Below are positions 1 through 64,000 of a stretch of 64,000 nucleotides of DNA, piece after piece. How positions within the stretch are numbered: position 1 is the stretch's first letter; each line of letters opens with the position of its first letter. The DNA is taken from NCBI GenBank assembly GCA_900555615.1, contig USMB01000002.1:33230-97229 (forward strand), written 5' to 3'. The notes beneath the pieces were generated by a model. The model was not told the DNA's origin. It saw nothing but the letters and a program-made list of their open reading frames with translations, and did not search any database. The stretch comes from an uncultured Clostridium sp. Its GTDB lineage: Bacteria > Bacillota > Clostridia > TANB77 > CAG-508. The translations under genes were made by a program, and so were the position numbers.

Positions 1-85
1 AATGTAAAAGAAAATAGAAGAATTGAATGGATTTAAAGATTTGAGGATAGTTGATAATTTTTATTAAACATCAAGCTTTTTTCCA

Positions 86-943
86 ATGCCAACAACAGAA
101 ATAGGAACATTAATTGAATCAGGTCAAACAAATTTGGGGTCATATTCACTATGTTTTCCATATTACATAGCAGGAAAGGACTATTATGCAATGTTGCTTT
201 GCTGTAGAAATAGTTCAAATACAGCTAAAAATATATTAAGAACAGGAAAATGTACAATCAATTTTATAACAGATAAAAGAAAATATTTTAAAGAAGCGGT
301 AAGACTAGGATATCCAGGAGAAACAACTGAAGAAAAAATGAAAGATTGTATTTTCAATTTAGTTGATGGAAAAAGTGCAAGAGAAAATCCAAATGAACAA
401 TATCCAAAGATAGTTCAAGAAGCCTTCCAAGTATTTGAATGTACATGGGTTAGAGAATTAGACGGTGCGGAAAATGACAAAGTGCAAGATGAATATTTGC
501 CACCATACCATCAATTTAATGGAATAACAAGTCAATTTGGAGCACACTTTATATTAAAAGTGGACCATATCTTAATGAAACCTAAATATTATGATGCAAT
601 AATAAATGGTGTAAGTTCAAGTGTATTCCCACAAGTTCCAGTAGATTATGGATATCGTGATAATAAAAACTTCTGGTATACAAGATTTAAAAGACCAATT
701 TCAGAGCCAATTCCAGCAAGCAAAGGAATCAGCTTAGATACTGTAAAATATGCGGCATCAAGAATTGATCCAGATGTAAAGTTCACGGATGAGGCATGTG
801 CAAAATTGATAAAAGTTCCAAGAGTATTTTTGAGTACTGTATTAAAAGGCTGTGTTTCATGGGCAAAAGAAAATAATGTAACATTGATTACAGAAAAAGA
901 GATGGAAATGATTCAAGATAAGAGAAATAAAGAGAAAAAATAA
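86..943 (+). CDS. Flavin reductase-like (FMN-binding split-barrel) domain protein
   Basis: 285-aa ORF. Motif spacing matches the flavin-reductase-like fold (S..NT..NI..TG...INF segment, then DG..A..NP..P.I.EA..V.EC and GAHFIL.VDHIL segments). No clear Shine-Dalgarno upstream. Only one ATG lies between the upstream stop at 65-67 and the ORF. Confidence 0.5.
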   Translation: MPTTEIGTLIESGQTNLGSYSLCFPYYIAGKDYYAMLLCCRNSSNTAKNILRTGKCTINFITDKRKYFKEAVRLGYPGETTEEKMKDCIFNLVDGKSARENPNEQYPKIVQEAFQVFECTWVRELDGAENDKVQDEYLPPYHQFNGITSQFGAHFILKVDHILMKPKYYDAIINGVSSSVFPQVPVDYGYRDNKNFWYTRFKRPISEPIPASKGISLDTVKYAASRIDPDVKFTDEACAKLIKVPRVFLSTVLKGCVSWAKENNVTLITEKEMEMIQDKRNKEKK

Positions 944-957
944 ATAACATATGGGAT

Positions 958-2079
958 GTGGAAAAAATGAATTGTGAAATTCAAGAAAAATGTGGAGGAT
1001 GTGCATATGGAAAAATACCATATTCACAACAATTAAAAACAAAAACAGAATATGTAGAAAAGCAATTACAAAAATTAACTCAAAAGGTAAAAGTAAATTA
1101 TTGTATTGGAATGGAAAATCCGTACAATTACAGGAATAAGGGAAAATATGCTTTAAAAAATGGTAAAATGGGTTTCTTCGAAGAAGGAACTCATAAAATT
1201 GTATATGCCAAATGTGCAATACAAAATGAAAAAATAAATCAAGTCGCAGATTATATATTTGAACTTGTAAAAAAATATCATATTAGCATTTATAATGAAG
1301 ATTCAGGAAAAGGATTTTTAAGACATATTGTAATAAGATATGGATTTTATACAGATGAAATTATGGTTATATTTGTAACTACAGATGGGAAGATGTATAA
1401 AAAACAAGAAATTGTAAAAGATTTAACAACAAAGTTCAAAGAGATAAAATCAATTATTCAAAATATCAATATAAGAGAAACTAATGCAATATTAGGAAAC
1501 AAAAATTTCAAAATGTATGGCTCTGATTTTATAATGGACAAGTTAGGGGAGTTGAAAATAAAAATTTCGCCATTGTCTTTTTATCAAGTTAATCCTGTCC
1601 AGATGAAAAATTTATATGACACAGCAATTGATTTTGCTAAACTTACAGGAAATGAAGTGGTATATGATTTATATTCTGGAATTGGAACGATTTCTTTAAG
1701 TGTTGCATCAAAGGCGAAAAAAGTGTATGGAATAGAAATTGTTAAAGATGCTGTAATTGATGCAAGGGCAAATGCTAGGATGAACAATATTACAAATGCT
1801 TCTTTTATGGATGGAAAAGTTGAAGAATTGTTGCCTAAATTATGCAACAAGGAAAAGGCTGATGTAGTTTTTGTTGATCCACCTAGAAGCGGTTTGGATG
1901 CTAAAACAATTAAGACAATTCTTAAAGTTAAACCTAAGAAAGTAGTTTATATTAGTTGCAATCCTGATACTTTAGCTGATAATTTGATGTTGCTTGAAAA
2001 GGATTATGATATTAAGGTGGTTCAACCTGTTGATATGTTTCCGTTTACGCGGACATGTGGAATGTGTAGCTGTGTTTGA
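958..2079 (+). CDS. rlmD: 23S rRNA (uracil-C5)-methyltransferase, RlmD/RumA (TrmA) family
   Basis: 373 aa. N-terminal Cys cluster (CGGCAYG) for the Fe-S site. SAM methyltransferase motifs DLYSGIGTISL and VDPPRSGL. C-terminal catalytic region QPVDMFPFTRTCGMCS, typical of RumA/TrmA enzymes. Confidence 0.8.
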   Translation: MEKMNCEIQEKCGGCAYGKIPYSQQLKTKTEYVEKQLQKLTQKVKVNYCIGMENPYNYRNKGKYALKNGKMGFFEEGTHKIVYAKCAIQNEKINQVADYIFELVKKYHISIYNEDSGKGFLRHIVIRYGFYTDEIMVIFVTTDGKMYKKQEIVKDLTTKFKEIKSIIQNINIRETNAILGNKNFKMYGSDFIMDKLGELKIKISPLSFYQVNPVQMKNLYDTAIDFAKLTGNEVVYDLYSGIGTISLSVASKAKKVYGIEIVKDAVIDARANARMNNITNASFMDGKVEELLPKLCNKEKADVVFVDPPRSGLDAKTIKTILKVKPKKVVYISCNPDTLADNLMLLEKDYDIKVVQPVDMFPFTRTCGMCSCV

Positions 2080-2099
2080 TCTTAAGTAAAATATTGCTG

Positions 2100-2151
2100 A
2101 TTTGGGGTCGGTCCTTTTTTGAACATGTGAAAAAAAGGACCGACCCCAAAT
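2100..2151. repeat. Palindromic intergenic element, copy A (type 1); likely bidirectional rho-independent terminator
   Basis: Near-perfect inverted repeat atttggggtcggtcctttttt / aaaaaaaggaccgaccccaaat around a 9-nt loop. It lies between the convergent rlmD and the 2207-2740 gene, with a T-run on the + strand and an A-run (T-run on the - strand). Confidence 0.7.
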
Positions 2152-2206
2152 GCGCAAATGAACAATGAGAAAGCTGATAAGTTTACTAAACTTATCAGCT
2201 TTCTTA

Positions 2207-2740
2207 TTAGTAGTACTTTTCCTTGAAATGAGGCAATCCCCTTTCATCAATGAAAGCAGTAACAGATACATGTTCACATGTATAAGAAACTTCATGGACT
2301 TTAGTGGCCATCAAAATATAGCGAAGATAGTTCTTTGCAGCTAAAGGTAACTCTTCAGCAGTATCTTCATCAAAATCCCAACCACCAACAGAAACGATTG
2401 AGTAAACTGGTTTGCAACTTACTAAATCATTTTCTGGAACAATCCGAGTCATGTTTTGCTTATACTTATAAGTAGTGCAAGCAATAACATTGCCATAAAT
2501 TAATCCAGCTCTACCAATAACATCAAGGTTTTGGATAATCAGTTTCTTTACATTATTCTTCTTGATTAGAGAATTTAATAGAACTAAATCCATCCAACCA
2601 AAGTGTGATGCACTTCCATCATAGCCTTCATAGAATACTTGACCTAAAGAAGTCTCGATAGGAGTTTCAGTAGGAAAGTGATCGTCATCAACCCAAAAAG
2701 CAGGAAGAATCAAGGTTTCATTATTAACAGTGGTAATCAT
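2207..2740 (-). CDS. Hypothetical conserved protein (177 aa)
   Basis: Clean ORF with a strong RBS (AGGAGG 8 nt before the ATG at 2740). No family recognised from sequence. Confidence 0.5.
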   Translation of the reverse strand: MITTVNNETLILPAFWVDDDHFPTETPIETSLGQVFYEGYDGSASHFGWMDLVLLNSLIKKNNVKKLIIQNLDVIGRAGLIYGNVIACTTYKYKQNMTRIVPENDLVSCKPVYSIVSVGGWDFDEDTAEELPLAAKNYLRYILMATKVHEVSYTCEHVSVTAFIDERGLPHFKEKYY

Positions 2741-2835
2741 AAAGTTTTTCCTCCTCGTTTGTATAAATTATTATTACAACGAAAAAACAAAAATTCTACG
2801 AAATATTATACCACTATTTATAAAATAATGCAATA

Positions 2836-2880
2836 GGAAAACCAGCTGCTTCTAGTTTTAGAGCCAGCTGGTCTATTTTA
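2836..2880 (-). terminator. Rho-independent terminator downstream of serS
   Basis: 8-bp stem accagctg/cagctggt (2841-2848 / 2865-2872), followed on the minus strand by a TTTTCC run. Confidence 0.55.
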
Positions 2881-2892
2881 TAGCTACTATTT

Positions 2893-4179
2893 TTATTTAA
2901 CAGGAACTAATTTTTCTTTTCCACCCATGTAAGGTTGTAAAACTTTAGGAATTGTAACACTTCCATCTTCATTATAGTTACATTCAAGAAGAGCGATTAA
3001 AGCTCTAGGAGTAGCTAAAACAGTATTGTTTAAAGTATGTACAAATTTATTTCCTGTTTTTGATTTATATCTTATGCTTAATCTTCTAGCTTGTGCATCA
3101 CCTAATGTTGAGCAAGAGCAAACTTCGAAATATTTTTGTTGACGAGGGCTCCAAGCCTCAATGTCGCAAGATTTTACTTTCAAGTCAGCCATATCACCAC
3201 TGCAACAATCTAATTGTCTAACAGGAATGTCTAAACTTCTAAATAATTCAACAGATATTTTCCACATTTTATTGTACCATTCCATAGAATCTTCTGGTTT
3301 GCAAAGAACAATCATTTCTTGTTTTTCAAATTGATGAACTCTATATAAACCTCTTTCTTCAAGACCATGTGAACCAATTTCTTTTCTGAAACATGGAGAA
3401 TAAGAAGTTAGAGTAATAGGTAATTGAGCTTCATCAACGATTTGATCCTTGAATCTACCAATCATGCTATGTTCAGAAGTTCCAATTAAATATAAATCTT
3501 CACCTTCAATTTTATACATCATAGCTTCCATTTCATCAAAAGACATAACACCATCAACAACATTACTTCTAATCATGAAAGGTGGGATGCAGTAAGTGAA
3601 ACCATGTTCAATCATGAAATCACGAGCATATGCAAGCATAGCTTCATGTAATCTAGCAATATCTCCAACAAGATAATAGAAACCAACACCGCTTGTACGT
3701 CCAGCGCTTTCTTTGTCAAGACCATTAAATCTATCAATAATATCAGCATGATGAGGAATTTCGTAACTTGGAACAATAGGGTCTCCAAATCTTTGAACTT
3801 CAACATTTTCACTATCATCTTTTCCAATAGGAACAGAAGCATCAATTATATTAGGAATTTTCATCATTCTTACTTTGATTTCTTCAGAATATTTTTCTTC
3901 CAATTCTTCGTTTTCAGCAAGAGCATCATTTATTTTTTGAACCTCTTGTCTGATGCTTTCAGCTTCATCTTTTTTACCAGCTTTCATTAATTGACCAACT
4001 TGTTCGCTTAATTTTTTTCTATCAGCTCTAAGGTTGTCGCCATTCAATTTAGCTTCTCTATTTTTTTTGTCCAAATCTAAAACTTCATCAACCAAAACCA
4101 ATTTTTGATCTTGGAATTTTTTCTTAATATTTTCTTTTACTAAATCTGGATTTTCTCTAATTAACTTTATATCAATCAT
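2893..4179 (-). CDS. serS: Seryl-tRNA synthetase
   Basis: 428 aa. N-terminal coiled-coil arm. Class II aaRS core motifs (FRKE..S, GLYRVHQFEK.E, and the GDMADL/VHTLNNT region). Full-length colinear with bacterial SerS. Confidence 0.9.
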   Translation of the reverse strand: MIDIKLIRENPDLVKENIKKKFQDQKLVLVDEVLDLDKKNREAKLNGDNLRADRKKLSEQVGQLMKAGKKDEAESIRQEVQKINDALAENEELEEKYSEEIKVRMMKIPNIIDASVPIGKDDSENVEVQRFGDPIVPSYEIPHHADIIDRFNGLDKESAGRTSGVGFYYLVGDIARLHEAMLAYARDFMIEHGFTYCIPPFMIRSNVVDGVMSFDEMEAMMYKIEGEDLYLIGTSEHSMIGRFKDQIVDEAQLPITLTSYSPCFRKEIGSHGLEERGLYRVHQFEKQEMIVLCKPEDSMEWYNKMWKISVELFRSLDIPVRQLDCCSGDMADLKVKSCDIEAWSPRQQKYFEVCSCSTLGDAQARRLSIRYKSKTGNKFVHTLNNTVLATPRALIALLECNYNEDGSVTIPKVLQPYMGGKEKLVPVK

Positions 4180-4294
4180 TTTAATCGCCCTTTCTGTATT
4201 TTGATGTAGTAATTATACAATAAAATTCAAGAAATATCAATAAAAATTACATAATTTGTGAATAATAGAAGTAATTAGTTTGTGAGGTGGAAAT

Positions 4295-5182
4295 ATGAAA
4301 TTGTTATGGGAAATTGTTCAATTTTTATTTTATACAGGATTGATAGTAGTTATTTCTAAATATTTACTTTTTAGAACATTGCGAAGTCTAGCAGAAAATT
4401 TGAAGTTAAAACCAAAGACAGTAGGGGATATAGCAGGTGTTGCAACCTCTGTACCAGAACTCTTAACCATTAGTGCATCAAGCCTAAGTGGGTTGAACAC
4501 AGCTGGTATTTATAACATAATAAGTTCAAATGTAATTAATTTAATTCAATATTTTGCTGCGATTTTATTAAATAAAAATCAAAAAATTTTTAGAAATAAA
4601 GCCATTTTTATAGATGTAATTCTTGTTGTTATCACAATTATTTTGCCAATACTTATTGTCTGGAGCGGAGTAGAAGTAGACTTGAAAATGTTGCCAATAC
4701 TGCTTTTGTTGTATATCGGATTTGTGCGAATAGACAGAAATGTGCATAAATTGTATTTGAAAGATGCAGAGGAGACGAATGATGTTGAGGATGTGAAATA
4801 TGTGGGTGATGTGAAAAAGACGAAACATGAGAATAAAGAATGGCAAAAGGGAAGTCAAGTAGATAAAAAAACTGTAGCTAAAAATATTTGTATATTAATA
4901 ATTACAGCAGTATTGCTATTTTTCATTGGAGAATTGTTAGGAAATACCCTAGAAAATTTGTGTAGAAAATTTAATGTTCCAGAACTAATGATAGGAATCA
5001 TATTGGGGTTTGCTACAAGTATACCAGAATTGATAACATTCTTTGAAGCGCAAAAACATCATTCAAAAGAACAAAACAATATTCATGGAGTTGTTGAGGC
5101 TACAAATAATTTGCTTACATCAAATATGATGAATTTATTTATTATTCAATCTATTGGAATATTAATAGCAAGTTTTGCATAA
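4295..5182 (+). CDS. Ca2+/cation antiporter (CaCA family, YrbG-like) membrane protein
   Basis: 295 aa and multi-TM. Two alpha-repeat motifs typical of Na+/Ca2+ exchangers (GDIAGVATSVPEL and GFATSIPELIT). RBS GAGGTGG present. Confidence 0.65.
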   Translation: MKLLWEIVQFLFYTGLIVVISKYLLFRTLRSLAENLKLKPKTVGDIAGVATSVPELLTISASSLSGLNTAGIYNIISSNVINLIQYFAAILLNKNQKIFRNKAIFIDVILVVITIILPILIVWSGVEVDLKMLPILLLLYIGFVRIDRNVHKLYLKDAEETNDVEDVKYVGDVKKTKHENKEWQKGSQVDKKTVAKNICILIITAVLLFFIGELLGNTLENLCRKFNVPELMIGIILGFATSIPELITFFEAQKHHSKEQNNIHGVVEATNNLLTSNMMNLFIIQSIGILIASFA

Positions 5183-5183
5183 A

Positions 5184-5216
5184 ATGTGAAAAAAAGGACC
5201 GACCCCAAATTCGCAA
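5184..5216. repeat. Half copy (right arm only) of the type 1 palindromic element, copy B
   Basis: atgtgaaaaaaaggaccgaccccaaattcgcaaagg matches 32 of 33 nt of the right arm and flank of copy A (2124-2158). There is no left arm upstream. Confidence 0.5.
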
Positions 5217-5228
5217 AGGAGGAAGAAA

Positions 5229-5516
5229 ATGCAAGAAGAATATTTAATCGAAAAGATGATAAAAGGGAAGAATGACAAGGAAAAAGAGTTAGAATTAATG
5301 AGAAGCATAATTGAGACAAAAGAACTATTAAAAGTTGCAAGATGCAATTTTGAATACGCAGAAGATGAGCTGATTGATTATTATACTTATCAAATAAAAG
5401 CACATCAATCTAAGTTGGATTATCTTATTAAAATTGCGAAAAGAAAAGGAATTGTGCTTAGTAGAATTAATGAACTAATGGCGAGATTATATAGAAATAA
5501 TAATAATGTGGTATAG
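5229..5516 (+). CDS. yaaL: YaaL-like (DUF2508) small protein
   Basis: 95 aa. Strong RBS AAAGGAGG. DUF2508-like ID..Y..Q.KA.Q.K.DYLIK motif. The position immediately upstream of bofA mirrors the B. subtilis yaaL-bofA order. Confidence 0.45.
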   Translation: MQEEYLIEKMIKGKNDKEKELELMRSIIETKELLKVARCNFEYAEDELIDYYTYQIKAHQSKLDYLIKIAKRKGIVLSRINELMARLYRNNNNVV

Positions 5517-5529
5517 AAAAGATTAAAGA

Positions 5530-5557
5530 ATATTTGTCCGATGTTCAACATACAAAT
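5530..5557 (+). promoter_or_regulatory. Putative sigma-E-type promoter upstream of bofA
   Basis: ATATT(5530-5534), 14-nt spacer, CATACAAA(5549-5556). This matches the Bacillus sigma-E consensus (ATATT -14- CATACA-T). B. subtilis bofA is sigma-E dependent. Confidence 0.4.
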
Positions 5558-5639
5558 TATAATAAATGCTTAGATAGTCTAAAGGATAGGTTAAGAGATC
5601 GTTTAAGTTTATTAATTTGTTGATGTTGAGGTGAATGCA

Positions 5640-5909
5640 ATGGATGTTAATATGAGTATTCTTGTAATAATTTCTTGTATATGCATATTGTTTGTAATTG
5701 GAAGGATTTTTATTGTTCCTATTAAATTGATAGCAAAATTAATTTTAAATTCGATATTAGGTGGAGTTCTTATATGGATAATTAATTTGATAGGCGGAAT
5801 ATGGAGTTTTCATATAGGATTGAATTTATTGACTTCAATTTTAGTTGGAATATTAGGTGTTCCAGGTGCTTTACTTCTTATATTCATAAGGTTGATGGTT
5901 GGAGTTTAA
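5640..5909 (+). CDS. bofA: Pro-sigma-K processing inhibitor BofA
   Basis: Two TM helices and a GILGVPGALL motif matching the BofA GILGIPG signature. ~85-90 aa. The start is ambiguous between ATGs at 5631, 5640 and 5652; GAGGTGA at 5622-5628 favours 5640. Confidence 0.7.
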   Translation: MDVNMSILVIISCICILFVIGRIFIVPIKLIAKLILNSILGGVLIWIINLIGGIWSFHIGLNLLTSILVGILGVPGALLLIFIRLMVGV

Positions 5910-5995
5910 ACAAGTAGTTAAAATTCTAATAATTCACATATTTATTTTATATAGAAAAATCACCCATTAGGTAAGTCTTATTACACAATAAAAAA

Positions 5996-6039
5996 GCAAG
6001 GGGTAACAACTTAATGTTACCTCTTGTTATACCCCTTGC
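5996..6039. terminator. Long hairpin, likely terminator for the minus-strand 6078-6338 gene (weakly bidirectional)
   Basis: gcaagggg...ccccttgc outer stem with nested taacaa/ttgtta. On the minus strand it is followed by TTTTTTATT. On the plus strand it is preceded by an A-run. A second small hairpin gcagcggttaggctgc+TTTT at 6048-6075 may terminate bofA. Confidence 0.55.
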
Positions 6040-6077
6040 TTGCGAGGATGGTGCAGCGGTTAGGCTGCTTTTAATCA

Positions 6078-6338
6078 TTACCAGTCAACCCTGTTAAAAT
6101 ACAGGATTTCCTCTAATTTCTGACAAGCGTCATCGAAAATGACTATATCCGCCTTGCCAGGAAACTGTTTCAGGAAAGTTCTTTCAAACTCCCCACGATA
6201 CTTCAGATTAGGACCGTAAAGTCTAACCATAGGTATAACTTTTTCTTCCCCTGTTTCCAAGTTACGGATAACAAAGTCAGAAGAGTTCGTTTTCAACCGG
6301 ACGGAAATTGCCTTTTTGGCGCTAATCATAGTAATCAT
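6078..6338 (-). CDS. Hypothetical small protein (86 aa)
   Basis: Good RBS (GGAGGT 7 nt before the ATG). Followed by a terminator. No family recognised with confidence. Confidence 0.5.
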   Translation of the reverse strand: MITMISAKKAISVRLKTNSSDFVIRNLETGEEKVIPMVRLYGPNLKYRGEFERTFLKQFPGKADIVIFDDACQKLEEILYFNRVDW

Positions 6339-6403
6339 ATAGACTACCTCCTCTAAAATTAAGATACTTCTATTATACTACAAAATTCGACAAAATGCAA
6401 ATA

Positions 6404-8932
6404 TTAAATAATTTTGTTGAAATTTCCATTTGTGAATTCTTGACCTTCTAATTTTTTGCCAGTTTTTACTGTGTCAATTATATTATTTATTTCAGATATT
6501 GATTCATCTAAAATGTCGATTCTGACTGAATTTACACAGATTTCATCATGTTCGATAGATGTGATTTTACTATTGTAGATTGTGGTAACAGTGTCAACAT
6601 TGTCAGGGATAACTCTAAACAAAAATCCAAGTCTATCTTTTAAATAGAATTTATTTGTTGAATTACATAGGTGAGGACAAGCTGAATAGCATTTATTTGA
6701 CTTTCCAAGCAAACAGTAATTAGAATTCATTAATGGGGTTCTTCCATAAACAATCAATTCTGTTGAGCAAGATGTTCTGGCAAATGTTTGTAGATCTGAT
6801 TTGTTTAACTCTGGAGAAAGTGTCACGGTGTTTTTAGAAGAGTCAGCTAATTCTGCAATTGTCAAATTGTTGAAAACATTTAATGTATAGTTATAAATAA
6901 ATTCATATTTGTCTTTATAATTTTTTAATAGTTCGAGATTGCCTATATTTGAAAGCACAAATCCTTTGATTTTATACTGTTCAAGTATGGTTGACAAATT
7001 GTTTGCAATTATTTTGTGATAATTATTTCTCATAATTGTTGGCATATAAATATAAGTTTCAAAATTTTCAGTTAATTCAGCCATAACATTCTTGAAATCT
7101 TTAAGTACGAAATATTTTAGTGGAATATAGACTTTGTCGATTCCGTGCAATTGAGTGTAATCAAAATTTGGGCTTAAGATGTTAAGCAATACACTGATTT
7201 TTTTATTTGTGTTAGAATTTTTTGCAGGATTTATGTCCAATCTAGGTAATTTCAAATTTCTTCTAAAAGATTGCACAAGCAAAGCTTCGTATTGAGCTAA
7301 AGCATGACGTCTAAGCTCGTTGATTGCACTGATTCCTTGAATATATAGACCATCATCCAAATCAATTTCAATATTTTCAAAATGAAATGGAGTATTGTTA
7401 GTCTTAGAAAGTTGAGCAGCTAGACGCTCTTGAGTTATAGGTGCATTTATAGCCTCAACAGGAATTATGTCAGAAGTTATTTTTACTTCATGTGAATTAA
7501 AATCTGAAACATAAAGTTCAACAGGCTGATTTCGCTTAACTATCATCTTACAATTTAAATTTATTTTACGATTTTCTTTATTTAAGGTTTCAAGGGCAGA
7601 AGTGGTAAGCAATTTATCAGCAATTTTGTAGATTTTATCACCAACAGAAATGTTGCCTTTCATTCTACCAATCTTGATTTTGTCGCCACATGTGGCTTGT
7701 AGCACATTTTTATCTTGAATCATCAACTCAGAAATTGTATATGTTGAAGTTTCATGCTTTTTATTTTCTACACTAATTTTGTCGCCAACTCTTACAGTTA
7801 CATCTGAATCTCTTGAAACAGTAAGAGAAATGTGACCTTTGTTATTGTTAAAATTAGAAATAGTGCCTAAATAAATTCCCATATTATTAGATTTATTTTT
7901 ATATATTAAATTTTTATTTGGAGTACTTTCTAGGTGACCACTAGAAAATCCACCACGGTTGAATACTTGTAAAAGTTCAGTTTTGTCCTGAGGATTTATT
8001 TTGTACTCAGACCTATTAGCTTGAGCTAAGTCTAGGTATTTTCTATAAATTCTTGTTACAGTTGCAACATATTCAGGCGTTTTCATTCTGCCTTCAATTT
8101 TTAGGCAAGTTACGCCAGCATCAACTAATTCAGGTAAATAATCTAATCCACATAAATCACGAGGACTTAAAAGATATCCTTTATCAAGTGAAGTTAAACT
8201 TTCAGAAGATGCTGAGCTTAGATTAGCAGAAGTTAAATTTGCTAAATGCGTTGTAAGTGATATGCCTTGTGAGGCTGAATCTGTTGAGGTTGTTGAGCCT
8301 TGTTGATTTGAAGTTGTTGAACTGCAAGAAAGTAATTCATATGGAAGACGACAAGGTTGAGCACATTTGCCACGATTACCAGAACGTCCTCCAATCATGC
8401 TTGAAAATAAGCATTGGCCAGAATATGAAATACATAAAGCACCATGTGCGAAAACTTCAATTTCTACATTAGAATTCTTACAAATATGTTCAATTTCTTG
8501 CAAAGAAAGTTCACGAGAAAGAACAACACGAGAAAAGCCAAGCTTTTGTAATTCAAGAACTCCTTCAAGATTATGTACAGACATCTGTGTGCTTGCATGA
8601 ACAGCAAGTCCAGGAAAATTCTTAATTAAATAACGTGCAAGACCCAAATCTTGAACAATTATTGCATCAATTCCGTATTCATAAGCTTTTTTTGCTAATT
8701 CAATAGCATCATTAATCTCATCATTTTTTATTAAAGTATTTAAAGTAAGATTTGTTTTTACACCACGAAGTTTGGCGTAAGATATTGCTTTTTCTAAAGC
8801 AGAATCATCAAAATTAGAAGCAAAAGCTCTTGCACTAAAAGAACTTGCTCCAAAATATACAGCATCAGCTCCATTTTGAACTGCTGCTTTTAAACATTCG
8901 AAATCACCAACTGGTGAAAGTAACTCTATCAT
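6404..8932 (-). CDS. U32 family peptidase (collagenase-like) with C-terminal DUF3656-like extension
   Basis: The true start is MIELLSPVGDF, with AGGAG 7 nt upstream (ATG at 8932). The ORF-track start at 9010 lacks an RBS. Carries U32 signatures (E.L..P.G, ..AGADAVY.G, CAQPCR). A ~45-aa S/T-rich low-complexity insert follows the CAQPCR motif. Confidence 0.8.
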   Translation of the reverse strand: MIELLSPVGDFECLKAAVQNGADAVYFGASSFSARAFASNFDDSALEKAISYAKLRGVKTNLTLNTLIKNDEINDAIELAKKAYEYGIDAIIVQDLGLARYLIKNFPGLAVHASTQMSVHNLEGVLELQKLGFSRVVLSRELSLQEIEHICKNSNVEIEVFAHGALCISYSGQCLFSSMIGGRSGNRGKCAQPCRLPYELLSCSSTTSNQQGSTTSTDSASQGISLTTHLANLTSANLSSASSESLTSLDKGYLLSPRDLCGLDYLPELVDAGVTCLKIEGRMKTPEYVATVTRIYRKYLDLAQANRSEYKINPQDKTELLQVFNRGGFSSGHLESTPNKNLIYKNKSNNMGIYLGTISNFNNNKGHISLTVSRDSDVTVRVGDKISVENKKHETSTYTISELMIQDKNVLQATCGDKIKIGRMKGNISVGDKIYKIADKLLTTSALETLNKENRKINLNCKMIVKRNQPVELYVSDFNSHEVKITSDIIPVEAINAPITQERLAAQLSKTNNTPFHFENIEIDLDDGLYIQGISAINELRRHALAQYEALLVQSFRRNLKLPRLDINPAKNSNTNKKISVLLNILSPNFDYTQLHGIDKVYIPLKYFVLKDFKNVMAELTENFETYIYMPTIMRNNYHKIIANNLSTILEQYKIKGFVLSNIGNLELLKNYKDKYEFIYNYTLNVFNNLTIAELADSSKNTVTLSPELNKSDLQTFARTSCSTELIVYGRTPLMNSNYCLLGKSNKCYSACPHLCNSTNKFYLKDRLGFLFRVIPDNVDTVTTIYNSKITSIEHDEICVNSVRIDILDESISEINNIIDTVKTGKKLEGQEFTNGNFNKII

Positions 8933-8967
8933 AAATTTGCTCCTTTTATTAAAAAAATCTCCGGTAC

Positions 8968-9005
8968 AAAATTGACAAGGTGTCAAAAAACACCGACCCC
9001 AAATT
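8968..9005. repeat. Partial palindromic element, copy C (type 2: ttgacaNNNtgtcaa core plus right arm)
   Basis: aaaattgacaaggtgtcaaaaaacaccgaccccaaatt. About 90% identical to copy E (15682-15720). Lies in the 5' leader of the U32 peptidase gene. Confidence 0.5.
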
Positions 9006-9058
9006 AGCATAATTATATCATAAAAATTTCAAAAAATATATAAAAAATAGGAATATAA

Positions 9059-9087
9059 TTGACAATTTAACATAAAAATGGTATTAT
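9059..9087 (+). promoter_or_regulatory. Sigma-A-type promoter for the 9168 gene
   Basis: TTGACA(9059-9064), 17-nt spacer, TATTAT(9082-9087). The palindromic AATTGACAATT also reads TTGTCA-17-TATATA on the minus strand toward the U32 peptidase gene. Confidence 0.5.
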
Positions 9088-9167
9088 ATAAGAATGCATA
9101 AGAAATGCACGAGGTAAAAGTTAAACTGTTAGAAAACTAGGAAAAGCAACTTAAGGAGGAAAACATT

Positions 9168-9554
9168 ATGATTAGTTTTGTATGGTTGATAGTAATAGGG
9201 ATAATTTTTTTATGTGAGATTATTTTAATTAATGATCTAGAAAAGCCCAATAGTATTGTAAGAAAAATTTACAATCGGATAGAATATCTATGTGATCCAC
9301 AAAAATATGTAGCGTATGCTTTAAAGAAGAATACGCTTGCATGGAAAAAGATTGAGGATATCGAAAATCTGCAAAAAGCAATTTCAATTGATTTAGAAGA
9401 AAATGAAGATAATTTAGTTGTTTCTCATAATTTGATTGAAATTGGGTATGAAAAATATTGGAAACTATATCTCTTCATGGAAGAAAAAAAGAACGTACAG
9501 ATTATGTACGTGAAATATGATGCACTGTGCCTCATGAACCCCTATAAAGTTTAA
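9168..9554 (+). CDS. Hypothetical small membrane-anchored protein (128 aa)
   Basis: RBS AAGGAGGA. N-terminal TM helix. Followed by a terminator. Confidence 0.55.
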   Translation: MISFVWLIVIGIIFLCEIILINDLEKPNSIVRKIYNRIEYLCDPQKYVAYALKKNTLAWKKIEDIENLQKAISIDLEENEDNLVVSHNLIEIGYEKYWKLYLFMEEKKNVQIMYVKYDALCLMNPYKV

Positions 9555-9586
9555 CTTACTGATAGCATTGCTGTTAGTAGACAAAG

Positions 9587-9616
9587 AAATCTAGTTTTTC
9601 AACTAGATTTTTTTGT
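9587..9616 (+). terminator. Rho-independent terminator
   Basis: aaatctagtt/aactagattt 10-bp stem, 4-nt loop, then TTTTTTTG. Confidence 0.65.
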
Positions 9617-9750
9617 TATTTTTTGTTATTTTGCTGTAACATAAATGTAATAAAAAAAAAGTATGCCAAATGTTGACTTAATTGAAAATTAAATGATATA
9701 ATAATGTCGAATAAATATGGAAAAAACATGAATAAACAAAAGAGGTGTAT

Positions 9751-11484
9751 ATGATGAAAAAAACGAAGCAAATATTGTCGATTTTGCTAATTTTATATAT
9801 AATAATAAATTTGATTTTTGGAAATATTTCATTTGCAGTAAATCAAACAACAACAAATGATTTTAATTCAATTGATTCAAACACATATCCACAGATAAAA
9901 GAAATGATACAAGAACTAAAAAATCAATATCCAAATTGGAATTTTGAAATTTTGTATACAGACATAAATTGGACAGATGCAATAGCAAATGAATATGTTG
10001 GACACGGAAGTTCTCCAAGAAATTTAGTTCCAGCAAATAATATTAATTATGACAGAGATTGGATATGCAATGTTTGTGGAGAGCAAACATATGATAGTGG
10101 AAAATGGTATTGTGCATCAGAGGCAGCAATTGCCTATATGATGGATCCAAGAAATTCATTAAATTACAGTGATATTTTTCAATTTATGCAATTATCATAT
10201 ACAGATTGTAATTATGAAAGAATATATGCAATGGTTGAAGGAACATTTTTACAAAATAGTGTAAATGTAATAATTGATTCAGCACAGAAATATGATGTTA
10301 ATGCATATTATATTGTCGCAAGATTATTGCAAGAACAAGGAAAAAATGGTTCTACATTAACTGCAGGAAATGGATACAATGGACAATATGAAGGATATTA
10401 TAATGCGTTTAATATAGGAGCAAATGGAAACGGAAAAGAAAATGTTATTTTAAATGGATTAGCAACAGCCCAAAGTTATGAATGGACATCTTTAGATAGT
10501 TCAATAATTGGTGGAACTGAAATAATTGCCAAAAGATATATTGCAAGAGGACAAAACACATTATATTTTCAGAAATTTGATGTAGAAAATTCAGATGGAA
10601 ATTTGTATTGGCACCAATATATGCAAAACATTTTAGCAGCTCAAAAAGAAGGACAAACATTAAGAAATACATTTGAAGATATTGATGCAATAAATGCATC
10701 ATATACGTTTATTATTCCAGTATATAAAAACATGCCATTATCAGCTTCTCAAAGACCATCATCAACATCTTCACCATCAAATCCAGTTAATCCAGATACT
10801 CCAACAACAAGTGATATGGTAAGAGTTAATGTTACAGGTTCACTATATTTAAGAGAGGAACCAAGTAAAAATTCAGAAAAAATAGATAAAGTATATAAAG
10901 ATGAGATAGTAACAAGATTAGTTAAAGCAACAGAGAAAGTCGATGGTACATATTGGGATTATGTAATGAAAGCAAATGGATCAAGAGGCTATGCTGCTAG
11001 AGAAACATATGATACTGAGCCTAATTACAAATTATACTTAGTACCAGTAGAGGATGAAAATCCATCAACTCCAGAGGTTCCAGATGATGAAGCAGTTATA
11101 AGAAATGATAAAGTTAAAATTAATACAGTAACTAATAATGTAACAACTGTTCCAGGTGCAACAGTTCAAGATTTTTCAAATCTTATTGGTAAAGATGTTA
11201 CTGCTAAAAATTCAAATGGTGATGTTTTAAACTCTGATGCTAAACTTTCAACAGGCTGTGTAATAAATGATGAATATACTGTTGCAGTCCTTGGTGATGT
11301 TAATGGAGATGGGGAAACAACAGCATTGGATGCGGCAATTATATTAAGGTATACTGTAAATCAATATAATATGACAGAAGTTCAAAAAAATGCTGGAGAT
11401 TTAGCAAATTCAAATAATCCAACAGCATTAGATGCAGCTAAAATATTAAGATATACTGTTGGACAGTATAATATAAACATATAG
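9751..11484 (+). CDS. Secreted cell-wall hydrolase: GH73 glucosaminidase domain + SH3b + C-terminal dockerin
   Basis: Signal peptide. GH73-like LLQEQGKNGSTL...YYNAFNIGA segment. SH3b-like VRVNVTGSLYLREEP...YWDYV segment. C-terminal duplicated dockerin repeats GDVNGDGETTALDAAIILRYTV and GDLANSNNPTALDAAKILRYTV. ATG at 9751 after AAGAGG. Confidence 0.7.
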   Translation: MMKKTKQILSILLILYIIINLIFGNISFAVNQTTTNDFNSIDSNTYPQIKEMIQELKNQYPNWNFEILYTDINWTDAIANEYVGHGSSPRNLVPANNINYDRDWICNVCGEQTYDSGKWYCASEAAIAYMMDPRNSLNYSDIFQFMQLSYTDCNYERIYAMVEGTFLQNSVNVIIDSAQKYDVNAYYIVARLLQEQGKNGSTLTAGNGYNGQYEGYYNAFNIGANGNGKENVILNGLATAQSYEWTSLDSSIIGGTEIIAKRYIARGQNTLYFQKFDVENSDGNLYWHQYMQNILAAQKEGQTLRNTFEDIDAINASYTFIIPVYKNMPLSASQRPSSTSSPSNPVNPDTPTTSDMVRVNVTGSLYLREEPSKNSEKIDKVYKDEIVTRLVKATEKVDGTYWDYVMKANGSRGYAARETYDTEPNYKLYLVPVEDENPSTPEVPDDEAVIRNDKVKINTVTNNVTTVPGATVQDFSNLIGKDVTAKNSNGDVLNSDAKLSTGCVINDEYTVAVLGDVNGDGETTALDAAIILRYTVNQYNMTEVQKNAGDLANSNNPTALDAAKILRYTVGQYNINI

Positions 11485-11494
11485 GAGATTGAAT

Positions 11495-13192
11495 ATGAAA
11501 AATAAAGTAAAAATAAGTTTATTTGTATTTTTTATAATATTATTTGGATATTATATAAAATCAAATGCAGCAATATTGGCACAATCAAAACAAGTAAATT
11601 CAGGTGAACAATTTTCTGTAAATGTAACATCAGATGTTTCTCTTGCATCATATAGTGTTAAAGCACAAAGTTATGATGGATTGGAATTTGTTGGAAGTAG
11701 CGGAGGAATAGGAAGTGGAACGACAACAATTTCTAGTGCATTAGCTCAAGGCGGAACAACTAATTTGGCTACATTTACATTTAAAGCTCCAACTGTCGAA
11801 AAGGATACACAATATACAATTAAATTTTCAGCTACAGGGATGGGGGACGAAACTTTAACACAAATACCTAATTCAGATAAAAGTGTTACAATAACAGTTA
11901 AAGCTCCAGAAAACAATAATTCAAATTCTAATAATGATGGTAATAGTGGAAATAATGGTAGCAGTGAGCCAGCACAAAAATCAACAGAAGCAGTATTAAG
12001 CAATTTAAAAATACGACCAAATGACTTTACAGGGTTTAAGCCAAATAAGAAAGAATATTCTGTAGAAGTTCCAAACAGTACATCAGAAGTAGAAGTTTAT
12101 GCTACAGCATCAAAGGGCGAAATTATATCAGGTCTTGGAAAAGTAGCATTAAAAGAAGGCAATAATACTGTAGAAGTAGTAGTAAGGGCAGAAGCTGGTA
12201 ATACAGAAACATACACATTAAAAATTAAAAGAAGAACAGCAGAAGAAGAAGCGCAAAATGCATCTGATGCAACATTAAAAAATCTAGGAATAAATCCAAA
12301 AGAATATGATTTTTCAGGATTCAAAAAAGATCAGACAGAATATAGTGTAGAAGTACCAAATGAAATAAAAACAGTCGAAGTTTATGCAGAAGCAACAGAT
12401 TCAAAAGCTCAAGTAACAGGAACAGGAGACATAGAATTAAACGAAGGTGCAAATGAAGCGAAAGTAGAAGTAATAGCACAAGATGGAACAAAGAAAACAT
12501 ATACAATAACAATAACAAGAAAAGCATCAGAAACAGCTGCTACAACAGATTCAAAATTTGGATTATCAAGCCTATCAATAAGCGGTCAAACAATAAGTCC
12601 AAATTTTAAAAATACTATTTATTCATATACTGTTGGAATAAAAGAAGATATTTCAAGTTTAGAAATAAATGCTGTTGCAACAGATAAAGAAGCAAAAATA
12701 GAAATCATGGGAAATGAAAATTTACAACAAGGTGAAAACACAATAACAGTGATAGTAAAAAATGAAAAAACAAATCAAACAGTAACATATAAAATTACAG
12801 TTAATAAAAATGTAGTTAGTGAAACAAAAGTAGAAAGAAACTTTTTTAATCCATCAACATGGGGAAAAGAGATGATTATCAAATCAATAATTGTAGCAGT
12901 TTTAATTTTATTGATTATAATTGCAGTGGTATTGAAAGTAAAAATATCTAAAGAAGCAAAATTAGAGAATGGTAATGATAATCATGATGATATTGACTTC
13001 CCAGGAGCAAATGAATTAAATAAGGCTATTGCAGAACATCAAGAATTAAGTGAAAATAATGAAAAAAATGAAGAAAGTAAAGCAAAAAAATATGTTGAAA
13101 ATGATGCAAAAACAGAAGAAAAAATGAAAAAAATTGATGCTGAAGAAAATGACGCTAATGCTAGTGGCAGAAGAAAAGGAAAGCATTTTTAA
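11495..13192 (+). CDS. Membrane-anchored cohesin-domain protein with four cadherin-like beta-sandwich repeats
   Basis: Signal peptide. ~110-aa cohesin-like module (V.SGEQFSVNV......L.SYSVKAQSYDGLEFVG). Four ~85-aa repeats of the form NLKIRPNDF.GFKP.K.EYSVEVPN...VEVYA. A TM helix and a charged tail. Starts 11 nt after the dockerin gene stop, with AGGAG 7 nt upstream. Confidence 0.65.
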   Translation: MKNKVKISLFVFFIILFGYYIKSNAAILAQSKQVNSGEQFSVNVTSDVSLASYSVKAQSYDGLEFVGSSGGIGSGTTTISSALAQGGTTNLATFTFKAPTVEKDTQYTIKFSATGMGDETLTQIPNSDKSVTITVKAPENNNSNSNNDGNSGNNGSSEPAQKSTEAVLSNLKIRPNDFTGFKPNKKEYSVEVPNSTSEVEVYATASKGEIISGLGKVALKEGNNTVEVVVRAEAGNTETYTLKIKRRTAEEEAQNASDATLKNLGINPKEYDFSGFKKDQTEYSVEVPNEIKTVEVYAEATDSKAQVTGTGDIELNEGANEAKVEVIAQDGTKKTYTITITRKASETAATTDSKFGLSSLSISGQTISPNFKNTIYSYTVGIKEDISSLEINAVATDKEAKIEIMGNENLQQGENTITVIVKNEKTNQTVTYKITVNKNVVSETKVERNFFNPSTWGKEMIIKSIIVAVLILLIIIAVVLKVKISKEAKLENGNDNHDDIDFPGANELNKAIAEHQELSENNEKNEESKAKKYVENDAKTEEKMKKIDAEENDANASGRRKGKHF

Positions 13193-13206
13193 GTTTGGCT
13201 TGGTGA

Positions 13207-13271
13207 TAATTTGGTGTCGGTGTTTTTCTTGACATTCTTGTCAAAAAAAAAACACCGACACCAAATTGACA
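13207..13271. repeat. Palindromic intergenic element, copy D (type 2, full)
   Basis: aatttggtgtcggtgtttttcttgaca ttc tgtcaaaaaaaaaacaccgacaccaaattgaca. The arms are near-perfectly complementary. Directly follows the cohesin gene stop. Its 3' end supplies the TTGACA of the tRNA promoter. Confidence 0.7.
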
Positions 13272-13294
13272 TTTTAATTAGCATATACTATAAT
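13266..13294 (+). promoter_or_regulatory. Consensus sigma-A promoter for tRNA-Thr
   Basis: TTGACA(13266-13271), 17-nt spacer, TATAAT(13289-13294). About 23 nt upstream of the mature tRNA 5' end. Confidence 0.65.
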
Positions 13295-13317
13295 GTAAAT
13301 GTTCTGTTTGAACTTAT

Positions 13318-13393
13318 GCCACTATAGCTCAGTTGGTAGAGCGACGGATTCGTAACCCGTAGGCCAGCAGTTCGATTCTGCTTGGTGGCACCA
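13318..13393 (+). tRNA. tRNA-Thr (anticodon CGU)
   Basis: 76 nt. 7-bp acceptor stem (GCCACUA/UGGUGGC), D-arm GCUC/GAGC, anticodon loop UUCGUAA, T-arm AGCAG-UUCGAUU-CUGCU, encoded CCA. Confidence 0.85.
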
Positions 13394-13602
13394 ATGATGT
13401 ATTTGTTTGAACTAGTAGAACAGATAGAGACAAAATTTTGGGCATGAAGATATTTCATTTCTTATGCAAACCACTATAGTATATAATATAAAATAAATCA
13501 ATATAAAAGAAACGAAATTTCGCAAAACTTTTGAATGAAGTTTTATGTATTTAACTTAACTTTCAGCTACTTTTGTAGTAAGATAGAAAACCAAGTGATT
13601 TT

Positions 13603-13636
13603 GGAAAGTTCAAAATAACTTTCCTTTTATTTTTTC
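13603..13636 (+). terminator. Rho-independent terminator ~200 nt downstream of the tRNA
   Basis: ggaaagtt/aactttcc 8-bp stem, 6-nt loop, then TTTTATTTTTTC. Confidence 0.55.
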
Positions 13637-13645
13637 TAGCAGTAT

Positions 13646-13685
13646 AAAAAAGCCTAGAACCATTCAAGATTCTAGACTTTTTATT
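13646..13685. terminator. Bidirectional terminator (murC 3' end)
   Basis: aaaaa-gcctagaa...ttctagac-ttttt: hairpin flanked by an A-run and a T-run. Confidence 0.5.
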
Positions 13686-13705
13686 ATTAAAACAAATATT
13701 TTAAA

Positions 13706-15085
13706 TTATTCAACAATCATAGGACCGATATTTGTAACAGTACCAGCACCTAAAGTTAAAACGATATCATTTTCTTTAACATTTTCTTTCAAATATTTTG
13801 CACAATCTTCCAAAGCAGGAATGTATTGAGCATTTTTCCCTAATTTTACAATAGCATCAGCTAAATCTTTTGAAGAGATGTTGTAAGTGTTAGTTTCTCT
13901 TGCTGCATAAATATCAGTAACGATTATGTGGTCAAAAGAAAGTAATGCATTAGCAAAATCATTTAACAAATTGAAAGTTCTACTATAAGTATGAGGTTGG
14001 AAAACAACCCAAGATTCATTATATTTCTTATTTTTTAGAGCCTTAGCAGTTGCAGAAACTTCAGTAGGGTGATGACCATAATCATCAAAAACTTTTGCAC
14101 CATTTACCATTCCTTTAAATTCAAATCTTCTATCAGCACCTTTAAAATTCTCTATAGCACTTTTTATTGTTTCTACAGAAATATCATATGCATCGCAAAG
14201 AGCTATACAAGCTAAAGCATTTAAAACATTATGTTTGCCTGGAATTGATAATTTAAAATGTCCGAAAAATTCACCATATTTATAAACATCGAATTCAGGG
14301 AATCCGTCTTCACTAAAAACTATGTTTTGGGCTAAAAAGTCAACATCATCATTTTCAATTCCATATTTTATGGCTGGAGCCTTAGAATACACAGGTAAAT
14401 CTAAGCAGTTTAAATCATCTGCATTAATTATTAAATGTCCATCTTCTGGCAATAATTTTACATATTTAATAAATGCTTTTTTAATATTTTCAAGATTTTT
14501 GTAATAATCTAAATGATCGTTATCAATATTTAAAATTATTTCTGACCTTGGACTGAATTTTAAAAAGCTTTCAACATATTCACAAGCTTCAATTATAAAG
14601 TTTTCACTATTTCCAACTCTGTAATTTCCGCCAAGTTCTTTAATAATTGCACCAACTTGAATACTTGGATCTCTCAATGCTTCAATAAAGCATAATGAAA
14701 CAAGTGAAGTGGTAGTTGTTTTTCCATGTGTTCCAGAAATTGCTATAGTATTTTTGTAACATCTAGTAAGTTCGCCAAGAAAATCTGACCTTTCAATAAC
14801 AGGAATACCAAGCTCTTTAGCGTGGACTAATTCAGGATTATCTTTGCTAATTGCAGCAGTGTATACAACACAATCAGCACCTACAACGTTTTGAGCATTG
14901 TGACCAATAAAGATTTGAATTCCTGAATTTTTTAGTATATGTAAAAGTTCAGAATCAGTGCGGTCACTGCCAGAAACTGAAAATCCCCAATTTACAAGGA
15001 TTTCAGCAATTCCACTCATACTAACCCCACCAATACCAATCATATGTATTTTTTTATATTTTTTTATATTATTAATATTTGGCAT
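13706..15085 (-). CDS. murC: UDP-N-acetylmuramate--L-alanine ligase
   Basis: Mur ligase motifs (IGIGGVSMSGIAEIL, GTHGKTTTTS, DNDHLDYY). The start is MPNIN, with AAGGAG 9 nt upstream. The ORF-track start at 15094 would overlap that RBS. Confidence 0.9.
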   Translation of the reverse strand: MPNINNIKKYKKIHMIGIGGVSMSGIAEILVNWGFSVSGSDRTDSELLHILKNSGIQIFIGHNAQNVVGADCVVYTAAISKDNPELVHAKELGIPVIERSDFLGELTRCYKNTIAISGTHGKTTTTSLVSLCFIEALRDPSIQVGAIIKELGGNYRVGNSENFIIEACEYVESFLKFSPRSEIILNIDNDHLDYYKNLENIKKAFIKYVKLLPEDGHLIINADDLNCLDLPVYSKAPAIKYGIENDDVDFLAQNIVFSEDGFPEFDVYKYGEFFGHFKLSIPGKHNVLNALACIALCDAYDISVETIKSAIENFKGADRRFEFKGMVNGAKVFDDYGHHPTEVSATAKALKNKKYNESWVVFQPHTYSRTFNLLNDFANALLSFDHIIVTDIYAARETNTYNISSKDLADAIVKLGKNAQYIPALEDCAKYLKENVKENDIVLTLGAGTVTNIGPMIVE

Positions 15086-15334
15086 TATAAACACTCCTTA
15101 TTTTTGTTTTATTATTATATACTTATATAATGTAAAATTCAAGATTTTTGCTACAAAATCTTTTACAAAATATATTTAAATTATTTATTTGTAAAAAAAT
15201 GACGAAAAAAATAAAAATATAATAAAAAATTTGTAAAAAAAAGAGGGGAAAAAATTTTTGTTGGAGAATAATATAATAGTACATAAGATACAAATACATA
15301 TGTACAAAATTTAAAAACAGTGGAGGTGCACACA

Positions 15335-15607
15335 ATGCAAATAACAGACGTACGTTTAAGAAAAGTAAATTCAGAGAACAGAATGAAAGCTGTTGCTTCT
15401 GTAACATTCGATAATGAATTTGTTATCCATGATATCAAAGTTATCGAAAGTCAAAATGGATTATTCATTGCTATGCCAAGCAGAAAAACTCCAAACGGAG
15501 AATTCAAAGACATAGCTCATCCAATCAATGCTGAAACAAGAGAGAAGATTCAAAAAGCTATCTTAGAAGCTTATGAAGCTCCTGAAACAGAAGAATCAGC
15601 AGAATAA
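15335..15607 (+). CDS. spoVG: Septation protein SpoVG
   Basis: [12 protein letters not shown]...[22 protein letters not shown] is highly similar to SpoVG. GGAGGTG RBS 6 nt before the ATG at 15335. The track's GTG at 15320 overlaps that RBS. Confidence 0.9.
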
Positions 15608-15621
15608 TAAATTGATTTCAA

Positions 15622-15653
15622 ACCGATGCTAATTTATGGCATCGGATTTTTTT
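15622..15653 (+). terminator. Rho-independent terminator of spoVG
   Basis: ccgatgc/gcatcgg stem, then TTTTTTT. Confidence 0.7.
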
Positions 15654-15660
15654 GCGTTTT

Positions 15661-15725
15661 TGTCAAGAAAAAATCTGTCCCAAAATTGACAGGGTGTCAA
15701 GAAAAACACCGACACCAAATTGACA
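15661..15725. repeat. Palindromic element, copy E (type 2, partial; ttgacaGGGtgtcaa core plus right arm)
   Basis: ...caaaattgacagggtgtcaagaaaaacaccgacaccaaattgaca. Near-identical to copy C. Shares its right arm with copy D. Confidence 0.55.
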
Positions 15726-15732
15726 AAAAGAT

Positions 15733-15763
15733 GTCATAACCCGCTAATAGCCTGCATATACAT
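15733..15763 (+). promoter_or_regulatory. Possible sigma-E-like promoter for the spoVID-like gene
   Basis: GTCATAAC(15733-15740), 14-nt spacer, CATATACAT(15755-15763). Loosely resembles the sigma-E consensus TCATATT-14-CATACA-T. Inference only. Confidence 0.3.
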
Positions 15764-15795
15764 TAATAAAAAAAGAAGTAGAGGAGGTTATTTTC

Positions 15796-17376
15796 ATGGA
15801 AATAAATATGACAAAAGAGACTTTAAAAGTTAAAAAAGTTATCTGTGAAAAAAAAGAAATGATAAGCATACAAGGTGACATGATAGTGCCAGATTCAAAG
15901 CCTGATATATTAAGTACTGTAAACACGAGTGGAACCATATGCATATATAAAAAAGAGATGATGGATGGAAAAATAAGAATTGATGGAAATGTTCTTACAT
16001 ATATAATGTATCTTGCTGATACTAGCTCGAGAGAGAATATGAATGATAATATTAGGGGATTGAATACAGGATTGGATTTCTCTGAGACGATAAGTGTTCC
16101 AGATTTGCAGGAGGGAATGAACGCTGATTTGACGCCTACTATAAAGCTGATTGAATGTAAGATTTTGAATGGAAGAAAGATTTCTATAAAAGCTTCTGTT
16201 GAGGTGTCAATTAAGGTGTATTCAACAGATCCGATTGATATTATAACAGACATGAATGACAGCAATATTCAAGTGCTTAGCAAATCTATGAGGGTAAATT
16301 CTTTACTAGGTGATGGGATGACAAAGTCATCTATTAAAGAAAATATTTCGATTCCTACTACAGATAATCTTGCAGAGATTTTGGGCGAGCAAGTTTGCTT
16401 GGTTGATAAAGATATCAAAATTAGCTATAATAAAATTTTGGCTAAATCAGAGGTTGAAGTTAAACTAATTTATTTAACTGAGGATGGCAGAATTTGCACT
16501 ACTAGAAATCGTTTACCACTTGTAGGTTTTATCGATATGCCAAACATAAAGGAAGATAATATTTGCGAGCTTTCTTATTTAATTAAGAACATCATCATTA
16601 AGCCTAATTCAGTGGAGGAGCACACTGTATATATTGAGATGGAAGTTGAAATTTCTTGCATCGTGTATGAAGAAAAAGAAATTAAGAGCATTCAAGATAT
16701 GTACTGTCCTGGCGAAAAGATGGATTTTGACCAGACGATGGTTAATACGATTTCTAACAAACAATGCAGAAAAAGTACGTGTAGCATCAGAGAAAAGGTC
16801 AATGTGCCAGAGTTGCAAAATGTAGAACAGAGTAAGATTATCGATGTTGAGGTAAATCCAACTATCGAAAAACAAAATAAGATGAATGGCAAAATCAAAT
16901 TTGAGGGAGAGGTTGAACTTAACTTTATTTTTATGGAGGCAGCTACGAGCACAATCAATTCTAAAAAGGCAGTGGTTCCTTTTGAACAGACAGTTGATGG
17001 AATTGAAGGCCTAGATGATTGCAAAGTTGATACAAATATAGACATAGATTCACAAAGTTTTGAAAATCAAGCTGGAACAGTCAGTGTAAATATTGATTTG
17101 AGCTTCGAGGTTAGTGCTTATAGAAATTCAACAATTCCCGTAATTTCAAACATTTCTATGGAAGAAGATGACGAAATGGAAGATTACAGCGTTGTTATTT
17201 ATGTGGTTAAAGCAGGGGACACTTTGTGGAAAATTGCGAGAAGGTTCGGAAGCACGGTTGACGATATTGCTAGAGTGAATGGGATGGAAAATCCAAATAA
17301 ATTAAATGCCGGAGAAAAAATCTATATTCCTAAATTTGTACTTAAAAGAGCGAAAGAGCCAATTGTTCTGGCATAA
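15796..17376 (+). CDS. SpoVID/SipL-like sporulation protein (repeated DUF3794-type region plus C-terminal LysM)
   Basis: 526 aa. C-terminal LysM (YVVKAGDTLWKIARRFGSTVDDIARVNG...GEKIYIP). The N-terminal two thirds resembles the DUF3794 region of SpoVID/SipL. RBS GAGGAGG. Confidence 0.6.
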   Translation: MEINMTKETLKVKKVICEKKEMISIQGDMIVPDSKPDILSTVNTSGTICIYKKEMMDGKIRIDGNVLTYIMYLADTSSRENMNDNIRGLNTGLDFSETISVPDLQEGMNADLTPTIKLIECKILNGRKISIKASVEVSIKVYSTDPIDIITDMNDSNIQVLSKSMRVNSLLGDGMTKSSIKENISIPTTDNLAEILGEQVCLVDKDIKISYNKILAKSEVEVKLIYLTEDGRICTTRNRLPLVGFIDMPNIKEDNICELSYLIKNIIIKPNSVEEHTVYIEMEVEISCIVYEEKEIKSIQDMYCPGEKMDFDQTMVNTISNKQCRKSTCSIREKVNVPELQNVEQSKIIDVEVNPTIEKQNKMNGKIKFEGEVELNFIFMEAATSTINSKKAVVPFEQTVDGIEGLDDCKVDTNIDIDSQSFENQAGTVSVNIDLSFEVSAYRNSTIPVISNISMEEDDEMEDYSVVIYVVKAGDTLWKIARRFGSTVDDIARVNGMENPNKLNAGEKIYIPKFVLKRAKEPIVLA

Positions 17377-17392
17377 AATTTGAGTGGTGCGA

Positions 17393-18154
17393 ATGGATAA
17401 AATTGATAAGATTTATTCAAGAAGGAGATTTGTGTTAGGAAATTTTGGTGGTGAACGTGGCGGAAAATGCAGAAAGAGCAAAATTCCTTCTAATTATAAT
17501 AAGTATAAAATCTATAAATTTAGAAAAAGTGTTGTTTTGATTGCTGTGATAATAATTGCTTTTGTGGCATTAAGGACGGCATTTAGAAGGATAGATCCGA
17601 TGTTTGAAGCTTTGTGTGAGGAAAGGCTAAAATACAAGGCTACTATTATTACCAATCAGCAGTCGACAGTTGTTATGGAAAAGTATAAGTACGAAGAACT
17701 GTATACTGTTGAAAGAGATGAAACTGGAAATGTGACAGTGATAAGGGCAAATGTCCTTCCTATTAATAATATGATTTCTGATTTGACAGAAAGCATTCAA
17801 AATGAATTTGAAAAGATGGAGAAGAGTAAAATTTATATTCCTTTTGGGAGTTTGACCGGCTCATATTGGCTTGCAGAGTATGGACCTAGTATTCCAATAA
17901 GTTTTTCGATGTTGGGCACTCTTGATACTGAAATTAAGAGTGAGTTTGTGGCTCAAGGTATTAATCAGACTTTACATAGAGTTTGGGTGAATTTTAGTTG
18001 CGATATGAAGGTTGCTACTCCTTTGAAGATTTATAAAGAGAATGTGGTTAATCAGGTGGTTCTTGCTGAACATGTTATTGTTGGGAATATTCCTGATACT
18101 TATTATAATTTTGATGGTGTGGGACAGGATGAAGTTTTGAATGTGATAAAATAA
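17393..18154 (+). CDS. yunB: Sporulation protein YunB family
   Basis: N-terminal TM anchor. Conserved core IPFGSLTGS.L....GP.IPISF...G.....E....GINQTLHRVW. Starts 16 nt after the upstream gene, so probably co-transcribed. The track's GTG at 17384 is an alternative start. Confidence 0.6.
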   Translation: MDKIDKIYSRRRFVLGNFGGERGGKCRKSKIPSNYNKYKIYKFRKSVVLIAVIIIAFVALRTAFRRIDPMFEALCEERLKYKATIITNQQSTVVMEKYKYEELYTVERDETGNVTVIRANVLPINNMISDLTESIQNEFEKMEKSKIYIPFGSLTGSYWLAEYGPSIPISFSMLGTLDTEIKSEFVAQGINQTLHRVWVNFSCDMKVATPLKIYKENVVNQVVLAEHVIVGNIPDTYYNFDGVGQDEVLNVIK

Positions 18155-18230
18155 CAATTTTGTGTCAATTTTGGGTCGTTTTTTTTGACAGGGCTGTCAA
18201 AAAAAACGACCCAAAATTGACACAAAATTG
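18155..18230. repeat. Palindromic element, copy F (type 2, full; perfect 37+2+37 inverted repeat)
   Basis: caattttgtgtcaattttgggtcgttttttttgacag gg ctgtcaaaaaaaacgacccaaaattgacacaaaattg. The two arms are exact reverse complements. Begins 1 nt after the yunB stop. Confidence 0.8.
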
Positions 18231-18283
18231 TAATATAAATGTAATATAAAAATGTTGACAAAGATAAAAATAGATAGTAAAAT
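18229..18283 (+). promoter_or_regulatory. Sigma-A promoter preceded by a tandem TGTAATATAAA motif
   Basis: tgtaatataaatgtaatataaaaatg, then TTGACA(18255-18260), 17-nt spacer, TAAAAT(18278-18283). Confidence 0.5.
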
Positions 18284-18376
18284 AAAATTAATTGATGAAA
18301 AAAGATAAAAATAAAAAAGATGAGGCTAAAATAAAAAAAAGAAAATAAAAGAACAAGGAAAAGGGAGAGAAAAAAC

Positions 18377-19597
18377 ATGAAGGGAAAAAGTCAGAAAAAC
18401 AAAAGAAAATCAGAGTTGAATGCAATGTTTTTTATTATATTGATTGCAGCTGTATTATTTATTATTTCAACATATGCGTGGTTCTCAACTCAAAAGAACG
18501 TATCTATTACAAATTTAAAAGGTACTGTACAAGTTGCTGAAGGTTTGGAAATTTCACTTGATGCCAAGAGTTGGTCAAATTCTATTAAGTTAGGTGATGG
18601 AGATGGAGAAGTTAATATTATAGATAATGCTTATACAGGACATCATAATATTTCACCTTCTGAGATGTTGCCAGTTTCAACTTTAGCTATACCTGCAAAA
18701 GATTCAAAGGGTGATCCAATAGATAATTATTTAAAAATGCTTAGAGGTAAAATTAATGATTCAAAGAAATTAAGTGAGATTGGTTTTACTGCTGATGAAG
18801 GAAAACCGGAAACTAGTAGTCTACCATCTACAGATAAGACATTTCCTGGATTTTTCGCATTTGATATATTTTTAAAGAACTCTTCTAAACAAGAGAAAGA
18901 TGATGATATTCTACAATTAAATTATGATTCATCATTAGAAATTTTGGATGCCTCAAAAAAGAGTACAGGTTTACAAAATACAGCAAGAATTGCTTTTGCT
19001 AGATATACTGGAACAGCTGATGTTATGGCTGGACAAGATGAGGTATTAAAAGCTACTGTAGGAATTGGTGTTGGAGCTACAGAACCTAAAGTAGACAATG
19101 CTGCTATTTGGGAACCAAATGCTGGGGACCATGCTGAATATATGGTTGCAAACAATAACTTAGTAAAGTGGTCTGCATCAGATGCACTAAAATATGCACC
19201 TAAAAAATTAGATAATCCAAAAGATGGTGTTACACAAGGATTTGATGTTGATACTCAAATTCCTACATATGCATTGTCAGACAAAGCTGCTGGAAAAAAT
19301 ATAGATGATATATATAAATGGGATGGAACAGAATCTTTAGTAGCAAAACAAAATACTTTACAAACAAATAAAAAATCTGAAGATGATTATACAATAAAAG
19401 AGGGTGTACAAGATTTAGTAAGTACTTCTGATGGAACTACTAAATTCGGTATTGCACCAAATAAAATTTGTAGAATAAGAGTTTATTTATGGTTAGAAGG
19501 TCAAGATGTTGACTGTATTAACTATGCATCACATGGTGGAGGAGTTAAAGTTAATATAGGATTAGTTAAAGGTTCAACTGTTGGAGCTACAAACTAA
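18377..19597 (+). CDS. Secreted protein with SipW-cognate-like signal peptide; possible TasA/camelysin (M73)-like protein
   Basis: N-terminus K-rich...FFIILIAAVLFIISTYAWFST resembles the TasA-class signal peptide (…GGGTWAAFND). 406 aa, otherwise unrecognised. No sipW in the window. Confidence 0.4.
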   Translation: MKGKSQKNKRKSELNAMFFIILIAAVLFIISTYAWFSTQKNVSITNLKGTVQVAEGLEISLDAKSWSNSIKLGDGDGEVNIIDNAYTGHHNISPSEMLPVSTLAIPAKDSKGDPIDNYLKMLRGKINDSKKLSEIGFTADEGKPETSSLPSTDKTFPGFFAFDIFLKNSSKQEKDDDILQLNYDSSLEILDASKKSTGLQNTARIAFARYTGTADVMAGQDEVLKATVGIGVGATEPKVDNAAIWEPNAGDHAEYMVANNNLVKWSASDALKYAPKKLDNPKDGVTQGFDVDTQIPTYALSDKAAGKNIDDIYKWDGTESLVAKQNTLQTNKKSEDDYTIKEGVQDLVSTSDGTTKFGIAPNKICRIRVYLWLEGQDVDCINYASHGGGVKVNIGLVKGSTVGATN

Positions 19598-19645
19598 TTT
19601 TAACATTGCAAACCAATTATAAATCAATTACCAAAAAATATAAGG

Positions 19646-19670
19646 AGGATACCAAGAGGTGTCCTTTTTA
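19646..19670 (+). terminator. Rho-independent terminator
   Basis: aggatacc-aaga-ggtgtcct stem-loop (one G-U pair), then TTTTT. Confidence 0.65.
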
Positions 19671-19717
19671 TAATTGATGTCACAAAAATATTACAACAAT
19701 ATTACAAAATGCAAGTT

Positions 19718-19776
19718 AAATGTAATACAAATGTAACATAAAACATATTGAGATTGAATGGAAAATGATGTATAAT
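19718..19776 (+). promoter_or_regulatory. Sigma-A promoter preceded by the same tandem TGTAATAYAAA motif
   Basis: aaatgtaatacaaatgtaacataaaacat, then TTGAGA(19748-19753), 17-nt spacer, TATAAT(19771-19776). The inverted partner atattacaacaatattacaaaat lies at 19688-19710. Confidence 0.5.
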
Positions 19777-19824
19777 ATAATAAATAATTATCGATTATAA
19801 AAATACTAAAGACTGGAGGTTAAA

Positions 19825-21087
19825 ATGGCTGGAAATTTATTGAGAAAAACAAAAGAAATTGAAGATAATGTATATAAAATAGATTTTGGCGTTGAAGATG
19901 AAACTGAAATCGAAGCTGAAAATGAGAAAAAAACGTTGAAAGAAGAAGCAGAAAAGCTAGACACAGAAATTGCCAAAGAATTACAACCCAAAAAAGGAAA
20001 AATAATCAAAATAATAGATGATGATGACGAAATAGATGATATTTTTGGTAATGTAGGCGGATTAAATATTGAACAAACAAGCGAAGAGAAACAAAAAGAT
20101 GAAACTGAACAAGAAACTGTCGAAAAAACAAAAAAGAGAAAACTAGCTAGGATAGAAGATGGCATAAAAAGCAGTAAAGTAAGTAAAAAAACAAGTACAA
20201 AAGTAAAAAACAAAGTTCAAAAAATAGCTAAAACTCCTGCCAAACGAGGAAGAAAACCTAAATTAAAAGATATAGAGACAATTGCAGATAACCAAAGTGC
20301 AATAAAAATGCATACAGAAGGTAATTTAACTGAAATAATTTTACTTGAAAACAAATATAAAATAGAACTACAAAAAAACGAGTATAATATATATACAGAA
20401 GCAAACGAAACATCATACATAATAGTAAGAGAAACAATGCTAAGAATAGTTTCTGGAGGAGTTTACATATTGATTGAAAAACAAGGAGAAGACTATGCGA
20501 TAACAACTAACCAGGACTTTAAAATTAATTATGTTATAGATAATTTGGAACGAAAAAATAATGCAGTAAATTTTAAGCTTACAAATTTAACAGAAATTGT
20601 AGCAAATGAAGATGGAATAAATTTTGAAATAGATGAAGAAAAAGTTATAGAAAATAGCTTAGAAGACAACAAAACATTAGTAATTTCTGAAGAAGATGGA
20701 AAAGTTTATTTGCCATACACTAAAGAAGATATAAAAAAAGATATTTCGGAAAATAAAGGTGCGAAAATCTCAGAAGTTATTGACCAAAACTATGTATTGC
20801 CATTAGATAAATATAAAAATTCTATGAGAGCACGTTTTAGAGAAGGATATAATTTAATGTATTATAGAGAAAAAAAATCTAAACGAAGTGCTATAATGCT
20901 AGGAATTGAATTAATGTTTGAGTCAAATTTACATCCTGCAATAATATCTGCGTGCAAAACATTAGAAGAATTAGATATTTATTTAGATTGCCTTGAAGAT
21001 AATGAGTTAGAGAAATTTTCTTGCTTTAGAATTATTTATAAAAGTCTTCCAACTTTACATAAAAATAATAAGGCACAAGAGTTTTAA
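19825..21087 (+). CDS. Hypothetical charged protein with AT-hook-like motif
   Basis: 420 aa. N-terminal half is E/K-rich with KRGRKPK (AT-hook-like GRP core). C-terminal half of unknown family. RBS GGAGG. Confidence 0.5.
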   Translation: MAGNLLRKTKEIEDNVYKIDFGVEDETEIEAENEKKTLKEEAEKLDTEIAKELQPKKGKIIKIIDDDDEIDDIFGNVGGLNIEQTSEEKQKDETEQETVEKTKKRKLARIEDGIKSSKVSKKTSTKVKNKVQKIAKTPAKRGRKPKLKDIETIADNQSAIKMHTEGNLTEIILLENKYKIELQKNEYNIYTEANETSYIIVRETMLRIVSGGVYILIEKQGEDYAITTNQDFKINYVIDNLERKNNAVNFKLTNLTEIVANEDGINFEIDEEKVIENSLEDNKTLVISEEDGKVYLPYTKEDIKKDISENKGAKISEVIDQNYVLPLDKYKNSMRARFREGYNLMYYREKKSKRSAIMLGIELMFESNLHPAIISACKTLEELDIYLDCLEDNELEKFSCFRIIYKSLPTLHKNNKAQEF

Positions 21088-21227
21088 AATTGTAAATTGA
21101 AATACAAAAATAGTGGGCTGATTCTAAATAAACAAATTGTAAAATAATGTAAAAATATATTAAAATTTTAAAAGCCTGAAACCTTAGAAATAAACGGGTT
21201 TGAAGTAAAAATAAAAATAAAAGAAAA

Positions 21228-21254
21228 AAGTGCTAAAAATGGCACTTTTTTTTT
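21228..21254 (+). terminator. Rho-independent terminator (part of the giant-gene 1 upstream cassette)
   Basis: aagtgcta-aaaa-tggcactt stem-loop, then nine T's. Confidence 0.7.
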
Positions 21255-21274
21255 GAAAAAAATCGCGAAAATTG

Positions 21275-21303
21275 TTGAAAAAAAACAGTGATTATGATAT
21301 AAA
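21275..21303 (+). promoter_or_regulatory. Putative promoter of giant gene 1
   Basis: TTGAAA(21275-21280), 17-nt spacer, TGaTATAAA(21298-21303). A second TTGAAAAAAA box sits 23 nt upstream. The whole cassette is duplicated upstream of giant gene 2. Confidence 0.5.
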
Positions 21304-21352
21304 TATATAGAGAAAAATATAAGATTTTTGAAGCAAAAGATGGAGGAAAAAC

Positions 21353-24300
21353 ATGTTAAAAAATAAAATAATTGTTAAGAAAATTAGAAATATATTAATA
21401 TTATTTATGGCAATCTTGATAATGATTGGAGCATACCATAATGTTCGAAGGTCAAGAGCAGAAAATGTAATAGAAATTTCGATGGAGGTAGCAGATAAAA
21501 ACAACAGCTTGGAAAAACAAACAGTAACGATTGATGCTACAGAAACTAAAAATGGAGTTTATTTAGCAGAGTTACCAACATCTGTAAACGGAAATAGGGT
21601 AACTAAATATTATACATCAGATGGCGAAGAACTTGAAATAGATCCAGCTAGTGTAGAAAAAATAACATTAGAGTTAACAGAAGATGAATTAGCAAATAAA
21701 AAAATTAGCTTAGGAACAGAGTATGACAAAAAGACTGCTATTATTGATGATGTTGAAACAACTCTTTACAACAAAGAATTTATAAATGAAGACGGAGATG
21801 TTATTGTAACAGGATATATGCCTCTAGATATTCAATTAGATTTTACTGAAATTGATGCTAATGCATTAAAAGATATAAGACTTCCTAGTGATGATTTAAC
21901 AGTAAAAAAATCTTTTGGAATCTCTATACAAGAAATGATAGATGTATCCAAGACAACAGACAAAGCCGAAACAGATGATACAACTAAAACTGATGGAAAG
22001 AATCAAGTGAATGATACAACTGGATTAGCTGAAAATGCTCAAACAAATGAAACAGAAAAACAATTAATAGAATATGATTCAACAAAATATGGTGAAGATA
22101 TAACAATAAAAATAAAACAAGCTGATAGCAAAGAAGAAACTGTAATCTATAGTTTTTCTGATGGCACACCAGTAACAGAAGTTGTTTATACAAACACAGA
22201 TGGAATATTGAGTTTCTTAAAGAATGATAATGATAAATTCATATATACAGTAAAAAAACAAGAGACAACAGATAATGTAGCAAGTGAAGAACAAGTTGTT
22301 GATGATACACAAGATAGTGATGCAGTTCAAATAGATGAAGATACAACAACTTCTGATGATAGTACAATAGTAAATAGGCCTAACAATGGACCTAAAAAAG
22401 CTCAAGCAAGAGCAGGAAGTAAAGTTGCGACATTAGACACAATTTGGAGTCATGGAGAATCACTTGGAAACGGACTAAATAATGCACAAAATAGTAATTT
22501 CTTTGGATTAGTTCCAAGAGGAAAAATATCTAGTATAACATTACTTACATCTGATGGAAAAGATTCAAGTGGAAATAAAATAAATTTTGATGTTAGTGGT
22601 GCACAAAGTCAATCAATAGCGACTGGTGGATCAGTTATTCTTTACTGTATACCTAATGGTAGCACATATAAAGCTTATATGCTTCCGGGTTCTGATGTAG
22701 GAACTATAAAATTTAATTCAGATTCAAAATTTATATTTTCATATTTAGGATATGAATCTTCATGTACTGAAACAGAAGTTGTAAAAGGATTTTTTGATTC
22801 TAGCAGTATAGTTGATACAAGTGGAATTACACAGGCAAGAGCAATGTTTGCACATATTGGAAGAAATGGAAGTATGAGAACATTAACTATTGGACCTAAA
22901 TTTACTACAACTTCAATAAAAGATACACAAGATATGTTTTATGAATGTGGATTTTCAAATATGACAACCTTGAAATTTAGTTCTAATTTCAAACTGGAAA
23001 ATGCAACAAATCTTTTATCAATGTTTTACAGATGTGGATACAACAAATTAACAAGCTTAGATTTATCAAATATGACAACTGCTAATGCAACAAGTATGGA
23101 ACATATGTTTAATATGTGTGGAAATCAAAGTTTGACAAGTTTGAAAATAGGATTTAATACAAGCAAAGTAACAAATATGCATGCTATGTTTGCTAACTGC
23201 GGAACAGAAAAATTGACGACATTCAGCTTAGGAAACAATTTTAATACAAGCAATGTAACAGACATGGGATATATGTTTGAAAAATTTGGTGGACCATTAA
23301 CAGAACTAAAATTGGGAAGCAATTTTTCAACAAGTAAAGTAACTAATATGCAAGGAATGTTCTCTCAAACAGGAACAAAATCAATGAAAAAAATCCAACT
23401 TGGAGATAAATTTACATCAATAGCTTCTGGAAATTATTCAGACTTCTTAAATAATACAGGAGCAAGTGGATGTAAAATATATGTACCAGGAGCAATATAT
23501 TCAAATAAACATGCAGTAAAATTAAGTACTAGTTCATCAACAACAATATCATATACAAAAGGATATATAGTAGGACCTGACAATGCAGCTCCAACATGGG
23601 CAGACAATGTAAACGGTGCAAAATATTCAGCAACTGATCATACATATACAATGAATTTAGTAGGTTCTGATGCAGTGGCATTAGATGCAGAAGCTTCAAC
23701 ATTAACTAAAGGCTCAACTATAAAAGTAAAAATAGGAAATTCAGAAACATCTAATTATACGCTTGGTGCAACGAGTTTAAGTTCAGATGAAAATACTAAA
23801 ACATTTCCATTAACTATAAACAATTACACAGGTGGGGCAATTACAATTACAATATCAGCAGGAACACTTATAGACTTAAGAGAAAATAAAAGTGCTGCCA
23901 AAACTTATAATATTGCATCTGTTGATGGAACTGCACCAAAATGGAGCTCAAGTGTAAGTGGAGGAACATATTCAGGGACTGATAAAACATATACATTAAG
24001 TTTAGTAGGTACTGATGAAACTTCATTAGATGATAGCGAGTCTAAACTAACAAGAGGTTCAAATATAACTGTAAAAGTAAATAATACAAGTACGTCAAAT
24101 TATACACTTGGAAATACAACATTAAGCTCAGATGGAAGAACTAAAACTTTCCCATTGACAATAAGCAGTTATTCAGGAGGAACAATTGTAATTACAATAA
24201 CAAAAGGGGCATTAGTAGATAGAAATGGAAATACAGAAGCAAGTGGTGCAACATATACAATAAGACCTAATGTAGATACAACAGCACCAAAATGGAGTAG

Positions 24301-27300
24301 TAATGTAACTAATGGAAGTTATTCATCAACTGGACATACATATAGCTTGACTATAACAGGAACAGATGAAACTCAATTACAATCTAATAAGCTAAGTACT
24401 TTTAATACAACGGTTCAGGTTAATGGAAGTAAAGTAACCAATTTAGACTTTGCACAACCAGTACTTAGCTCTGATAAAAAAACAATAACAATTAAATTAA
24501 CAATTAAAAATTACACCGGTGGAAAAATTACAATAAAAATTGCATCAGGAGCGTTGATTGATGCAACAGGAAATGCAGATACTAAAGGAGCAACATATGA
24601 ATTTACTCCTAATACAGATGTAACAGCACCAAAATGGAATAGTTCAGTAAATAATGCAACATATTCATCATCTGCTAATACATATACATTTGAAGTTGTG
24701 GGAACAGATGAAACAAGTTTAAAAACAGGATTGACATTAAATGCATCTAATGCACCAATAACAGTAAATGGTTCAACAGCAAGTGTAACATATGGTTCGG
24801 GACAATATTCAAACAGTAATAAAACAGTAACATTTAAAATAACAGTAAGAAATTATTCTGGTGGAAAAATAGTAATGAATATTAAAGCAGGTGCATTGCA
24901 AGATAATGGTAATCCAGTAAATTCGAGCGTTGCACAAAATTACACGATGGATCCTCAGACAGATTTTACAGCACCAGTATGGAATGGGTCTATAAATAAT
25001 GGAAAACTTTCTGGTAGTACATATACATTAAATTTAATAGGAACAGATGAAACAAAATTACAACAAACAACATTAAGCACATCAAATGTTTCTGTAACAG
25101 TAGGAGGAAAGTCAGCATCATTTTCTTTCTCAAATAGAGGACAAGGACAATTGTCAAATAACAACAAAACAATAACATTTGGAATGACGATTTCAAATTT
25201 CACAGGTGGAAATGTAACAATAACAATTAATGCAGGAGCATTAAAAGATACAGAAGGAAATTTGAGTGTAAAACAAACATATTCATTTTCAGTAGATGGA
25301 ACTGCACCAAAATGGAATTCAAGTGTTACTGGAGGTACATATTCAAGTACTGCACATACTTATACTGTGAAATTGATAGGAACTGATGAAACAAAATTAA
25401 ATGACTCAATGTCAGCATTAAGTTCATCAAATGTAACAATAAAAATAAATGGAACACCAATAAGTACTTTCTCATTTAAATCATCAATTAGCTCTGACTA
25501 TAAAACCAAAACATTTACATTAACAATTACAAATTATACAGGAGGAAAAATAACAATTCAAATAGACGAAGGAGCATTAGTTGATACAGCAGGAAATAAA
25601 GAAGCAAATGGAGCAAAATATGAATTTACCCCAAATATAGATTCTGTGGTACCAGCATGGAAGACTAGTATAAGTGGTGGAACGTATTCATCAACTAACC
25701 ACACATATTCATTTAGTTTGGTAGGTACTGATGAAACAGCATTAAATAATTCAGCATCTGTATTAAATTATGATAATATGCTAGTAACAGTAAATGGAAC
25801 AAAAGTTACACGATCTAATTTAGTATTTGGCTCAACCTCAATAAGCTCAGATAATAAAACAAAAACATTTCCAATAACCATAAATGGATTCACAGGAGGA
25901 GCTGTAGTAATAACAATAAATTCTGGTGCATTATCAGATATGACTGGAAATAAGAGTAGCGAAATTAGCTATAAATTTACTATTGATGGTACTTTACCAG
26001 TATGGAGTAATGCTATAAATGGTGGAACATATGATGAAAATGCTAAAACATATACATTTAAATTGGTTGGATCAGATGAGACTGGAATCCAACAAACTAC
26101 ATTAAGCTCATCAAATGTAACAGTAACAATGGGCGGAAAAACAGCAAATGTTACATTTTCTAATGGCGGTAAAGGAACTATAAATGATAAAACAATAACA
26201 TTTGAGTTAACAATTAATAGCTTTGTAGGTGGACAGATAAATATTTCAATTAGTGCAGGAGCATTAAAAGATACTTCAAATAACTTAAGTGTGGCAAAAA
26301 CATATTCATTTAGCAAAGACGTAACGCCACCAACATGGGATTCTAAAATAACAAGTACATCATATAAAAACAGTATATATACAGTTAATGTTACAGGTAC
26401 TGATGAAACAGCATTAAATAATTCAAGTTCAACATTAAGCTCATCAAATGTAACAGTAACAGTAAATGGAACTGCAGTAAGTGCTTCAAATTTAACATTT
26501 AGTGGTCAATTAGCATCAGATTCAAAATCAAAAGCATTTGCGATTGGAATAAAGAGCTTTACAGGTGGAGAAATAAAAATTGTAATAAATCCAGGGGCCT
26601 TGACAGATACATCAGGAAATAAAGAAAAGACTGGAGCAACATATAATTTAACTGCTGATATAACACCACCTGCTTGGGGAAATGCAACAGGAAAATATAA
26701 TCCAGATGACCAATCTTATACAATAACAGTAACTGGTACAGATGATATTGAATTAAATACTAGTGCATCTGCACTTACAACATCTAATTCAACATTGACA
26801 GTTGGCGGAACTGCAGTGACACCAACAATAACTAAAACAGCTTCTACATCAAAAAGTGTGACATATGAAATAAAAATTTCAAAGCATACAGGTGGAGCAA
26901 TTTCATTTAAAATTAATGCAGGAGCATTAAAAGATGCTCAAAACAATACTAGTGCTGAAAAAACATATACATTTGCAGCAGTAGATGCAGTAAAACCAAC
27001 ATGGGCAAGTAACATTTCTGGAGGTACATATTCAAATGGTACATACTCATTTAGTGTAGTGGGTTCTGATGAAACAAAGTTGGATACTTCAAAATCAGTA
27101 CTAAGTTCATCAAATTTTTCAGTAACCACTAGTGGAAATGCAGTAAGCTCAAGTGATATAACTTTTGGATCACCAACACTAAGTTCAGATGGAAAAACAA
27201 AAACATTTCCTATAACAATAAAAAACTTTAAAGGTGGACAAGTAAATATTACAATTGCTGAAAAAGCTTTGTATGATACAACTGGTAACTGGAGTGTTTC

Positions 27301-30300
27301 AAAAACATATTCATTCTATAAAGATATAACACCACCAGTATGGGATGATAGCATACAAAATCCATTATATAATCATTCAACAAAAGGATATTATTTTGAA
27401 TTAGTAGGAACAGATGAAACAAAATTAAATACAAGTAGTTCAACATTGACAACATCAAATGTAAAAATAACAGTTGGAGGAACAAATACAACTAATTTTA
27501 CACTTGGAACAGCAACAACAAGTTCTGATTCTAAAACAAAAACATTTCCTATAACACTTAATAGCTATACAGGTGGAGAAATTATAATAACAGTATCTGC
27601 TGGAGCTTTAAAAGATACAGCAGGAAATTCAAGTGCTGTAAAAGAATACAAAATTACACCAGATATTACAAAACCAGTTTGGTCATATCAAAATTTAACA
27701 TATGACCCAGACTCAATGACATATTCAGTTGAACTAGTCGGAACTGATGAAACAGCGTTAAATACAAATGTTTCTACATTGATATCAACAGGTAGCTCAA
27801 AAAATCTTTTAGTAACTTGTGGTGGTACATCAGTTACGCCAACATTGGAAAAGACTTCAACAACTTCAACAAAGATAATTTATAAATTAACTATTAATGA
27901 TTATCCAGGTGGAGCAGTGGCTATAACAATATCAGAGGGAGCATTAATAGATACATCATCAAATAGAAGTGACCATAAAGTTATAAATCTTCCTGAAAAG
28001 GATAGAACAAAACCAACTTTAAAAGTACAAAACAATAATTATTCTGATGATTCAGGACAATATACATTTGAAGTTGTAGCAACAGATGAGACTGCGATAG
28101 ACACAACAAGATCTAATTTGGCACCAAATGGAAGCTCAAAAAATATTACAGTAAAATGTGGAAATACAACAATTGTTCCATCAATCACTTCAAGAAATAC
28201 TTCTGATGGAAAATCAATTATATATACTGTTACAATTTCTGAGTATCCAGGTGGAACAGTATCAGTTGCAATCGATGCAGGTGCAATTTACGATACAACA
28301 GGAAACAAGAGTAATTCTGCTTCATTTACATTACCAGCAGCAGATGTTCAAAAACCACAATGGGCAGACAGTGCAGAATTCTCATATGATGAAAATAATA
28401 GTACAGTTAGTATAACATTGACTGGTACAGATGATGTTGGATTAAATGATTCAAAATCAGTTTTAAATTTATCAACCAATTTAGTAATTTATAATAATGG
28501 TGCAGTTGTATCTTCTGAAAATATTAAGCTTGGAACTCCAACAATTAGCCAAGATAAGTTGACTAAGAAGTTCCCAATTACACTTAATAACTTTGCAGGA
28601 GGAACAACATCTATTGCAATTAGCAAAGGGGCATTGGTTGATAATAGTGGAAAAACAAGTGATGCTAAGACATATAATTTTACTGATATGATAAAACCAA
28701 AATGGTACATGGATGGAAATGGCTCATATAATACAAAATCAAAAGAATATACTATAACACTAGATGCAAGAGATGATACAGAAATTAAAACAGTAAATTT
28801 GACAACTTCAACAATGACAGTTACTGTTGGTGGAACAGCAGTAACACCTACAATAACACAAGTGACTGATGGAATTCAGGAAAAGAGATATACTATTACA
28901 ATTCCTAACTATACAGGAGGAACGATAAATATAACATTAAATGCAGGAACTATAGTAGATACTGCTGGAAATGCAAGTATTCAAACACCATTTTCTGTAA
29001 CACCAGATGTTACAGCTCCATTATGGAAAGCTGGAAGTGCAGGCTATGTAAATGCAACAACAAGTGATGATGTTACAATAGAATTGCTTGGTACTGATAC
29101 TAAAATGCTTGCCACATCAAATTTAACAAAACAAGATTTAATTGTTAAATATGGTGATACAATTATTGATTATGATAAAATTAATTTGAGTGAAGTAACC
29201 TATACAAATGACGGAAAAGGTGGAGTTAAATATGTATTAACTCTTCAGGAATATACAGGTGAGGTGGTATCTGTATTCTTACCAGCAGGTACATTAACAG
29301 ATCAAGCAGGAAATACAAGTGTTGATACTACACTTGCAATAGAGTCAATTTTACCACCAGAGGATACAGATGTGCCAACAGTAAGTGGTACTCAAGTAAA
29401 GGTAGATAATCTTTCTCAGGTAATTTATATAACTTTTGATATTACAGATATGAGTTTTGATTATACTCATCATTTGACAGCAGAAGATTTTGAAGTTACA
29501 AAGACTTATAAAGTAAGAAATGGATATTGGGGAACTAAAGAAGAAACAGTAACAATTACTCCAACAATAGAAATTGTAAGAGAAACAAGATTAACAGGAA
29601 AAAAAGGTTATAGATATAAGATAAAACTAACTAATGTTGATATAACAACAACACCGTTATGGGGAATTGGAGGAACACAAAGTAACCCAGCTACAATTAA
29701 AGTATATTTAAATAAAGATGCAATGTTAGATAGATTGAGTAAAGGAAATGAGAAAACACTATTAATGAACCAGCAAGTTACATTTGAATCTTCAACAACA
29801 GATGCAGCAATTTCTTTAAGAAGTGCAATAGTAAATAATACCGATGATGATAAAAACTTGACTATACAATTAACTGTAAACAAGAGCAATTCGTGGTGGG
29901 GAACATTCTTCTTTATACCAGGAATTTATGGTTCAACTGCAACAAACAAAAAACTATCTACAGATAATATATATGATTTAAGATTTGATGGTGTATCTGT
30001 AGGTGATAGTAGTGCAATTGATATTACAGTTGAAGAATTAACAAGTAGTAGTACTACTACAGGAGGAGGGTTCTGGTGGAACCAAGGAACTACAACTACT
30101 ACAGCAGTATATAGAATAATTTTATCAAACCTTGAAGAAGCATTAAGACAAAACTTAAAGAGCTACAAAGAATGGAGTGGTTGTGTTGAGTTAGACATAG
30201 GACCAAGCTCAGATACAATATATACTGTAAGAAATGAGGATGAAGATTTAGAAGGTTTTGAATATAAAAATACACAAGATATACTATTCGTAGATGTTAT

Positions 30301-33300
30301 AAAACCAGAATTAGAAGTAAAAGGTGTAACAATAAATGATGAAGAATCAGATAGTGCCACAGTAAATTTACAAGCAACAGATAAATATTTTAGCACATAT
30401 TATACAACAAACCAAACCGCATCATTTGATAAAACCAAAATATATTTAACAGCTGATGGAGTAAAGGCAACAGAAGAGGAGACAGGTGTTAAATTACAAT
30501 GGGAAAAAGCAAAAGATGTAACAGAAACAAGAAGTGGTGAGAAAAAGGTTATAGGAATTACTCAAAGTGTGACAATAACTGGTATGAAAGATAATTTAGA
30601 TAAAAAATTAAAATTAGTAATAGAAGAAGGTGCATGTCTAGATAATTCAGGTAACCCAAATGAAAGAAAAGAAATATCACTATTTAGTAGATTGATGTCT
30701 GCTTCAACAGAAACAGCAGCAACAAGTACATTCTTAAATAACCCATATGCAATTCAAAGACAAAATGTACAAAGTGTAGAATTTAGAAGTTCTACAACAG
30801 GATTGATTTCAAATTGTGCATGGGATGTTTCTGAAAACCAAGATGGTTCAATAATGGCATGGTATGACGGAACAGGTCCATACAGAGTATATATTGCAGG
30901 TGATGGATTGATATATGCAAATCCAGACTCATCATATTTATTCTCATATGTAGGATATGCAACAAATTGTACAGATACAACAGTTGTAAAGAACCTTAAC
31001 TTATTAAATACAAAATTTGCAACTAAAATGGATGCAATGTTTAATTATACAGGTTATAGGTCAATGACTGGATTAAGTTTAGGAGATAAATTTGATACAA
31101 GCAATGTTACCTCAATGAATAGAATGTTTGACAATTGTGGATATACAAGAATGGGTTCATTGAATTTAGGTACAGCTTTTGATACAACAAAAGTAACTTC
31201 AATGAGTCTGATGTTTAGAAATTGTGGATATACAGCAATGACATCAATGGAACTAGGAACAAAATTTAATACTTCAAAAGTAGAGAATATGACTTCAATG
31301 TTCTATTATACTGGATATACAGCAATGACAACATTAAAATTAGGAAACTACTTCTATACAAAATCTGCAACAAATATGTCTCAAATGTTTAACTATACAG
31401 GTGCTAGTGCGATGACATCATTAGATTTAGGACCAGCATTTACAAAAATAGCAGATACAAATACAAATTTTGCAACAGGTTGTGGTAAAAATGGTTCAGT
31501 AACTATATATGTAGGTTCATCAATTTACTCAACAAAAAATGCATTTAAATTAAGTGCAGATGTAACAACAACAATATCATATGCAAGAGGAACAATAAAT
31601 CCAAAATATAAACCAGATTGGACAAAAGTTTCAACAACATTAAATACAACAGATAAAAATATAACAGTAAAATTACAAGGAAATGTAAATACTGCAAATT
31701 ATACAGGTGATGCTTTAAAATCAGTAATAAATAGATTAGCAATGGGAACAGGTGACAGCTCAAAGATAACAGTAAAAATAGATGGAACAGTTGCAAATAA
31801 TTTAGTAAAAACAGTTCAGACATCTGTAAAAGGACCAGCAAATACGGTTACTGCAGAAATAATAATTTCAAGTTTTGCAGAAACTACAGTCCAAAGTGGA
31901 AAAACATATTTGGAATGGGCAGGAAATATTGCAATACAATTAGCTCAAGGAACATTGACAGATGCATATGGAAACCCAAATTTGGCTCAATTAGATGGAA
32001 GTGCTGTAGAAATAAAAGATGCAACAATAGATAAAAATACAGATGGAAAAATGTTCGCAGATTTTATAAAACCAAAATTAATGTATGAACAATCAAGTGT
32101 AGTAGTAGATAAAACTGGAAAAACAGTTACAATAGTATTTTCAATAACAGATAAATACTATGCTAGTGAAAGCTTAGATGTTTCAAAATTGAGCATAAGA
32201 GTAGATGGTACTGATGTATCAGAAATTCCATCAATAAAGAAAACATTAACAAAATCCACTTCAAGTACAGGTGTAAAATATACATTGGTATTATCAGAAT
32301 TTGAACAGGATTCAATTGCAAGTGGAAAGAGATACTTAGATTACAGTGGTTCTATTACAGTAACAGTGCCAGCAGGAGCTGTGTTAGATAAATCTGGAAA
32401 TGGAAATGTTACAGAAGGATTAGGAATTGGACCACAAAATACAATTGTAAAGGATAATGCATCAAATTTAGCAGAAATAGACTTGGTAAGACCAAGTTGG
32501 CAATTACAACCAAATAAAGGTGTTACATTAGATTTTGCAAGTAAAACAGTAACAATTCCACTAGAAGTAACAGATAAGTATTTTTCAACAAGTACATTAA
32601 CAAATAATATAAAACTTTTAGTAAATGGAGCTGAATCGACATCAGGAGGAACAATTTCAATTCAGTCAGGACCAACAAATATTACTGAAACAAGAGGTGG
32701 AAATACAGTATTAATAGGACATTCTTATACTGTAAAAATAACTAATATTTCAGTAGATTCAGGTCAATTAGGTGTTAGAATTTTAGAAGGAGCAGCATCA
32801 GATACTTCTGGAAATACTAGCTCACAAAAAGACATATTATTATTAAATCGTTTGAAAGAAACAAATACTGAGACAGCAGCGACAAGTGGATTCTTAGGAA
32901 GTGCAAGTAATACTAATGCAACAATAAAAGCGATACAAAGACAAAATATAAATAAGGTTGTATTCGAATCAGGTATTTCAAGTGCTGTTTATAATCACAC
33001 AACAAAAACAATTTCAGATGCTACAAGAGCATGGGATGTATCAAAAGCAGGTGATCAATCAATTGTAGCATGGTTTGTAGATAGCGAAAAATCAAACGGA
33101 ACTTACGTAATTCACATAGGTAGTGAAGGTGGAATTCTTGCAAATACAGATTCAAGTTATTTGTTTGCAAATATAGGAAGTTCTGCAAATTGTAAGTCAA
33201 TAGTAGCAATTGCAAACTTAAGTTTACTAGATGTAAGTACTGTAACAAATATGAATTACATGTTTACAAATACAGGTAAACAAGCAATGACAGAATTAGA

Positions 33301-36300
33301 CTTAGGAACAAACTTTAGTACAAGTAGTGTAACTACAATGGTTGGAATGTTCCAAGGTGCCGGTTATAATGCAATGACGACATTAACCCTTGGAAATCTA
33401 TTTGTAACTACGAAGGTTACGGATATGAACAATATGTTTAATGAAACAGGTTATAAAGCATTAAAGAGTTTGAATTTGAGCACATTTAATACGGCAAGTG
33501 TAACAAATATGCAAAGAATGTTTAGAGCAACAGGACATGATTCAATGACAACATTAACATTAGGAAGTAACTTTAATACCGCAAAAGTAACTAATATGCT
33601 TGGAATGTTTGCAAATTGTGGATATGGTAGTCTAACAGCATTAAACTTAGGTGGAGCATTTGATACAGGAAATGTAACAGATATGAGTTATATGTTCACA
33701 GGTGCAGGACATGATTCAATGACAGGCTTAAATTTAGGAAGTTTATTTAAAACAAGTAAAGTAACAAATATGAGTTATATGTTCCAAAATACAGGTGCAG
33801 GAAAAATGACAACATTGACCTTAGGAAGCAACTTTAATACAAGTGCAGTAACTAACATGAGTTATATGTTTAATGGAACAGGTAGTTCATCAATGCAAAG
33901 CTTAGTTTTAGGTGGATATTTCTATACAAGTAAAGTTACAAATATGACTAGTATGTTTGAAGCTTGTGGTCAAGGAAGTATTAAGACGATAGATTTAGGA
34001 CCAGCATTTACAAATGTGTCTAGTACTAATACAAATATGTTAAAAACATTGAATAATACAAATATTTATACAGGTACAGCAATTTATTCAAATGAGAATG
34101 CAGTAAGATTAAACTTGAACTCAAGTACAACAGTAAGTTTTGAAAGAGGAAAAATTATAGCAAAATATCAACCAGAATGGCAAAAATCTACTACAACTCC
34201 AGATACTGCAAATACAGCAATAACAGTAGTATTAAGAGGAATAGTAAATGCAACAAATTATGCTGGATATAATAAAAACATAACAAATAAATTTGCAAAT
34301 GGAACAACAACACAAATAACAGTAGCAATAGATGGAGAATCAACTCCAAATAGCAGAATTATAAAAACAATAAGTGGTGCTAGTTCAACAGCAGCAGAGA
34401 GTGTTCAATGTAATGTAAGATTAACAGGATTTAATGAAGGATACATATCATCAAAAGGATATAAAGAGTGGAGTGGTAATGTAGCATTAAACATACCGCA
34501 AGGAACCTTAACAGATGCATATGGAAATCCAAATTTAGCTCAAGAAATTAAAGAGGATGCAGTAGAAAAAAATACTGCAGGAGACTTATTCTTGGATTCT
34601 ATAAAACCAGAAATAATATATGAATACTCAGAAACAACAATAAATCATGACAGTCAAACAGTAACTGTTGGATTTAGAGTTACAGATAAATATTTTGCAA
34701 ATACATTGTTAACAGTAGAGCAATTGGCTAGCCAAATAACAGTAAAAGTTGATAGTGAAGCAGTAAATGTTGAAAAAGAAGTAAGAGAAATAAAAGCATT
34801 GAATGAACCAGTAAATGGTCAAAATAGAACAGTTGGAAAGAAATATGAATTGGTAATTAGTAAATTAGACCAAGGTGATGGTATAAGATACAGTGGACCA
34901 ATGCAAATTGTATTTCCAACAGGAATAGTAAAAGATGCATCAAATAATACCAATACAGGAAAAACGATTTCAATTGGTGTGGATGATCCAGTAAATGATG
35001 CAGAACATAAATCAGAGGTTATAGTCGATGTAGTAAAACCAGTATGGTCAGTTGAAAACTTAAAAATTACTCAAGTAAATGGAAAAGCACAAGCAACAAT
35101 GGATTTAATAGGAACAGACAAATACTTAAACAAAACAAATAGTAAAAGCTTAACTCCAAATGAGATAAAAGTTTTTGTAGATGGAGTAGATATTACAAGT
35201 ATAGCAACAGGACTTAGCAAGAGTTTAGCAGGACCTATAGATATAGATAATGGAATAAAATATACACTAACAATTACTAACTTAGAGGAATCTTATGATG
35301 CATTTATTGCAGCAAGAAATGCTAATAAGAGAGTATATAGAGAGTACAGTGGAGATGTAACATTAGAGGTACCTGAAGGAAAATTAGTTGATAACTCAGG
35401 AAATAAAAGTTCAAAACTTTCAGTAAAGGTTGGAATAGTTGATACATTAAAGCCAGAAATAGTAAAAGTTTCATCAACAGTAAATCCAACGGCAAAAACA
35501 GAGACAATAATATTTGATGTTACAGATAAATATTTTGGAACAATATTAGATGAGCAAACACTTCTTTCAAAACTACATGTATTTGTAGATGAAGAAGCAG
35601 CAGATAGTATAACAAAACAAATAACAAATGTTGAAACACTAACAGATACAGTAGATGGAATATCTAAAACAGTTGGAAAGAGATATACATTAGTATTATC
35701 AAACTTTGAAAAAGAAGGACTACAAAGTGGATATGAATTTAAAGGAATAAGTGGAACTGTAAAGGTTACAGTAGATGCAGAAATTGCAACAGACTCTAAC
35801 GGAAATACAAGTAATTCTGCAACATTAGCAGGAGACTTTACAGACTTTATTGAACCAAGTGTGGTTTATAGATTTTCAAAACCAGCAAGTGGAGCAAATT
35901 CTGTAACAATAACATTTGACGTAACAGATAAATATTATAAAAGCGGAGATTTGACATTAGCAGATTTAGCATTAAAAATGCAAAATGGTAAAAATTTAAG
36001 CAATTATATTGATATGAAAACAATATCTGGTGCACAAATTCAATTTGGAACACCTTCAAATGTTACTTGCCCAACAGCAATGAATAAAACCGTAAATGGA
36101 ACAGTTCAAAAAGGATTGACAAATCAAATAATAGGAAGACGTTATACAATAACGATTTCAAATTTAGAGCAAGCACAGATTAAAGATGGAGACCAATACT
36201 TAGAATATAGTGGTAATGTACAAATTGGAGTAGCAAAAGGTAAAGTAAAAGATCAAGGAAATAATACAAATCTTGCACAAACTATTACATTTGGTATAAA

Positions 36301-39300
36301 TTTACCAGAAGGAACAGGAATAAAAGAAGCTCTTGATATAGTAAAACCAATTTGGTCAGTAGAATCACAAACAGTAGACCTAGATAAACAAGAAGCAACA
36401 ATAATTATTAAAGGTACAGATAAATATTTCTCAAAAAGTACATTAACAAATGATACGTTACAATTAATAATGAATGGTTCAAAAGTAACTACAAATGACA
36501 CTGCTTCAGGAAGAACTCTTGAAATAACAGGGCCAAAAGAAATATATGAAGATTGGATAGAAAATGGAGCAACTTCACAACATTTAGTTGGAGTGGAATA
36601 TACAATTATAGCAACAGGATTTGCTGTTGATGAAGGACAAGTAAAAATAAGAATTCCAGAAGCAACCTTAACAGATAATTCAGAAAATAGCAGTAATGCA
36701 TTAGAATTTATGTTATACAGTTGTTTAAAAGCAACTAATACAGAAACATCAGCAACAAGTGGATTCTTAGGAAATACTTCAATTCAAAGACAAAACATAG
36801 AAAGTGTAACATTTGAATCTGGCTTGTCAAAGATGATTAGTAGCACAAAATGGGATGTATCAGCTGGAAATGATGGTTCAATAATGGCATGGTATAAAAC
36901 TGCAGCAAGTGGTGCTCTAGAAGTTTACATTGGAGGAACTACAGCAATATTTGCAAATCCAAATTCAAGTTATTTATTCGCAAATATTGGAACAGCAACA
37001 AAATGTACAGCAACAGAGGTTGTTAAGAATTTAGATTTAGTAACAACTAAAAGAGTAACAAATATGAGTTATATGTTCTTAAATACAGGTACAACAGCAA
37101 TGACAACATTAAATTTAGGCTCAAACTTTAATACAGAAAAAGTAACAAATATGACATCTATGTTTAGTGGCTGTGGAATAAATAAAATGTCAACTCTAAA
37201 CTTAGGTGGTAAATTCTACACAAGCGAAGTAACTCTTATGAATAATATGTTTAGTAGTTGTGGTAGATATGCATTAACAGCATTAGATTTAGGAGAATAT
37301 TTTGATACAAGCAAAGTAACAAATATGGCTGGAATGTTTAATTGTACAGGTTCAAGCCAAATGACAAGCTTTAATATTGGTAAAAAATTCGATACAACTA
37401 ATGTAACAAATATGTCTTATATGTTTAATATGTTAGGAAATGCAAAATTAACAAGTTTAGATTTAGGCGATTTGTTCTATACAACAAATGTAACAAATAT
37501 GGACTCAATGTTCTACAATTGTGGTTCATCTGCAATGACAACAATAGATTTAGGACCAGCATTTACAAAGATTGCTGGAACGAATACAAATTTTGCAATG
37601 AATTTTGGTAAATCTGGAGCAACATTGAATGCACCAGAGGCAATATATCAAGATAGCAAGAATTTCAGATTAGGAATTGAAAGTACAACAACACTAGCAT
37701 ATTCAAGAGGAACAATTACTCCAAAATATAGAACAGAATGGGTAGTAACTACAAAGACTGTTGATAAAACAAATAAAACAGTAAGAATAACATTGAGAGG
37801 AAAAACAAACTCACAATTAACTGTAGCAGAATATCCAGGTGGAGCAAATGGACTTTTAAGTAAGGATAAAGTAACAGTTTTGGTTGATGGAACAAATGTT
37901 AAAGCAGTACAAGATTCTATGGAAATTAGTTCTGCAAACTATATTACAAATTCTTCAACAAACAAGGTTGAAGTTGAACAAATAATAACCTTAAAAGACT
38001 TTGTTGAAGATGCAAGACAAACAGGAAAGAGTTATAAAGAATGGAGTGGAAATATTTCATTAAAAATAGCAAAAGATTCTGGACTAAAAGATGATTATGG
38101 AAGCGAAAATATAGCTCAAGACATAAATGATATAATATTAGCAGATGTAGTAAAGCCAGAATTTACTTATAAATATTCATCAACAGATATTAATTACACA
38201 AATAAAACATTAACAGTTGAATTTGATATAGTAGATAAGTATTTCTTTAGTACAACTTTGAGTGCTACGAATGCAGTAAATAATATTACAGTAAAAATGA
38301 TAGACATTAATGCAGTTCCAGCAAATATTACAAAAACATTGAAAAAGAAAACAATATCTGCAGATCAAACAAGTGGAAGCATTACATATAAAGCAAATGG
38401 AGATATTTATGAAAATTCAAGAAAAATAGGAGAAAGATATACTTTAGTAATTAGTGGATTAGAGCAAGCAAGTAAATCAGCAGATGGAAAATATAAAGAT
38501 TACAGTGGACCAATGAGTGTGGCATTCCCAGCAGGAGTAATAACAGATACATCTGGAAACACAAGTGATCAAATAACAATTACTGTTGGTATAGATGAAC
38601 CAGATAAATCTGGAATGCAAGAAATTGTGGATGTTGTAACACCAATTTGGGAAGCAAAAAGTACTACAATAGATAAATGGAATAAGAGAGCTATTATCCA
38701 ATTACAAGGAACAGATAAATATTATGCAAGTAATAGTTTAGACACTTCAAAAATTACAGTATATGTTGACGGAAAAGAAATCACAAATATTGAAAAAACT
38801 TTAAGTGAATCAACTCCATTAACAGAAACTAGAAATGGCCAAGAGATGCAGTATGGTGTTGAATATACATTAACATTAAGTGGATTTTCAGAGCCAGACA
38901 GTGAGTTTATGACAGCAAGAAAGAATGGAAGTAGAGAATATCGAGAATATAGTGGAAAAACCGAAGTAAAGATTGCGGCAGGAACATTATCAGATGCACA
39001 TAATACAAACAAAGAACAGACAATTTCATTAGGAAATGTTGATTGTTTGAAACCTGATATTATTTATGAAACTTCAAATACAACAATAGATCAAGGAAAC
39101 AAGATTTTAACAGTAGTGTTTGAGGTAACAGATAAATATTATAATGCATCAGCAAGTAGTTTGAAATTATCAGATTTAACAGTTACAGTTGATGAAAAGA
39201 CAATGACATCAGCAGAATTAACAGCAAGTGGAAATTCATTAACAGCAACAGCTTTAGCAAGTGGAAAAGGAACCAAATACACATTAGTAATTAAAAATTT

Positions 39301-42300
39301 ACAACAAAATCCAAATGATGGTGTTGATTACAGTGGTATAGTATCAATTGCAATACCTAGCGGTAAATTTGCAGATACTACAGGTAATACAAATGATGCT
39401 AAAACAATTACTATTGGTGTAGATACACCTACAAATGATGAAAATCATAATACAGGAACAATTGTCGATGTTGTTAGCCCTGTATGGAAAGCAGAAAATT
39501 TTAGAGCAAGTAGTGATAATACTCAAATATTAGTAGACCTTGTAGGAACAGATAAATATTTAGACACATCAAAAACATCTGTTGACCCAAGCAAGATTAA
39601 AGTAGTTATAAACAATCAAGACATAGAGGCAACAGCAGGAATTGCAGTTAATAAGTCTATTGAGTATAAAGGAACAAGAAGTGATATATTAACAGGTGCA
39701 AAAGATGTAATATATACATTAACATTATCAAACTTTAAAGAAAGTGATGAAACTTTCTTAGCAGCAAGAGCGGCAGGAACAAGATTATACAGAGAATATA
39801 GCGGATTTACTCAAATAGAAATGCCAGCAGGTCAATTAAAAGATACGTCAAATAATACAAACGTAAAAACAACATTAGATTTAGGAAACATAGATAGAAT
39901 TCCACCAGAAGTTGTAAAAGTATCTTCAACTGTTGATAAAACTAATAAGAAAGAAACTATAGTATTTGATATAGTAGATAAATATTTAAAAACTTCAACA
40001 TTAGGAACAACTACAACAGAAGCAAATAATAATTTATCAAAATTACATGTATTTGTAGATGATGAAGCAGCAGATAACATAACTAAAAAAATTACAAAAG
40101 TTGAGAAATTAACTGATACAATAGGAACTACAACAAATCAATTAATTGGATATAGATATACATTAGAATTAACTAATTTTGAAAAGAGTAAGAATTCAAA
40201 AGGAGTTAAGGATTGGAGTGGTACTGTAAGAGTTGATGTTGATGCTGCAGTGGCAATAGATACAAATGGAAATACAACTGACGAAACATCAATTGAATGT
40301 GATTTTGTAGACCTTATAAAACCATATCTAGAATATACTCACCAATCATCAGATATAAGTACAACAAACAAAACTTATACAATGAAATTTAGAATAACAG
40401 ATAAATATTATAAATCTGGAAAATTGACATTAAATGATTTAACAGTAAAAATTAAAAATGGTCAATTAAAAAATGGAAGCGAAATTGTTTATAATTTAAG
40501 TGATTTAGCAAAAGCAGGAACAGTTACACTTGCATTAAGTGATACAGAAATCTATGCAAATGACATATATATAACAGATGAAACAACTGGAGAAATAGAT
40601 GTTACTGATAAGAAACTAATTGGGCATGAATATACATTAAAAATGTCAAACTTAGAAAAATTACAGATTGCAGATGGAATGACAACAGCAGATTATAGTG
40701 GTATTATCAGTGTAGGAATAGCTGCAAATAAGGTATTAGATAGAACATATAATGGAAGTAATAATGGAAATACAGCATCAACAATAACTTCAGGTGTTAA
40801 TATTCCTAATGGAAGCGGAAATGGAACGGTTGTGGATGTGGTAGACCCATTAATTACAGGAGTTAGCACAGTAGCTGACCCAACAAAAGGTACAGCAACA
40901 TTAACATTTAGAGCAACAGATTCTTATTTTGCAAGTAGTTCAATATCAGCAGCAAATATACAGATATATGTAAATGGTACACAAAAAGCAGTAGGAGTTG
41001 CTTCAGGGGATGGAATTACAAAAACTCTATCTCAAACTTCAAAGACAGAGTCAAGATTACAAAATGGAACAACTTCAAATGTACAATATGGAATTGAATA
41101 TACATTAAATATTACAGGTTACCCAGCAAATATTAATCAGTTGAGAGTGGTAATTCCAGCAGGATTGGTAGCTGACCAATCAGGCAACCACAATAAAGAG
41201 AAATCATTTAACTTGTTTAATACTTTAGCTACAGCAGAATCAAGTCCAAGTGCAACAACAGCATTTATGGGTAATACATATGGAATTCAAAGAGGAAAGA
41301 TTGCACAAATAGTATTTGAAAGTTATATTGGAGGAACTTCAAGTACACGTTGGGATGTATCTGCACAAAAAGATCAATCTATTATGGCATGGTATAATGC
41401 AAATGAAAAACCAACTAGTGATACATATATTATCCATATAGGTAGTGAAACTTTAATTGGAGCAAATGTAAATTCAAGCAATTGGTTTAGTTATATTGGA
41501 TATGATGCTAATTGCAAGGCAACAAGTGAAGAAAGTGATCCAATTATAAAGAACTTAAAGATAATAAGTGTTGCAAATGTAACAAATATGTCAAACATGT
41601 TTGCATATCTTGGATATAGTAATATGACTACATTTAGTTTAAGCAGTAATTTCTATACAACTAGTGCAACAAATATGAGCGGAATGTTCAAATATGCGGG
41701 ATTTACAAAAATGACAACAATAAACTTAGGTTCAAACTTTAATACAAGTAAGGTAACCAATATGAATGCTATGTTTAATCATACAGGATATACTGCAATG
41801 ACTGGTCTAAATTTAGGTTCAGCATTCTATACAAGCAAAGTAACAAATATGGGGTCTATGTTTGGAGAAACAGGATATACTGCAATGACAAGTTTAAATT
41901 TAGGCACAAATTTTGATACTAGTGCAGTAACTTCTATGAGTTGGATGTTTAGCAACTGTGGACATGACAAGATGACAAGTTTAACATTAGGTGCTAACTT
42001 TAATACAAGTTTAGTAACAACAATGCAAGGAATGTTTAATGGGACAGGAAATAAATTATTAACAAGCTTAGACTTAGGAGATTTATTCTACACAACAAAT
42101 GTAGAAAATATGACAAATATGTTTAGTAACTGTGGTACAGGTGCAATGACATCACTTGACTTAGGACCAGCATTTACAAAGATTGCATCAACAAATACTG
42201 AATTTGCAACGAATTTAGGAAAATCAGGTTTTGTTGCCTATGTACCAGAAGCGATTTACCAAGATTCTACTCACTTTAGAATAGGTGGAGCAGGTTCAAC

Positions 42301-45300
42301 AGCAATTGCATGTACAAGTGGAAGAACGATAAATCCAAAATATAGAACAGAATGGGTAGTAGAAACAACAGCATTTAATACAACTAATAAAACTTTAGCA
42401 ATAACATTAAGAGGTAGAACAAATTCACAAGTAACAGCAAGTGAGTACAAGAGTGATGTAAGTGGAGGAATTACAGATAAAACTAAAGTAGAATTCTACA
42501 TGAACATTGGTGGTACATTAACAAAAATGTCTAATGTATCAATAAGCTTAGGAACAGCAAGTCAAACAACACAAAATGTATCTAAAGGAACAAAAGAAGT
42601 ATTACAAACAATAACAATTGGAAACTTAGAAGAAACTGCAAGACAATCTGGAAAATTATATAAGGAATACAGTGGAAATATTGTTGTTAAAGTACTTCAA
42701 GATTCTGGATTGAAAGATTCTTATGGTAATGGAAGTCAAAATATTGCTCAAAATGTTTCAACATCAGATGTAGACAAAAATACAACAGGAAAGCTATTTG
42801 CAGACTTTATAAAACCAGAATTCAATTATTTATCATCAGAAACAACAATAAATCATAATACAAAAACAGTTACAATATTGTTCAGTGTAAGAGATAAATA
42901 TTTTAGTACTTCAGGATTAACAGCAGATACAACAGCATCTAAAATTTCAGTAACAGTTGCTGATGAAGATGTAAATAGTAAGATAACTAAGAAATTAGAA
43001 ATTGTTGAAGAAGAAAAAGATGTAATAAATGGAAAGAACCAAAAAGTTGGAGAAAAATACAGATTAACAATAACAGGTTTAGACCATAATGATGGAACTC
43101 ATTACAGTGGAATAATGCAATTAGGATTTGCAAAAGATCTAGTAGCAGACTTATCTGGAAATAAAAATGATGCACAAACAATAACAATAGGAGTAGATAC
43201 ACCAAATGGATCAGGCTCTGGAAGTATAGTCGATGTAGTAGACCCAGTATGGAATACACAAAACTTTACAATAGATAAGACAAACAAAAAGATAACTGTA
43301 GACTTAATAGGAACAGATAAGTATTATTTAAGCAATAGCTTAACAACAGACAAGATTAAAGTTTTTGTAGATGGAAAAGAAGCATCAAGCATAACAAAAC
43401 AACTAAGTGCTAGTTCTTCAGTTACAAATGGTGTAAAATATACCTTAACTCTTTCTGGATGGGAAGAAGCAAGTGAACAAACAGGAAATATATATAAAGA
43501 GTGGAGTGGTATAACAAAGATTCAAATAGCAGCAGGAACATTAACAGATAAATATACTAATACAAGTAAACAACAAGAATTTACATTAGGACATGTGGAC
43601 TTTATAAAACCAGTAATTAAAAAAGTATCTTCAACAAAGAATTCAACAAATGGTACAGAAACAATATTATTTAATGTAATTGATAAATATTTAGATACAA
43701 CAAGTACATTATCAGCAAATGATATTACAGTTTATGTAGATAAAGTTGAGGCAACAGGATTAAGCAAGACATTAACAAAAACTTCAACACAATTTACAGC
43801 ATCAATCAATGGAAGTACACAAGTTGTAGGACAACAATATCAATTAGTATTGTCAGGATTTAAACAAGCTCGTTCAAGTATTGATTCTGCAAAGAATTAT
43901 ACAGAGTGGAGTGGAACTGTTTCAATAGATGTTGCAGCTGGAAAGATAAAAGACAAAATAGTTAGTCCAAATACAACTGCAAATACAAACAACAAAACTA
44001 CAATATATGGTGATTTCGTAGACTTTATAAAACCAGAAATTACTTATAAATATGCATCTTCAGATATCAATTATACAAATAAAACATTTACAATGGACTT
44101 CGAAATTACAGATAAATACTTTAACAGTATTACAGAATTGACAACTCAAAATATAACACAATATGTAACAATAAAAGTTGATGGGGTAGACATAACAAAT
44201 AATACAGCAATTACAAAAGAAATTATTTCTACAACAAATGTAACAGCTGGAACAACTGCAAAACCAATCAATAAGACTGTTAATGGGACAGTTCAAACTG
44301 GATTGACAAATCAAGTAATAGGAAGACATTATAAATTGAGAATATCTGGATTGCAACAAGCAATAAAAACAGGAAATACATTAGATTATAGTGGTGTTAT
44401 AACAGTTGCATTTAAAGAAGGAATTGCAACAGATACAACAACAAATAAAAATGCAGCAACAACAATAACTTCAGGAGTTAACTTACCAGGTGGTTCTGGC
44501 TCAGGAACAATAGTCGATGTTGTTGACCCAATGTGGGAACAAATCGGTAGAGCAAGCGTAGAAGCTGGTAAGGGAACAGCAAGTATGGTAATCAGAGGAA
44601 CTGATAAATACTTGAATAAAGTAACTAGTGCATTAACATCTGGAAAAATAACAGTAACAGTAAATGGAACAACTCCAACAACAACAGTAACAGTAAATGT
44701 ACAAGAAGATACTTCAATATCAGAGACATGGGCAAAACAATATAAAGTAACACTTACAGGATTTGATCCAAAGGCTTATCAGGTAGCATTTAAGATACCT
44801 GCAGGAGTGTTGGTTGATAGTTCTGGAAATACAAGTAAAGAAAAAGAATTTATCTTGTTTAGCAGTTTAAAGAAAACTGATACTGAAACAGCATCAACAA
44901 GTTTATTCTTAGGAATTACAGGAGTTCAAAGACAAAATGTTGAACAAGTAATATTTGAAGAATATATTGATGATTCAAAGACATTGTTTGATGTATCAGC
45001 AGCTCAAAATAGAACAATAATGGCTTGGTATGAAAAAACTTCAAGAAATACTTACATTGTTCATATAGGAAGTACAATAATAATAAATGGAAATGCAGAT
45101 TCAACAAACTTATTTAATTATGTTGGATATAGTACAAATTGTGCGGTTACAAACGAAACATCTAATAAGATAATAAAGAATATTGAATTATTACATGTAG
45201 ACAATGTAACAAATATGAAGAATATGTTCGCATATTTAGGCTATGGTAAAATGCAAACATTTAGCTTAGGAAGTGCATTTGATACAACAAATGCAACAGA

Positions 45301-45919
45301 TATGAGCGGAATGTTCCAATATACTGGATTTACAGCAATGACAAGTATAAACTTAGGAGGAAACTTTAATACAGCAAGTGTAACAAAGATGAATTCTATG
45401 TTTGACCATACAGGATATACTGCAATGACAGGATTGAATTTAGGCGGTAAGTTTAATACAGCTAAAGTAACAGAAATGAGTTCAATGTTTGCAGACACAG
45501 GATATACAAAGATGACAACATTAAACTTAGGCGGAGAATTTAGTACAGTAAAAGTAACTAAAATGGATTGGATGTTCAAAAATTGTGGACATGAAGCATT
45601 AACCGCATTAAACTTAGGAACTAAATTTAATACAAGTATAGTACAAACAATGGAAGGAATGTTTAATGCAACAGGATATAAAGCTATGGTAAGTTTGGAT
45701 TTGGGTGATAACTTCTATACATCAACAGTAACTAACATGGATAATATGTTTAATTCAACAGGTGCAGTGTCAATGATGGCATTGGATATGGGATCAAACT
45801 TTAAGAAGATAGCAGCTAAACATGCAAACTTTGCTACTAACTGCGGAAAGAAAGATGTTGTAATATATGCTCCAGAGGTAATATATTCAACACAAACTTC
45901 TTTCAAATTAGGGATATAG
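21353..45919 (+). CDS. Giant modular cell-surface protein (8,188 aa): signal anchor, ~17 tandem Ig-like ~100-aa repeats, multiple TDKYF-type beta-sandwich domains and six DUF285/BspA-like LRR-type repeat blocks
   Basis: One uninterrupted 24,567-nt ORF in the track. RBS GGAGG. N-terminal hydrophobic anchor. Repeat structure described in the findings. No LPXTG or C-terminal TM. Confidence 0.85.
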   Translation: MLKNKIIVKKIRNILILFMAILIMIGAYHNVRRSRAENVIEISMEVADKNNSLEKQTVTIDATETKNGVYLAELPTSVNGNRVTKYYTSDGEELEIDPASVEKITLELTEDELANKKISLGTEYDKKTAIIDDVETTLYNKEFINEDGDVIVTGYMPLDIQLDFTEIDANALKDIRLPSDDLTVKKSFGISIQEMIDVSKTTDKAETDDTTKTDGKNQVNDTTGLAENAQTNETEKQLIEYDSTKYGEDITIKIKQADSKEETVIYSFSDGTPVTEVVYTNTDGILSFLKNDNDKFIYTVKKQETTDNVASEEQVVDDTQDSDAVQIDEDTTTSDDSTIVNRPNNGPKKAQARAGSKVATLDTIWSHGESLGNGLNNAQNSNFFGLVPRGKISSITLLTSDGKDSSGNKINFDVSGAQSQSIATGGSVILYCIPNGSTYKAYMLPGSDVGTIKFNSDSKFIFSYLGYESSCTETEVVKGFFDSSSIVDTSGITQARAMFAHIGRNGSMRTLTIGPKFTTTSIKDTQDMFYECGFSNMTTLKFSSNFKLENATNLLSMFYRCGYNKLTSLDLSNMTTANATSMEHMFNMCGNQSLTSLKIGFNTSKVTNMHAMFANCGTEKLTTFSLGNNFNTSNVTDMGYMFEKFGGPLTELKLGSNFSTSKVTNMQGMFSQTGTKSMKKIQLGDKFTSIASGNYSDFLNNTGASGCKIYVPGAIYSNKHAVKLSTSSSTTISYTKGYIVGPDNAAPTWADNVNGAKYSATDHTYTMNLVGSDAVALDAEASTLTKGSTIKVKIGNSETSNYTLGATSLSSDENTKTFPLTINNYTGGAITITISAGTLIDLRENKSAAKTYNIASVDGTAPKWSSSVSGGTYSGTDKTYTLSLVGTDETSLDDSESKLTRGSNITVKVNNTSTSNYTLGNTTLSSDGRTKTFPLTISSYSGGTIVITITKGALVDRNGNTEASGATYTIRPNVDTTAPKWSSNVTNGSYSSTGHTYSLTITGTDETQLQSNKLSTFNTTVQVNGSKVTNLDFAQPVLSSDKKTITIKLTIKNYTGGKITIKIASGALIDATGNADTKGATYEFTPNTDVTAPKWNSSVNNATYSSSANTYTFEVVGTDETSLKTGLTLNASNAPITVNGSTASVTYGSGQYSNSNKTVTFKITVRNYSGGKIVMNIKAGALQDNGNPVNSSVAQNYTMDPQTDFTAPVWNGSINNGKLSGSTYTLNLIGTDETKLQQTTLSTSNVSVTVGGKSASFSFSNRGQGQLSNNNKTITFGMTISNFTGGNVTITINAGALKDTEGNLSVKQTYSFSVDGTAPKWNSSVTGGTYSSTAHTYTVKLIGTDETKLNDSMSALSSSNVTIKINGTPISTFSFKSSISSDYKTKTFTLTITNYTGGKITIQIDEGALVDTAGNKEANGAKYEFTPNIDSVVPAWKTSISGGTYSSTNHTYSFSLVGTDETALNNSASVLNYDNMLVTVNGTKVTRSNLVFGSTSISSDNKTKTFPITINGFTGGAVVITINSGALSDMTGNKSSEISYKFTIDGTLPVWSNAINGGTYDENAKTYTFKLVGSDETGIQQTTLSSSNVTVTMGGKTANVTFSNGGKGTINDKTITFELTINSFVGGQINISISAGALKDTSNNLSVAKTYSFSKDVTPPTWDSKITSTSYKNSIYTVNVTGTDETALNNSSSTLSSSNVTVTVNGTAVSASNLTFSGQLASDSKSKAFAIGIKSFTGGEIKIVINPGALTDTSGNKEKTGATYNLTADITPPAWGNATGKYNPDDQSYTITVTGTDDIELNTSASALTTSNSTLTVGGTAVTPTITKTASTSKSVTYEIKISKHTGGAISFKINAGALKDAQNNTSAEKTYTFAAVDAVKPTWASNISGGTYSNGTYSFSVVGSDETKLDTSKSVLSSSNFSVTTSGNAVSSSDITFGSPTLSSDGKTKTFPITIKNFKGGQVNITIAEKALYDTTGNWSVSKTYSFYKDITPPVWDDSIQNPLYNHSTKGYYFELVGTDETKLNTSSSTLTTSNVKITVGGTNTTNFTLGTATTSSDSKTKTFPITLNSYTGGEIIITVSAGALKDTAGNSSAVKEYKITPDITKPVWSYQNLTYDPDSMTYSVELVGTDETALNTNVSTLISTGSSKNLLVTCGGTSVTPTLEKTSTTSTKIIYKLTINDYPGGAVAITISEGALIDTSSNRSDHKVINLPEKDRTKPTLKVQNNNYSDDSGQYTFEVVATDETAIDTTRSNLAPNGSSKNITVKCGNTTIVPSITSRNTSDGKSIIYTVTISEYPGGTVSVAIDAGAIYDTTGNKSNSASFTLPAADVQKPQWADSAEFSYDENNSTVSITLTGTDDVGLNDSKSVLNLSTNLVIYNNGAVVSSENIKLGTPTISQDKLTKKFPITLNNFAGGTTSIAISKGALVDNSGKTSDAKTYNFTDMIKPKWYMDGNGSYNTKSKEYTITLDARDDTEIKTVNLTTSTMTVTVGGTAVTPTITQVTDGIQEKRYTITIPNYTGGTINITLNAGTIVDTAGNASIQTPFSVTPDVTAPLWKAGSAGYVNATTSDDVTIELLGTDTKMLATSNLTKQDLIVKYGDTIIDYDKINLSEVTYTNDGKGGVKYVLTLQEYTGEVVSVFLPAGTLTDQAGNTSVDTTLAIESILPPEDTDVPTVSGTQVKVDNLSQVIYITFDITDMSFDYTHHLTAEDFEVTKTYKVRNGYWGTKEETVTITPTIEIVRETRLTGKKGYRYKIKLTNVDITTTPLWGIGGTQSNPATIKVYLNKDAMLDRLSKGNEKTLLMNQQVTFESSTTDAAISLRSAIVNNTDDDKNLTIQLTVNKSNSWWGTFFFIPGIYGSTATNKKLSTDNIYDLRFDGVSVGDSSAIDITVEELTSSSTTTGGGFWWNQGTTTTTAVYRIILSNLEEALRQNLKSYKEWSGCVELDIGPSSDTIYTVRNEDEDLEGFEYKNTQDILFVDVIKPELEVKGVTINDEESDSATVNLQATDKYFSTYYTTNQTASFDKTKIYLTADGVKATEEETGVKLQWEKAKDVTETRSGEKKVIGITQSVTITGMKDNLDKKLKLVIEEGACLDNSGNPNERKEISLFSRLMSASTETAATSTFLNNPYAIQRQNVQSVEFRSSTTGLISNCAWDVSENQDGSIMAWYDGTGPYRVYIAGDGLIYANPDSSYLFSYVGYATNCTDTTVVKNLNLLNTKFATKMDAMFNYTGYRSMTGLSLGDKFDTSNVTSMNRMFDNCGYTRMGSLNLGTAFDTTKVTSMSLMFRNCGYTAMTSMELGTKFNTSKVENMTSMFYYTGYTAMTTLKLGNYFYTKSATNMSQMFNYTGASAMTSLDLGPAFTKIADTNTNFATGCGKNGSVTIYVGSSIYSTKNAFKLSADVTTTISYARGTINPKYKPDWTKVSTTLNTTDKNITVKLQGNVNTANYTGDALKSVINRLAMGTGDSSKITVKIDGTVANNLVKTVQTSVKGPANTVTAEIIISSFAETTVQSGKTYLEWAGNIAIQLAQGTLTDAYGNPNLAQLDGSAVEIKDATIDKNTDGKMFADFIKPKLMYEQSSVVVDKTGKTVTIVFSITDKYYASESLDVSKLSIRVDGTDVSEIPSIKKTLTKSTSSTGVKYTLVLSEFEQDSIASGKRYLDYSGSITVTVPAGAVLDKSGNGNVTEGLGIGPQNTIVKDNASNLAEIDLVRPSWQLQPNKGVTLDFASKTVTIPLEVTDKYFSTSTLTNNIKLLVNGAESTSGGTISIQSGPTNITETRGGNTVLIGHSYTVKITNISVDSGQLGVRILEGAASDTSGNTSSQKDILLLNRLKETNTETAATSGFLGSASNTNATIKAIQRQNINKVVFESGISSAVYNHTTKTISDATRAWDVSKAGDQSIVAWFVDSEKSNGTYVIHIGSEGGILANTDSSYLFANIGSSANCKSIVAIANLSLLDVSTVTNMNYMFTNTGKQAMTELDLGTNFSTSSVTTMVGMFQGAGYNAMTTLTLGNLFVTTKVTDMNNMFNETGYKALKSLNLSTFNTASVTNMQRMFRATGHDSMTTLTLGSNFNTAKVTNMLGMFANCGYGSLTALNLGGAFDTGNVTDMSYMFTGAGHDSMTGLNLGSLFKTSKVTNMSYMFQNTGAGKMTTLTLGSNFNTSAVTNMSYMFNGTGSSSMQSLVLGGYFYTSKVTNMTSMFEACGQGSIKTIDLGPAFTNVSSTNTNMLKTLNNTNIYTGTAIYSNENAVRLNLNSSTTVSFERGKIIAKYQPEWQKSTTTPDTANTAITVVLRGIVNATNYAGYNKNITNKFANGTTTQITVAIDGESTPNSRIIKTISGASSTAAESVQCNVRLTGFNEGYISSKGYKEWSGNVALNIPQGTLTDAYGNPNLAQEIKEDAVEKNTAGDLFLDSIKPEIIYEYSETTINHDSQTVTVGFRVTDKYFANTLLTVEQLASQITVKVDSEAVNVEKEVREIKALNEPVNGQNRTVGKKYELVISKLDQGDGIRYSGPMQIVFPTGIVKDASNNTNTGKTISIGVDDPVNDAEHKSEVIVDVVKPVWSVENLKITQVNGKAQATMDLIGTDKYLNKTNSKSLTPNEIKVFVDGVDITSIATGLSKSLAGPIDIDNGIKYTLTITNLEESYDAFIAARNANKRVYREYSGDVTLEVPEGKLVDNSGNKSSKLSVKVGIVDTLKPEIVKVSSTVNPTAKTETIIFDVTDKYFGTILDEQTLLSKLHVFVDEEAADSITKQITNVETLTDTVDGISKTVGKRYTLVLSNFEKEGLQSGYEFKGISGTVKVTVDAEIATDSNGNTSNSATLAGDFTDFIEPSVVYRFSKPASGANSVTITFDVTDKYYKSGDLTLADLALKMQNGKNLSNYIDMKTISGAQIQFGTPSNVTCPTAMNKTVNGTVQKGLTNQIIGRRYTITISNLEQAQIKDGDQYLEYSGNVQIGVAKGKVKDQGNNTNLAQTITFGINLPEGTGIKEALDIVKPIWSVESQTVDLDKQEATIIIKGTDKYFSKSTLTNDTLQLIMNGSKVTTNDTASGRTLEITGPKEIYEDWIENGATSQHLVGVEYTIIATGFAVDEGQVKIRIPEATLTDNSENSSNALEFMLYSCLKATNTETSATSGFLGNTSIQRQNIESVTFESGLSKMISSTKWDVSAGNDGSIMAWYKTAASGALEVYIGGTTAIFANPNSSYLFANIGTATKCTATEVVKNLDLVTTKRVTNMSYMFLNTGTTAMTTLNLGSNFNTEKVTNMTSMFSGCGINKMSTLNLGGKFYTSEVTLMNNMFSSCGRYALTALDLGEYFDTSKVTNMAGMFNCTGSSQMTSFNIGKKFDTTNVTNMSYMFNMLGNAKLTSLDLGDLFYTTNVTNMDSMFYNCGSSAMTTIDLGPAFTKIAGTNTNFAMNFGKSGATLNAPEAIYQDSKNFRLGIESTTTLAYSRGTITPKYRTEWVVTTKTVDKTNKTVRITLRGKTNSQLTVAEYPGGANGLLSKDKVTVLVDGTNVKAVQDSMEISSANYITNSSTNKVEVEQIITLKDFVEDARQTGKSYKEWSGNISLKIAKDSGLKDDYGSENIAQDINDIILADVVKPEFTYKYSSTDINYTNKTLTVEFDIVDKYFFSTTLSATNAVNNITVKMIDINAVPANITKTLKKKTISADQTSGSITYKANGDIYENSRKIGERYTLVISGLEQASKSADGKYKDYSGPMSVAFPAGVITDTSGNTSDQITITVGIDEPDKSGMQEIVDVVTPIWEAKSTTIDKWNKRAIIQLQGTDKYYASNSLDTSKITVYVDGKEITNIEKTLSESTPLTETRNGQEMQYGVEYTLTLSGFSEPDSEFMTARKNGSREYREYSGKTEVKIAAGTLSDAHNTNKEQTISLGNVDCLKPDIIYETSNTTIDQGNKILTVVFEVTDKYYNASASSLKLSDLTVTVDEKTMTSAELTASGNSLTATALASGKGTKYTLVIKNLQQNPNDGVDYSGIVSIAIPSGKFADTTGNTNDAKTITIGVDTPTNDENHNTGTIVDVVSPVWKAENFRASSDNTQILVDLVGTDKYLDTSKTSVDPSKIKVVINNQDIEATAGIAVNKSIEYKGTRSDILTGAKDVIYTLTLSNFKESDETFLAARAAGTRLYREYSGFTQIEMPAGQLKDTSNNTNVKTTLDLGNIDRIPPEVVKVSSTVDKTNKKETIVFDIVDKYLKTSTLGTTTTEANNNLSKLHVFVDDEAADNITKKITKVEKLTDTIGTTTNQLIGYRYTLELTNFEKSKNSKGVKDWSGTVRVDVDAAVAIDTNGNTTDETSIECDFVDLIKPYLEYTHQSSDISTTNKTYTMKFRITDKYYKSGKLTLNDLTVKIKNGQLKNGSEIVYNLSDLAKAGTVTLALSDTEIYANDIYITDETTGEIDVTDKKLIGHEYTLKMSNLEKLQIADGMTTADYSGIISVGIAANKVLDRTYNGSNNGNTASTITSGVNIPNGSGNGTVVDVVDPLITGVSTVADPTKGTATLTFRATDSYFASSSISAANIQIYVNGTQKAVGVASGDGITKTLSQTSKTESRLQNGTTSNVQYGIEYTLNITGYPANINQLRVVIPAGLVADQSGNHNKEKSFNLFNTLATAESSPSATTAFMGNTYGIQRGKIAQIVFESYIGGTSSTRWDVSAQKDQSIMAWYNANEKPTSDTYIIHIGSETLIGANVNSSNWFSYIGYDANCKATSEESDPIIKNLKIISVANVTNMSNMFAYLGYSNMTTFSLSSNFYTTSATNMSGMFKYAGFTKMTTINLGSNFNTSKVTNMNAMFNHTGYTAMTGLNLGSAFYTSKVTNMGSMFGETGYTAMTSLNLGTNFDTSAVTSMSWMFSNCGHDKMTSLTLGANFNTSLVTTMQGMFNGTGNKLLTSLDLGDLFYTTNVENMTNMFSNCGTGAMTSLDLGPAFTKIASTNTEFATNLGKSGFVAYVPEAIYQDSTHFRIGGAGSTAIACTSGRTINPKYRTEWVVETTAFNTTNKTLAITLRGRTNSQVTASEYKSDVSGGITDKTKVEFYMNIGGTLTKMSNVSISLGTASQTTQNVSKGTKEVLQTITIGNLEETARQSGKLYKEYSGNIVVKVLQDSGLKDSYGNGSQNIAQNVSTSDVDKNTTGKLFADFIKPEFNYLSSETTINHNTKTVTILFSVRDKYFSTSGLTADTTASKISVTVADEDVNSKITKKLEIVEEEKDVINGKNQKVGEKYRLTITGLDHNDGTHYSGIMQLGFAKDLVADLSGNKNDAQTITIGVDTPNGSGSGSIVDVVDPVWNTQNFTIDKTNKKITVDLIGTDKYYLSNSLTTDKIKVFVDGKEASSITKQLSASSSVTNGVKYTLTLSGWEEASEQTGNIYKEWSGITKIQIAAGTLTDKYTNTSKQQEFTLGHVDFIKPVIKKVSSTKNSTNGTETILFNVIDKYLDTTSTLSANDITVYVDKVEATGLSKTLTKTSTQFTASINGSTQVVGQQYQLVLSGFKQARSSIDSAKNYTEWSGTVSIDVAAGKIKDKIVSPNTTANTNNKTTIYGDFVDFIKPEITYKYASSDINYTNKTFTMDFEITDKYFNSITELTTQNITQYVTIKVDGVDITNNTAITKEIISTTNVTAGTTAKPINKTVNGTVQTGLTNQVIGRHYKLRISGLQQAIKTGNTLDYSGVITVAFKEGIATDTTTNKNAATTITSGVNLPGGSGSGTIVDVVDPMWEQIGRASVEAGKGTASMVIRGTDKYLNKVTSALTSGKITVTVNGTTPTTTVTVNVQEDTSISETWAKQYKVTLTGFDPKAYQVAFKIPAGVLVDSSGNTSKEKEFILFSSLKKTDTETASTSLFLGITGVQRQNVEQVIFEEYIDDSKTLFDVSAAQNRTIMAWYEKTSRNTYIVHIGSTIIINGNADSTNLFNYVGYSTNCAVTNETSNKIIKNIELLHVDNVTNMKNMFAYLGYGKMQTFSLGSAFDTTNATDMSGMFQYTGFTAMTSINLGGNFNTASVTKMNSMFDHTGYTAMTGLNLGGKFNTAKVTEMSSMFADTGYTKMTTLNLGGEFSTVKVTKMDWMFKNCGHEALTALNLGTKFNTSIVQTMEGMFNATGYKAMVSLDLGDNFYTSTVTNMDNMFNSTGAVSMMALDMGSNFKKIAAKHANFATNCGKKDVVIYAPEVIYSTQTSFKLGI
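22930..23420 (+). repeat. DUF285/BspA-like ~26-aa repeat block 1 of giant gene 1
   Basis: Iterated ...MF..CG...LTSLDLSNFNTSNVTNM..MF... units. Confidence 0.55.
23590..29350 (+). repeat. Tandem array of ~17 Ig-like ~100-aa repeats (coding, giant gene 1)
   Basis: Each unit follows [A/K/P]P.W...V.GGTYS...HTYT..LVGTDET.L...S.L..SNVTV.VNGT.....F....LSSD.KTKTF.LTI..YTGG.I.I.I..GAL.D..GN. Confidence 0.6.
31000..31500 (+). repeat. DUF285/BspA-like repeat block 2 (giant gene 1), preceded by a WDVS...SIMAWY lead-in
   Basis: Same ~26-aa periodicity, ending ...LDLGPAFTKIADTNTNFATGCGKNG. Confidence 0.55.
33230..34040 (+). repeat. DUF285/BspA-like repeat block 3 (giant gene 1)
   Basis: As above, about 10 units. 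Confidence 0.55.
37040..37620 (+). repeat. DUF285/BspA-like repeat block 4 (giant gene 1)
   Basis: As above. Confidence 0.55.
41560..42230 (+). repeat. DUF285/BspA-like repeat block 5 (giant gene 1)
   Basis: As above. Confidence 0.55.
45190..45860 (+). repeat. DUF285/BspA-like repeat block 6 (giant gene 1, C-terminal)
   Basis: As above. The protein ends 20 aa after the block. Confidence 0.55.
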
Positions 45920-45942
45920 TTTATATAACTAATGCTGAGAGG

Positions 45943-45979
45943 GAGCGGAAAACTTTTAAAGAGTTTTCTGCTCTTTTTT
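45943..45979 (+). terminator. Strong rho-independent terminator of giant gene 1
   Basis: 12-bp stem gagcggaaaact/agttttctgctc (one G-U pair), 7-nt loop, then TTTTTT. Confidence 0.75.
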
Positions 45980-46227
45980 ATTGCTGTTTAACTAATTTTT
46001 ATAAAATATACAATAATTGTAAAAAAACTCTTGCTAAATAGAGTAAGACGTGTTATATTAATAATGTACTTGAATTTAGTACAAAACAACTTAGTGTTTA
46101 CACAAAATAAATTTTTGATTTTTTCAGTAATTTTATTCAATTCTAACTGAAGAAAAAATAAGGAAAATAAAGACGTAAAACAGTGGTAAAAAAGCTTGAA
46201 AAATAAATAGAAAAAAACTTAGAAAAA

Positions 46228-46254
46228 AGCACCAAAATTGGTGCTTTTTTTTTT
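46228..46254 (+). terminator. Rho-independent terminator (part of the giant-gene 2 upstream cassette)
   Basis: agcacca-aaat-tggtgct stem-loop, then ten T's. Paralogous to the hairpin at 21228, with complementarity kept on both strands of the stem. Confidence 0.7.
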
Positions 46255-46274
46255 GAAAAAAATGCCGAAAAACG

Positions 46275-46303
46275 TTGAAAAAAATAGCCTGTTATGATAT
46301 AAA
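46275..46303 (+). promoter_or_regulatory. Putative promoter of giant gene 2 (paralogous to 21275-21303)
   Basis: TTGAAA(46275-46280), 17-nt spacer, TGaTATAAA(46298-46303). Upstream TTGAAAAAAA box at 46253. Exactly 25,000 nt downstream of the giant-gene 1 promoter. Confidence 0.5.
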
Positions 46304-46354
46304 TTATATAGATAAATAAAATAGGAGTTATGAGTCAAAAAACGGAGGATAAAC

Positions 46355-49300
46355 ATGTTAAAAAAGAGAAAAAATGTAAGAAAAATAATAGTATTATTAA
46401 TGAGTATAATTTCAATAATAAGTCTTGGTATAAATTTAAATAAAGTAACAAAAGAAAAATATAATCCAGCATTAAATTTATATAATGCTAGTGAAACGAT
46501 AAATATAGACAAAGGTGAAATAGATCCAATATATAGACCAAAGTGGGAAAAAGTATCAAGTTCTTTTAGTGCAGCCAATAAAACACTAACTGTTATAGTA
46601 AAAGGTTCTGCATATGAAAATAAAACAATAGATGCAAATACGCAAATAAAGTATGCAAGTGATGTAATAAGTACTTTAAGTGCATCAAATGTAAAAGTAT
46701 TTATAGATGGAGTAGAGGTAACAAGTACAACAAATCCAACAGTAAAAATAACAGATACTAAAACATCAACAAATACAACATCAGGAAAAAAAGAAGTAAC
46801 ACATACAATTCAGTTATCAAACCTAGAAGAAGCAGTAAGACAAGCAGGAAAAAACTATAAAGAATGGAGTGGAAATATTGCATTAAAAATAACAGGAAGA
46901 GGTCAAGATGAAAGTACATATTCATCAAATGTATTAACAGATGCTGATGGAAATCACAGCATGATGGAAATCCAAGAAGATGGAGCATGGGTAAATATAG
47001 AATTAAAAGATACAAAAACAGACCATAATACAGATAATGTAATGTTTGCGGATTATATAAAACCAGAATTCACATATGTATATGCAGCAAAAGATATAGA
47101 CCATACAAACAAAACATTAACAATAGATTTTTCTATAACAGATAAATATTTTGATAGCACAAAATTGATAACAGATACAAATGGAACATTAACAGCAAAT
47201 CAATCAGTAGTTAATCAAATTACAGTTGCTATGAAAGATGATGCTACAACAGCAGTAAATACTAAAGTAACAAAGAAAATAACCAATATTCAATATATAA
47301 CAGAAAAAAGAGATAATGAGAATGTAAGAATTGGAGCAAAATTTACTTTAGTAATTGGAAATTTACAACAAGAAACATCAAGTGGAAATTATAGAGATTA
47401 CAGTGGCCCAATGAGTATAACATTTCCAAAAGAAATTGCATCAGATAAATCTGGAAATCAAAATGATGCAAAGACAATTACAATAGGTATAGGAGAACCA
47501 AGTAATTCTGGAAGTCAACAAATAGTCGATGTTGTAGACCCAGTATGGAGAGTTGAAAATTTACAAAAAACAGTAAATAGCACAACAGGAAAACTTACAG
47601 CAACAATGGACATATATGGAACAGATAAATATTTTAAGCAAAGTACATTAACAGCTGAACAAATTCAAGTATGGGTAGATGGAGTAAATATTACAGCATC
47701 AGGAAGTACAGCTAAAATTTCTAGAACATTGACAAAAGTAGAAGATTTAACAGAACAAAGAGATGGAAAAACAGTAACATATGGAATTCATTATAAATAT
47801 ACAATAACGGACTTGGAAGAAACTGATGCATTATTTAATGCAGAAAGAGCAAAATATGCAGCTAACACAAGTACTGGTAGAGTATATAGAGAATATTCAG
47901 GAGATATGAGTATTGTAATACCAGCTAATACAATGGTCGACAATTATACAAATACAAATAAAGCTTTAACTTATTCTTTAGGACATATAGATTCAATAAA
48001 ACCAGAAATTATCAAGATATCTTCAACAAGAGATGCAACAAACAAAAAAGAAACGTTTGTATTTGATGTAGTAGATAAATATATTGCAAGTTCAGCATTA
48101 GGAACAACAGTAACAGAAGCAAATAATAACAAATCTAAAGTACATGTATTTGTTGATGGAGAGGCAGCAGATAGTGTAACAAAGAATTATACAAGAGTAA
48201 CTCCGTTATCAGCTAAGATTAATGGAACAAGCAAAGTTGTAGGATATAGATATACATTAGAATTAACAGGATTTGAAAAAGCAAGAACAGCAATTAACTT
48301 TAATAGAGAATATTCTGATTGGAGTGGTAATGTAACATTAGAGATTGATGCAGGGGTTGCAAAAGATACTGCAAATAATTTTAGTGTAAAAACAGTATTT
48401 ACAGGAGATTTTGTAGATTTTATAAAACCAAATGCAACATATCAATATGCAACAGCTGATATAGATCATACAGATAAAACATTTACAATGGTGTTTGATG
48501 TAACAGATAAATTCTACAGTTCAGGAACATTAGCAATAGGAGATTTAACAATTAAGATAGATGGAAAAGATGTAGATTGGAACAAAGTAAGCAAAAGCTT
48601 AACTGTTGCAGATAGACAAAATACTGTAAAAATCACAGAAAACGGAGTAGTAAAAAGTGTAACAAAAACAATTGGTAAACGTTATACATTGAAATTATCT
48701 AATTTGGAGCAAATCCAAACAAGAGATACATCTGGAAATTACATTTCTTACAGTGGTGTAGTTACAGTAGCAATACCAGGAAGTAAGTTTAGTGATACAG
48801 GTGTTGATGGACAAAATACATCTCCAAATAGAAATGATGGAACTACAATAACTTCTGGTATAAATATTCCAGGTGGAAGCGGAACAGGACAAGTAGTCGA
48901 TGTAGTAGATCCATTAGTAGAAAGATTAAATTCATCAGCTAATGCAGTAAATAAAACTGCTACAGTAAAATTCAACATAACAGATAAATATTATGATGCA
49001 ACAAAGGCTGCATTAACACAAAATGATATGAAAGTTCTAGTAAATGGAACAGAAGTTACAGGAAAAATAACAGGATTTTCTACTAAGGCATTAACAGAAT
49101 CAAAAACAACAAATGGTACAACTTCACAAGTACAATACGGAGTTGAGTATACAGTAACAATATCAAACTTTGATACTTCTGCAAATCAAGTATTACTTAG
49201 AATACCACAAGGTAAAGTAATAGACCAATATGGAAACAGTAATAAGCAAACAGATTTGATTTTATACAATGTATTAAAATCAGCAGCATCAGAAGCAGAT

Positions 49301-52300
49301 ACAACAAGCGTATTTTTAGGAGGAAAAATCCAAAGACAGAACATTGAAAATATAACATTTGAAAAAATAATATCAAGTGCAGTGTATAATCATACAACTA
49401 AGGAAATCACAGATACAACAAGAGCATGGGATGTATCAGCACAAGGTGACCAATCTATAGTTGCTTGGTATGTGGACAGTGAAAAAAATGCAAATGGAAT
49501 GTATAAAATTCATATAGCAAATAATAATGTTACAACAATAGCAGCAGATTCAAAAACAACAGATGTAAGTAATAGCATAATATATGCAAACCAAAACTCC
49601 ACACAATTATTCTCATATATAGGTTATGCAACAGGATGTACAGCAACAACAACAATTACTAATTTGAGTTTATTAAATACAACTAGTGTAACAAATATGT
49701 ATAGAATGTTTAGAGGAACTGGATATACCGCAATGACAAAACTAGATTTAGGAGCTTTTGATACAAGCAATGTAACAAATATGTCAGCAATGTTTGAGAC
49801 AACTGGATATACCGCAATGCAAACATTAAATTTAGGAACAAGCTTTAAGACAAATAAGGTTACAAATATGGCATATATGTTCAATGCTTGTGGTGAAACT
49901 GCATTGAAAAGCTTAGATTTAGGCACAAACTTTAATTCAAGTGAAGTAACAAATATGTATAGGATGTTTAGAAGATGTGGATATTCTGCAATGACAAGTA
50001 TTAATTTAAGAAATATGAATACAAGTAAAGTAACAAACATGAGTGGAATGTTTTATGAAACAGGTAGAACTAAATTAACGACCTTAGACCTTGGAACAAA
50101 TTTTAATACAAGTAAAGTAACAAACATGAGTGGAATGTTTAATTGGATGGGGGCATTAACTACTTTAAATTTAAGAGATAAATTTGATACAAGTAATGTA
50201 ACAGATATGAAGAGTATGTTCTGGGGAACAGGATATAGCAATATGACAAGTTTCAGCTTAGGTGATAAATTTAATACAGGTAAAGTAACAGATATGAGTG
50301 GAATGTTTTATGATTTTGCACATAATATTTCAAAACTAGATTTAGGAGATAATTTCTATACAACAAGTGCAACAAATATGACTAATATGTTCTATCAAGC
50401 AGGACAAACTGCAATGACAGTGTTAGATTTAGGACCAGCATTTACAAGAATTGCAGATACTCGTACAAATATGTTCTATAACACAGGAAAATCTGGAAAT
50501 GTAGTTTATGCATCAGAACAAATTTACTTAGATAAAAATAACTTCAAACTAAACACAAGTGTAACAACATCAGCAATAAATTATACAAGAGGAACAATAA
50601 ATCCAAGATATAGAACAGAATGGATAAAACAATCATCACAAATAACAATAGATAGTGCAAATCCAAAAAATAGTAAAATAACAATAACACTAAGAGGTAG
50701 AACAAATGCCGAAGCAGGAAAAGAGTTTACAAGTAATGTAACAAGCTCGTTAACACAAAGTCAAATAAATGACCAAATAAAAGTATTTATAGATGGCAAA
50801 GAGGCAACAACAATAACCAAAACAATAGGAAATGCAACAGCAGATACTAATGCTACAACAGGAGCAAGTGATGTAGTTCAAGTATTAACAATAACAAATT
50901 TCCAAGAAGCTGCAAGACAAAGTGGAAAAAGCTACAAAGAGTGGAGTGGTAATATTTCATTAAAGATAGCTAAAAAGACATTAACAGATACTAAATATTC
51001 AAACCAAAACTTAAGTGCAATAGACACAACAGGAACAATGACAGACATAGTTTTAGCTGGAACAGGAACTGAAAAACAAAATGATACAACAAGTACTTCT
51101 ACAATGTTTACTGACTTTGTAAAGCCAGAGTTTAATTATTTATCATCAGAAACTACAATAAATCATGATACAAAAACAGTTACAATATTGTTCAGTGTAA
51201 GAGATAAATATTTTAGCAATTCAGGATTAACAGCAGATACAACAGCATCTAAAATTTCAGTAACAGTTGCTGATGAAGAGATAAATAGTAAGATAACTAA
51301 GAAACTAGAAGTTGTTGAAGAAGAAAAAGATACAGTAAATGGAAAGAACAAAAAAGTTGGAGAAAAATATAGATTAACAATAACAGGACTAGACCATAAA
51401 GATGGAACTCATTACAGTGGAATAATGCAATTAGGATTTGCAAAAGACTTAGTAGCAGACTTTTCTGGAAACAAAAATGATTCACAAACAATAACAATAG
51501 GAGTAGACACACCAAATGGAACAGGCTCTGGAACAATAGTTGATGTTGTAAGTCCGGTATGGTCAATAGCTAGCACAAATGCTATAACTGGAGTTATAAA
51601 ATTAAGAGTAACAGATAAATATTTGGTAAAAGCAGATAGTATATTTGCATTAACTAAAGATAGTATTAAAGTAATAGTAAATGGTGTTGAATCAACAACA
51701 ATTGAAAAATCGTTATCAGGACCAACAGAGATTACAGCTAATCAAGTATATGAATATACTTTAACATTATCAAATATAGAACCAAGTGATGGAGGTTATA
51801 CAGAATTTACACCAATTGACCCAATAGTAGGAGGAACAGCAAAATATAGAAATGAAAATGGTGGAGATGTTAAATTAAGAATTGTTGCTGGAACAGTAAC
51901 AGATAAATATGGAAACAAAACATTACAACAAGATTTAGTAGTTGGAAGTTTGGATAATACAAAACCAGAAGTATATTATGTTCAAACAACTAGAGATAAT
52001 ACAAATCATAAAGCAACTATAGTATTTAATGTAACAGATAAAAACTATTATTCATCTAAGATTATAGGAACAGATGAAATGTCAATTTGGATGGATGGAA
52101 CACAAATTGATTCAAATATAACAAAAACAATTACTAAAAAAGTAGAGATAAAAACTACAATTGACAATAAAACAAAAGTAGTTGGACATCAATATACATT
52201 AGAAATAAATAAACTTAGAGAAACAGACCAAACATTTATAAATTCAGCTAGAAGTTATAGAGAATATAGTGGTACTTTACAAGTAAAAATTAATCCAACA

Positions 52301-55300
52301 GCAGCAAGAGATATTAAAGGTAACACAATAAATCAAAATACAGCAACATTATCATCATTTGTTGATACATTAAAACCAGAAGTGGTATATAAATATTCAT
52401 CATCAGATATAAATAAAGAAAATAAAACATTTTCAATGACTTTTGATATTGTAGACAAATATTATAATTCAGCAAGCTCAAGTGCAATATCTATAAGTGA
52501 TTTAGCAATTAGAATTGATGGAAAAGAACCAGATTGGTCAAAAGTAACAAGAACACTAACTCCAACAGGAGGAGACGATATAACAGCAACAAATATAAGC
52601 TATACAGATAATGGAACTATAAAGACAGGAAATAAAGTAGTTGGAAAACGTTATACGTTAACATTATCTAATCTAGAGCAACTTCAAACTAAAGATATTT
52701 CTGGAAATTATATAGAATATAGTGGTGTGGTTTCAGTAGTAATTCCACAAAACAAAGTTGCTGATATAGGAACAACAGGAGATAAAACAAATTTAAATAA
52801 AAATATTACAACAACAATTACATCTGGTATTAGTCTTCCAGGAGGTTCTGGAAATGATCAGGTAGTCGATGTTGTAGATCCATTAGTTGAGAAAATAACT
52901 TCTTCAGCTAGTGCAGTTAATAAAACAGCATCAGTTAACTTTAAGATAACTGATAAGTATTTTGCAAAAAGTACATTGACACAAAATAATATAAAAGTTT
53001 TAGTTAACGGAACAGAAGTTACAGGAAAAATAACAGGATTTACAAGTAAAGAATTAAAAGAAGATAGAACTTCAGGTTCAACAACAACTCAATTTCAATA
53101 TGGTGTTGAATATACAGTAAATGTTGGTGGATTTGATTCAAATGTTAACCAAGTTATAGTTAGAATTCCTCAAGGAGTTGTAACAGATACATCTGCAAAT
53201 GGTAATAAACAAACAGATTTAGTATTGTATAATGTATTAAAGAAAACAGATACAGAGTCAGCTATTACAAGTGTATTTTTAGGTGGTAAAATACAAAGAC
53301 AAAATATTTATAATATAACATTTGAAAAAGTTATTCCAAATTCAGTATACAATCATGCTACTAAAAAGATTTCAGATACAACAAGAGCATGGGATGTATC
53401 AGCACAGGGAGACCAATCTATAGTTGCTTGGTATGTTGATAGTGAAATAAAGAATAGCACTTATAAAATTCATATAGCAACTAATAGCCAAGTTCCAGGA
53501 CAAACAACTGTAGGAAATAATGAGATATTTGCAAATGTTAATTCATCAAGATTATTCCAAAACATAGGATATTCAACAAATTGTACAGCAACAGAGGTAA
53601 TTACAAATCTTAATTTATTAGATACAGCTAGTGTAACAGACATGAGATGGATGTTCCAGTATACAGGTTATAATGCAATGAAAAAATTAGACTTAAGTAG
53701 CCTAGATACAAGAAATGTAACTCTTATGAGTGCAATGTTTTATGGAACAGGATATAAGGCAATGGACACCTTAACTTTTGGAACGAACTTTAATACAAGC
53801 AAAGTTACAACAATGGAATATATGTTCTATGAAACAGGTTATACAGCAATGCAAACTCTAAATTTAGGAAGTAACTTTAATACAAGTAAAGTAACAAATA
53901 TGCAATATATGTTTAGAGATTGTGGACATGATGCATTAACTGCTTTAGACTTAGGAAGTAACTTTGATACAAGCAAAGTAACAAATATGGATAGTATGTT
54001 CTATAGAGTTGGTTTTGCAAAACTAGAAACATTAAACTTAGGCAACAATTTTAATACAATTAAAGTAACAAGTATGGGTGGAATGTTTGCTGGAGTAGGA
54101 CAAACCTCTCCATTAAAAACATTAGACTTAGGAAAGAATTTTGATACAAGAAATGTAACAAACATGAGTTATATGTTCCATTGCACAGGAACTTCGGGAA
54201 TGACAAGTTTAGACTTAGGAGATAAATTCTATACAACAAGTGCAACAAATATGCAGAACATGTTCTATCAATTAGGAACAAATGCGATGACCTTATTAGA
54301 TTTAGGACCAGCATTTACAAGAATTGCTGATTCTTATACAGATATGTTTACAAATGCAGGAAAATCTGGAGAAATGAAAATTTATGCATCAGAGCAAATT
54401 TATTTGGATAAAAATAATTTCAAACTAAATACAAGTGCAACAGAATCAGCAATAAGTTACACAAGAGGAACAATAAATCCAAAATACAGAACAGAATGGG
54501 TAAAAGAAAGCTCATCAATAAGTACAGCTAATAAAAATATAACAATTACATTAAGAGGTAGAACAAATTCAGAAGCAGGGGTAGACTTTACAAGTAATGT
54601 AACAAGTTTATTAACACAAAATCAAATTAATGATCAAATAAAAGTATTTGTAGATGGAAAAGAAGCAACAAGTATAACCAAAACAATTGCTACAGCTACA
54701 ACAGATAAAAATGCTGTAACAGGAGCAAATGATGTAATACAAGTATTAACATTATCAAATTTTGAAGAAACAGCTAGACAAAGTGGAAAGAGTTACAAAG
54801 AATGGAGTGGTAACATTTCATTAAAGATAGCTAAAAAGACTTTGACAGATGAGACATATTCAAACCAAAACTTAAGTGCAATAGACACAACAGGAACAAT
54901 GACAGATATAGTTTTAGCAGGAACTGGAACAGAAAATAAAAATAATACAACAAGTACATCAACAATGTTCACAGACTATATAAAACCAGAGTTCACATAT
55001 AGTTTCTCAACAGGAAATATAAATTATATAGATAAAACATTAACAGTAGACTTTACTGTAACAGATAAATATTTCGAAAGTACAATATTAAAAACAGATA
55101 CAACAGCTCAAAATATTACATTAAAACTAAAAGATGATGAAACAGCACCAGTAAACAGTAATGTAACAAAAGAATTGAAATATGTTTCAGACGTAATGGA
55201 TACAGTAAATGGAAAATCTGTAAAAGTTGGAGAAAAATATAAATTAGTAGTAAAAGGATTAGAGCAAAAGACATTAAATGGAGATTACAAAAACTACAGT

Positions 55301-58300
55301 GGTCCAATGAGTATATCATTCCCAGCAGGAACAATAAAAGATACATCAGGAAACTTAAGTGATGCAAAGACAATCACAATAGGTGTAAATGAACCAGATA
55401 ATACTGGAACAGATAAAATTGTCGATGTTGTAGATCCAATGTGGAGAACAGATAATATAAACATAGACTATACAAATAAACAAGTAACAGTAGATTTAAT
55501 AGGAACCGATAAATATTATGCAAGCAATAGCCTAACAACAGATAAAATTAAAGTTTTAGTTGACGGAGAAGAAGCAACAAGCATAAAGAAAACATTAAGT
55601 ACTGCTAGTACAATTCAATATGGAGTTAAATACACATTAACACTTTCAAATTGGGAAGAAAGTACAAAACAATCTGGAAAACAATTCTTTGAATGGAGTG
55701 GTACAACAAAGATTGAAATTGCAGCAGATACATTAAAAGATGAATCAAATAACACAAGTAATAAACAACAATTTACATTAGGGCATGTAGACTTTATAAA
55801 ACCAAAAATTGAAAGAGTATCATCAACAAAGAATGCAAGCAACAAGACAGAAACAATAGTGTTTAATGTAATTGATAAATACTTAGATGTAACAGATTTA
55901 GTTACAGAAAGTGATATTTCAGTATATGTAGATAATGAATTAGCTTCACAAATAAGCAAGAAATTAACAAAAGTATCTGATATATCAGGAACTGTAAATG
56001 GAGTATCTAAAGTAGTTGGACATCAATATCAATTAGTATTAAGTAACTTTGAGCAAAAGAGAACAGCAATTAACTACAACAGAGAATATTCTGATTGGAG
56101 TGGCAATGTAAAAATCAAGATTGCTAAAGATGCTGTAAAAGATACAAATACACCAACACCTAATAAAAATGATGAAACAGAAATTGCAGGAGAATTTATT
56201 GATTTTATAAAACCAAATGCAACATATCAATATTCATCATCAAATATAGATTATAATGGAAAAACATTTACAATGGTATTTGATATAACAGATAAACACT
56301 ATAGTTCAGCTACATTAGCATTAAGTGATTTAACTATTAGAATAGATGGCGAAGAACCAAATTGGGATGATACAGGAGTTCATGGAGTAATTAAACAACT
56401 TACTATTATAGATAGGACTAATACTGTAAATGGCCAAACACAAACAATTGGTAAACGTTATACCTTAAAACTTTCTCATTTAGAGCAATTAGAAAAATTG
56501 GCAGGAAAAGAAACAATGGATTACAGTGGTGTAATTACAGTTGCAATTCCTAAAGATAAGGTAGCAGATACTTCTGAAAATAAAAATGATGCTTTAACTA
56601 TTACTTCTGGTATAGAAGTTAAAGGTGAAACAGGAAAAGGAGAGATAGGACTTCCTGCTAATAATACAGTAATGGCTATAGGAACTAACCCTGGAGGAAG
56701 CAGTGCTAGTAGTAGTTTTGCAAATATGAATGTTTATGCATTAGAAATTTCTAATGAAACAGGAATAATAGGAAAATATGATGCTACAAATAATACTGGA
56801 AATGGACATAGTAACTCTACAACAACATGGAAAGACCTAAATGGAAGCAATAATGGTACAATTAATGGAGCAATTTGGGGAAATAATTATTTAAAATTTG
56901 ACGGAGTAAATGATTGGGTAAACCTAGGCCAAATGAGCTTTACTAATTATGCAAGTTTAGATATAACAATGTCAATAGATAAAGTTCAAAGTGGTGAGGT
57001 TGATCTTGTTTCAAACTTTGAAGATGGCGGTATAGGAATATACTTAATGAATGGCGTACCAAGATTTTCTATATATAGTAAAAATTTGAATAAATATATA
57101 GAAATTAGTGCAGACACAGCCTTAACAGTTGGTGAAAAAACAAATATTAAAGGTATATATGATGGAAATAACTTATACTTATATATAAATGGAAATCCAG
57201 TAACAGGAACTGTAGTAGACGTTGTAGACCCAATATGGGAAAGAGTAAGTTCATCAGCAAGTGCCGCAAATCAAACAGCTACAATTACAGTAAGAGGAAC
57301 AGATAAATATTTTGCAAGCAGTGCTTTAACAGCAGATAAGATAAAAATTCTTATAAATGGAAAAGAAGTTTCAACAAATGTTTCAGTAAATGTTGGAACG
57401 GCAACACCAGTATATTCAGCAGATGGAACAACAAGAATAGGAGACCAATATACAATAACACTTAGTGGTTCTGGATTACCTAAAGATACTAACCAAATTA
57501 AAGTTCAAATCCAAGAATGTGCATTAACAGATACTTCTGGAAATAAGAATAAAGCAACAGATTTGATAGTATTTAATGCATTAGCAAAGACAGATACAGA
57601 AACAAGTGCAACAAGTGGATTCTTAGGAAGTGCAAGTAGTGCTAATACAAAAGTAAAAACAATCCAAAGACAGAACATTGACAATGTAACATTTGTAGAT
57701 AATATACCTTCAACAGTATATGATAAATCAGCACAAGCATATGTTGATGATAAAGCATGGGATGTTTCAGCAATGCAAGATAAGTCAATTTTAGCTTGGT
57801 ATACAACAAATGCTAATGGAAGTTTAAAAGTTTACATTGGTAGTGATAATGAAATATTTGGAAATTATAATTCTAGCTATTTATTTAAATATATTGGATA
57901 TTCAGACAAGTGTACTTCAGCAGAGACGATTACTAATATTAATTTATTAAATGTAAGCAGTGTAACAAATATGAGAGGAATGTTCTGGATGACTGGATGG
58001 AGAAGCATGAAAAAATTAGAGCTAGGAGCTAATTTTGATACAAGTAATGTAACAAGTATGTTATGTATGTTTGGAGAAACAGGAAAACAAGCTATGACAA
58101 CTTTAGACTTAGGAAGCAAGTTCTATACAAGTAAAGTTACTGATATGAGCTATATGTTTAGTCAAGCAGGATGGGTTGCAATGACAAGCTTGAATTTAGG
58201 TGGAAACTTCAATACAGTTAGTGTAACTAATATGAATAATATGTTTAGTAATACTGGACATGAGGTATTGACAACTTTAAATTTGGGCGGAAACTTTAAT

Positions 58301-61300
58301 ACAAGTAATGTAACAGACATGGCACATATGTTTGAAGCTACAGGATATAAGGCAATGACAGGCTTAGATTTAGGTGAAAAATTTAATACAAGTAGTGTAA
58401 CAAATATGAATAGTATGTTTGAAGAAACAGGATATACAGCAATGACAAGCTTAGATTTAGGTGGCAATTTTAATACAGTTAAGGTAACAAATATGAATGC
58501 AATGTTCTATAGAACTGGTCGCACAGCAATGACAACATTAAATTTAGGAAGCAATTTTGATACAACAAATGTAACAGATATGAGATCAATGTTTAATGAA
58601 ACTGGATTCACAGCAATGACAAAATTGGACTTAGGTGATAAGTTTAATACAAGTAAAGTAACTAATATGTACAGAATGTTCTTTAATACAGGGGCAACTC
58701 AAATGACATTATTAGATTTAGGACCAGCATTTACAAAGATAGCAGATGGAAACATTACTATAGATTCAAATACACTTAAAGCATATTCAGAGATGTTCAC
58801 ATATACTGGAAAAAATAATGCAATAACAATTTATGCATCAGAACAAATTTACTTAGACAAAAACAACTTCAAGTTAAACACAGATGCAACAAGTTCTGCA
58901 ATAAACTACACAAGAGGAACAATAAATCCAAGATATAGAACAGAATGGATAAATGAAAACTCAAAAATAACAATAGATACAGCAAATCCAAAGAACAGTA
59001 AAATAACAATAACATTAAGAGGTAGAACAAATGCAGAAGCAGGAGTAGACTTCACAAGTAATGTAACAAGTTCATTAACACAAGCAAAACTAAATGATCA
59101 AATTCAAATATTTATAGATGGTGAGCAAGTTGATGGACTAACTAAAACAATAGGAGATGCAACAGTAGTAAAAAATGCAGTAACAGGAGCAAATGATGTA
59201 ACACAAGTATTAACATTATCAAACTTTGAAGAATCAGCAAGACAAAGTGGAAAGAACTTCAAAGAATGGAGTGGTAATATAATATTAAAGATAGACAAAA
59301 AGACATTAAAAGATGACAAATATGGAAACCAAAACTTAAAGGCAATAGACACAACAGGAACAATGCAAGACATTGTAATACAAGGAACTGGAACAGAAAC
59401 AAGCAATAATACAACAAGTACAACAACAATGTTTACAGATTACATTAAGCCAGAATTTACATATGAATATGCAAATACTCAAATAGACTATGACAAAAAG
59501 ACTGTAACAGTGGTATTTGATGTAACTGATAAATATTTTAAACAATCAACAGTATCTTTAGACAATACAACAATAAAAGTTGATGGAAAAGATGTAGATT
59601 GGACAAAAGTAAATAAAACATTAGCAAAAAAGAAAACAAATGCAGACCAAAAAGTTGGAGAAATCGTTTATAAAACAGATGGAACAATCTGGTACCCAGT
59701 AAATGGTAAATTACAACAAATTGGTGAGAGATATGAACTTATAGTAAGTGGTTTAGAAACAAAGAATGGTGAAGGTTACAGTGGTACAATGACATTAGCA
59801 TTTCCAAGTGGAATTGTAACAGACCAATCAAATAATTCAAACTCTGCAAAAACTATAACACTTGGTATAGATGACCCAGAAAATCATGGAGACCACAAAG
59901 ACCCAATAGTAGTCGATGTTGTAAATCCATTATGGAGTTATGGAACAAGTAGTATAAACAGAGTAAGAAATGGAGCAACAGCAGATACAGTAGACCTAAC
60001 AATTATCGGAAGTGATAAGTATTATAAAGCAAATACATTAACAGAAGATAAGATAAAGGTATATGTAGATGATAAATTACAAGTTTCAATAACTAAAAAG
60101 TTAACTCAAATAACAGATACAGCAACATTAAAGAAATTAGCTACAAAACAAGGATTAGCAGATATAAATAACTTGAAATTTACAGGATATAAGTTAACTC
60201 TAGGAAATTTCGGAACAATAAACGGAGTTACAAAGATTGTAATAGATGCTGGAACAATCCAAGACGAAAGTGGAAATAAGAATATAGAAACAACGATAAA
60301 TGTTGGAAATATAGAATGGATTGAAAATGGAGATAGCAGTACAAATCAAAAATATCCAGCATTCAGAAATAGTATTGTAGACTTCATAAAACCAGTAATC
60401 AAATACAAATATTCAGCTGTAGAAGGAGCAAGAAATCCTGATATAGATTATGAAGCGAGAACATTAACAGTTAAATTTACGGTAACAGATAAATATTTAC
60501 GCGAAAGTACAATAATAAAAGCAGATGGAACATTAAATACAGATGCAGTAAAGATTAAAGTTGCTGGAACAGATTTAACAACTCAATTACATACAGTAAT
60601 TACTTCAGCAGATATTACAGATGGAAAAGAATATACATTAGTAATATCAAACTTTGAATTAGTATATAACACTGGAAAAGGATATGAAGACTATAGTGGT
60701 GAGGTACAATTAGTATTTGAAGCAAATAAGATTGATGATACATCAGGAAACAAAAATGATGCAACAACAATTACAATTGACACAGATGATGGAGATGATC
60801 CAGACCATTCAATAATAGTCGATGTAATTGACCCATTAATAGAAAAAACAAAAGATAGCTTAAGTGTTAGAAATGCTCAAAATAATATTGTAAGAGACTT
60901 AAATACAGAAACAGGTGTAGTATCAGTAGAAATAAGAGCAACAGATAAATACTTAAAATCTGGAACACTTGAAAACGTTGCAGAACAAATTAAAGTAATG
61001 ATGATAAAACCAGGAACAACAGAAAAGGTTGAAGTTCCAACAATCAAGAAAACTGTAACAAAATTAAGACAACAAGCAACATTGATTGATTATAAAATTA
61101 CATTAAGCAACTTTGAAAGAAACGAAGGAATAACAAGTATTGTAATTCCAAAAGGAGTAATCAAAGATACATCAGAAAATGGAAATAAAGAAACAGAATT
61201 ATTAGTAGGAAATGCAACATGGGTTGAAGTTGGAGATTCAAAAGGAGAATATACAGCATTTAGAGATAGTATTATAGATGTAACTAGACCAACATGGAAC

Positions 61301-64000
61301 TATGCAACAAGTAGTATTACAAGAGATAGAGATGGCGAAACAGGAACAGTAACAATAAAAATACTAGGAAAAGATACATATTACTTAAAAGATACATTAA
61401 CAACAAATGACATTAGCGTATATGTAGCAAATAGCGAAAATCCAGAAGAACCAATAACAACAATAACTAAGACATTAACAAAAATTACAGACACAGCTCA
61501 ACTTGAAGGAGCAGATACAGGATATACATTAACATTAGGAAACTTTGGAAAATATGATGGAAAAGTAAAAATTAAAATTGATGCAGATACAATCAAAGAT
61601 ACATCAGGAAATGGAAACAAAGAAACAGAAATTTCAGTAGGAAATAGCAAATGGGTAGAAACTGATGTTGGTGATAGTTCTACAAATCCTAAATATACAG
61701 CATTTAGAAACAGTATTGTAGACTTTATAAAACCAATAATCATATATCAATATGAAGATGGAGTAAACCCAGTAATAGACCGTGATAACAAGAAAGTATC
61801 AATATCATTTAATGTAACAGATACAAATTTCTTAGAAAGTAATATCACAGCATCAGATATTAGAGTTCTTGTAGATGATATGGAAGTTACAGATTCTATA
61901 ACAAAAAAACTAGAAAAATCAGATATAAAAGATACTACAGATACAAATAAGAAGAATGGAGTTAAATATACATTAACATTATCAAACTTCGAATTAGACC
62001 AAAACTTAGAAGATGAAATCTTCAGAAGACATAGTGGAAAAATCGAATTAATAATTGCTAAAGATAAAGTAAGAGATACATCTGGAAACGGAAATATCGA
62101 AACAAGCATAATAGTTGATAATGAAAATGGTGATGATGAAAATAACTTTATAAATGTAGACTTTGTAAAACCAAAGATATTCTATGACAGTAAATTCATT
62201 AGTTGGGATAATAGGTATGCAGAGGTAACAATAAAGGGAACAGATAGATTCTATGACTTTAATACAAAATTGGAACCAGAAGATATTAAATTATATCAAC
62301 AAAATGATAATGGAGATTACATAGAGGTTACTAATTTACCTGTAACTATAAAATCTGTAAAAAATAAATATGGATATGACTTTGTTATCAGATTAGGAGA
62401 ATTTGAAGAAGAATACAAGATGAAGATTGTAATAGCAGCTGGCAAAATTTCAGATTCATCTGGAAATGTAAACGAAGAAACAGAAATTATAGTTGGATTA
62501 GATAATAAGAAACCAATATGGAAATATATCAGTACAGATACTTCAAAATTTGAGACAGATGGTAAAATAAGCTTTACAGTTAAAGGTCAAGATAAATTCT
62601 TGAATTTAACAAAGAGCGGATTACAAGATTCTAATATGAAAATTTATAAAGATGGAGTAGAATTAACAGACAGTGTTGGAATTACAGTAAATTACTTAGG
62701 ACAAGATACGACTGAAAAATCAAAATCTTATAAAATTGATATAACAGGATTAAAAGAAATTGGCTCTTATTCATTAGTATTTGAAGAAAAAACATTAATT
62801 GATGAGTTTGATAATGAAAGTAATGCAACAACAATAAGCTTCTCTAAATCAGCAATTTCATCAAATACAAATAATTACACAGCAGTAACATACCATGCAA
62901 GCCATGACTTTGAATTAATGCATCAAGCATATGTACATGAATTGATGAGTGTAAATAAAACTGGAAAGAACTCAGAAAGCAAGACATATAGAGCAAGTTC
63001 AGTTGGAGAAATTTATAAAAATGTTGGAAACACAACATTTGCAGAACCATTTACATATACAAATGGAACACAATCAGCTTATAGCTTTAAAGGATGGGGT
63101 GTAGCAAATGAAAATGGACATTTAGTAGATGACCAAGGAACAATTTTAACAGATGAATCAAAAGCAACAATATATGGATTATATGATGAAATTCCAGAGA
63201 CAGTTACAAATTTGAAAGCAATATGGCAAAAAGCGACAGTAATCTTTGTGTCAAAGAATGGAAATAACGCAAACAACGGATTTTCACCAGAGACACCAGT
63301 TAAAGATATAAAGACAGCATATAGCAAATTAAGTGCTTCTGGAACAATGAAAACAAATGTAATTGTTATTATGGATGCAATTGAATGGAATAGCAGTGAT
63401 GTTTTAACAGGAAATGCAACAATAACAAGTTTATATGCAGGAGTTGATTATACAAACAAAGGTGCAGAGTTAAAGATTAGTTCTAATATGCAAATAAATG
63501 GTAATGTAATGTATGATGATATTAAGTTATATTCAAATTCTACAACAGTAAGTGATGGTAGTGATTATTTAGCAAATGGTTCATATAACAACATGTTAAT
63601 TACAAACTATGGAAATGTAGTTTTAGGAAGAGGAATAATAACACCAAATGGAAAATATACATTTGGAGCAGTAATTGGAGGAGAATATAGGCAAGAGACA
63701 AAGACAGGTTCAATTGGAATTCATACAGTAATAGTAGAAGCTGGTAAATACAATGATATAGTAATTGGAAGTGCTTTGGGCTCAGGCGGACAATCAATAA
63801 AACCTAAATATGTTTCTCATCAAATAACTATAGGAACTATGAAAGAAGCGGCAATATCAAGAAATAGTCGTGTAACAATAACAGGTTACTTGAGCATGGG
63901 AGAACTAGAAGATAGATGTTATCCATATAAGACTTCTGGAAATCAAGAAACAAGTTCTTCATATAGTAGAACATATTCAATAACAAGATTATATAGTGCA
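46355..64000 (+). CDS. Second giant modular surface protein, paralog of 21353-45919 (at least 5,882 aa, 3' end beyond the window)
   Basis: ATG at 46355 after GGAGGA. Frame (position mod 3 = 2) was checked by hand at 49.6 kb, 58.0 kb and 63.96 kb, with stops in the other frames. No + strand ORF with a stop is listed anywhere in 46-64 kb. N-terminus MLKKRKNVRKIIVLLMSIISI matches the MLKNKIIVKKIRNILILFMAI of gene 1. Same domain types. Confidence 0.8.
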   Translation, partial: MLKKRKNVRKIIVLLMSIISIISLGINLNKVTKEKYNPALNLYNASETINIDKGEIDPIYRPKWEKVSSSFSAANKTLTVIVKGSAYENKTIDANTQIKYASDVISTLSASNVKVFIDGVEVTSTTNPTVKITDTKTSTNTTSGKKEVTHTIQLSNLEEAVRQAGKNYKEWSGNIALKITGRGQDESTYSSNVLTDADGNHSMMEIQEDGAWVNIELKDTKTDHNTDNVMFADYIKPEFTYVYAAKDIDHTNKTLTIDFSITDKYFDSTKLITDTNGTLTANQSVVNQITVAMKDDATTAVNTKVTKKITNIQYITEKRDNENVRIGAKFTLVIGNLQQETSSGNYRDYSGPMSITFPKEIASDKSGNQNDAKTITIGIGEPSNSGSQQIVDVVDPVWRVENLQKTVNSTTGKLTATMDIYGTDKYFKQSTLTAEQIQVWVDGVNITASGSTAKISRTLTKVEDLTEQRDGKTVTYGIHYKYTITDLEETDALFNAERAKYAANTSTGRVYREYSGDMSIVIPANTMVDNYTNTNKALTYSLGHIDSIKPEIIKISSTRDATNKKETFVFDVVDKYIASSALGTTVTEANNNKSKVHVFVDGEAADSVTKNYTRVTPLSAKINGTSKVVGYRYTLELTGFEKARTAINFNREYSDWSGNVTLEIDAGVAKDTANNFSVKTVFTGDFVDFIKPNATYQYATADIDHTDKTFTMVFDVTDKFYSSGTLAIGDLTIKIDGKDVDWNKVSKSLTVADRQNTVKITENGVVKSVTKTIGKRYTLKLSNLEQIQTRDTSGNYISYSGVVTVAIPGSKFSDTGVDGQNTSPNRNDGTTITSGINIPGGSGTGQVVDVVDPLVERLNSSANAVNKTATVKFNITDKYYDATKAALTQNDMKVLVNGTEVTGKITGFSTKALTESKTTNGTTSQVQYGVEYTVTISNFDTSANQVLLRIPQGKVIDQYGNSNKQTDLILYNVLKSAASEADTTSVFLGGKIQRQNIENITFEKIISSAVYNHTTKEITDTTRAWDVSAQGDQSIVAWYVDSEKNANGMYKIHIANNNVTTIAADSKTTDVSNSIIYANQNSTQLFSYIGYATGCTATTTITNLSLLNTTSVTNMYRMFRGTGYTAMTKLDLGAFDTSNVTNMSAMFETTGYTAMQTLNLGTSFKTNKVTNMAYMFNACGETALKSLDLGTNFNSSEVTNMYRMFRRCGYSAMTSINLRNMNTSKVTNMSGMFYETGRTKLTTLDLGTNFNTSKVTNMSGMFNWMGALTTLNLRDKFDTSNVTDMKSMFWGTGYSNMTSFSLGDKFNTGKVTDMSGMFYDFAHNISKLDLGDNFYTTSATNMTNMFYQAGQTAMTVLDLGPAFTRIADTRTNMFYNTGKSGNVVYASEQIYLDKNNFKLNTSVTTSAINYTRGTINPRYRTEWIKQSSQITIDSANPKNSKITITLRGRTNAEAGKEFTSNVTSSLTQSQINDQIKVFIDGKEATTITKTIGNATADTNATTGASDVVQVLTITNFQEAARQSGKSYKEWSGNISLKIAKKTLTDTKYSNQNLSAIDTTGTMTDIVLAGTGTEKQNDTTSTSTMFTDFVKPEFNYLSSETTINHDTKTVTILFSVRDKYFSNSGLTADTTASKISVTVADEEINSKITKKLEVVEEEKDTVNGKNKKVGEKYRLTITGLDHKDGTHYSGIMQLGFAKDLVADFSGNKNDSQTITIGVDTPNGTGSGTIVDVVSPVWSIASTNAITGVIKLRVTDKYLVKADSIFALTKDSIKVIVNGVESTTIEKSLSGPTEITANQVYEYTLTLSNIEPSDGGYTEFTPIDPIVGGTAKYRNENGGDVKLRIVAGTVTDKYGNKTLQQDLVVGSLDNTKPEVYYVQTTRDNTNHKATIVFNVTDKNYYSSKIIGTDEMSIWMDGTQIDSNITKTITKKVEIKTTIDNKTKVVGHQYTLEINKLRETDQTFINSARSYREYSGTLQVKINPTAARDIKGNTINQNTATLSSFVDTLKPEVVYKYSSSDINKENKTFSMTFDIVDKYYNSASSSAISISDLAIRIDGKEPDWSKVTRTLTPTGGDDITATNISYTDNGTIKTGNKVVGKRYTLTLSNLEQLQTKDISGNYIEYSGVVSVVIPQNKVADIGTTGDKTNLNKNITTTITSGISLPGGSGNDQVVDVVDPLVEKITSSASAVNKTASVNFKITDKYFAKSTLTQNNIKVLVNGTEVTGKITGFTSKELKEDRTSGSTTTQFQYGVEYTVNVGGFDSNVNQVIVRIPQGVVTDTSANGNKQTDLVLYNVLKKTDTESAITSVFLGGKIQRQNIYNITFEKVIPNSVYNHATKKISDTTRAWDVSAQGDQSIVAWYVDSEIKNSTYKIHIATNSQVPGQTTVGNNEIFANVNSSRLFQNIGYSTNCTATEVITNLNLLDTASVTDMRWMFQYTGYNAMKKLDLSSLDTRNVTLMSAMFYGTGYKAMDTLTFGTNFNTSKVTTMEYMFYETGYTAMQTLNLGSNFNTSKVTNMQYMFRDCGHDALTALDLGSNFDTSKVTNMDSMFYRVGFAKLETLNLGNNFNTIKVTSMGGMFAGVGQTSPLKTLDLGKNFDTRNVTNMSYMFHCTGTSGMTSLDLGDKFYTTSATNMQNMFYQLGTNAMTLLDLGPAFTRIADSYTDMFTNAGKSGEMKIYASEQIYLDKNNFKLNTSATESAISYTRGTINPKYRTEWVKESSSISTANKNITITLRGRTNSEAGVDFTSNVTSLLTQNQINDQIKVFVDGKEATSITKTIATATTDKNAVTGANDVIQVLTLSNFEETARQSGKSYKEWSGNISLKIAKKTLTDETYSNQNLSAIDTTGTMTDIVLAGTGTENKNNTTSTSTMFTDYIKPEFTYSFSTGNINYIDKTLTVDFTVTDKYFESTILKTDTTAQNITLKLKDDETAPVNSNVTKELKYVSDVMDTVNGKSVKVGEKYKLVVKGLEQKTLNGDYKNYSGPMSISFPAGTIKDTSGNLSDAKTITIGVNEPDNTGTDKIVDVVDPMWRTDNINIDYTNKQVTVDLIGTDKYYASNSLTTDKIKVLVDGEEATSIKKTLSTASTIQYGVKYTLTLSNWEESTKQSGKQFFEWSGTTKIEIAADTLKDESNNTSNKQQFTLGHVDFIKPKIERVSSTKNASNKTETIVFNVIDKYLDVTDLVTESDISVYVDNELASQISKKLTKVSDISGTVNGVSKVVGHQYQLVLSNFEQKRTAINYNREYSDWSGNVKIKIAKDAVKDTNTPTPNKNDETEIAGEFIDFIKPNATYQYSSSNIDYNGKTFTMVFDITDKHYSSATLALSDLTIRIDGEEPNWDDTGVHGVIKQLTIIDRTNTVNGQTQTIGKRYTLKLSHLEQLEKLAGKETMDYSGVITVAIPKDKVADTSENKNDALTITSGIEVKGETGKGEIGLPANNTVMAIGTNPGGSSASSSFANMNVYALEISNETGIIGKYDATNNTGNGHSNSTTTWKDLNGSNNGTINGAIWGNNYLKFDGVNDWVNLGQMSFTNYASLDITMSIDKVQSGEVDLVSNFEDGGIGIYLMNGVPRFSIYSKNLNKYIEISADTALTVGEKTNIKGIYDGNNLYLYINGNPVTGTVVDVVDPIWERVSSSASAANQTATITVRGTDKYFASSALTADKIKILINGKEVSTNVSVNVGTATPVYSADGTTRIGDQYTITLSGSGLPKDTNQIKVQIQECALTDTSGNKNKATDLIVFNALAKTDTETSATSGFLGSASSANTKVKTIQRQNIDNVTFVDNIPSTVYDKSAQAYVDDKAWDVSAMQDKSILAWYTTNANGSLKVYIGSDNEIFGNYNSSYLFKYIGYSDKCTSAETITNINLLNVSSVTNMRGMFWMTGWRSMKKLELGANFDTSNVTSMLCMFGETGKQAMTTLDLGSKFYTSKVTDMSYMFSQAGWVAMTSLNLGGNFNTVSVTNMNNMFSNTGHEVLTTLNLGGNFNTSNVTDMAHMFEATGYKAMTGLDLGEKFNTSSVTNMNSMFEETGYTAMTSLDLGGNFNTVKVTNMNAMFYRTGRTAMTTLNLGSNFDTTNVTDMRSMFNETGFTAMTKLDLGDKFNTSKVTNMYRMFFNTGATQMTLLDLGPAFTKIADGNITIDSNTLKAYSEMFTYTGKNNAITIYASEQIYLDKNNFKLNTDATSSAINYTRGTINPRYRTEWINENSKITIDTANPKNSKITITLRGRTNAEAGVDFTSNVTSSLTQAKLNDQIQIFIDGEQVDGLTKTIGDATVVKNAVTGANDVTQVLTLSNFEESARQSGKNFKEWSGNIILKIDKKTLKDDKYGNQNLKAIDTTGTMQDIVIQGTGTETSNNTTSTTTMFTDYIKPEFTYEYANTQIDYDKKTVTVVFDVTDKYFKQSTVSLDNTTIKVDGKDVDWTKVNKTLAKKKTNADQKVGEIVYKTDGTIWYPVNGKLQQIGERYELIVSGLETKNGEGYSGTMTLAFPSGIVTDQSNNSNSAKTITLGIDDPENHGDHKDPIVVDVVNPLWSYGTSSINRVRNGATADTVDLTIIGSDKYYKANTLTEDKIKVYVDDKLQVSITKKLTQITDTATLKKLATKQGLADINNLKFTGYKLTLGNFGTINGVTKIVIDAGTIQDESGNKNIETTINVGNIEWIENGDSSTNQKYPAFRNSIVDFIKPVIKYKYSAVEGARNPDIDYEARTLTVKFTVTDKYLRESTIIKADGTLNTDAVKIKVAGTDLTTQLHTVITSADITDGKEYTLVISNFELVYNTGKGYEDYSGEVQLVFEANKIDDTSGNKNDATTITIDTDDGDDPDHSIIVDVIDPLIEKTKDSLSVRNAQNNIVRDLNTETGVVSVEIRATDKYLKSGTLENVAEQIKVMMIKPGTTEKVEVPTIKKTVTKLRQQATLIDYKITLSNFERNEGITSIVIPKGVIKDTSENGNKETELLVGNATWVEVGDSKGEYTAFRDSIIDVTRPTWNYATSSITRDRDGETGTVTIKILGKDTYYLKDTLTTNDISVYVANSENPEEPITTITKTLTKITDTAQLEGADTGYTLTLGNFGKYDGKVKIKIDADTIKDTSGNGNKETEISVGNSKWVETDVGDSSTNPKYTAFRNSIVDFIKPIIIYQYEDGVNPVIDRDNKKVSISFNVTDTNFLESNITASDIRVLVDDMEVTDSITKKLEKSDIKDTTDTNKKNGVKYTLTLSNFELDQNLEDEIFRRHSGKIELIIAKDKVRDTSGNGNIETSIIVDNENGDDENNFINVDFVKPKIFYDSKFISWDNRYAEVTIKGTDRFYDFNTKLEPEDIKLYQQNDNGDYIEVTNLPVTIKSVKNKYGYDFVIRLGEFEEEYKMKIVIAAGKISDSSGNVNEETEIIVGLDNKKPIWKYISTDTSKFETDGKISFTVKGQDKFLNLTKSGLQDSNMKIYKDGVELTDSVGITVNYLGQDTTEKSKSYKIDITGLKEIGSYSLVFEEKTLIDEFDNESNATTISFSKSAISSNTNNYTAVTYHASHDFELMHQAYVHELMSVNKTGKNSESKTYRASSVGEIYKNVGNTTFAEPFTYTNGTQSAYSFKGWGVANENGHLVDDQGTILTDESKATIYGLYDEIPETVTNLKAIWQKATVIFVSKNGNNANNGFSPETPVKDIKTAYSKLSASGTMKTNVIVIMDAIEWNSSDVLTGNATITSLYAGVDYTNKGAELKISSNMQINGNVMYDDIKLYSNSTTVSDGSDYLANGSYNNMLITNYGNVVLGRGIITPNGKYTFGAVIGGEYRQETKTGSIGIHTVIVEAGKYNDIVIGSALGSGGQSIKPKYVSHQITIGTMKEAAISRNSRVTITGYLSMGELEDRCYPYKTSGNQETSSSYSRTYSITRLYSA
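49670..50500 (+). repeat. DUF285/BspA-like repeat block 1 (giant gene 2)
   Basis: ~26-aa ...VTNM..MF..TGY.AMT.L.LG.NFNTS.. units. Confidence 0.55.
53620..54370 (+). repeat. DUF285/BspA-like repeat block 2 (giant gene 2)
   Basis: As above. Confidence 0.55.
56640..57200 (+). other. LamG-like (concanavalin-A-like lectin/jellyroll) domain inserted in giant protein 2
   Basis: GNNYLKFDGVNDWVNLGQMSFTNY.SLDITMS..KVQSGEVDLVSNFEDGGIGIYLMNGVPRFSIY...LYLYINGNPV is a typical Laminin_G_3-like pattern. It is absent from every other module in either gene. Confidence 0.45.
57950..58820 (+). repeat. DUF285/BspA-like repeat block 3 (giant gene 2)
   Basis: As above. Confidence 0.55.

Follow-up and report, generated by a model that had tools for sequence, protein, structure and literature searches.

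Capped DUF285/PARCEL leucine-rich-repeat blocks alternate with an unannotated family of predicted beta-sandwiches in two adjacent giant genes of an uncultured gut Clostridium

The window analysed here, 64,000 nucleotides from an uncultured Clostridium sp., carries two adjacent giant genes (Table 1). Gene 1 (21353-45919, forward strand) is a single open reading frame, uninterrupted for 24.6 kb, that encodes a Thr/Ser/Asn-rich protein (Thr 14%, Ser 10%) of 8,188 aa and 881 kDa. The span flagged in the original prediction (30830-45860) lies in this frame. Six times along gene 1, a run of Ig-like spacer domains is followed by a capped DUF285/PARCEL leucine-rich-repeat (LRR) head. Five of these blocks, LRR1 to LRR5, fall in the flagged span, and the protein ends with ...VIYAPEVIYSTQTSFKLGI directly after LRR5. 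The region upstream of gene 1 is conserved before gene 2 (counterpart at 46215-46354). The gene neighbours upstream are the sporulation genes SipL and YunB, with SpoVG in the ENA scaffold, and the 99%-identity cluster of a neighbouring seryl-tRNA synthetase has 194 metagenomic members. With housekeeping and sporulation genes of the chromosome as neighbours, a phage or mobile-element origin was rejected.

Table 1. Coordinates of the features of genes 1 and 2 and of their flanks in the window.
Feature	Position (nt)	Strand	Gene-1 residues (aa)	Description
Upstream region of gene 1	21220-21352	+		T-run hairpin, then TTGAAA...TATGATATAAAT promoter-like element, RBS
N-terminal hydrophobic signal or anchor	~21380-21436	+		MLKNKIIVKKIRNILILFMAILIMIGAY; motif recurrent in many relatives
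LRR0	22550-23572	+	400-740	Sixth lead-in and DUF285 block, near N-terminus, outside flagged span
N-terminal array	23573-29380	+	741-2676	17 shorter (~115 aa) beta-sandwich repeats
Module 1 sandwiches	29363-30724	+	2671-3124	Two divergent domains (A, B) and C-type
LRR1	30725-31603	+	3125-3417	5 units of 29 aa between lead-in cap and closing cap
Module 2 sandwiches	31604-32884	+	3418-3844	D-E1-C
LRR2	32885-34150	+	3845-4266	Cap, 9 units, cap
Module 3 sandwiches	34151-36757	+	4267-5135	D-E1-F-G-E2-C, canonical order
LRR3	36758-37714	+	5136-5454	Cap, 6 units, cap; modelled with flanking C and D domains
Module 4 sandwiches	37715-41254	+	5455-6634	D-E1-F-E1-F-G-E2-C; E1-F duplicated internally
LRR4	41255-42328	+	6635-6992	Cap, 7 units, cap
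Module 5 sandwiches	42329-44899	+	6993-7849	D-E1-F-G-E2-C
LRR5	44900-45916	+	7850-8188	Cap, 7 units, cap; C-terminus of gene 1
Terminator-like hairpin	45936-45980			3' of gene 1
Gene 2	46355-64000	+		>5,880 aa, runs past window end; three canonical modules
Gene 2 LRR blocks	49307-50611, 53270-54469, 57614-58936	+
Gene 2 LamG-like insert	56648-57202	+
Gene 2 tail	58937-62884	+		D-E1-H-E1-H-H-E1-.., then non-repeat C-terminal region

Clustering of the sandwich domains of the span gave a strict order of sub-types, (A,B)C, D-E-C, D-E-F-G-E-C, D-E-F-E-F-G-E-C and D-E-F-G-E-C, with an LRR block after each. The modules are thus colinear, and the predicted five-fold cycle of sandwiches, lead-in, DUF285 array and closing motif is present in gene 1 with all the motifs that had been quoted. 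Some details were revised. The modules measure 2.6, 3.6, 4.6 and 3.6 kb instead of a uniform ~4 kb, and the start of the flagged span, 30830, lies within the lead-in of the first module, which itself begins at ~29363-30278. The closing LDLGPAFT was found in blocks 1-4, but block 5 ends with LDMGSNFKKIA; similarly, the segment RGTI.PKY(R/K)(T/P)(E/D)W...L(R/Q)G follows blocks 1-4, whereas block 5 forms the C-terminus.

The assignment of the repeat to DUF285 was borne out, and the matches of both the repeat and the TDKYF-type domains lie well outside chance expectation. The Pfam model (PF03382, gathering cut-off 25 bits) matched the flagged span with 215.6 and 112 bits, LRR0 with 53.4 bits and gene 2 with 184.1 and 107.1 bits. 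The NCBIfam model TIGR02167 (Liste_lipo_26, "PARCEL repeat-containing surface protein", cut-off 30 bits) scored 92.8 bits for aa 3160-5659 and a borderline 30.3 bits for aa 5660-8188. The additional label of BspA-type LRR stands only in part: NCBI names LRR-block relatives (P0292, P0295) 'BspA family leucine-rich repeat surface protein', but the BspA-type model LRR_5 (PF13306) matched neither gene 1 nor gene 2 anywhere along their length at E <= 0.01. Many LRR-block relatives are co-matched by PF13306, PF13855 and PF12799.

The unit consensus, VTNMxxMFxxTGxxAMTxLDLGxNFxTSK, holds an LxxLxLxxN(F)-type LRR core (M16-T-x-L19-x-L21-G-x-N24-F25). Positions 4, 7, 8, 12 and 25 are invariant, and positions 5, 6, 9, 10, 13 and 14 are hypervariable (>2.9 bits). 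Anchor spacing is 29 aa in nearly all of the 65 units, instead of the ~26 aa first estimated or the 25-26 residues expected of PARCEL, whose canonical unit has 25 residues (PMC2996958). Both 26-residue and 29/30-residue classes were seen among relatives, and the gene-1 unit is therefore a length variant within the PARCEL family. The blocks of the span contain 5, 9, 6, 7 and 7 clear units, against 8-12 predicted, plus one degenerate unit in the lead-in; LRR0 has five units spaced by 27-29 aa and a lead-in recognized by HMM. Every block of the span opens with IQRQN...WDVS...S(I/V)MAWY, within an N-cap motif IQRQN..WDVS..SIMAWY..SSYLF, and the C-cap motif is LDLGPAFTKIA...IY....F(K/R)L. The two end segments, lead-in and closing, are conserved and belong to the LRR unit, which they accompany in other contexts too. 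Examples are the small proteins P0183 and P0251, which join cap-LRR-cap to the N-terminus of a type IV pilin (PF07963; pilin PDB matches), an arrangement typical of a binding tip.

The TDKYF-type sandwich domains are 125-178 aa long, rather than ~110 aa. Starting from one of them, an iterated HMM found 26 domains in gene-1 aa 2671-7849 and 28 in gene 2, with E-values of 1e-16 to 1e-46, and matched the N-terminal array at E ~1e-22. The iteration-1 HMM, made from TDKYF-type domains alone, matched all 17 copies of this array (i-E 1e-7 to 2e-2). The Ig-like array, previously set apart as another kind of domain, is on this profile similarity a distant relative of the TDKYF domain. Whole proteins had no Pfam match at E <= 0.01 to a curated Ig-like family (Big_x, Cadherin-like, TIG and others). 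When 53 individual sandwiches were searched at E <= 1, weak matches were obtained to Big_12 (2), Cadherin-like (2) and TIG (1), and a consistent family was not found. The sandwich domain, with 896 clusters among 1.84 billion, is covered by no Pfam family.

Structure prediction agreed with the proposal that the TDKYF units are beta-sandwiches. The AlphaFold model of an E1 domain (34580-35017; pLDDT 86.1, pTM 0.79) has seven strands and one short helix, and is confidently predicted as an all-beta Ig-like sandwich of the 7-8-strand kind; its best Foldseek matches were Ig-type domains, with TM values of just 0.3-0.4 and E >= 0.009. In the model of LRR3 with its flanking C and D domains (pLDDT 88.8, pTM 0.83), the array shows one 3-residue strand per 29 residues (model residues 263-265, 292-294, 321-323, 350-352, 379-381 and 408-410) at pLDDT 90-98, and helices are absent. 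The array is thus confidently modelled as an LRR solenoid with one strand per turn and with N- and C-caps, and the pTM of the three-domain model suggests that the C-LRR-D junctions are rigid. Foldseek (E <= 1e-3) matched no solved LRR or other structure, and nothing was matched by a PDB sequence search with the LRR block or a PDB profile search with the sandwich; the folds therefore rest on AlphaFold and Pfam membership. A PDB profile search with one alignment (A3) matched pilins alone, because two pilin-fused relatives were in that alignment.

Homologues with the same domain order do exist. About 150 metagenomic relatives (151) keep D-E1-F-G-E2-C-[cap-LRR-cap], with 62 canonical cycles among them. 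In these relatives C was followed by a lead-in 158 times, an LRR by D 129 times, D by E1 143 times, E1 by F 146 times, F by G 121 times, G by E2 108 times and E2 by C 116 times. The order-keeping relatives are confined to uncultured gut Clostridia; a genome scan placed them only in MAGs labelled uncultured Clostridia bacterium, in Clostridium sp. 28_12 and in MGYG-HGUT-00421, with identities of 34-46%. All are unnamed metagenomic proteins, and a full-text literature search found no paper on the architecture, which, like the lack of a Pfam family for the sandwich, agrees with the earlier suggestion that it is apparently undescribed.

Because the relatives keep an identical domain order, gene 1 probably encodes a very long multi-headed adhesin. 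We favour, as the reading with somewhat better than even prospects, a giant multivalent surface adhesin. The product would be a secreted or cell-surface fibre, ~0.2 micrometres long, made of two domain kinds only: the Ig-like beta-sandwich, outside all domain libraries, would act as a rigid spacer, and the capped DUF285/PARCEL solenoid of 29-residue turns as a binding head. Its functional and evolutionary unit would be the super-module D-E1-F-G-E2-C-[N-cap, 5-9 LRR turns, C-cap], in which a C-type sandwich would always dock on the N-cap and a D-type sandwich always grow from the C-cap. Six heads on the gene 1 polypeptide and three more on the neighbouring paralogue (gene 2), differing at exposed variable turn positions, would make attachment multivalent and, probably, multi-specific, with host mucus, other cells or gut particles as targets. 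In Mycoplasma bovis, DUF285 proteins bind host proteins (PMC8707762), and PARCEL proteins are variable surface lipoproteins (PMC2996958).

The hydrophobic N-terminus, which is conserved across relatives, and the Thr/Ser/Asn-rich composition are counted as support for export, and we infer a surface location with some mode of retention on the cell. In gene 1 and in full-length gene-2-type relatives, Pfam searches and the sequences themselves gave no recognised wall or membrane anchor (LPXTG, SLH, cell-wall-binding or LysM), and gene 1 lacks the sortase anchor of C-terminal LPXTG, hydrophobic segment and charged tail. The full-length gene-2-type relatives end with ...KSFIVE or similar, and a Pfam search of them for an anchor found DUF285 alone.

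This lack of an anchor motif in gene 1 is also consistent with a structural component of the envelope or spore surface (sheath, S-layer-like coat or exosporium filaments), whose LRR blocks would serve fibre self-assembly. The position of the genes directly downstream of SipL and YunB favours such a role, and the upstream regulatory region shared by the two giant paralogues would suit co-produced partners. However, adjacency to sporulation genes may be incidental, and by eye the promoter-like element (TTGAAA, 17 nt, TGATATAAT) resembles a housekeeping sigma-70 extended -10 promoter, with no evident likeness to a sporulation-sigma consensus. The fusion of cap-LRR-cap to pilin N-termini elsewhere points to binding of external ligands. 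We consider a structural role unlikely.

Sequence variation bears on a further alternative, a decoy or shield whose antigenic variation would protect against phages or host IgA, specific binding being secondary. The strain variant P0041 is a mosaic, 94-100% identical over the last ~1,700 aa and 56-86% upstream, so that identity ranges from 56 to 100% by module. Genes 1 and 2 share one stretch of 444 nt with 92.6% identity, on a background of at most 76%, which indicates recent conversion; the protein length is polymorphic (8,299 versus 8,188 aa). Such variability, and the description of PARCEL proteins as variable surface antigens (PMC2996958), would suit a decoy. Yet across species, at 34-46% identity, domain order and caps are kept strictly, which argues for a constraint beyond surface variation, and no switching machinery (invertase or silent cassettes) was found within the window. 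We likewise consider a decoy unlikely as the principal role. Although the source is metagenomic and many database relatives are fragments that start and end within LRR blocks, it is most improbable that the super-modules are an assembly artefact of collapsed or chimeric repeats and not one real gene, since paralogous modules have diverged too far for assemblers to confuse them (DNA <=78% identical apart from the 444-nt stretch, protein 20-50%), the frame is open for 24.6 kb, and the layout recurs across independent assemblies as well as ~15 species-level MAGs, where the ORFs measure 3,000-7,700 aa.

For the multi-headed adhesin, this mosaicism would mean that modules duplicate, gain or lose domains, and recombine within and between both genes and between strains. 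Weighing against this reading, a comparison with the 84%-identical strain variant gave no clear sign of head-focused diversifying selection: the hypervariable LRR positions are 84.5% conserved and the remainder 90.1%, a small difference, and some spacers are more diverged between strains than heads. It is conceivable, if still doubtful, that the super-module is a self-contained, recombination-competent cassette from which an uncultured gut Clostridia lineage builds combinatorial multi-specific fibres. Were this so, heads of different specificity would be duplicated, swapped between adjacent giant genes and exchanged between strains, giving fibres of programmable, multiple specificity that would be the bacterial equivalent of a modular receptor repertoire. 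Their building blocks would be a beta-sandwich family and an LRR sub-type, with 29-residue turns and dedicated caps, that both lack a solved structure and a library entry. No new mechanism is shown here and no open question settled. The proteins come from a common, uncultured human-gut lineage, the two adjacent genes, of >40 kb together, represent a large investment, and surface proteins this large generally determine the site and the target of bacterial attachment. Candidate additions to domain libraries are the unannotated Ig-like family, the capped 29-residue DUF285 sub-type and the strict module grammar.

Among known systems, the DUF285/PARCEL proteins (PF03382, TIGR02167; Mycoplasma LppQ-type and Listeria '26-residue repeat' lipoproteins; Roske et al. 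2010, PMC2996958) share with the gene-1 blocks the VTxMxxMF hydrophobic pattern and variable hydrophilic positions; the gene-1 blocks score far above the cut-offs, and both occur in proteins that are, or for gene 1 appear to be, exported. In contrast to PARCEL, the gene-1 unit has 29 residues and not 25/26, each array carries its own conserved N-cap and C-cap, and arrays are iterated six times per polypeptide with 3-8 sandwich domains between them. The founding paper predicted amphipathic helices (PMC2996958), whereas the AlphaFold array has none; with this model a DUF285/PARCEL array is for the first time pictured confidently, and as a solenoid free of helices, which would correct that prediction.

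Listeria internalins, in which a capped LRR with a fused Ig-like inter-repeat domain leads to a stalk and an anchor, follow the same logic as gene 1: the LRR solenoid has an N-cap, a beta-sandwich packs straight onto its C-terminal end, and spacers come next. The gene-1 counterpart of that sandwich would be the D domain, beginning RGTI.PKYRTEW, as placed in the three-domain model. Internalin structures gave no sequence or Foldseek match. Gene 1 also differs in its turns, of 29 residues against 22, in the many iterations of its unit and in the absence of an LPXTG or GW anchor. BspA of Tannerella forsythia (LRR_5, PF13306), the namesake of the NCBI label on close LRR-block relatives, is a surface binding protein that, like the gene-1 product, joins LRR and Ig-like domains. 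It has one LRR region in ~1,100 aa, compared with six heads in 8,188 aa. Giant Ig-like adhesins (SiiE, Ebh, LapA and MpIBP-type RTX) are, like the gene-1 product, huge extended proteins in which tandem Ig-like sandwiches make up most of the length and hold binding regions away from the cell, although at curated thresholds the gene-1 sandwiches show no relation to the Ig-like families of Pfam. In those adhesins the ligand-binding domains cluster at one end, whereas the heads of gene 1, identical in format, recur at regular intervals along the predicted fibre.

DUF285 matches are strong in gene 1, the first of two adjacent giant genes. On the two halves of 30830-45860 (gene-1 residues 3160-8170, in frame), Pfam DUF285 (PF03382) scored 215.6 and 112 bits (cut-off 25), and NCBIfam TIGR02167, presently entitled "PARCEL repeat-containing surface protein", scored 92.8 and 30.3 bits (cut-off 30). 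DUF285 was also detected outside this span, with 53 bits near the N-terminus of gene 1 and with 184 and 107 bits in gene 2. By both curated thresholds, the repeat that the original prediction had ascribed to DUF285 is, at the sequence level, a DUF285/PARCEL member, a length variant of 29 residues that has its own caps. Membership of the BspA-type LRR_5 family is not demonstrated; a BspA-type repeat had been proposed as well. All the motifs quoted in that prediction are present and recur in the announced order, but several of its measures had to be revised. The period is 29 residues in nearly all spacings among 65 units, instead of about 26, and the blocks LRR1 to LRR5 contain 5, 9, 6, 7 and 7 clear units, with one further, degenerate unit in the lead-in, instead of 8-12 copies. 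Five blocks do lie in the span, but it begins within the first lead-in and leaves out a sixth block, LRR0. The unit consensus is VTNMxxMFxxTGxxAMTxLDLGxNFxTSK, with positions 4, 7, 8, 12 and 25 invariant and positions 5, 6, 9, 10, 13 and 14 hypervariable. A search with the LRR block alone gave at least 4,963 matches, many of them co-matched by LRR Pfam models.

The beta-sandwich domains belong to no curated family. An HMM iterated from a single TDKYF domain retrieved 26 domains in gene 1 (aa 2671-7849) and 28 in gene 2, spanning 125-178 aa rather than the expected 110 or so. The first-iteration profile, for which TDKYF-type domains were the sole input, already matched 17 shorter N-terminal repeats (aa 741-2676, i-E 1e-7 to 2e-2), and the "Ig-like array" and the TDKYF domains probably form one superfamily. 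Sub-types A to H were defined by BLAST-score clustering, E being split by position into E1 and E2, and their order was read with sub-type HMMs. Gene 1 starts with cap-LRR0 and the N-terminal array, followed by five modules: (A,B)-C-LRR1, D-E1-C-LRR2, D-E1-F-G-E2-C-LRR3, D-E1-F-E1-F-G-E2-C-LRR4 and D-E1-F-G-E2-C-LRR5. Gene 2 encodes three canonical modules (D-E1-F-G-E2-C-[cap-LRR-cap]), then D-E1-H-E1-H-H-E1-.. and a non-repeat C-terminal region. The modules are colinear in self-comparison and, in their sub-type order, more regular than had been described; their lengths (2.6, 3.6, 4.6 and 3.6 kb) depart from a uniform 4 kb. In the third module of gene 2, a LamG-like insert of about 185 aa separates the E2 and C sandwiches. 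Its match to Laminin_G_3 (concanavalin-like lectin) is weak (E 2e-4, 21.9 bits, under the cut-off of 27.6); some relatives carry PF13385 as well. After the sandwich tail, gene 2 and other gene-2-type proteins (P0053, P0062, P0064 and P0044) carry (I/V)(Y/F)GG(G/S) repeats about 20 residues apart, a pattern that looks like a beta-helix.

Features of the giant-gene locus (window coordinates)
Feature	Position	Strand	Remarks
Dockerin/cadherin-like pair	9745-13192		type I dockerin + SH3_3 protein, then protein with three cadherin-like sandwich domains
Conserved upstream gene	18377-19597		no Pfam match
Conserved upstream gene	19825-21087		no Pfam match
Region preceding gene 1	21220-21352		conserved, ~130 nt
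Gene 1	21353-45919	+	8,188 aa, 881 kDa
LRR0	22550-23572	+	sixth DUF285 block
444-nt stretch, gene 1	42797-43240		E1, module 5
Region preceding gene 2	46215-46354		conserved, ~130 nt
Gene 2	46355 to beyond 64000	+	>5,880 aa, still open at window end
444-nt stretch, gene 2	51107-51550		E1, module 2
LamG-like insert	56648-57202		gene 2, module 3
C-terminal part, with GG repeats	62885-64000		gene 2

The AlphaFold2 model of C-LRR3-D (605 aa, alignment of 7 paralogous rows) reached a pLDDT of 88.8 and a pTM of 0.83. In this model the lead-in is a small four-strand cap (IQRQN, VTFES, IMAWY, EVYIG), the closing segment consists of short strands, and the D sandwich has RGTI.PKYRTEW as its first strand. 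The array shows one three-residue strand per 29 residues, coinciding with the L-x-L of the LxxLxLxxN(F)-type motif, and is devoid of helices (pLDDT 90-98). The high pTM over three domains suggests that the domain junctions may be fixed. The E1 model (53 paralogues, pLDDT 86.1) has seven strands and one short helix. Amphipathic helices were predicted, without a 3-D model, in the founding PARCEL paper (PMC2996958); our model of the array disagrees with that prediction.

Homologues with the same domain order, for which a search had been suggested, were found. With one D...C segment as query, a word-indexed search returned only 36 proteins, all of them metagenomic and unnamed and all with this order. 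Exhaustive profile searching of 1.84 billion cluster representatives yielded 896 proteins at E <= 1e-3 (138 at E <= 1e-30), mostly of 2,000-7,740 aa, with the C-to-lead-in junction in 63 of the 141 top relatives. Among 185,579 species genomes, full C-LRR-D matches (34-46% identity) occurred in about 15 MAGs labelled uncultured Clostridia, Clostridium sp. 28_12, MGYG-HGUT-00421 or Eubacteriales; in their loci the canonical cycles are again repeated, frequently over two giant ORFs in tandem, and the gene-2-type tail is common to them. Over 151 relatives, we counted 62 complete canonical cycles and the transitions C to lead-in (158), LRR to D (129), D to E1 (143), E1 to F (146), F to G (121), G to E2 (108) and E2 to C (116). 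Several small relatives (about 450-560 aa; P0183, P0251 and others) join a type IV prepilin N-terminus (PF07963) to a C-terminal lead-in, 29/30-residue array and closing segment. Cap-LRR-cap is therefore a portable unit, which this fusion places in the usual position of binding tips. Giant ORFs at two loci of related MAGs (L005, 2695-9054; L012, 1370-14107) carry five to seven cap-LRR-cap units in direct tandem, without sandwich spacers, so that this head also exists in another arrangement.

The architecture is solid and well defined; its function we infer. The gene-1 protein has a conserved hydrophobic N-terminus and a Thr/Ser/Asn-rich composition, and Pfam/NCBIfam profile searches revealed no enzymatic or toxin domain in it. 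It would be exported as a fibre, its six capped solenoids serving as binding heads and the sandwiches as spacers. Ig-like domains measure about 4-5 nm each, so 43 sandwiches and six heads would give a fibre of roughly 0.2 micrometres. There is a precedent for binding by DUF285 proteins, since MbovP0145 of Mycoplasma bovis binds beta-actin (PMC8707762). The design resembles giant Ig-repeat adhesins and, in its cap, LRR, fused Ig-like domain and stalk, internalins; unlike both, gene 1 repeats head and stalk together as a unit, six times within a single chain. Full-text literature searches found no description of this architecture, in line with the suggestion that it was undescribed. A structural or spore-surface role is also possible, because the giant genes come after sporulation genes (the housekeeping and sporulation genes preceding them in the window are those for SerRS, a U32 peptidase, a Mur ligase, SipL and YunB) and because gene 1 showed neither LPXTG nor SLH nor any other anchor domain. 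Full-length gene-2-type relatives also lack an anchor domain, ending with a Gly-Gly-repeat region and about 900 aa without Pfam match or LPXTG.

A role mainly in antigen variation is possible too, because of mosaicism between strains. Compared with 33287-45916, the strain variant P0041 has an overall identity of 84%, but a mosaic one, with 56-86% in modules 3-4 and 94-100% in the last ~1,700 aa, which implies that recombination acts on about the scale of modules. Conservation between strains is only slightly lower at hypervariable LRR positions than at the others (84.5% versus 90.1%), so we make no claim of diversifying selection focused on the heads. Paralogous modules share at most 78% DNA identity (76% between gene 1 and gene 2), apart from one 444-nt stretch, which has 92.6% identity between the two genes and looks like the result of a recent gene conversion. 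It is very unlikely that an assembly artefact explains the repeated modules, as the reading frame is open over 24.6 kb, the modules have diverged from each other and the same layout recurs in independent assemblies and MAGs.

Through an identical neighbouring protein, the locus (window G+C 30%) was traced to human-gut metagenome contigs, namely ERR414343/PRJEB5224 and a 66-kb ENA scaffold; on the scaffold the giant gene is called with 8,299 residues, versus 8,188 in the window. The region preceding both giant genes contains a T-run hairpin with compensatory changes in its stem (AGTGC...GCACT versus AGCACCAA...TTGGTGCT), followed by GTTGAAAAAAA and TATGATATAAAT, 17 nt apart, and then by a ribosome-binding site, GGAGGA; the conservation of this region suggests shared regulation of the two genes. 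On every contig found, gene 1 is immediately preceded by two conserved genes. One encodes a 406-aa protein whose N-terminal hydrophobic segment ends with YAWFST, which we take to resemble SipW/TasA-type signals, and the other a Lys/Glu-rich protein of 420 aa. The dockerin and cadherin-like proteins encoded ahead of the giant genes are a hint that this organism may also have a cohesin-dockerin system at its surface.

Follow-up and report, generated by a model that had tools for sequence, protein, structure and literature searches.

Probable transfer of a single beta-sandwich module between two tandem giant genes for surface proteins in an uncultured gut bacterium (Bacillota)

The 64,000-nt stretch of DNA analysed here (the window) belongs to a low-GC, spore-forming bacterium of the human gut, an uncultured member of the Bacillota, and carries two consecutive giant genes of about 30% GC on its forward strand. 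Giant gene 1 (g1; 21353..45919, +) is a single ORF of 8188 aa. Its product begins with a hydrophobic anchor or signal, followed by tandem repeats of ~111 aa among other elements; DUF285 (BspA-type LRR) arrays appear in a tandem-array scan with a period of 87 nt and match Pfam with E values of 1e-39 to 3e-62; matches to a module HMM reveal many beta-sandwich modules of ~150-170 aa, arranged in super-repeats of ~4 kb. Giant gene 2 (g2; 46355..64000, +) is present as its 5' 17.6 kb and continues past the window end: the ORF exceeds 5880 aa within the window, and its ortholog in contig ERZ927244 k127_44744 encodes 7412 aa. ORF structure, Pfam and the module HMM all give g2 the same kind of architecture as g1. 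In both genes, the DUF285/BspA-like LRR family (Pfam PF03382) scores 107-208 bits against a cut-off of 25, in 4-7 stretches per half-protein. A literature search for DUF285 giant proteins returned matches on algae and giant viruses alone. An intrinsic-terminator-like hairpin with a T-run (45936..45980, +) lies 17 nt past the stop codon of g1, a position that points to separate transcription of g1 and g2; three terminator-like sites were found, against 0.1 expected.

One segment of g1 has a counterpart in g2 that is out of keeping with everything around it. The g1 copy (42797..43252, +; aa 7149-7300) and the g2 copy, in ‘unit B’ (51107..51562, +; aa 1585-1736 from the ATG at 46355), agree at 419 of 456 nt (91.9%) and at 130 of 152 aa, with zero gaps and both in the coding frame; the offset between them is constant at 8310 nt, a multiple of 3. 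A blastn comparison of the two genes scored this block at E = 0.0 and 638 bits, whereas the second-best g1-g2 HSP reached 75.9% identity, and the block is the sole repeat of 100 nt or more to reach 84% identity in the 42.6 kb of giant-gene sequence (21353-64000); chance is thereby excluded as its origin. When the 19 full copies of this module type in both genes are compared over the HMM envelope, the block pair shows 88% nucleotide identity, the next pair 71% and the median pair 54%. The edges are sharp: at both ends identity drops from 87-100% to 27-50% within one 30-nt window, and ungapped identity at the 8310-nt offset stays at 27-50% on either side, which is background for sequence of 30% GC.

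A preliminary description of this DNA had placed a nearly identical pair, differing at only a few positions, at 42815-43240 and 51125-51550, within flanking homologous modules 70-75% identical. The two segments are indeed there, and the sequence quoted for them agrees; the alignment and sliding-identity plot that it proposed as a check put the block above its flanks, with a high-identity tract slightly longer than the one described. ‘Nearly identical’ was too strong, as this pair matches at 397 of 426 positions (93.2%) and so holds 29 differences. The figure for the flanks was imprecise: it does not describe those at the same offset, which are not homologous in register; values of 65-76% belong to the best paralogous modules elsewhere. 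The antisense ORFs noted at 42987..43259 (−; 90 aa) and 51297-51566 (its twin; 89 aa) are present and do specify near-identical peptides. Both are low-complexity and Leu/Phe-rich, and run opposite a coding strand rich in A; the pair is a by-product of the sense-strand repeat, consisting of mechanical ORFs that are not considered genes.

The block corresponds to exactly one complete module of 152 codons, beta-sandwich plus C-terminal linker, and each of its ends falls on a conserved inter-module junction motif. In the g1 copy the 5' motif is GACTTTATAAAACCA (42803..42817, +), encoding D-F-I-K-P, with its g2 equivalent at 51113-51127; the 3' motif, GATGTAGTAGACCCAGTATGG (43232..43252, +), encodes D-V-V-D-P-V-W and opens the next module, and its g2 equivalent at 51542-51562 reads D-V-V-S-P-V-W. 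The high-identity tract terminates at this 3' motif. The motif, in its general form D-F/V-I/V-K/D-P, stands at the start of 38 modules across both genes, with partial conservation of its nucleotide sequence as well. An AlphaFold2 model of the g1 block (pLDDT 78.7, pTM 0.76) places the strands within residues 8-131 and a low-confidence linker at 135-152. The module has zero matches in Pfam; Foldseek found nothing significant for the model in the PDB (best E 0.027, TM <=0.37), and the known Ig-like adhesin families (SdrE/MSCRAMM, Big, Cna-B) gave no significant match in sequence or fold. As modelled, the module is a beta-sandwich without assignable family. Its relatives are numerous all the same: members of the module family turn up in 134 or more protein clusters, of which many exceed 3,000 aa. 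As there is no Pfam model and no PDB relative for so widespread a module, it merits a family description of its own. A word-indexed protein search with the block returned a 161-aa fragment only, and an exhaustive HMMER search was used for homologs; the word index seems to cover giant proteins poorly. The block peptides found no relative among GTDB species genomes, though there is a MAG with 99% SerS identity.

The surroundings of the two copies have other relatives than the copies themselves. The slot in g2 that is collinear with the g1 block is occupied by the unit C module (54968..55444, +), which is only ~64-65% identical in nucleotides to either block copy (dS 0.55-0.67); per window, the g1 block matches the unit B copy at 93-96% and this collinear module at 68-73%. 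Just outside the block, g1 returns to unit C: the upstream flank (42300-42524) finds its best match at g2 54447-54575, with g1 flank matches of 71-89% overall, and the downstream flank (43200-43874) at g2 55418..56040 (+), the unit C segment nearest to g1 there (71-85% per 150-nt window; 75.9% over 709 nt). On the g2 side, the conserved pre-module segment upstream of the copy (50325..51106, +) shares 82-91% identity with unit C (54210-55013) and 75-90% with unit D (58830-59464), and is background-like against g1. For g2 50325-51100 the best match is g2 54210-55013, and g1 takes over precisely where the block begins. Units B, C and D resemble one another up to the module start, where identity stops in every pair. 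Both copies are thus mosaic: the two g1 flanks and the g2 upstream flank are all nearest to unit C (54.4-56.0 kb), the link between g1 and g2 at 51.1 kb is confined to the block, and tract and flanks have discordant closest relatives. Synonymous divergence within the block is reduced as well: dS is 0.21 (pS 0.19) in the block pair versus 0.40-0.67 (pS 0.31-0.44) in six comparator pairs, which reflects shared ancestry and not constraint alone.

The reading we consider probable is that one module was copied between the giant paralogs by non-allelic gene conversion, that is, by segmental replacement. From the tract and its boundaries, the discordant flanks, the low dS and the recurrence of both copies in other assemblies, we infer an event in which one 152-codon module would have been copied into the corresponding slot of a different super-repeat in the other gene; a double crossover or a patch replacement would be equivalent descriptions. 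The exchange would end within the short junction motif common to all modules: these motifs, with the ~65-70% identity of the resident module, were the only homology available, so resolution there is the likely outcome. The preliminary description had spoken of recent gene conversion between the paralogs and of exchange still under way. The sharp edges, discordant flanks and low dS support its core idea of a transfer between the two genes, probably non-reciprocal, over ordinary divergence; its ‘recent’ and ‘ongoing’ are not established by a pair with 8% differences and a dS of 0.21.

Both copies have discordant flanks, and donor and recipient therefore cannot be told apart from the window alone; comparison with other species points weakly to transfer from g1 to unit B of g2. 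The 13 nearest homologous modules in giant proteins of other species (45-55% aa identity) are all followed by a downstream module of the g1 type, and modules in a context of the g2-B type rank 14th or lower among the other-species homologs. In a neighbor-joining tree of 75 homologous modules, the block pair stands alone on a long branch, and the tree does not orient the transfer; the weak signal comes from the ranked distances.

The age of the transfer can be judged from other metagenome assemblies. Both block copies, with their own flanks, recur with 0-2 differences each in other samples and from other assemblers (L006, L091 and L095/L097), and the g2 copy also recurs in L088 and L094. Within five genomes the g1 and g2 blocks differ at 37, 39, 39, 39 and 37 sites, whereas orthologous copies differ at 0-2; paralogs within these genomes are not closer to each other than orthologs are, as concerted evolution would have them. 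Because the same 37-39 differences are found in five independent assemblies, the founding transfer is old: it took place before the sampled strains diverged, with no re-homogenisation since in those five genomes. The block transfer is the youngest duplication-like event in either giant gene, yet old on the population scale. About 8% of sites have come to differ between the copies since, under purifying selection (dN/dS 0.25), which marks both as functional parts of their proteins.

Other genomes lend some weight to a second perspective, in which exchange at the block is still active in natural populations: the block would be a recombination hot spot with central patches passing both ways, imports from foreign sources or a third paralog, and unequal crossovers giving rise to tandem duplications that carry hybrid genes with a g2 N-terminus and a g1 C-terminus. 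We regard this as a real possibility, at somewhat less than even chances. Once in place, the block may itself favor such events, as it now forms a 456-nt island of homology between otherwise dissimilar regions, on which piecemeal exchange and unequal crossing-over could draw. Of eight genomes, two have copies with a homogenised central stretch of ~230 nt (0-1 differences), the 5' and 3' ends of the block being still distinct; the homogenised center is g2-type in ERZ779869 NODE153 and g1-type in ERZ825324. Nested tracts of other lengths are found in L093 and L101. A third block allele, roughly equidistant from both copies (35-42 differences), occurs in two samples (L089 and L103): the g2 copy of L089 has a ‘third-type’ center with more than 20 private variants, set in flanks 98.5-99.75% identical to the window, and this haplotype recurs in the second sample (L103 = L004). 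Finally, scaffold L005 carries P0006, a hybrid in perfect collinearity, g2[1-1584] + block + g1[7301-8188], in a layout like that of a tandem duplication, with the switch at window-equivalent position 43139.

In every g1/g2 mosaic the exchange is non-reciprocal and its limits coincide with the longest exact-match runs (60, 49 and 47 nt), the pattern expected of bubble collapse in de Bruijn assemblies at 2.8-6.7x (~3-7x) coverage; for this reason too, the ongoing exchange of the preliminary description is not established. A comparison of flank haplotypes sorts the mosaics into two flank groups, each of which also holds non-mosaic copies, and the mosaic copies share no private flank markers. In L005 the two copies of 6418 nt match each other at 100%, as expected from an assembler looping through a repeat, and no further hybrid context was seen among 22 other block copies. 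The second occurrence of the third-type haplotype is on a contig (L004) of 0.7x coverage, with unrelated sequence on both sides; that contig had been a candidate g1 ortholog and was demoted on these grounds. The five genomes with zero homogenisation also weigh against continuing activity. Mosaics, third allele and g2::g1 hybrid, then, hint at continuing exchange, and are indistinguishable from low-coverage assembly artefacts. As a side observation, the hybrid gene on L005 is flanked by genes for PD-(D/E)XK ‘Rpn-like’ nucleases.

The fullest version of this perspective would make the block a standing hot spot, with repeated bidirectional patches, imports of a third allele, and 9.3-kb duplications by unequal crossover that yield a hybrid gene of 2624 aa (g2 N-terminus, g1 C-terminus). 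We think this unlikely; were it true, the hot spot would be a mechanism for combinatorial shuffling of giant surface proteins in a commensal.

A third perspective supposes that the two copies in the window arose by separate conversions, each with an unsampled third paralog or another strain as its source. One or both copies could have such an origin, since a third allele, equally distant from each, circulates in the population (L089 and L103), and the data include neither the final ~1,500 codons of g2 nor the remainder of the genome. A 30-mer scan of the metagenome collection recovered no third copy, every copy standing in a g1 or a g2-B context, and a donor for the third-type center was not found in any fetched locus. 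Much the same holds for a 27%-divergent patch at 53.9-54.5 kb between the window and L006, for which no paralogous donor was found in the available sequence. One transfer is also more parsimonious than two, and independent conversion seems to us quite improbable.

Could the similarity be explained with no transfer at all, the block pair being simply the slowest-evolving one, held alike by strong purifying selection on a binding function? The substitution pattern gives this idea its appeal: dN in the block pair is 0.054, versus 0.25-0.41 in the comparators, and dN/dS is 0.25, versus ~0.6-0.75 in other module pairs. As the excess similarity is greater at non-synonymous than at synonymous sites, part of the signal may come from additional constraint on this module. 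Constraint does not account for synonymous divergence at or below about half that of every comparator, for identity that falls within a few bases at both ends, for flanks and block with different closest relatives, or for a module in the collinear slot of unit C that is so much less similar. We judge the absence of any transfer to be very unlikely.

An artefact of the window's own assembly, by a chimeric join or a collapsed repeat, has still less to recommend it. Giant repetitive genes do mis-assemble easily, and the structures of L004 and L005 are suspicious; but a collapsed repeat would be 100% identical, whereas 37 differences are seen here, the reading frame is intact through both copies, and the recurrence of both copies and their flanks within 0-2 nt, in independent assemblies made by different assemblers, refutes it. 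Programmed diversification, whether by the template and variable repeats of a diversity-generating retroelement or by silent-cassette antigenic variation, might be thought of on seeing two near-identical segments inside surface-protein genes, and is almost certainly not the explanation: the 37 mismatches (24 transitions, 13 transversions) involve all bases (g1 base A 12, T 12, C 7, G 6), with adenine at 12 of 37 where it makes up 44.5% of the block, a lack of adenine bias on which the retroelement was rejected; no reverse transcriptase was found in the ORFs of the 21 kb upstream of g1 (NCBIfam/Pfam, covering most ORFs of at least 100 aa; the region downstream of g2 is outside the window); both copies lie in frame in long uninterrupted ORFs (8188 and >5880 aa) and not in silent cassettes; and there are only two copies in the window, with the same two contexts throughout the metagenome scan.

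If a single transfer between paralogs is accepted, the module swap is an ordinary mode of evolution for repetitive surface-protein genes, and nothing conceptually new. Its interest is that the giant modular surface-protein genes of this uncultured gut Bacillota lineage would evolve by swaps of whole modules too, beyond point divergence and change of repeat number, which bears on how binding or antigenic surfaces change in such proteins. There is a practical implication also: hybrids or ‘converted’ versions in public metagenomes, P0006 for example, should be distrusted unless they have read-level support, because the length and similarity of the block are just sufficient to confuse short-read assemblers.

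Several known systems invite comparison. Neisseria pilE/pilS, Borrelia vlsE and Mycoplasma genitalium MgPa/MgPar work from many silent donor cassettes, with switching at high frequency. They resemble the present case in segmental, non-reciprocal copying into a surface-protein gene; they differ in that here there are two copies, both in intact ORFs, and five genomes have remained unchanged since the strains diverged. In repeat-rich surface proteins of Gram-positive bacteria, and in BspA-like (DUF285) LRR proteins, concerted evolution and module shuffling are familiar, and change comes mainly through recombination among the repeat units. The giant genes have a similar modular build, in which LRR arrays stand beside repeated Ig-like beta-sandwich units. 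Unlike in array-wide concerted evolution, the modules within each gene are unhomogenised (median 54% nucleotide identity), and the block would be a single, isolated event between genes.

A close parallel is found in Helicobacter pylori, in which babA/babB/babC chimeras arise by non-allelic (ectopic) gene conversion between adhesin paralogs (PMC4552749; PMC3960876). In both cases a segment of one paralog is, or appears to have been, replaced by a homologous one; the closest relatives of tract and flanks differ; and hybrid genes turn up in some strains, in the present case as a candidate. The setting here is different: tandem giants of 7-8 thousand codons in a gut commensal of Gram-positive type; a tract of exactly one internal repeat module, where the bab tracts take in an N- or C-terminal half; and a surrounding homology of only ~65-70%. 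In genomic layout the nearest counterpart is giant1-5 of Apilactobacillus kunkeei, tandem genes for extracellular proteins of 3,000-8,000 aa, whose very uneven divergence between strains has been attributed to short intragenic recombination, with dS several-fold greater than dN (PMC12863079). Both loci consist of consecutive giant genes for extracellular proteins; the domains differ, beta-solenoid and alpha-helical repeats in A. kunkeei and DUF285 LRRs with beta-sandwich modules here. What sets the present locus apart from giant1-5 is that one module appears quite clearly to have moved between the two paralogs.

Two giant genes stand in tandem in this window of 30% GC: g1 (21353-45919, 8188 aa) and g2, which begins at 46355 and runs beyond 64000 (more than 5880 aa in the window; an ortholog has 7412 aa). 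The 436-nt gap between them contains a strong terminator-like hairpin. Each protein has a hydrophobic N-terminal segment, DUF285/BspA-type leucine-rich repeat arrays (period 87 nt), and dozens of modules of about 150-170 aa that match nothing in Pfam and are arranged in super-repeats of about 4 kb. One segment is shared far more closely than the rest: g1 42797-43252 and g2 51107-51562 align without gaps, at a constant offset of 8310 nt and in frame in each gene, with 419 of 456 nt (91.9%) and 130 of 152 residues identical. The preliminary description had placed this block at g1 42815-43240 and g2 51125-51550; it is real, and its extent becomes 456 nt. Within the narrower coordinates identity is 397/426 (93.2%), so that the 'few' differences reported there number 29. 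The two antisense ORFs reported over the copies are also present, as mechanical consequences of the repeat. The second-best alignment between g1 and g2 reaches 75.9%, no other repeat above 84% occurs in the 42.6 kb of giant-gene sequence, and within 30 nt of each block end identity is at background (27-50% ungapped).

The block coincides exactly with a single module. It opens with codons for F-x-D-F-I/V-K-P and closes with those for D-V-V-D/S-P-V-W; both ends are instances of one junction motif, partially conserved at the DNA level, that opens 38 modules across g1 and g2. This module type has 19 full-length copies, and over the HMM envelope the block pair reaches 88% nucleotide identity, against 71% for the runner-up pair and a median of 54%. 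From the 19 copies AlphaFold2 gives a beta-sandwich (pLDDT 78.7, pTM 0.76) and, after it, a Gly/Ser-rich linker of low confidence; a Foldseek search with the model returned no significant solved structure (best E 0.027, TM at most 0.37), only a generic Ig-like resemblance. With neither a Pfam model nor a PDB relative, the family appears to be undescribed so far. Exhaustive HMMER searching nonetheless found it in at least 134 cluster representatives at the 50% identity level, 56 of them at E <1e-30. Many of these proteins are giants of 2,500-7,740 aa, and some share N-termini with g1 or g2; in some, Laminin_G_3-like domains or large stretches of unrelated sequence are inserted. Identity to the block is at most 55% in the family proteins checked, except for the search matches P0003, P0006 and the fragment P0001.

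The case for transfer comes from the best non-self match of every 150-nt window around both copies. Upstream (42300-42524) and downstream (43200-43874) of the g1 copy alike, the nearest relative is super-repeat unit C of g2 (54447-54575 and 55418-56040, 71-89%); inside the block the nearest relative switches to unit B of g2, which carries the second copy (93-96%), against only 68-73% for the unit C module in the collinear slot (54968-55444). Around the g2 copy, the 780 nt upstream are nearest to units C (82-91%) and D, the block is nearest to g1, and the sequence downstream has no close relative. A four-way alignment reproduces the pattern. In it, whichever two of units B, C and D are compared, their identity stops where the module starts; the 5' edge of the block is therefore a general module boundary. 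Synonymous divergence within the block (pS 0.19, dS 0.21) is well under the values for six pairs used as comparators (pS 0.31-0.44, dS 0.40-0.67), among them block versus unit C and flanks versus their relatives in unit C. Selective constraint alone, which might have kept two old copies alike, is ruled out by the discordant flanks together with this low dS; a diversity-generating retroelement is ruled out because the mismatches have no adenine bias. The edges, flanks and dS thus support a segmental replacement of one module, which would have occurred by non-allelic gene conversion or double crossover. The dN/dS since transfer, 0.25, indicates purifying selection on both copies.

As both copies have discordant flanks, the window alone fixes neither donor nor recipient. 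Ranked module distances in the giant proteins of other species weakly favour transfer from g1 into g2 unit B: a g1-type downstream module follows each of the 13 modules closest to the block (45-55% aa), and modules set in a g2-B-type context make up a subtype a little further away (rank 14 or lower). A neighbour-joining tree of 75 homologous modules gives no guide to direction; the block pair stands by itself there on a long branch.

Gene conversion was proposed earlier as recent and ongoing; conversion itself is supported, and those two qualifiers fare less well. Beyond the window, 22 further block copies (21 complete) were gathered from two loci, SAMEA7045307 scaffold_2547 (L005) and ERZ927244 k127_44744 (L006), and by scanning metagenomes for a 30-mer of the block. 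Twenty sit consistently in g1 or in g2-B surroundings (for L092 the downstream flank only was checked); the exceptions are a hybrid on L005 and the contig L103, identical with L004. In five genomes, the window included, the two copies differ at 37-39 sites and orthologous copies at 0-2; the founding event is therefore older than the divergence of these strains, with no homogenisation in them since. 'Recent' is true only relative to the far older duplications of other modules.

Other assemblies look different. ERZ779869 has a g2-type centre in both copies and ERZ825324 a g1-type centre in both: the central ~230 nt show 0-1 differences and the 5' and 3' ends remain distinct. L093 and L101 have nested tracts. 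The g2-context copy L089 has nearly identical flanks around a centre of a 'third type', in which more than 20 variants are private, and this centre recurs in L103/L004, from another sample. On L005, the hybrid P0006 joins g2[1-1584] + block + g1[7301-8188] in perfect collinearity, switching at window-equivalent 43139: the layout expected of an unequal crossover within the block.

Such mosaics would also be produced by de Bruijn bubble collapse in low-coverage assemblies. Every g1/g2 mosaic is non-reciprocal and edged by the longest stretches of exact identity that the copies share (60, 49 and 47 nt), as collapse at the reported coverages of 2.8-6.7x would have it; mosaic copies have no private flank SNPs in common; the two 6418-nt arms of L005 are 100% identical, as an assembler loop would make them, and L004 has 0.7x coverage and unrelated sequence at its ends. 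The third-type allele is the sole pattern beyond the reach of a collapse between g1 and g2. Continuing exchange at the block in populations is therefore possible, if slightly doubtful.

These two contigs have further features. L005 reads nuclease gene, hybrid gene, nuclease gene, g2; at 9260-10404 (and 1-1111) a 280-aa PD-(D/E)XK 'transposase'/Rpn-like nuclease gene (Pfam PDDEXK_2, E 7e-43) takes the place of ~160 nt of the window's intergenic sequence (45981-46141), whose g1-g2 gap has no such gene, and adjoins the possible crossover product. L004 (1368 nt) is probably chimeric: a 698-nt piece with the third-type block and g1 downstream flank lies between two unrelated ends (1-145 and 848-1368), one GC-richer and non-coding, the other with an sbcD-like nuclease gene. 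P0001, the 161-aa 'protein' called on this contig, arises artefactually from the join.

Away from the block, g1 and g2 are both strongly mosaic among strains. In a 99.9%-identical strain (ENA scaffold LIJU14-1 scaffold_298, L001) g1 has 8299 aa rather than 8188; alignment pieces (window 24968-25318, L001 9986-10003) are offset by 333 nt (111 codons) within a ~111-aa tandem-repeat region, and repeat copy number therefore differs among strains. Compared between this stretch and L006, g2 is identical in most 300-nt windows, with sharply divergent patches at 46403-47300 and 53903-54499, the latter, in a DUF285 array, with up to 83 differences per 300 nt; no paralogous donor for these patches was found in the sequence at hand. 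The L006 g1 ortholog is 58-91% identical in amino acids to about residue 6470 and 92-100% thereafter. It is called as two ORFs 6 nt apart (1-9994 and 10001-22639; >3718 and 4212 aa), either through a stop or frameshift splitting the gene in that strain or through sequencing error.

The neighbourhood 5' of the giant genes holds housekeeping and sporulation-associated genes: rlmD, serS, murC, a U32 peptidase-like gene, a SagB-like glucosaminidase, a SipL/LysM protein and yunB. The glucosaminidase (579 aa) lies beside a second secreted-looking protein (567 aa, three cadherin-like beta-sandwich domains) at 9745-13192 (+); a tRNA gene occupies 13318-13390. A 177-aa ORF at 2207-2740 (-) covers only the C-terminal part of the adenylosuccinate synthetase profile (positions 294-401 of 416); it could represent a truncated gene, or one that is longer and starts elsewhere than listed. 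A 420-aa neighbour protein has an identical copy on human-gut metagenome contigs. SerS is 99% identical to that of the Hadza-gut MAG CAKOTX01, labelled 'uncultured Clostridia bacterium'; the next relatives (72-92%) come from MAGs labelled uncultured Clostridia, Bacilli, Erysipelotrichaceae and Acholeplasmatales. In this species-representative MAG serS lies on a 114-kb contig, CAKOTX010000004.1; a peptide scan of the whole GTDB genome collection found no block relatives. The giant-gene region there may be missing, truncated or different.

Set against known systems, cassette-type antigenic variation is ruled out, there being no silent cassettes and only two copies, as is array-wide concerted evolution, since modules within a gene are only ~54% identical. 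The locus serves as a warning on assembly artefacts; the main worth of the block is as a cleanly delimited exchange of one module. The tandem giant1-5 cluster of Apilactobacillus kunkeei is similarly organised; its authors saw pervasive recombination among strains and no recent conversion between paralogs (PMC12863079). In Helicobacter pylori, chimeras of bab paralogs document ectopic gene conversion (PMC4552749), and the process here is of that ordinary kind, together with module shuffling, among paralogous surface-protein genes.

Follow-up and report, generated by a model that had tools for sequence, protein, structure and literature searches.

The window analysed here, a 64,000-nt stretch of DNA from an uncultured Clostridium sp., carries two giant genes. 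The second, gene 2, contains three segments so alike that a sequence-only reading took them for a recent intragenic duplication and a hotspot of recombination. Are these segments young and still variable, or are they old features of a modular protein? Gene 2 is open on the + strand from 46334 to the end of the window, 17.6 kb without a stop codon. Its partial coding sequence (46355..64000, +; at least 5882 aa) starts at the ATG at 46355, just after the ribosome-binding site GGAGGA, and continues past the window, which does not include its 3' end. Residue 4726 of an orthologue, P0018 (6279 aa), matches the window end, and about 1550 aa of gene 2 are missing. By inspection, the N-terminus (MLKKRKNVRKIIVLLMSIISIISLGI...) combines a hydrophobic core with charges in its n-region, and is a putative signal or anchor peptide.

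The product of gene 2 is a chain of units of about 1300-1500 aa; large tandem units are what the sequence-only reading had described. Each unit comprises a head beta-sandwich domain, Ig-like modules of about 110-150 aa each, and a capped DUF285/PARCEL LRR array, while a joint runs from the LRR C-cap through a linker into the head of the next unit. Unit 1 (46511..50584, +) holds an N-terminal head, an array of Ig-like modules and a DUF285/PARCEL LRR array with its end-cap, as defined by a head HMM match at aa 53-241, Pfam PF03382 and a window-by-window paralogue map. Unit 2 (50585..54460, +) begins at anchor A, described below, and matches the NCBIfam PARCEL repeat TIGR02167 (82.7 bits, cut-off 30). 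Unit 3 (54461..58909, +) begins at anchor B and holds a ConA-like insertion at about 56630-57206, recognised by a weak Laminin_G_3 match (E 2e-4, below cut-off) and missing from the related loci L004, L006, L007 and L010. Unit 4 (58910..64000, +) begins at anchor C and leads to the C-terminal region, with no LRR array found up to 64000.

An LRR array with a period of 87 nt lies upstream of each joint. Tandem Repeats Finder placed these arrays, all on the + strand, at 49676..50141 (29-aa repeat, 5.4 copies; PF03382), 53735..54077 and 58031..58723. The two halves of gene 2 match PF03382 with 184 and 107 bits (cut-off 25). Both giant genes contain four full heads according to the head HMM; those of gene 1 (21353..45919, +; 8188 aa), a paralogue of the same family, are at aa 3412, 4265, 5452 and 6992. 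Gene 1 terminates exactly at an LRR C-cap. Beyond DUF285/PARCEL (PF03382, TIGR02167), Pfam and NCBIfam recognised nothing in either giant gene, and no family in these databases matched the head, the Ig-like modules or the C-terminal region.

The look-alike segments are the joints between these units. Gene 2 has three, and only three, exact copies of a 39-nt anchor, ACAAGAGGAACAATAAATCCAARATAYAGAACAGAATGG, all on the + strand, at 50585, 54461 and 58910 (chance expectation 0 over 100 shuffles), and a fourth anchor-like site, with three mismatches, lies in gene 1 at 37703. Starts had been put at 50,581, 54,461 and 58,901; the second is exact and the others are off by 4 and 9 nt. The anchor spacings are 3876 and 4449 nt, not the regular period of about 4.2-4.4 kb that had been proposed. 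Block A (50375..51154, +) spans the last LRR and C-cap, the linker ...IYASEQIYLDKNNFKLNT..SAINY and the head TRGTINPRYRTEW...KPEF. Over the best 780-nt block, block B (54248..55015, +) is 82.5% identical to A in nucleotides (78% in amino acids), and block C (58664..59479, +) is 78.3% identical to A and 78.3% to B.

Similarity is lower and shorter in reach than the 85-90% over some 4.2-4.4 kb first reported. Over the 600 nt past the anchors, identity is 82.2% (A-B), 79.7% (A-C) and 79.5% (B-C), and 0.90 is attained in single 120-nt windows only. Raised identity is confined to about 0.83 kb per copy (about 50270-51100), and in global alignment whole units 1-3 share 66-67% with one another and 52-55% with unit 4. 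A fall to about 70%, which the sequence-only reading would have taken as evidence against its claim, does occur when whole units are compared, whereas the 0.8-kb block keeps close to 80%. The longest exact runs common to the copies are 51, 44 and 28 nt. Blocks A, B and C are the most similar paralogous stretches inside gene 2, and all three carry the anchor and the peptide pattern originally noted, within one open frame.

The same joint recurs in other gut Clostridia. Its motif, ...IYASEQIYLDKNNFKLNT...TRGTINPKYRTEW...LRGRTN...GK.YKEWSGN, shows no or almost no variation among 11 database fragments and repeats every 2.5-6 kb or so in 49 loci of gut Clostridia genomes. A word-indexed protein search returned 11 short fragments and no giant protein, and an exhaustive profile search was required, although the LRR columns in this profile inflate its match counts. 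Among its full-length matches (proteins of 2600-7740 aa), the recurrent LRR C-cap, NNFKLNT linker and TRGTINPxYRTEW head are a family feature. An unnamed gut Clostridia MAG family (loci L006-L054; proteins P0012-P0060) shares joint motif, unit order and unit spacing with the window, whereas species differ in how many units they have, in the ConA-like insertion and in where the gene boundary falls with respect to the units. One member, P0012, has perfectly identical internal duplications, and the chromosome of at least one related MAG measures only 1.55 Mb. Orthologues were identified for gene 1 (L047, L048) and gene 2 (L009, L006, L011, L013, L007). Gene 1 is colinear with L048; gene 2 is colinear with L009 over window positions 46223-52463 and 53633-63930 (unit bodies 69-73% identical over 6.5 and 10.5 kb). 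The two giant genes are members of this modular-protein family, which is widespread and unannotated. An AlphaFold2 model of the joint and head (mean pLDDT 59.6, poor outside the head core) has a beta-sandwich core with pLDDT of 70-90 at residues 80-175 or so. Foldseek against the PDB gave no match to this model at E < 1e-3, just generic beta-sandwiches at E > 0.01, and no fold was assigned.

We consider it probable that the likeness of the joints stems from old unit duplications, purifying selection and occasional gene conversion at the inter-unit joints of a giant modular cell-surface protein. The heaviest contribution would be common origin, the units having been born by old tandem duplications. 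Second, the joint would be the most constrained part of the unit, at all the timescales examined. The lightest contribution would come from occasional gene conversion, which may have partly homogenised the joints within each genome, the last such event being old (dS about 0.45-0.5). Because the joints remain alignable, they could also have served as points of in-register recombination, at which whole units would have been added or removed across species divergence, not within the present species.

The age of the copies is central to this reading. Among A, B and C, dS is 0.44-0.54, higher than the 0.22-0.42 between positional orthologues of two species (L006 and L009), so the supposed recency of the duplication is not supported; as NG86 dS is compressed by AT-rich codon bias, these ages are relative only. 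In nucleotides, A, B and C share 72-78% with joint blocks of other species, compared with 78-82.5% among themselves. The dN/dS of the joint copies, 0.33-0.41, indicates moderate constraint only.

Constraint alone might suffice, with no conversion at the joints, if copies cluster by genome as a result of independent unit duplications in each lineage. The block is indeed conserved family-wide, unit number does change between lineages, and in a tree of head blocks the L006 and L009 copies pair by position (100% bootstrap). The divergent patches found in some strains, discussed below, also derive from orthologous alleles and not from paralogues. We nevertheless regard this explanation as unlikely, given that the window and L009 have colinear, orthologous unit bodies and yet the window's joints form a clade of their own (A+B+C, bootstrap 96.5%). 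Positional orthologous joints of the window and L009 are 73-75% identical, less than the window's paralogous joints are to each other, and a clear conversion-like tract of 456 nt lies nearby. The copies of L014 and L015 likewise group by genome (98.5% and 99.5%). This clustering fits some gene conversion; it could also stem from lineage-specific unit duplications, against which the argument is body colinearity with one or two MAGs. A dimorphic 65-nt patch in head B, described below, likewise speaks for conversion.

Unit number does vary, between related species and not between strains. Gene 2 orthologues have two heads (L007, L005), three (L011), four (the window, L009) or at least five (L015), counts that rest on MAGs which may be misassembled or frameshifted (L009, L004, L007), the two-head layout alone being found in two independent assemblies (L005, L007). 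L007 consists of the N-head, the unit-3 body, a head and unit 4, with breakpoints at window aa 271 and 2874 or thereabouts, the ends of the N-head and of head B. Breakpoints at head ends are as expected from in-register homologous recombination, which is the mechanism we infer from these layouts. In L011, the orthologue of the unit-1 body sits in the upstream gene, before a real stop, a terminator and a promoter.

Strains of the same species were compared using contigs from about ten other human-gut metagenomes (95-99.7% identity). All are colinear across A, B and C, and module-number variation between strains, as envisaged by the sequence-only reading, is therefore not seen. Contigs L067 (99.5%, window 46103-55274), L073 (98.0%, 46103-58526) and L078 (98.7%, 54224-63960) have the same order and spacing, which L087 and L090 reproduce from separate samples. 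Length differences are small: the A-to-B distance is 3861 and 3948 nt in strains, against 3876 nt in the window, and head B can be 15 nt longer. The nine strains covering block A all match it at 99-100%, with flanks at 94-98%.

Within head B, a 65-nt patch (54500-54560) is dimorphic between strains, and on the alignments its long form differs from the present A and C copies at about 12-14 of some 68 positions. Two regions at the LRR arrays are hypervariable: 54000-54400, at array B, where L062 and L073 fall to 68-78% identity, and 57600-58600, at array C, where L080 and L090 fall to 68-82%. Intragenic conversion was considered as the origin of these divergent patches and rejected, their nearest relatives being orthologous sites in other species and not paralogues; the array-C patch is 84% identical to the orthologous site of L007, as against 72% to the window. 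It is the LRR arrays adjoining the blocks, and not the blocks themselves, that are antigenically variable and polymorphic between strains.

A more speculative extension, which we think quite unlikely, is that each unit corresponds to an entire mature surface protein, with the joint as a functional connector for which a gene boundary can be substituted. On this view the giant genes are polyprotein-like strings of autonomous units joined in frame. Units could fuse, separate or pass from one of the two neighbouring genes to the other, perhaps with processing at the invariant ...NNFKLNT / ...TRGTINP... joint, and the LRR arrays would act as strain-specific allelic cassettes. A unit does resemble a whole mature protein, since in gene 2 the leader, charged and hydrophobic, is followed by the N-terminal head, and the last element of gene 1 is an LRR C-cap. 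That ending, the homology of the gene 2 N-head to the internal heads and the split in L011 are compatible with concatenation. The LRR arrays are 68-82% identical in strains that elsewhere share 95-100%, with their nearest relatives in other species. If true, such cassette behaviour would point to diversifying selection on several binding modules of one protein.

Recent intragenic duplication, leaving a present-day hotspot for unequal recombination, strain size variation and misassembly, appears very improbable in comparison with the age and stability described above. That A, B and C are the closest paralogues in gene 2 and cluster together would agree with it, as would the identical duplications in P0012 and a one-unit, 333-nt repeat gain in gene 1 of another strain. 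Against it stand the dS values, the restriction of about 80% identity to 0.8 kb in units that are otherwise 66-67% identical, the 72-78% identity of copies in other species, the colinearity of about ten metagenomes and a longest shared exact run of only 51 nt.

The truly recent events in this locus lie outside the flagged joints. One is the 333-nt gain in gene 1; the other concerns an Ig-like module of 152 aa located directly 3' of head A (51107..51562, +), which is 91.9% identical to positions 42797..43252 (+) of gene 1. This 456-nt tract has sharp edges and 37 differences, with 16 synonymous and 16 non-synonymous codon differences, and in other strains the two copies are likewise about 92% identical to each other. 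A search for a donor found no orthologue above 70% to either copy. No exchange in the locus is more recent than this tract. Gene 1 modules had been described as much more diverged than the repeats of gene 2, which is correct for the head blocks (63-67% in nucleotides, 35-42% in amino acids) but not for this module.

The sequence comes from a metagenome, misassembly is common in giant repetitive genes and frameshifts occur in related MAGs. Even so, it is hardly credible that the layout is a chimera or collapse of a repetitive gene, for the frame is open over 17.6 kb and contigs L067, L073, L078, L087 and L090 give the same order and spacing from separate samples. The warning of an assembly hazard is not borne out, given exact shared runs of 51 nt at most and independent short-read assemblies that cross all copies.

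The size-variable adhesins of Gram-positive cocci (alpha C/Rib, Esp/Bap, Ebh) are large, secreted proteins with tandem Ig-like modules. Their repeats are near-identical in DNA and vary in number by strain, through in-frame gain and loss by homologous recombination. The one-unit difference in gene 1 between strains resembles this behaviour. Gene 2 differs, its units being 66-67% and its joints 78-82.5% identical (about 90% or more in adhesin repeats) and its unit number constant across about ten other strains.

A parallel for the LRR arrays is found in PARCEL/DUF285 (BspA-type LRR) repeats, which undergo reshuffling inside a genome and are not the same in closely related organisms (Roske et al. 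2010, PMC2996958), as is also the case here. Gene 2 shares with these proteins tandem repeats of about 25-29 aa with variable hydrophilic positions and scores above cut-off for both HMMs. PARCEL proteins carry a membrane-targeting leader, for which the N-terminus of gene 2 is, by inspection, a candidate. It differs in that the LRR arrays are one part of 1300-1500-aa units within proteins of 8200 aa, or of at least 5900 aa, and the flagged segment is not the array itself but its C-cap and an unrecognised head domain. PARCEL repeat-coding DNA has dyad symmetry, described by means of statistical palindrome motifs (PMC2996958); a simple scan of 58000-58760 (seed 7), not equivalent to that method, found no inverted repeat of 12 nt or longer.

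A survey of giant proteins covers lengths of 10,000-85,000 aa and other domain sets, with LRR domains on the giants of Clostridia (West-Roberts et al. 2023, bioRxiv 10.1101/2023.11.21.568195), and a giant-gene cluster is reported from bee-associated Lactobacillus kunkeei (PMC4494060). Like those giants, the present proteins are very large, repeat-rich, probably surface-exposed and from host-associated Firmicutes, mostly metagenomic. We came across no account of units with a head-Ig-LRR architecture or of their conserved joint. We suggest that the protein acts at the surface or as an adhesin, where it would display several variable LRR binding modules on Ig-like stalks. An LP.T[GAN] or LPXTG motif was not found in the ORF of the L007 orthologue, the sole sequence scanned, which may end in a frameshift.

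The three-copy observation is thus genuine yet fairly ordinary: the copies are old, stable joints, neither recent nor strain-variable. For annotation and assembly, the gene 2 model can be trusted, because the copies are too diverged to collapse and independent assemblies agree. An abundant, uncultured human-gut lineage of Clostridia carries two adjacent giant genes, of 8188 aa and at least 5882 aa, in which the joints are the stable part. The evolving parts are the LRR arrays, by allelic replacement between strains, and single Ig-like modules, by exchange between genes 1 and 2 and by the 333-nt gain in gene 1. Work on strain typing in this lineage, or on its interaction with host or phage, should be directed at the LRR arrays and not at the flagged repeats.

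The 39-nt anchor matches exactly at 50585, 54461 and 58910, where chance predicts no match at all, giving spacings of 3876 and 4449 nt, and the peptide pattern quoted in the sequence-only reading is found in all three copies (A, B and C). The nucleotide identity had been put at 85-90%. The 600 nt downstream of the anchors are 82.2% (A-B), 79.7% (A-C) and 79.5% (B-C) identical, and the best 780-nt codon-aligned block gives 82.5%, 78.3% and 78.3%, respectively. In a sliding profile, identity is raised only between ~50270 and ~51100 and drops steeply at the latter point; the longest exact runs common to the blocks are 51, 44 and 28 nt. Global alignment of whole units yields 66-67% among units 1-3, and unit 4 aligns to them at 52-55%. 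The similarity is therefore one of three alike 0.8-kb blocks within diverged 3.9-4.4-kb units, and not of near-identical 4-kb super-repeats: the three anchored copies are real, but their likeness had been overstated.

The copies lie in gene 2, the second of two giant, probable surface-protein genes that follow one another in the same orientation (+ strand). Gene 1 (21353-45919, +) encodes 8188 aa. Gene 2 starts at an ATG at 46355, preceded by GGAGGA, and runs on without a stop to the end of the window (at least 5882 aa); this end aligns to residue 4726 of the 6279 in the orthologue P0018, so ~1550 aa are missing from the window. The upstream regions of the two genes are paralogous (21200-21399 versus 46196-46401, 78% identical) and conserved also in another species (L011, 5890-6040). 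In order, they contain a hairpin with a T-run behind it (46223-46252), TTGAAA...TATGATATAAA and GGAGGA, and they may form a shared regulatory cassette. Repeated GxxYGG motifs in the C-terminal region of gene 2 (window 63000-64000; L007 14000-16384; P0018 4700-6279) are suggestive of a beta-helix; Pfam has no family for this region, most of which lies beyond the window end. The window comes from the chromosome of a spore-forming Firmicute with low GC (~30%); rlmD, serS, a U32 peptidase gene, murC and a SipL/LysM protein gene lie upstream of the giant genes, joined by spoVG and yunB on a same-species contig. Human-gut metagenomes have yielded identical or near-identical contigs. Relatives are MAGs that carry the label uncultured Clostridia and were sampled from human and chicken guts; a closed 1.55-Mb chromosome is among them.

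Of the Pfam and NCBIfam families, only DUF285 (PF03382) and the PARCEL repeat (TIGR02167) match; they form 87-nt tandem arrays directly upstream of each block; these leucine-rich repeat (LRR) arrays are PARCEL/DUF285 repeats as in Roske et al. (PMC2996958). An HMM made from heads A, B and C detects four full heads in each gene, at aa 53, 1411, 2703 and 4186 of gene 2 and at aa 3412, 4265, 5452 and 6992 of gene 1, with weak matches to many Ig-like modules in between. Taken with the LRR arrays, these matches define the unit as a head followed by Ig-like modules and, last, a capped LRR array, and the flagged block is a joint: LRR C-cap, linker and the head of the following unit. Because gene 1 ends exactly behind an LRR C-cap and the leader peptide of gene 2 is followed by the first head, a unit resembles a whole mature protein. 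AlphaFold2 predicts a confident beta-sandwich in the head core only, and a Foldseek search of the PDB with the joint/head model returned no specific match. Unit 3 also holds a ~190-aa block (~56630-57206) without internal paralogue, which has a weak, below-cut-off Pfam match to Laminin_G_3/ConA-like domains (E 2e-4) and is present in L009 and L011 and not in L004, L006, L007 or L010, all loci from related genomes.

The duplication had been read as recent, which four lines of evidence contradict. Fragments from other metagenomes show little or no variation in the joint motif; 49 loci of gut Clostridia genomes carry it again at intervals of a few kb; and blocks compared across species and positions are 72-78% identical, just 3-7 points under the within-window values. 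Finally, the A/B/C pairs have dS of 0.44-0.54 (NG86; dN/dS 0.33-0.41), against only 0.22-0.42 for positional orthologues of two species, L006 and L009.

Some concerted evolution of the joints has probably taken place. In a neighbour-joining tree of 34 blocks, A, B and C form a clade (bootstrap 96.5%) and copies likewise cluster by genome in L014 (98.5%) and L015 (99.5%), while those of the close relatives L006 and L009 pair by position (100%). Since the within-genome joint clade exists despite colinear, orthologous unit bodies in the window and L009 (68.7% over 6.5 kb, 73.2% over 10.5 kb), the sequences indicate a homogenisation that would have been limited to the joints and later than the window-L009 split, though long ago.

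The truly recent events of the locus are two others. A 456-nt tract with abrupt ends, corresponding to exactly one 152-aa module (FxDFxKPEF...DVVxPVW), matches at 91.9% identity between gene 2 (51107-51562) and gene 1 (42797-43252), which indicates a probable inter-gene conversion or module transfer. The two copies also share ~92% identity in the other strains, which places the exchange before strain divergence. In strain L001 (99.9% identical), gene 1 is longer by one 333-nt (111-aa) Ig-like tandem module (near window 24968-25318; L001 9653-10336; two copies identical at 317/333), making its product 8299 aa against 8188 aa. This gain is the only real strain-level change in repeat number seen at the locus.

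Module-number variation between strains and an assembly hazard had also been predicted. An anchor scan of public metagenome contigs yielded 39 loci, and contigs from ~10 other samples, 95-99.7% identical to the window, are all colinear over A, B and C. A and B lie 3876 nt apart in the window, L067 and L084, 3861 in L073 and 3948 in L062; B and C lie 4449 nt apart in L078. Given this colinearity and the shortness of the exact shared runs, there is neither unit-number polymorphism nor an assembly hazard here. Few stretches of gene 2 are less polymorphic than the blocks, block A being 99-100% identical in the nine strains covering it. Strain divergence is centred on other parts: the LRR arrays upstream of heads B and C fall to 68-82% at 54000-54400 in L062 and L073 and at 57600-58600 in L080 and L090, strains otherwise 95-100% identical; 56800-57000 is also affected. 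These patches represent allelic replacement and not intragenic conversion, since they are nearest to the orthologous positions of other species (84% to L007; 81% to L066 and L086) and paralogues are less close. Such a distribution would fit allelic cassettes that are subject to diversifying selection or to recombination between lineages. A 65-nt patch of head B (54500-54560) exists in two forms, with a 15-nt indel; the long form, in L080, L087 and L090, is like A and C and identical to neither.

The proposal that the repeats drive module gain and loss holds between species and fails within the species. Unit number differs between species, in layouts that are provisional in that they come from MAGs. 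L007 and, independently, L005 run from an N-terminal head through the unit-3 body to a head and unit 4; the extra 2.6 thousand aa of the window relative to L007 extend from the end of the N-head to that of head B. L011 has three heads, L015 five joints within 20.8 kb, including two consecutive unit-3-like units, and L009 the layout of the window. In L011 (1-6100), the orthologue of the unit-1 body forms the final unit of the gene upstream, followed by a genuine stop (5795), a terminator and the conserved promoter cassette, so the gene boundary relative to the units varies by species. In L009, a frameshift at an A-run in an LRR (~5600-5625) splits the gene 2 orthologue into 1247 aa and 6279 aa (P0018); it could reflect an error in the MAG or a genuine site, perhaps a phase-variable one. 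Large duplications of recent date do arise in other members of the family: P0012, which comes from another metagenome, repeats internal stretches of several hundred aa, spanning multiple domains, with no difference between the copies.

The view of the repeat as recent, strain-variable and assembly-threatening is thus not supported. Classical size-variable adhesins have near-identical repeats, and this locus behaves unlike them. Giant LRR-bearing proteins of gut Clostridia are mentioned in a giant-gene survey (West-Roberts et al. 2023, 10.1101/2023.11.21.568195), and we found no description of the unit/joint architecture. In an exhaustive profile search, dozens of clusters at 50% identity, with proteins of 2600-7740 aa, matched the joint in full; the architecture is therefore widespread.
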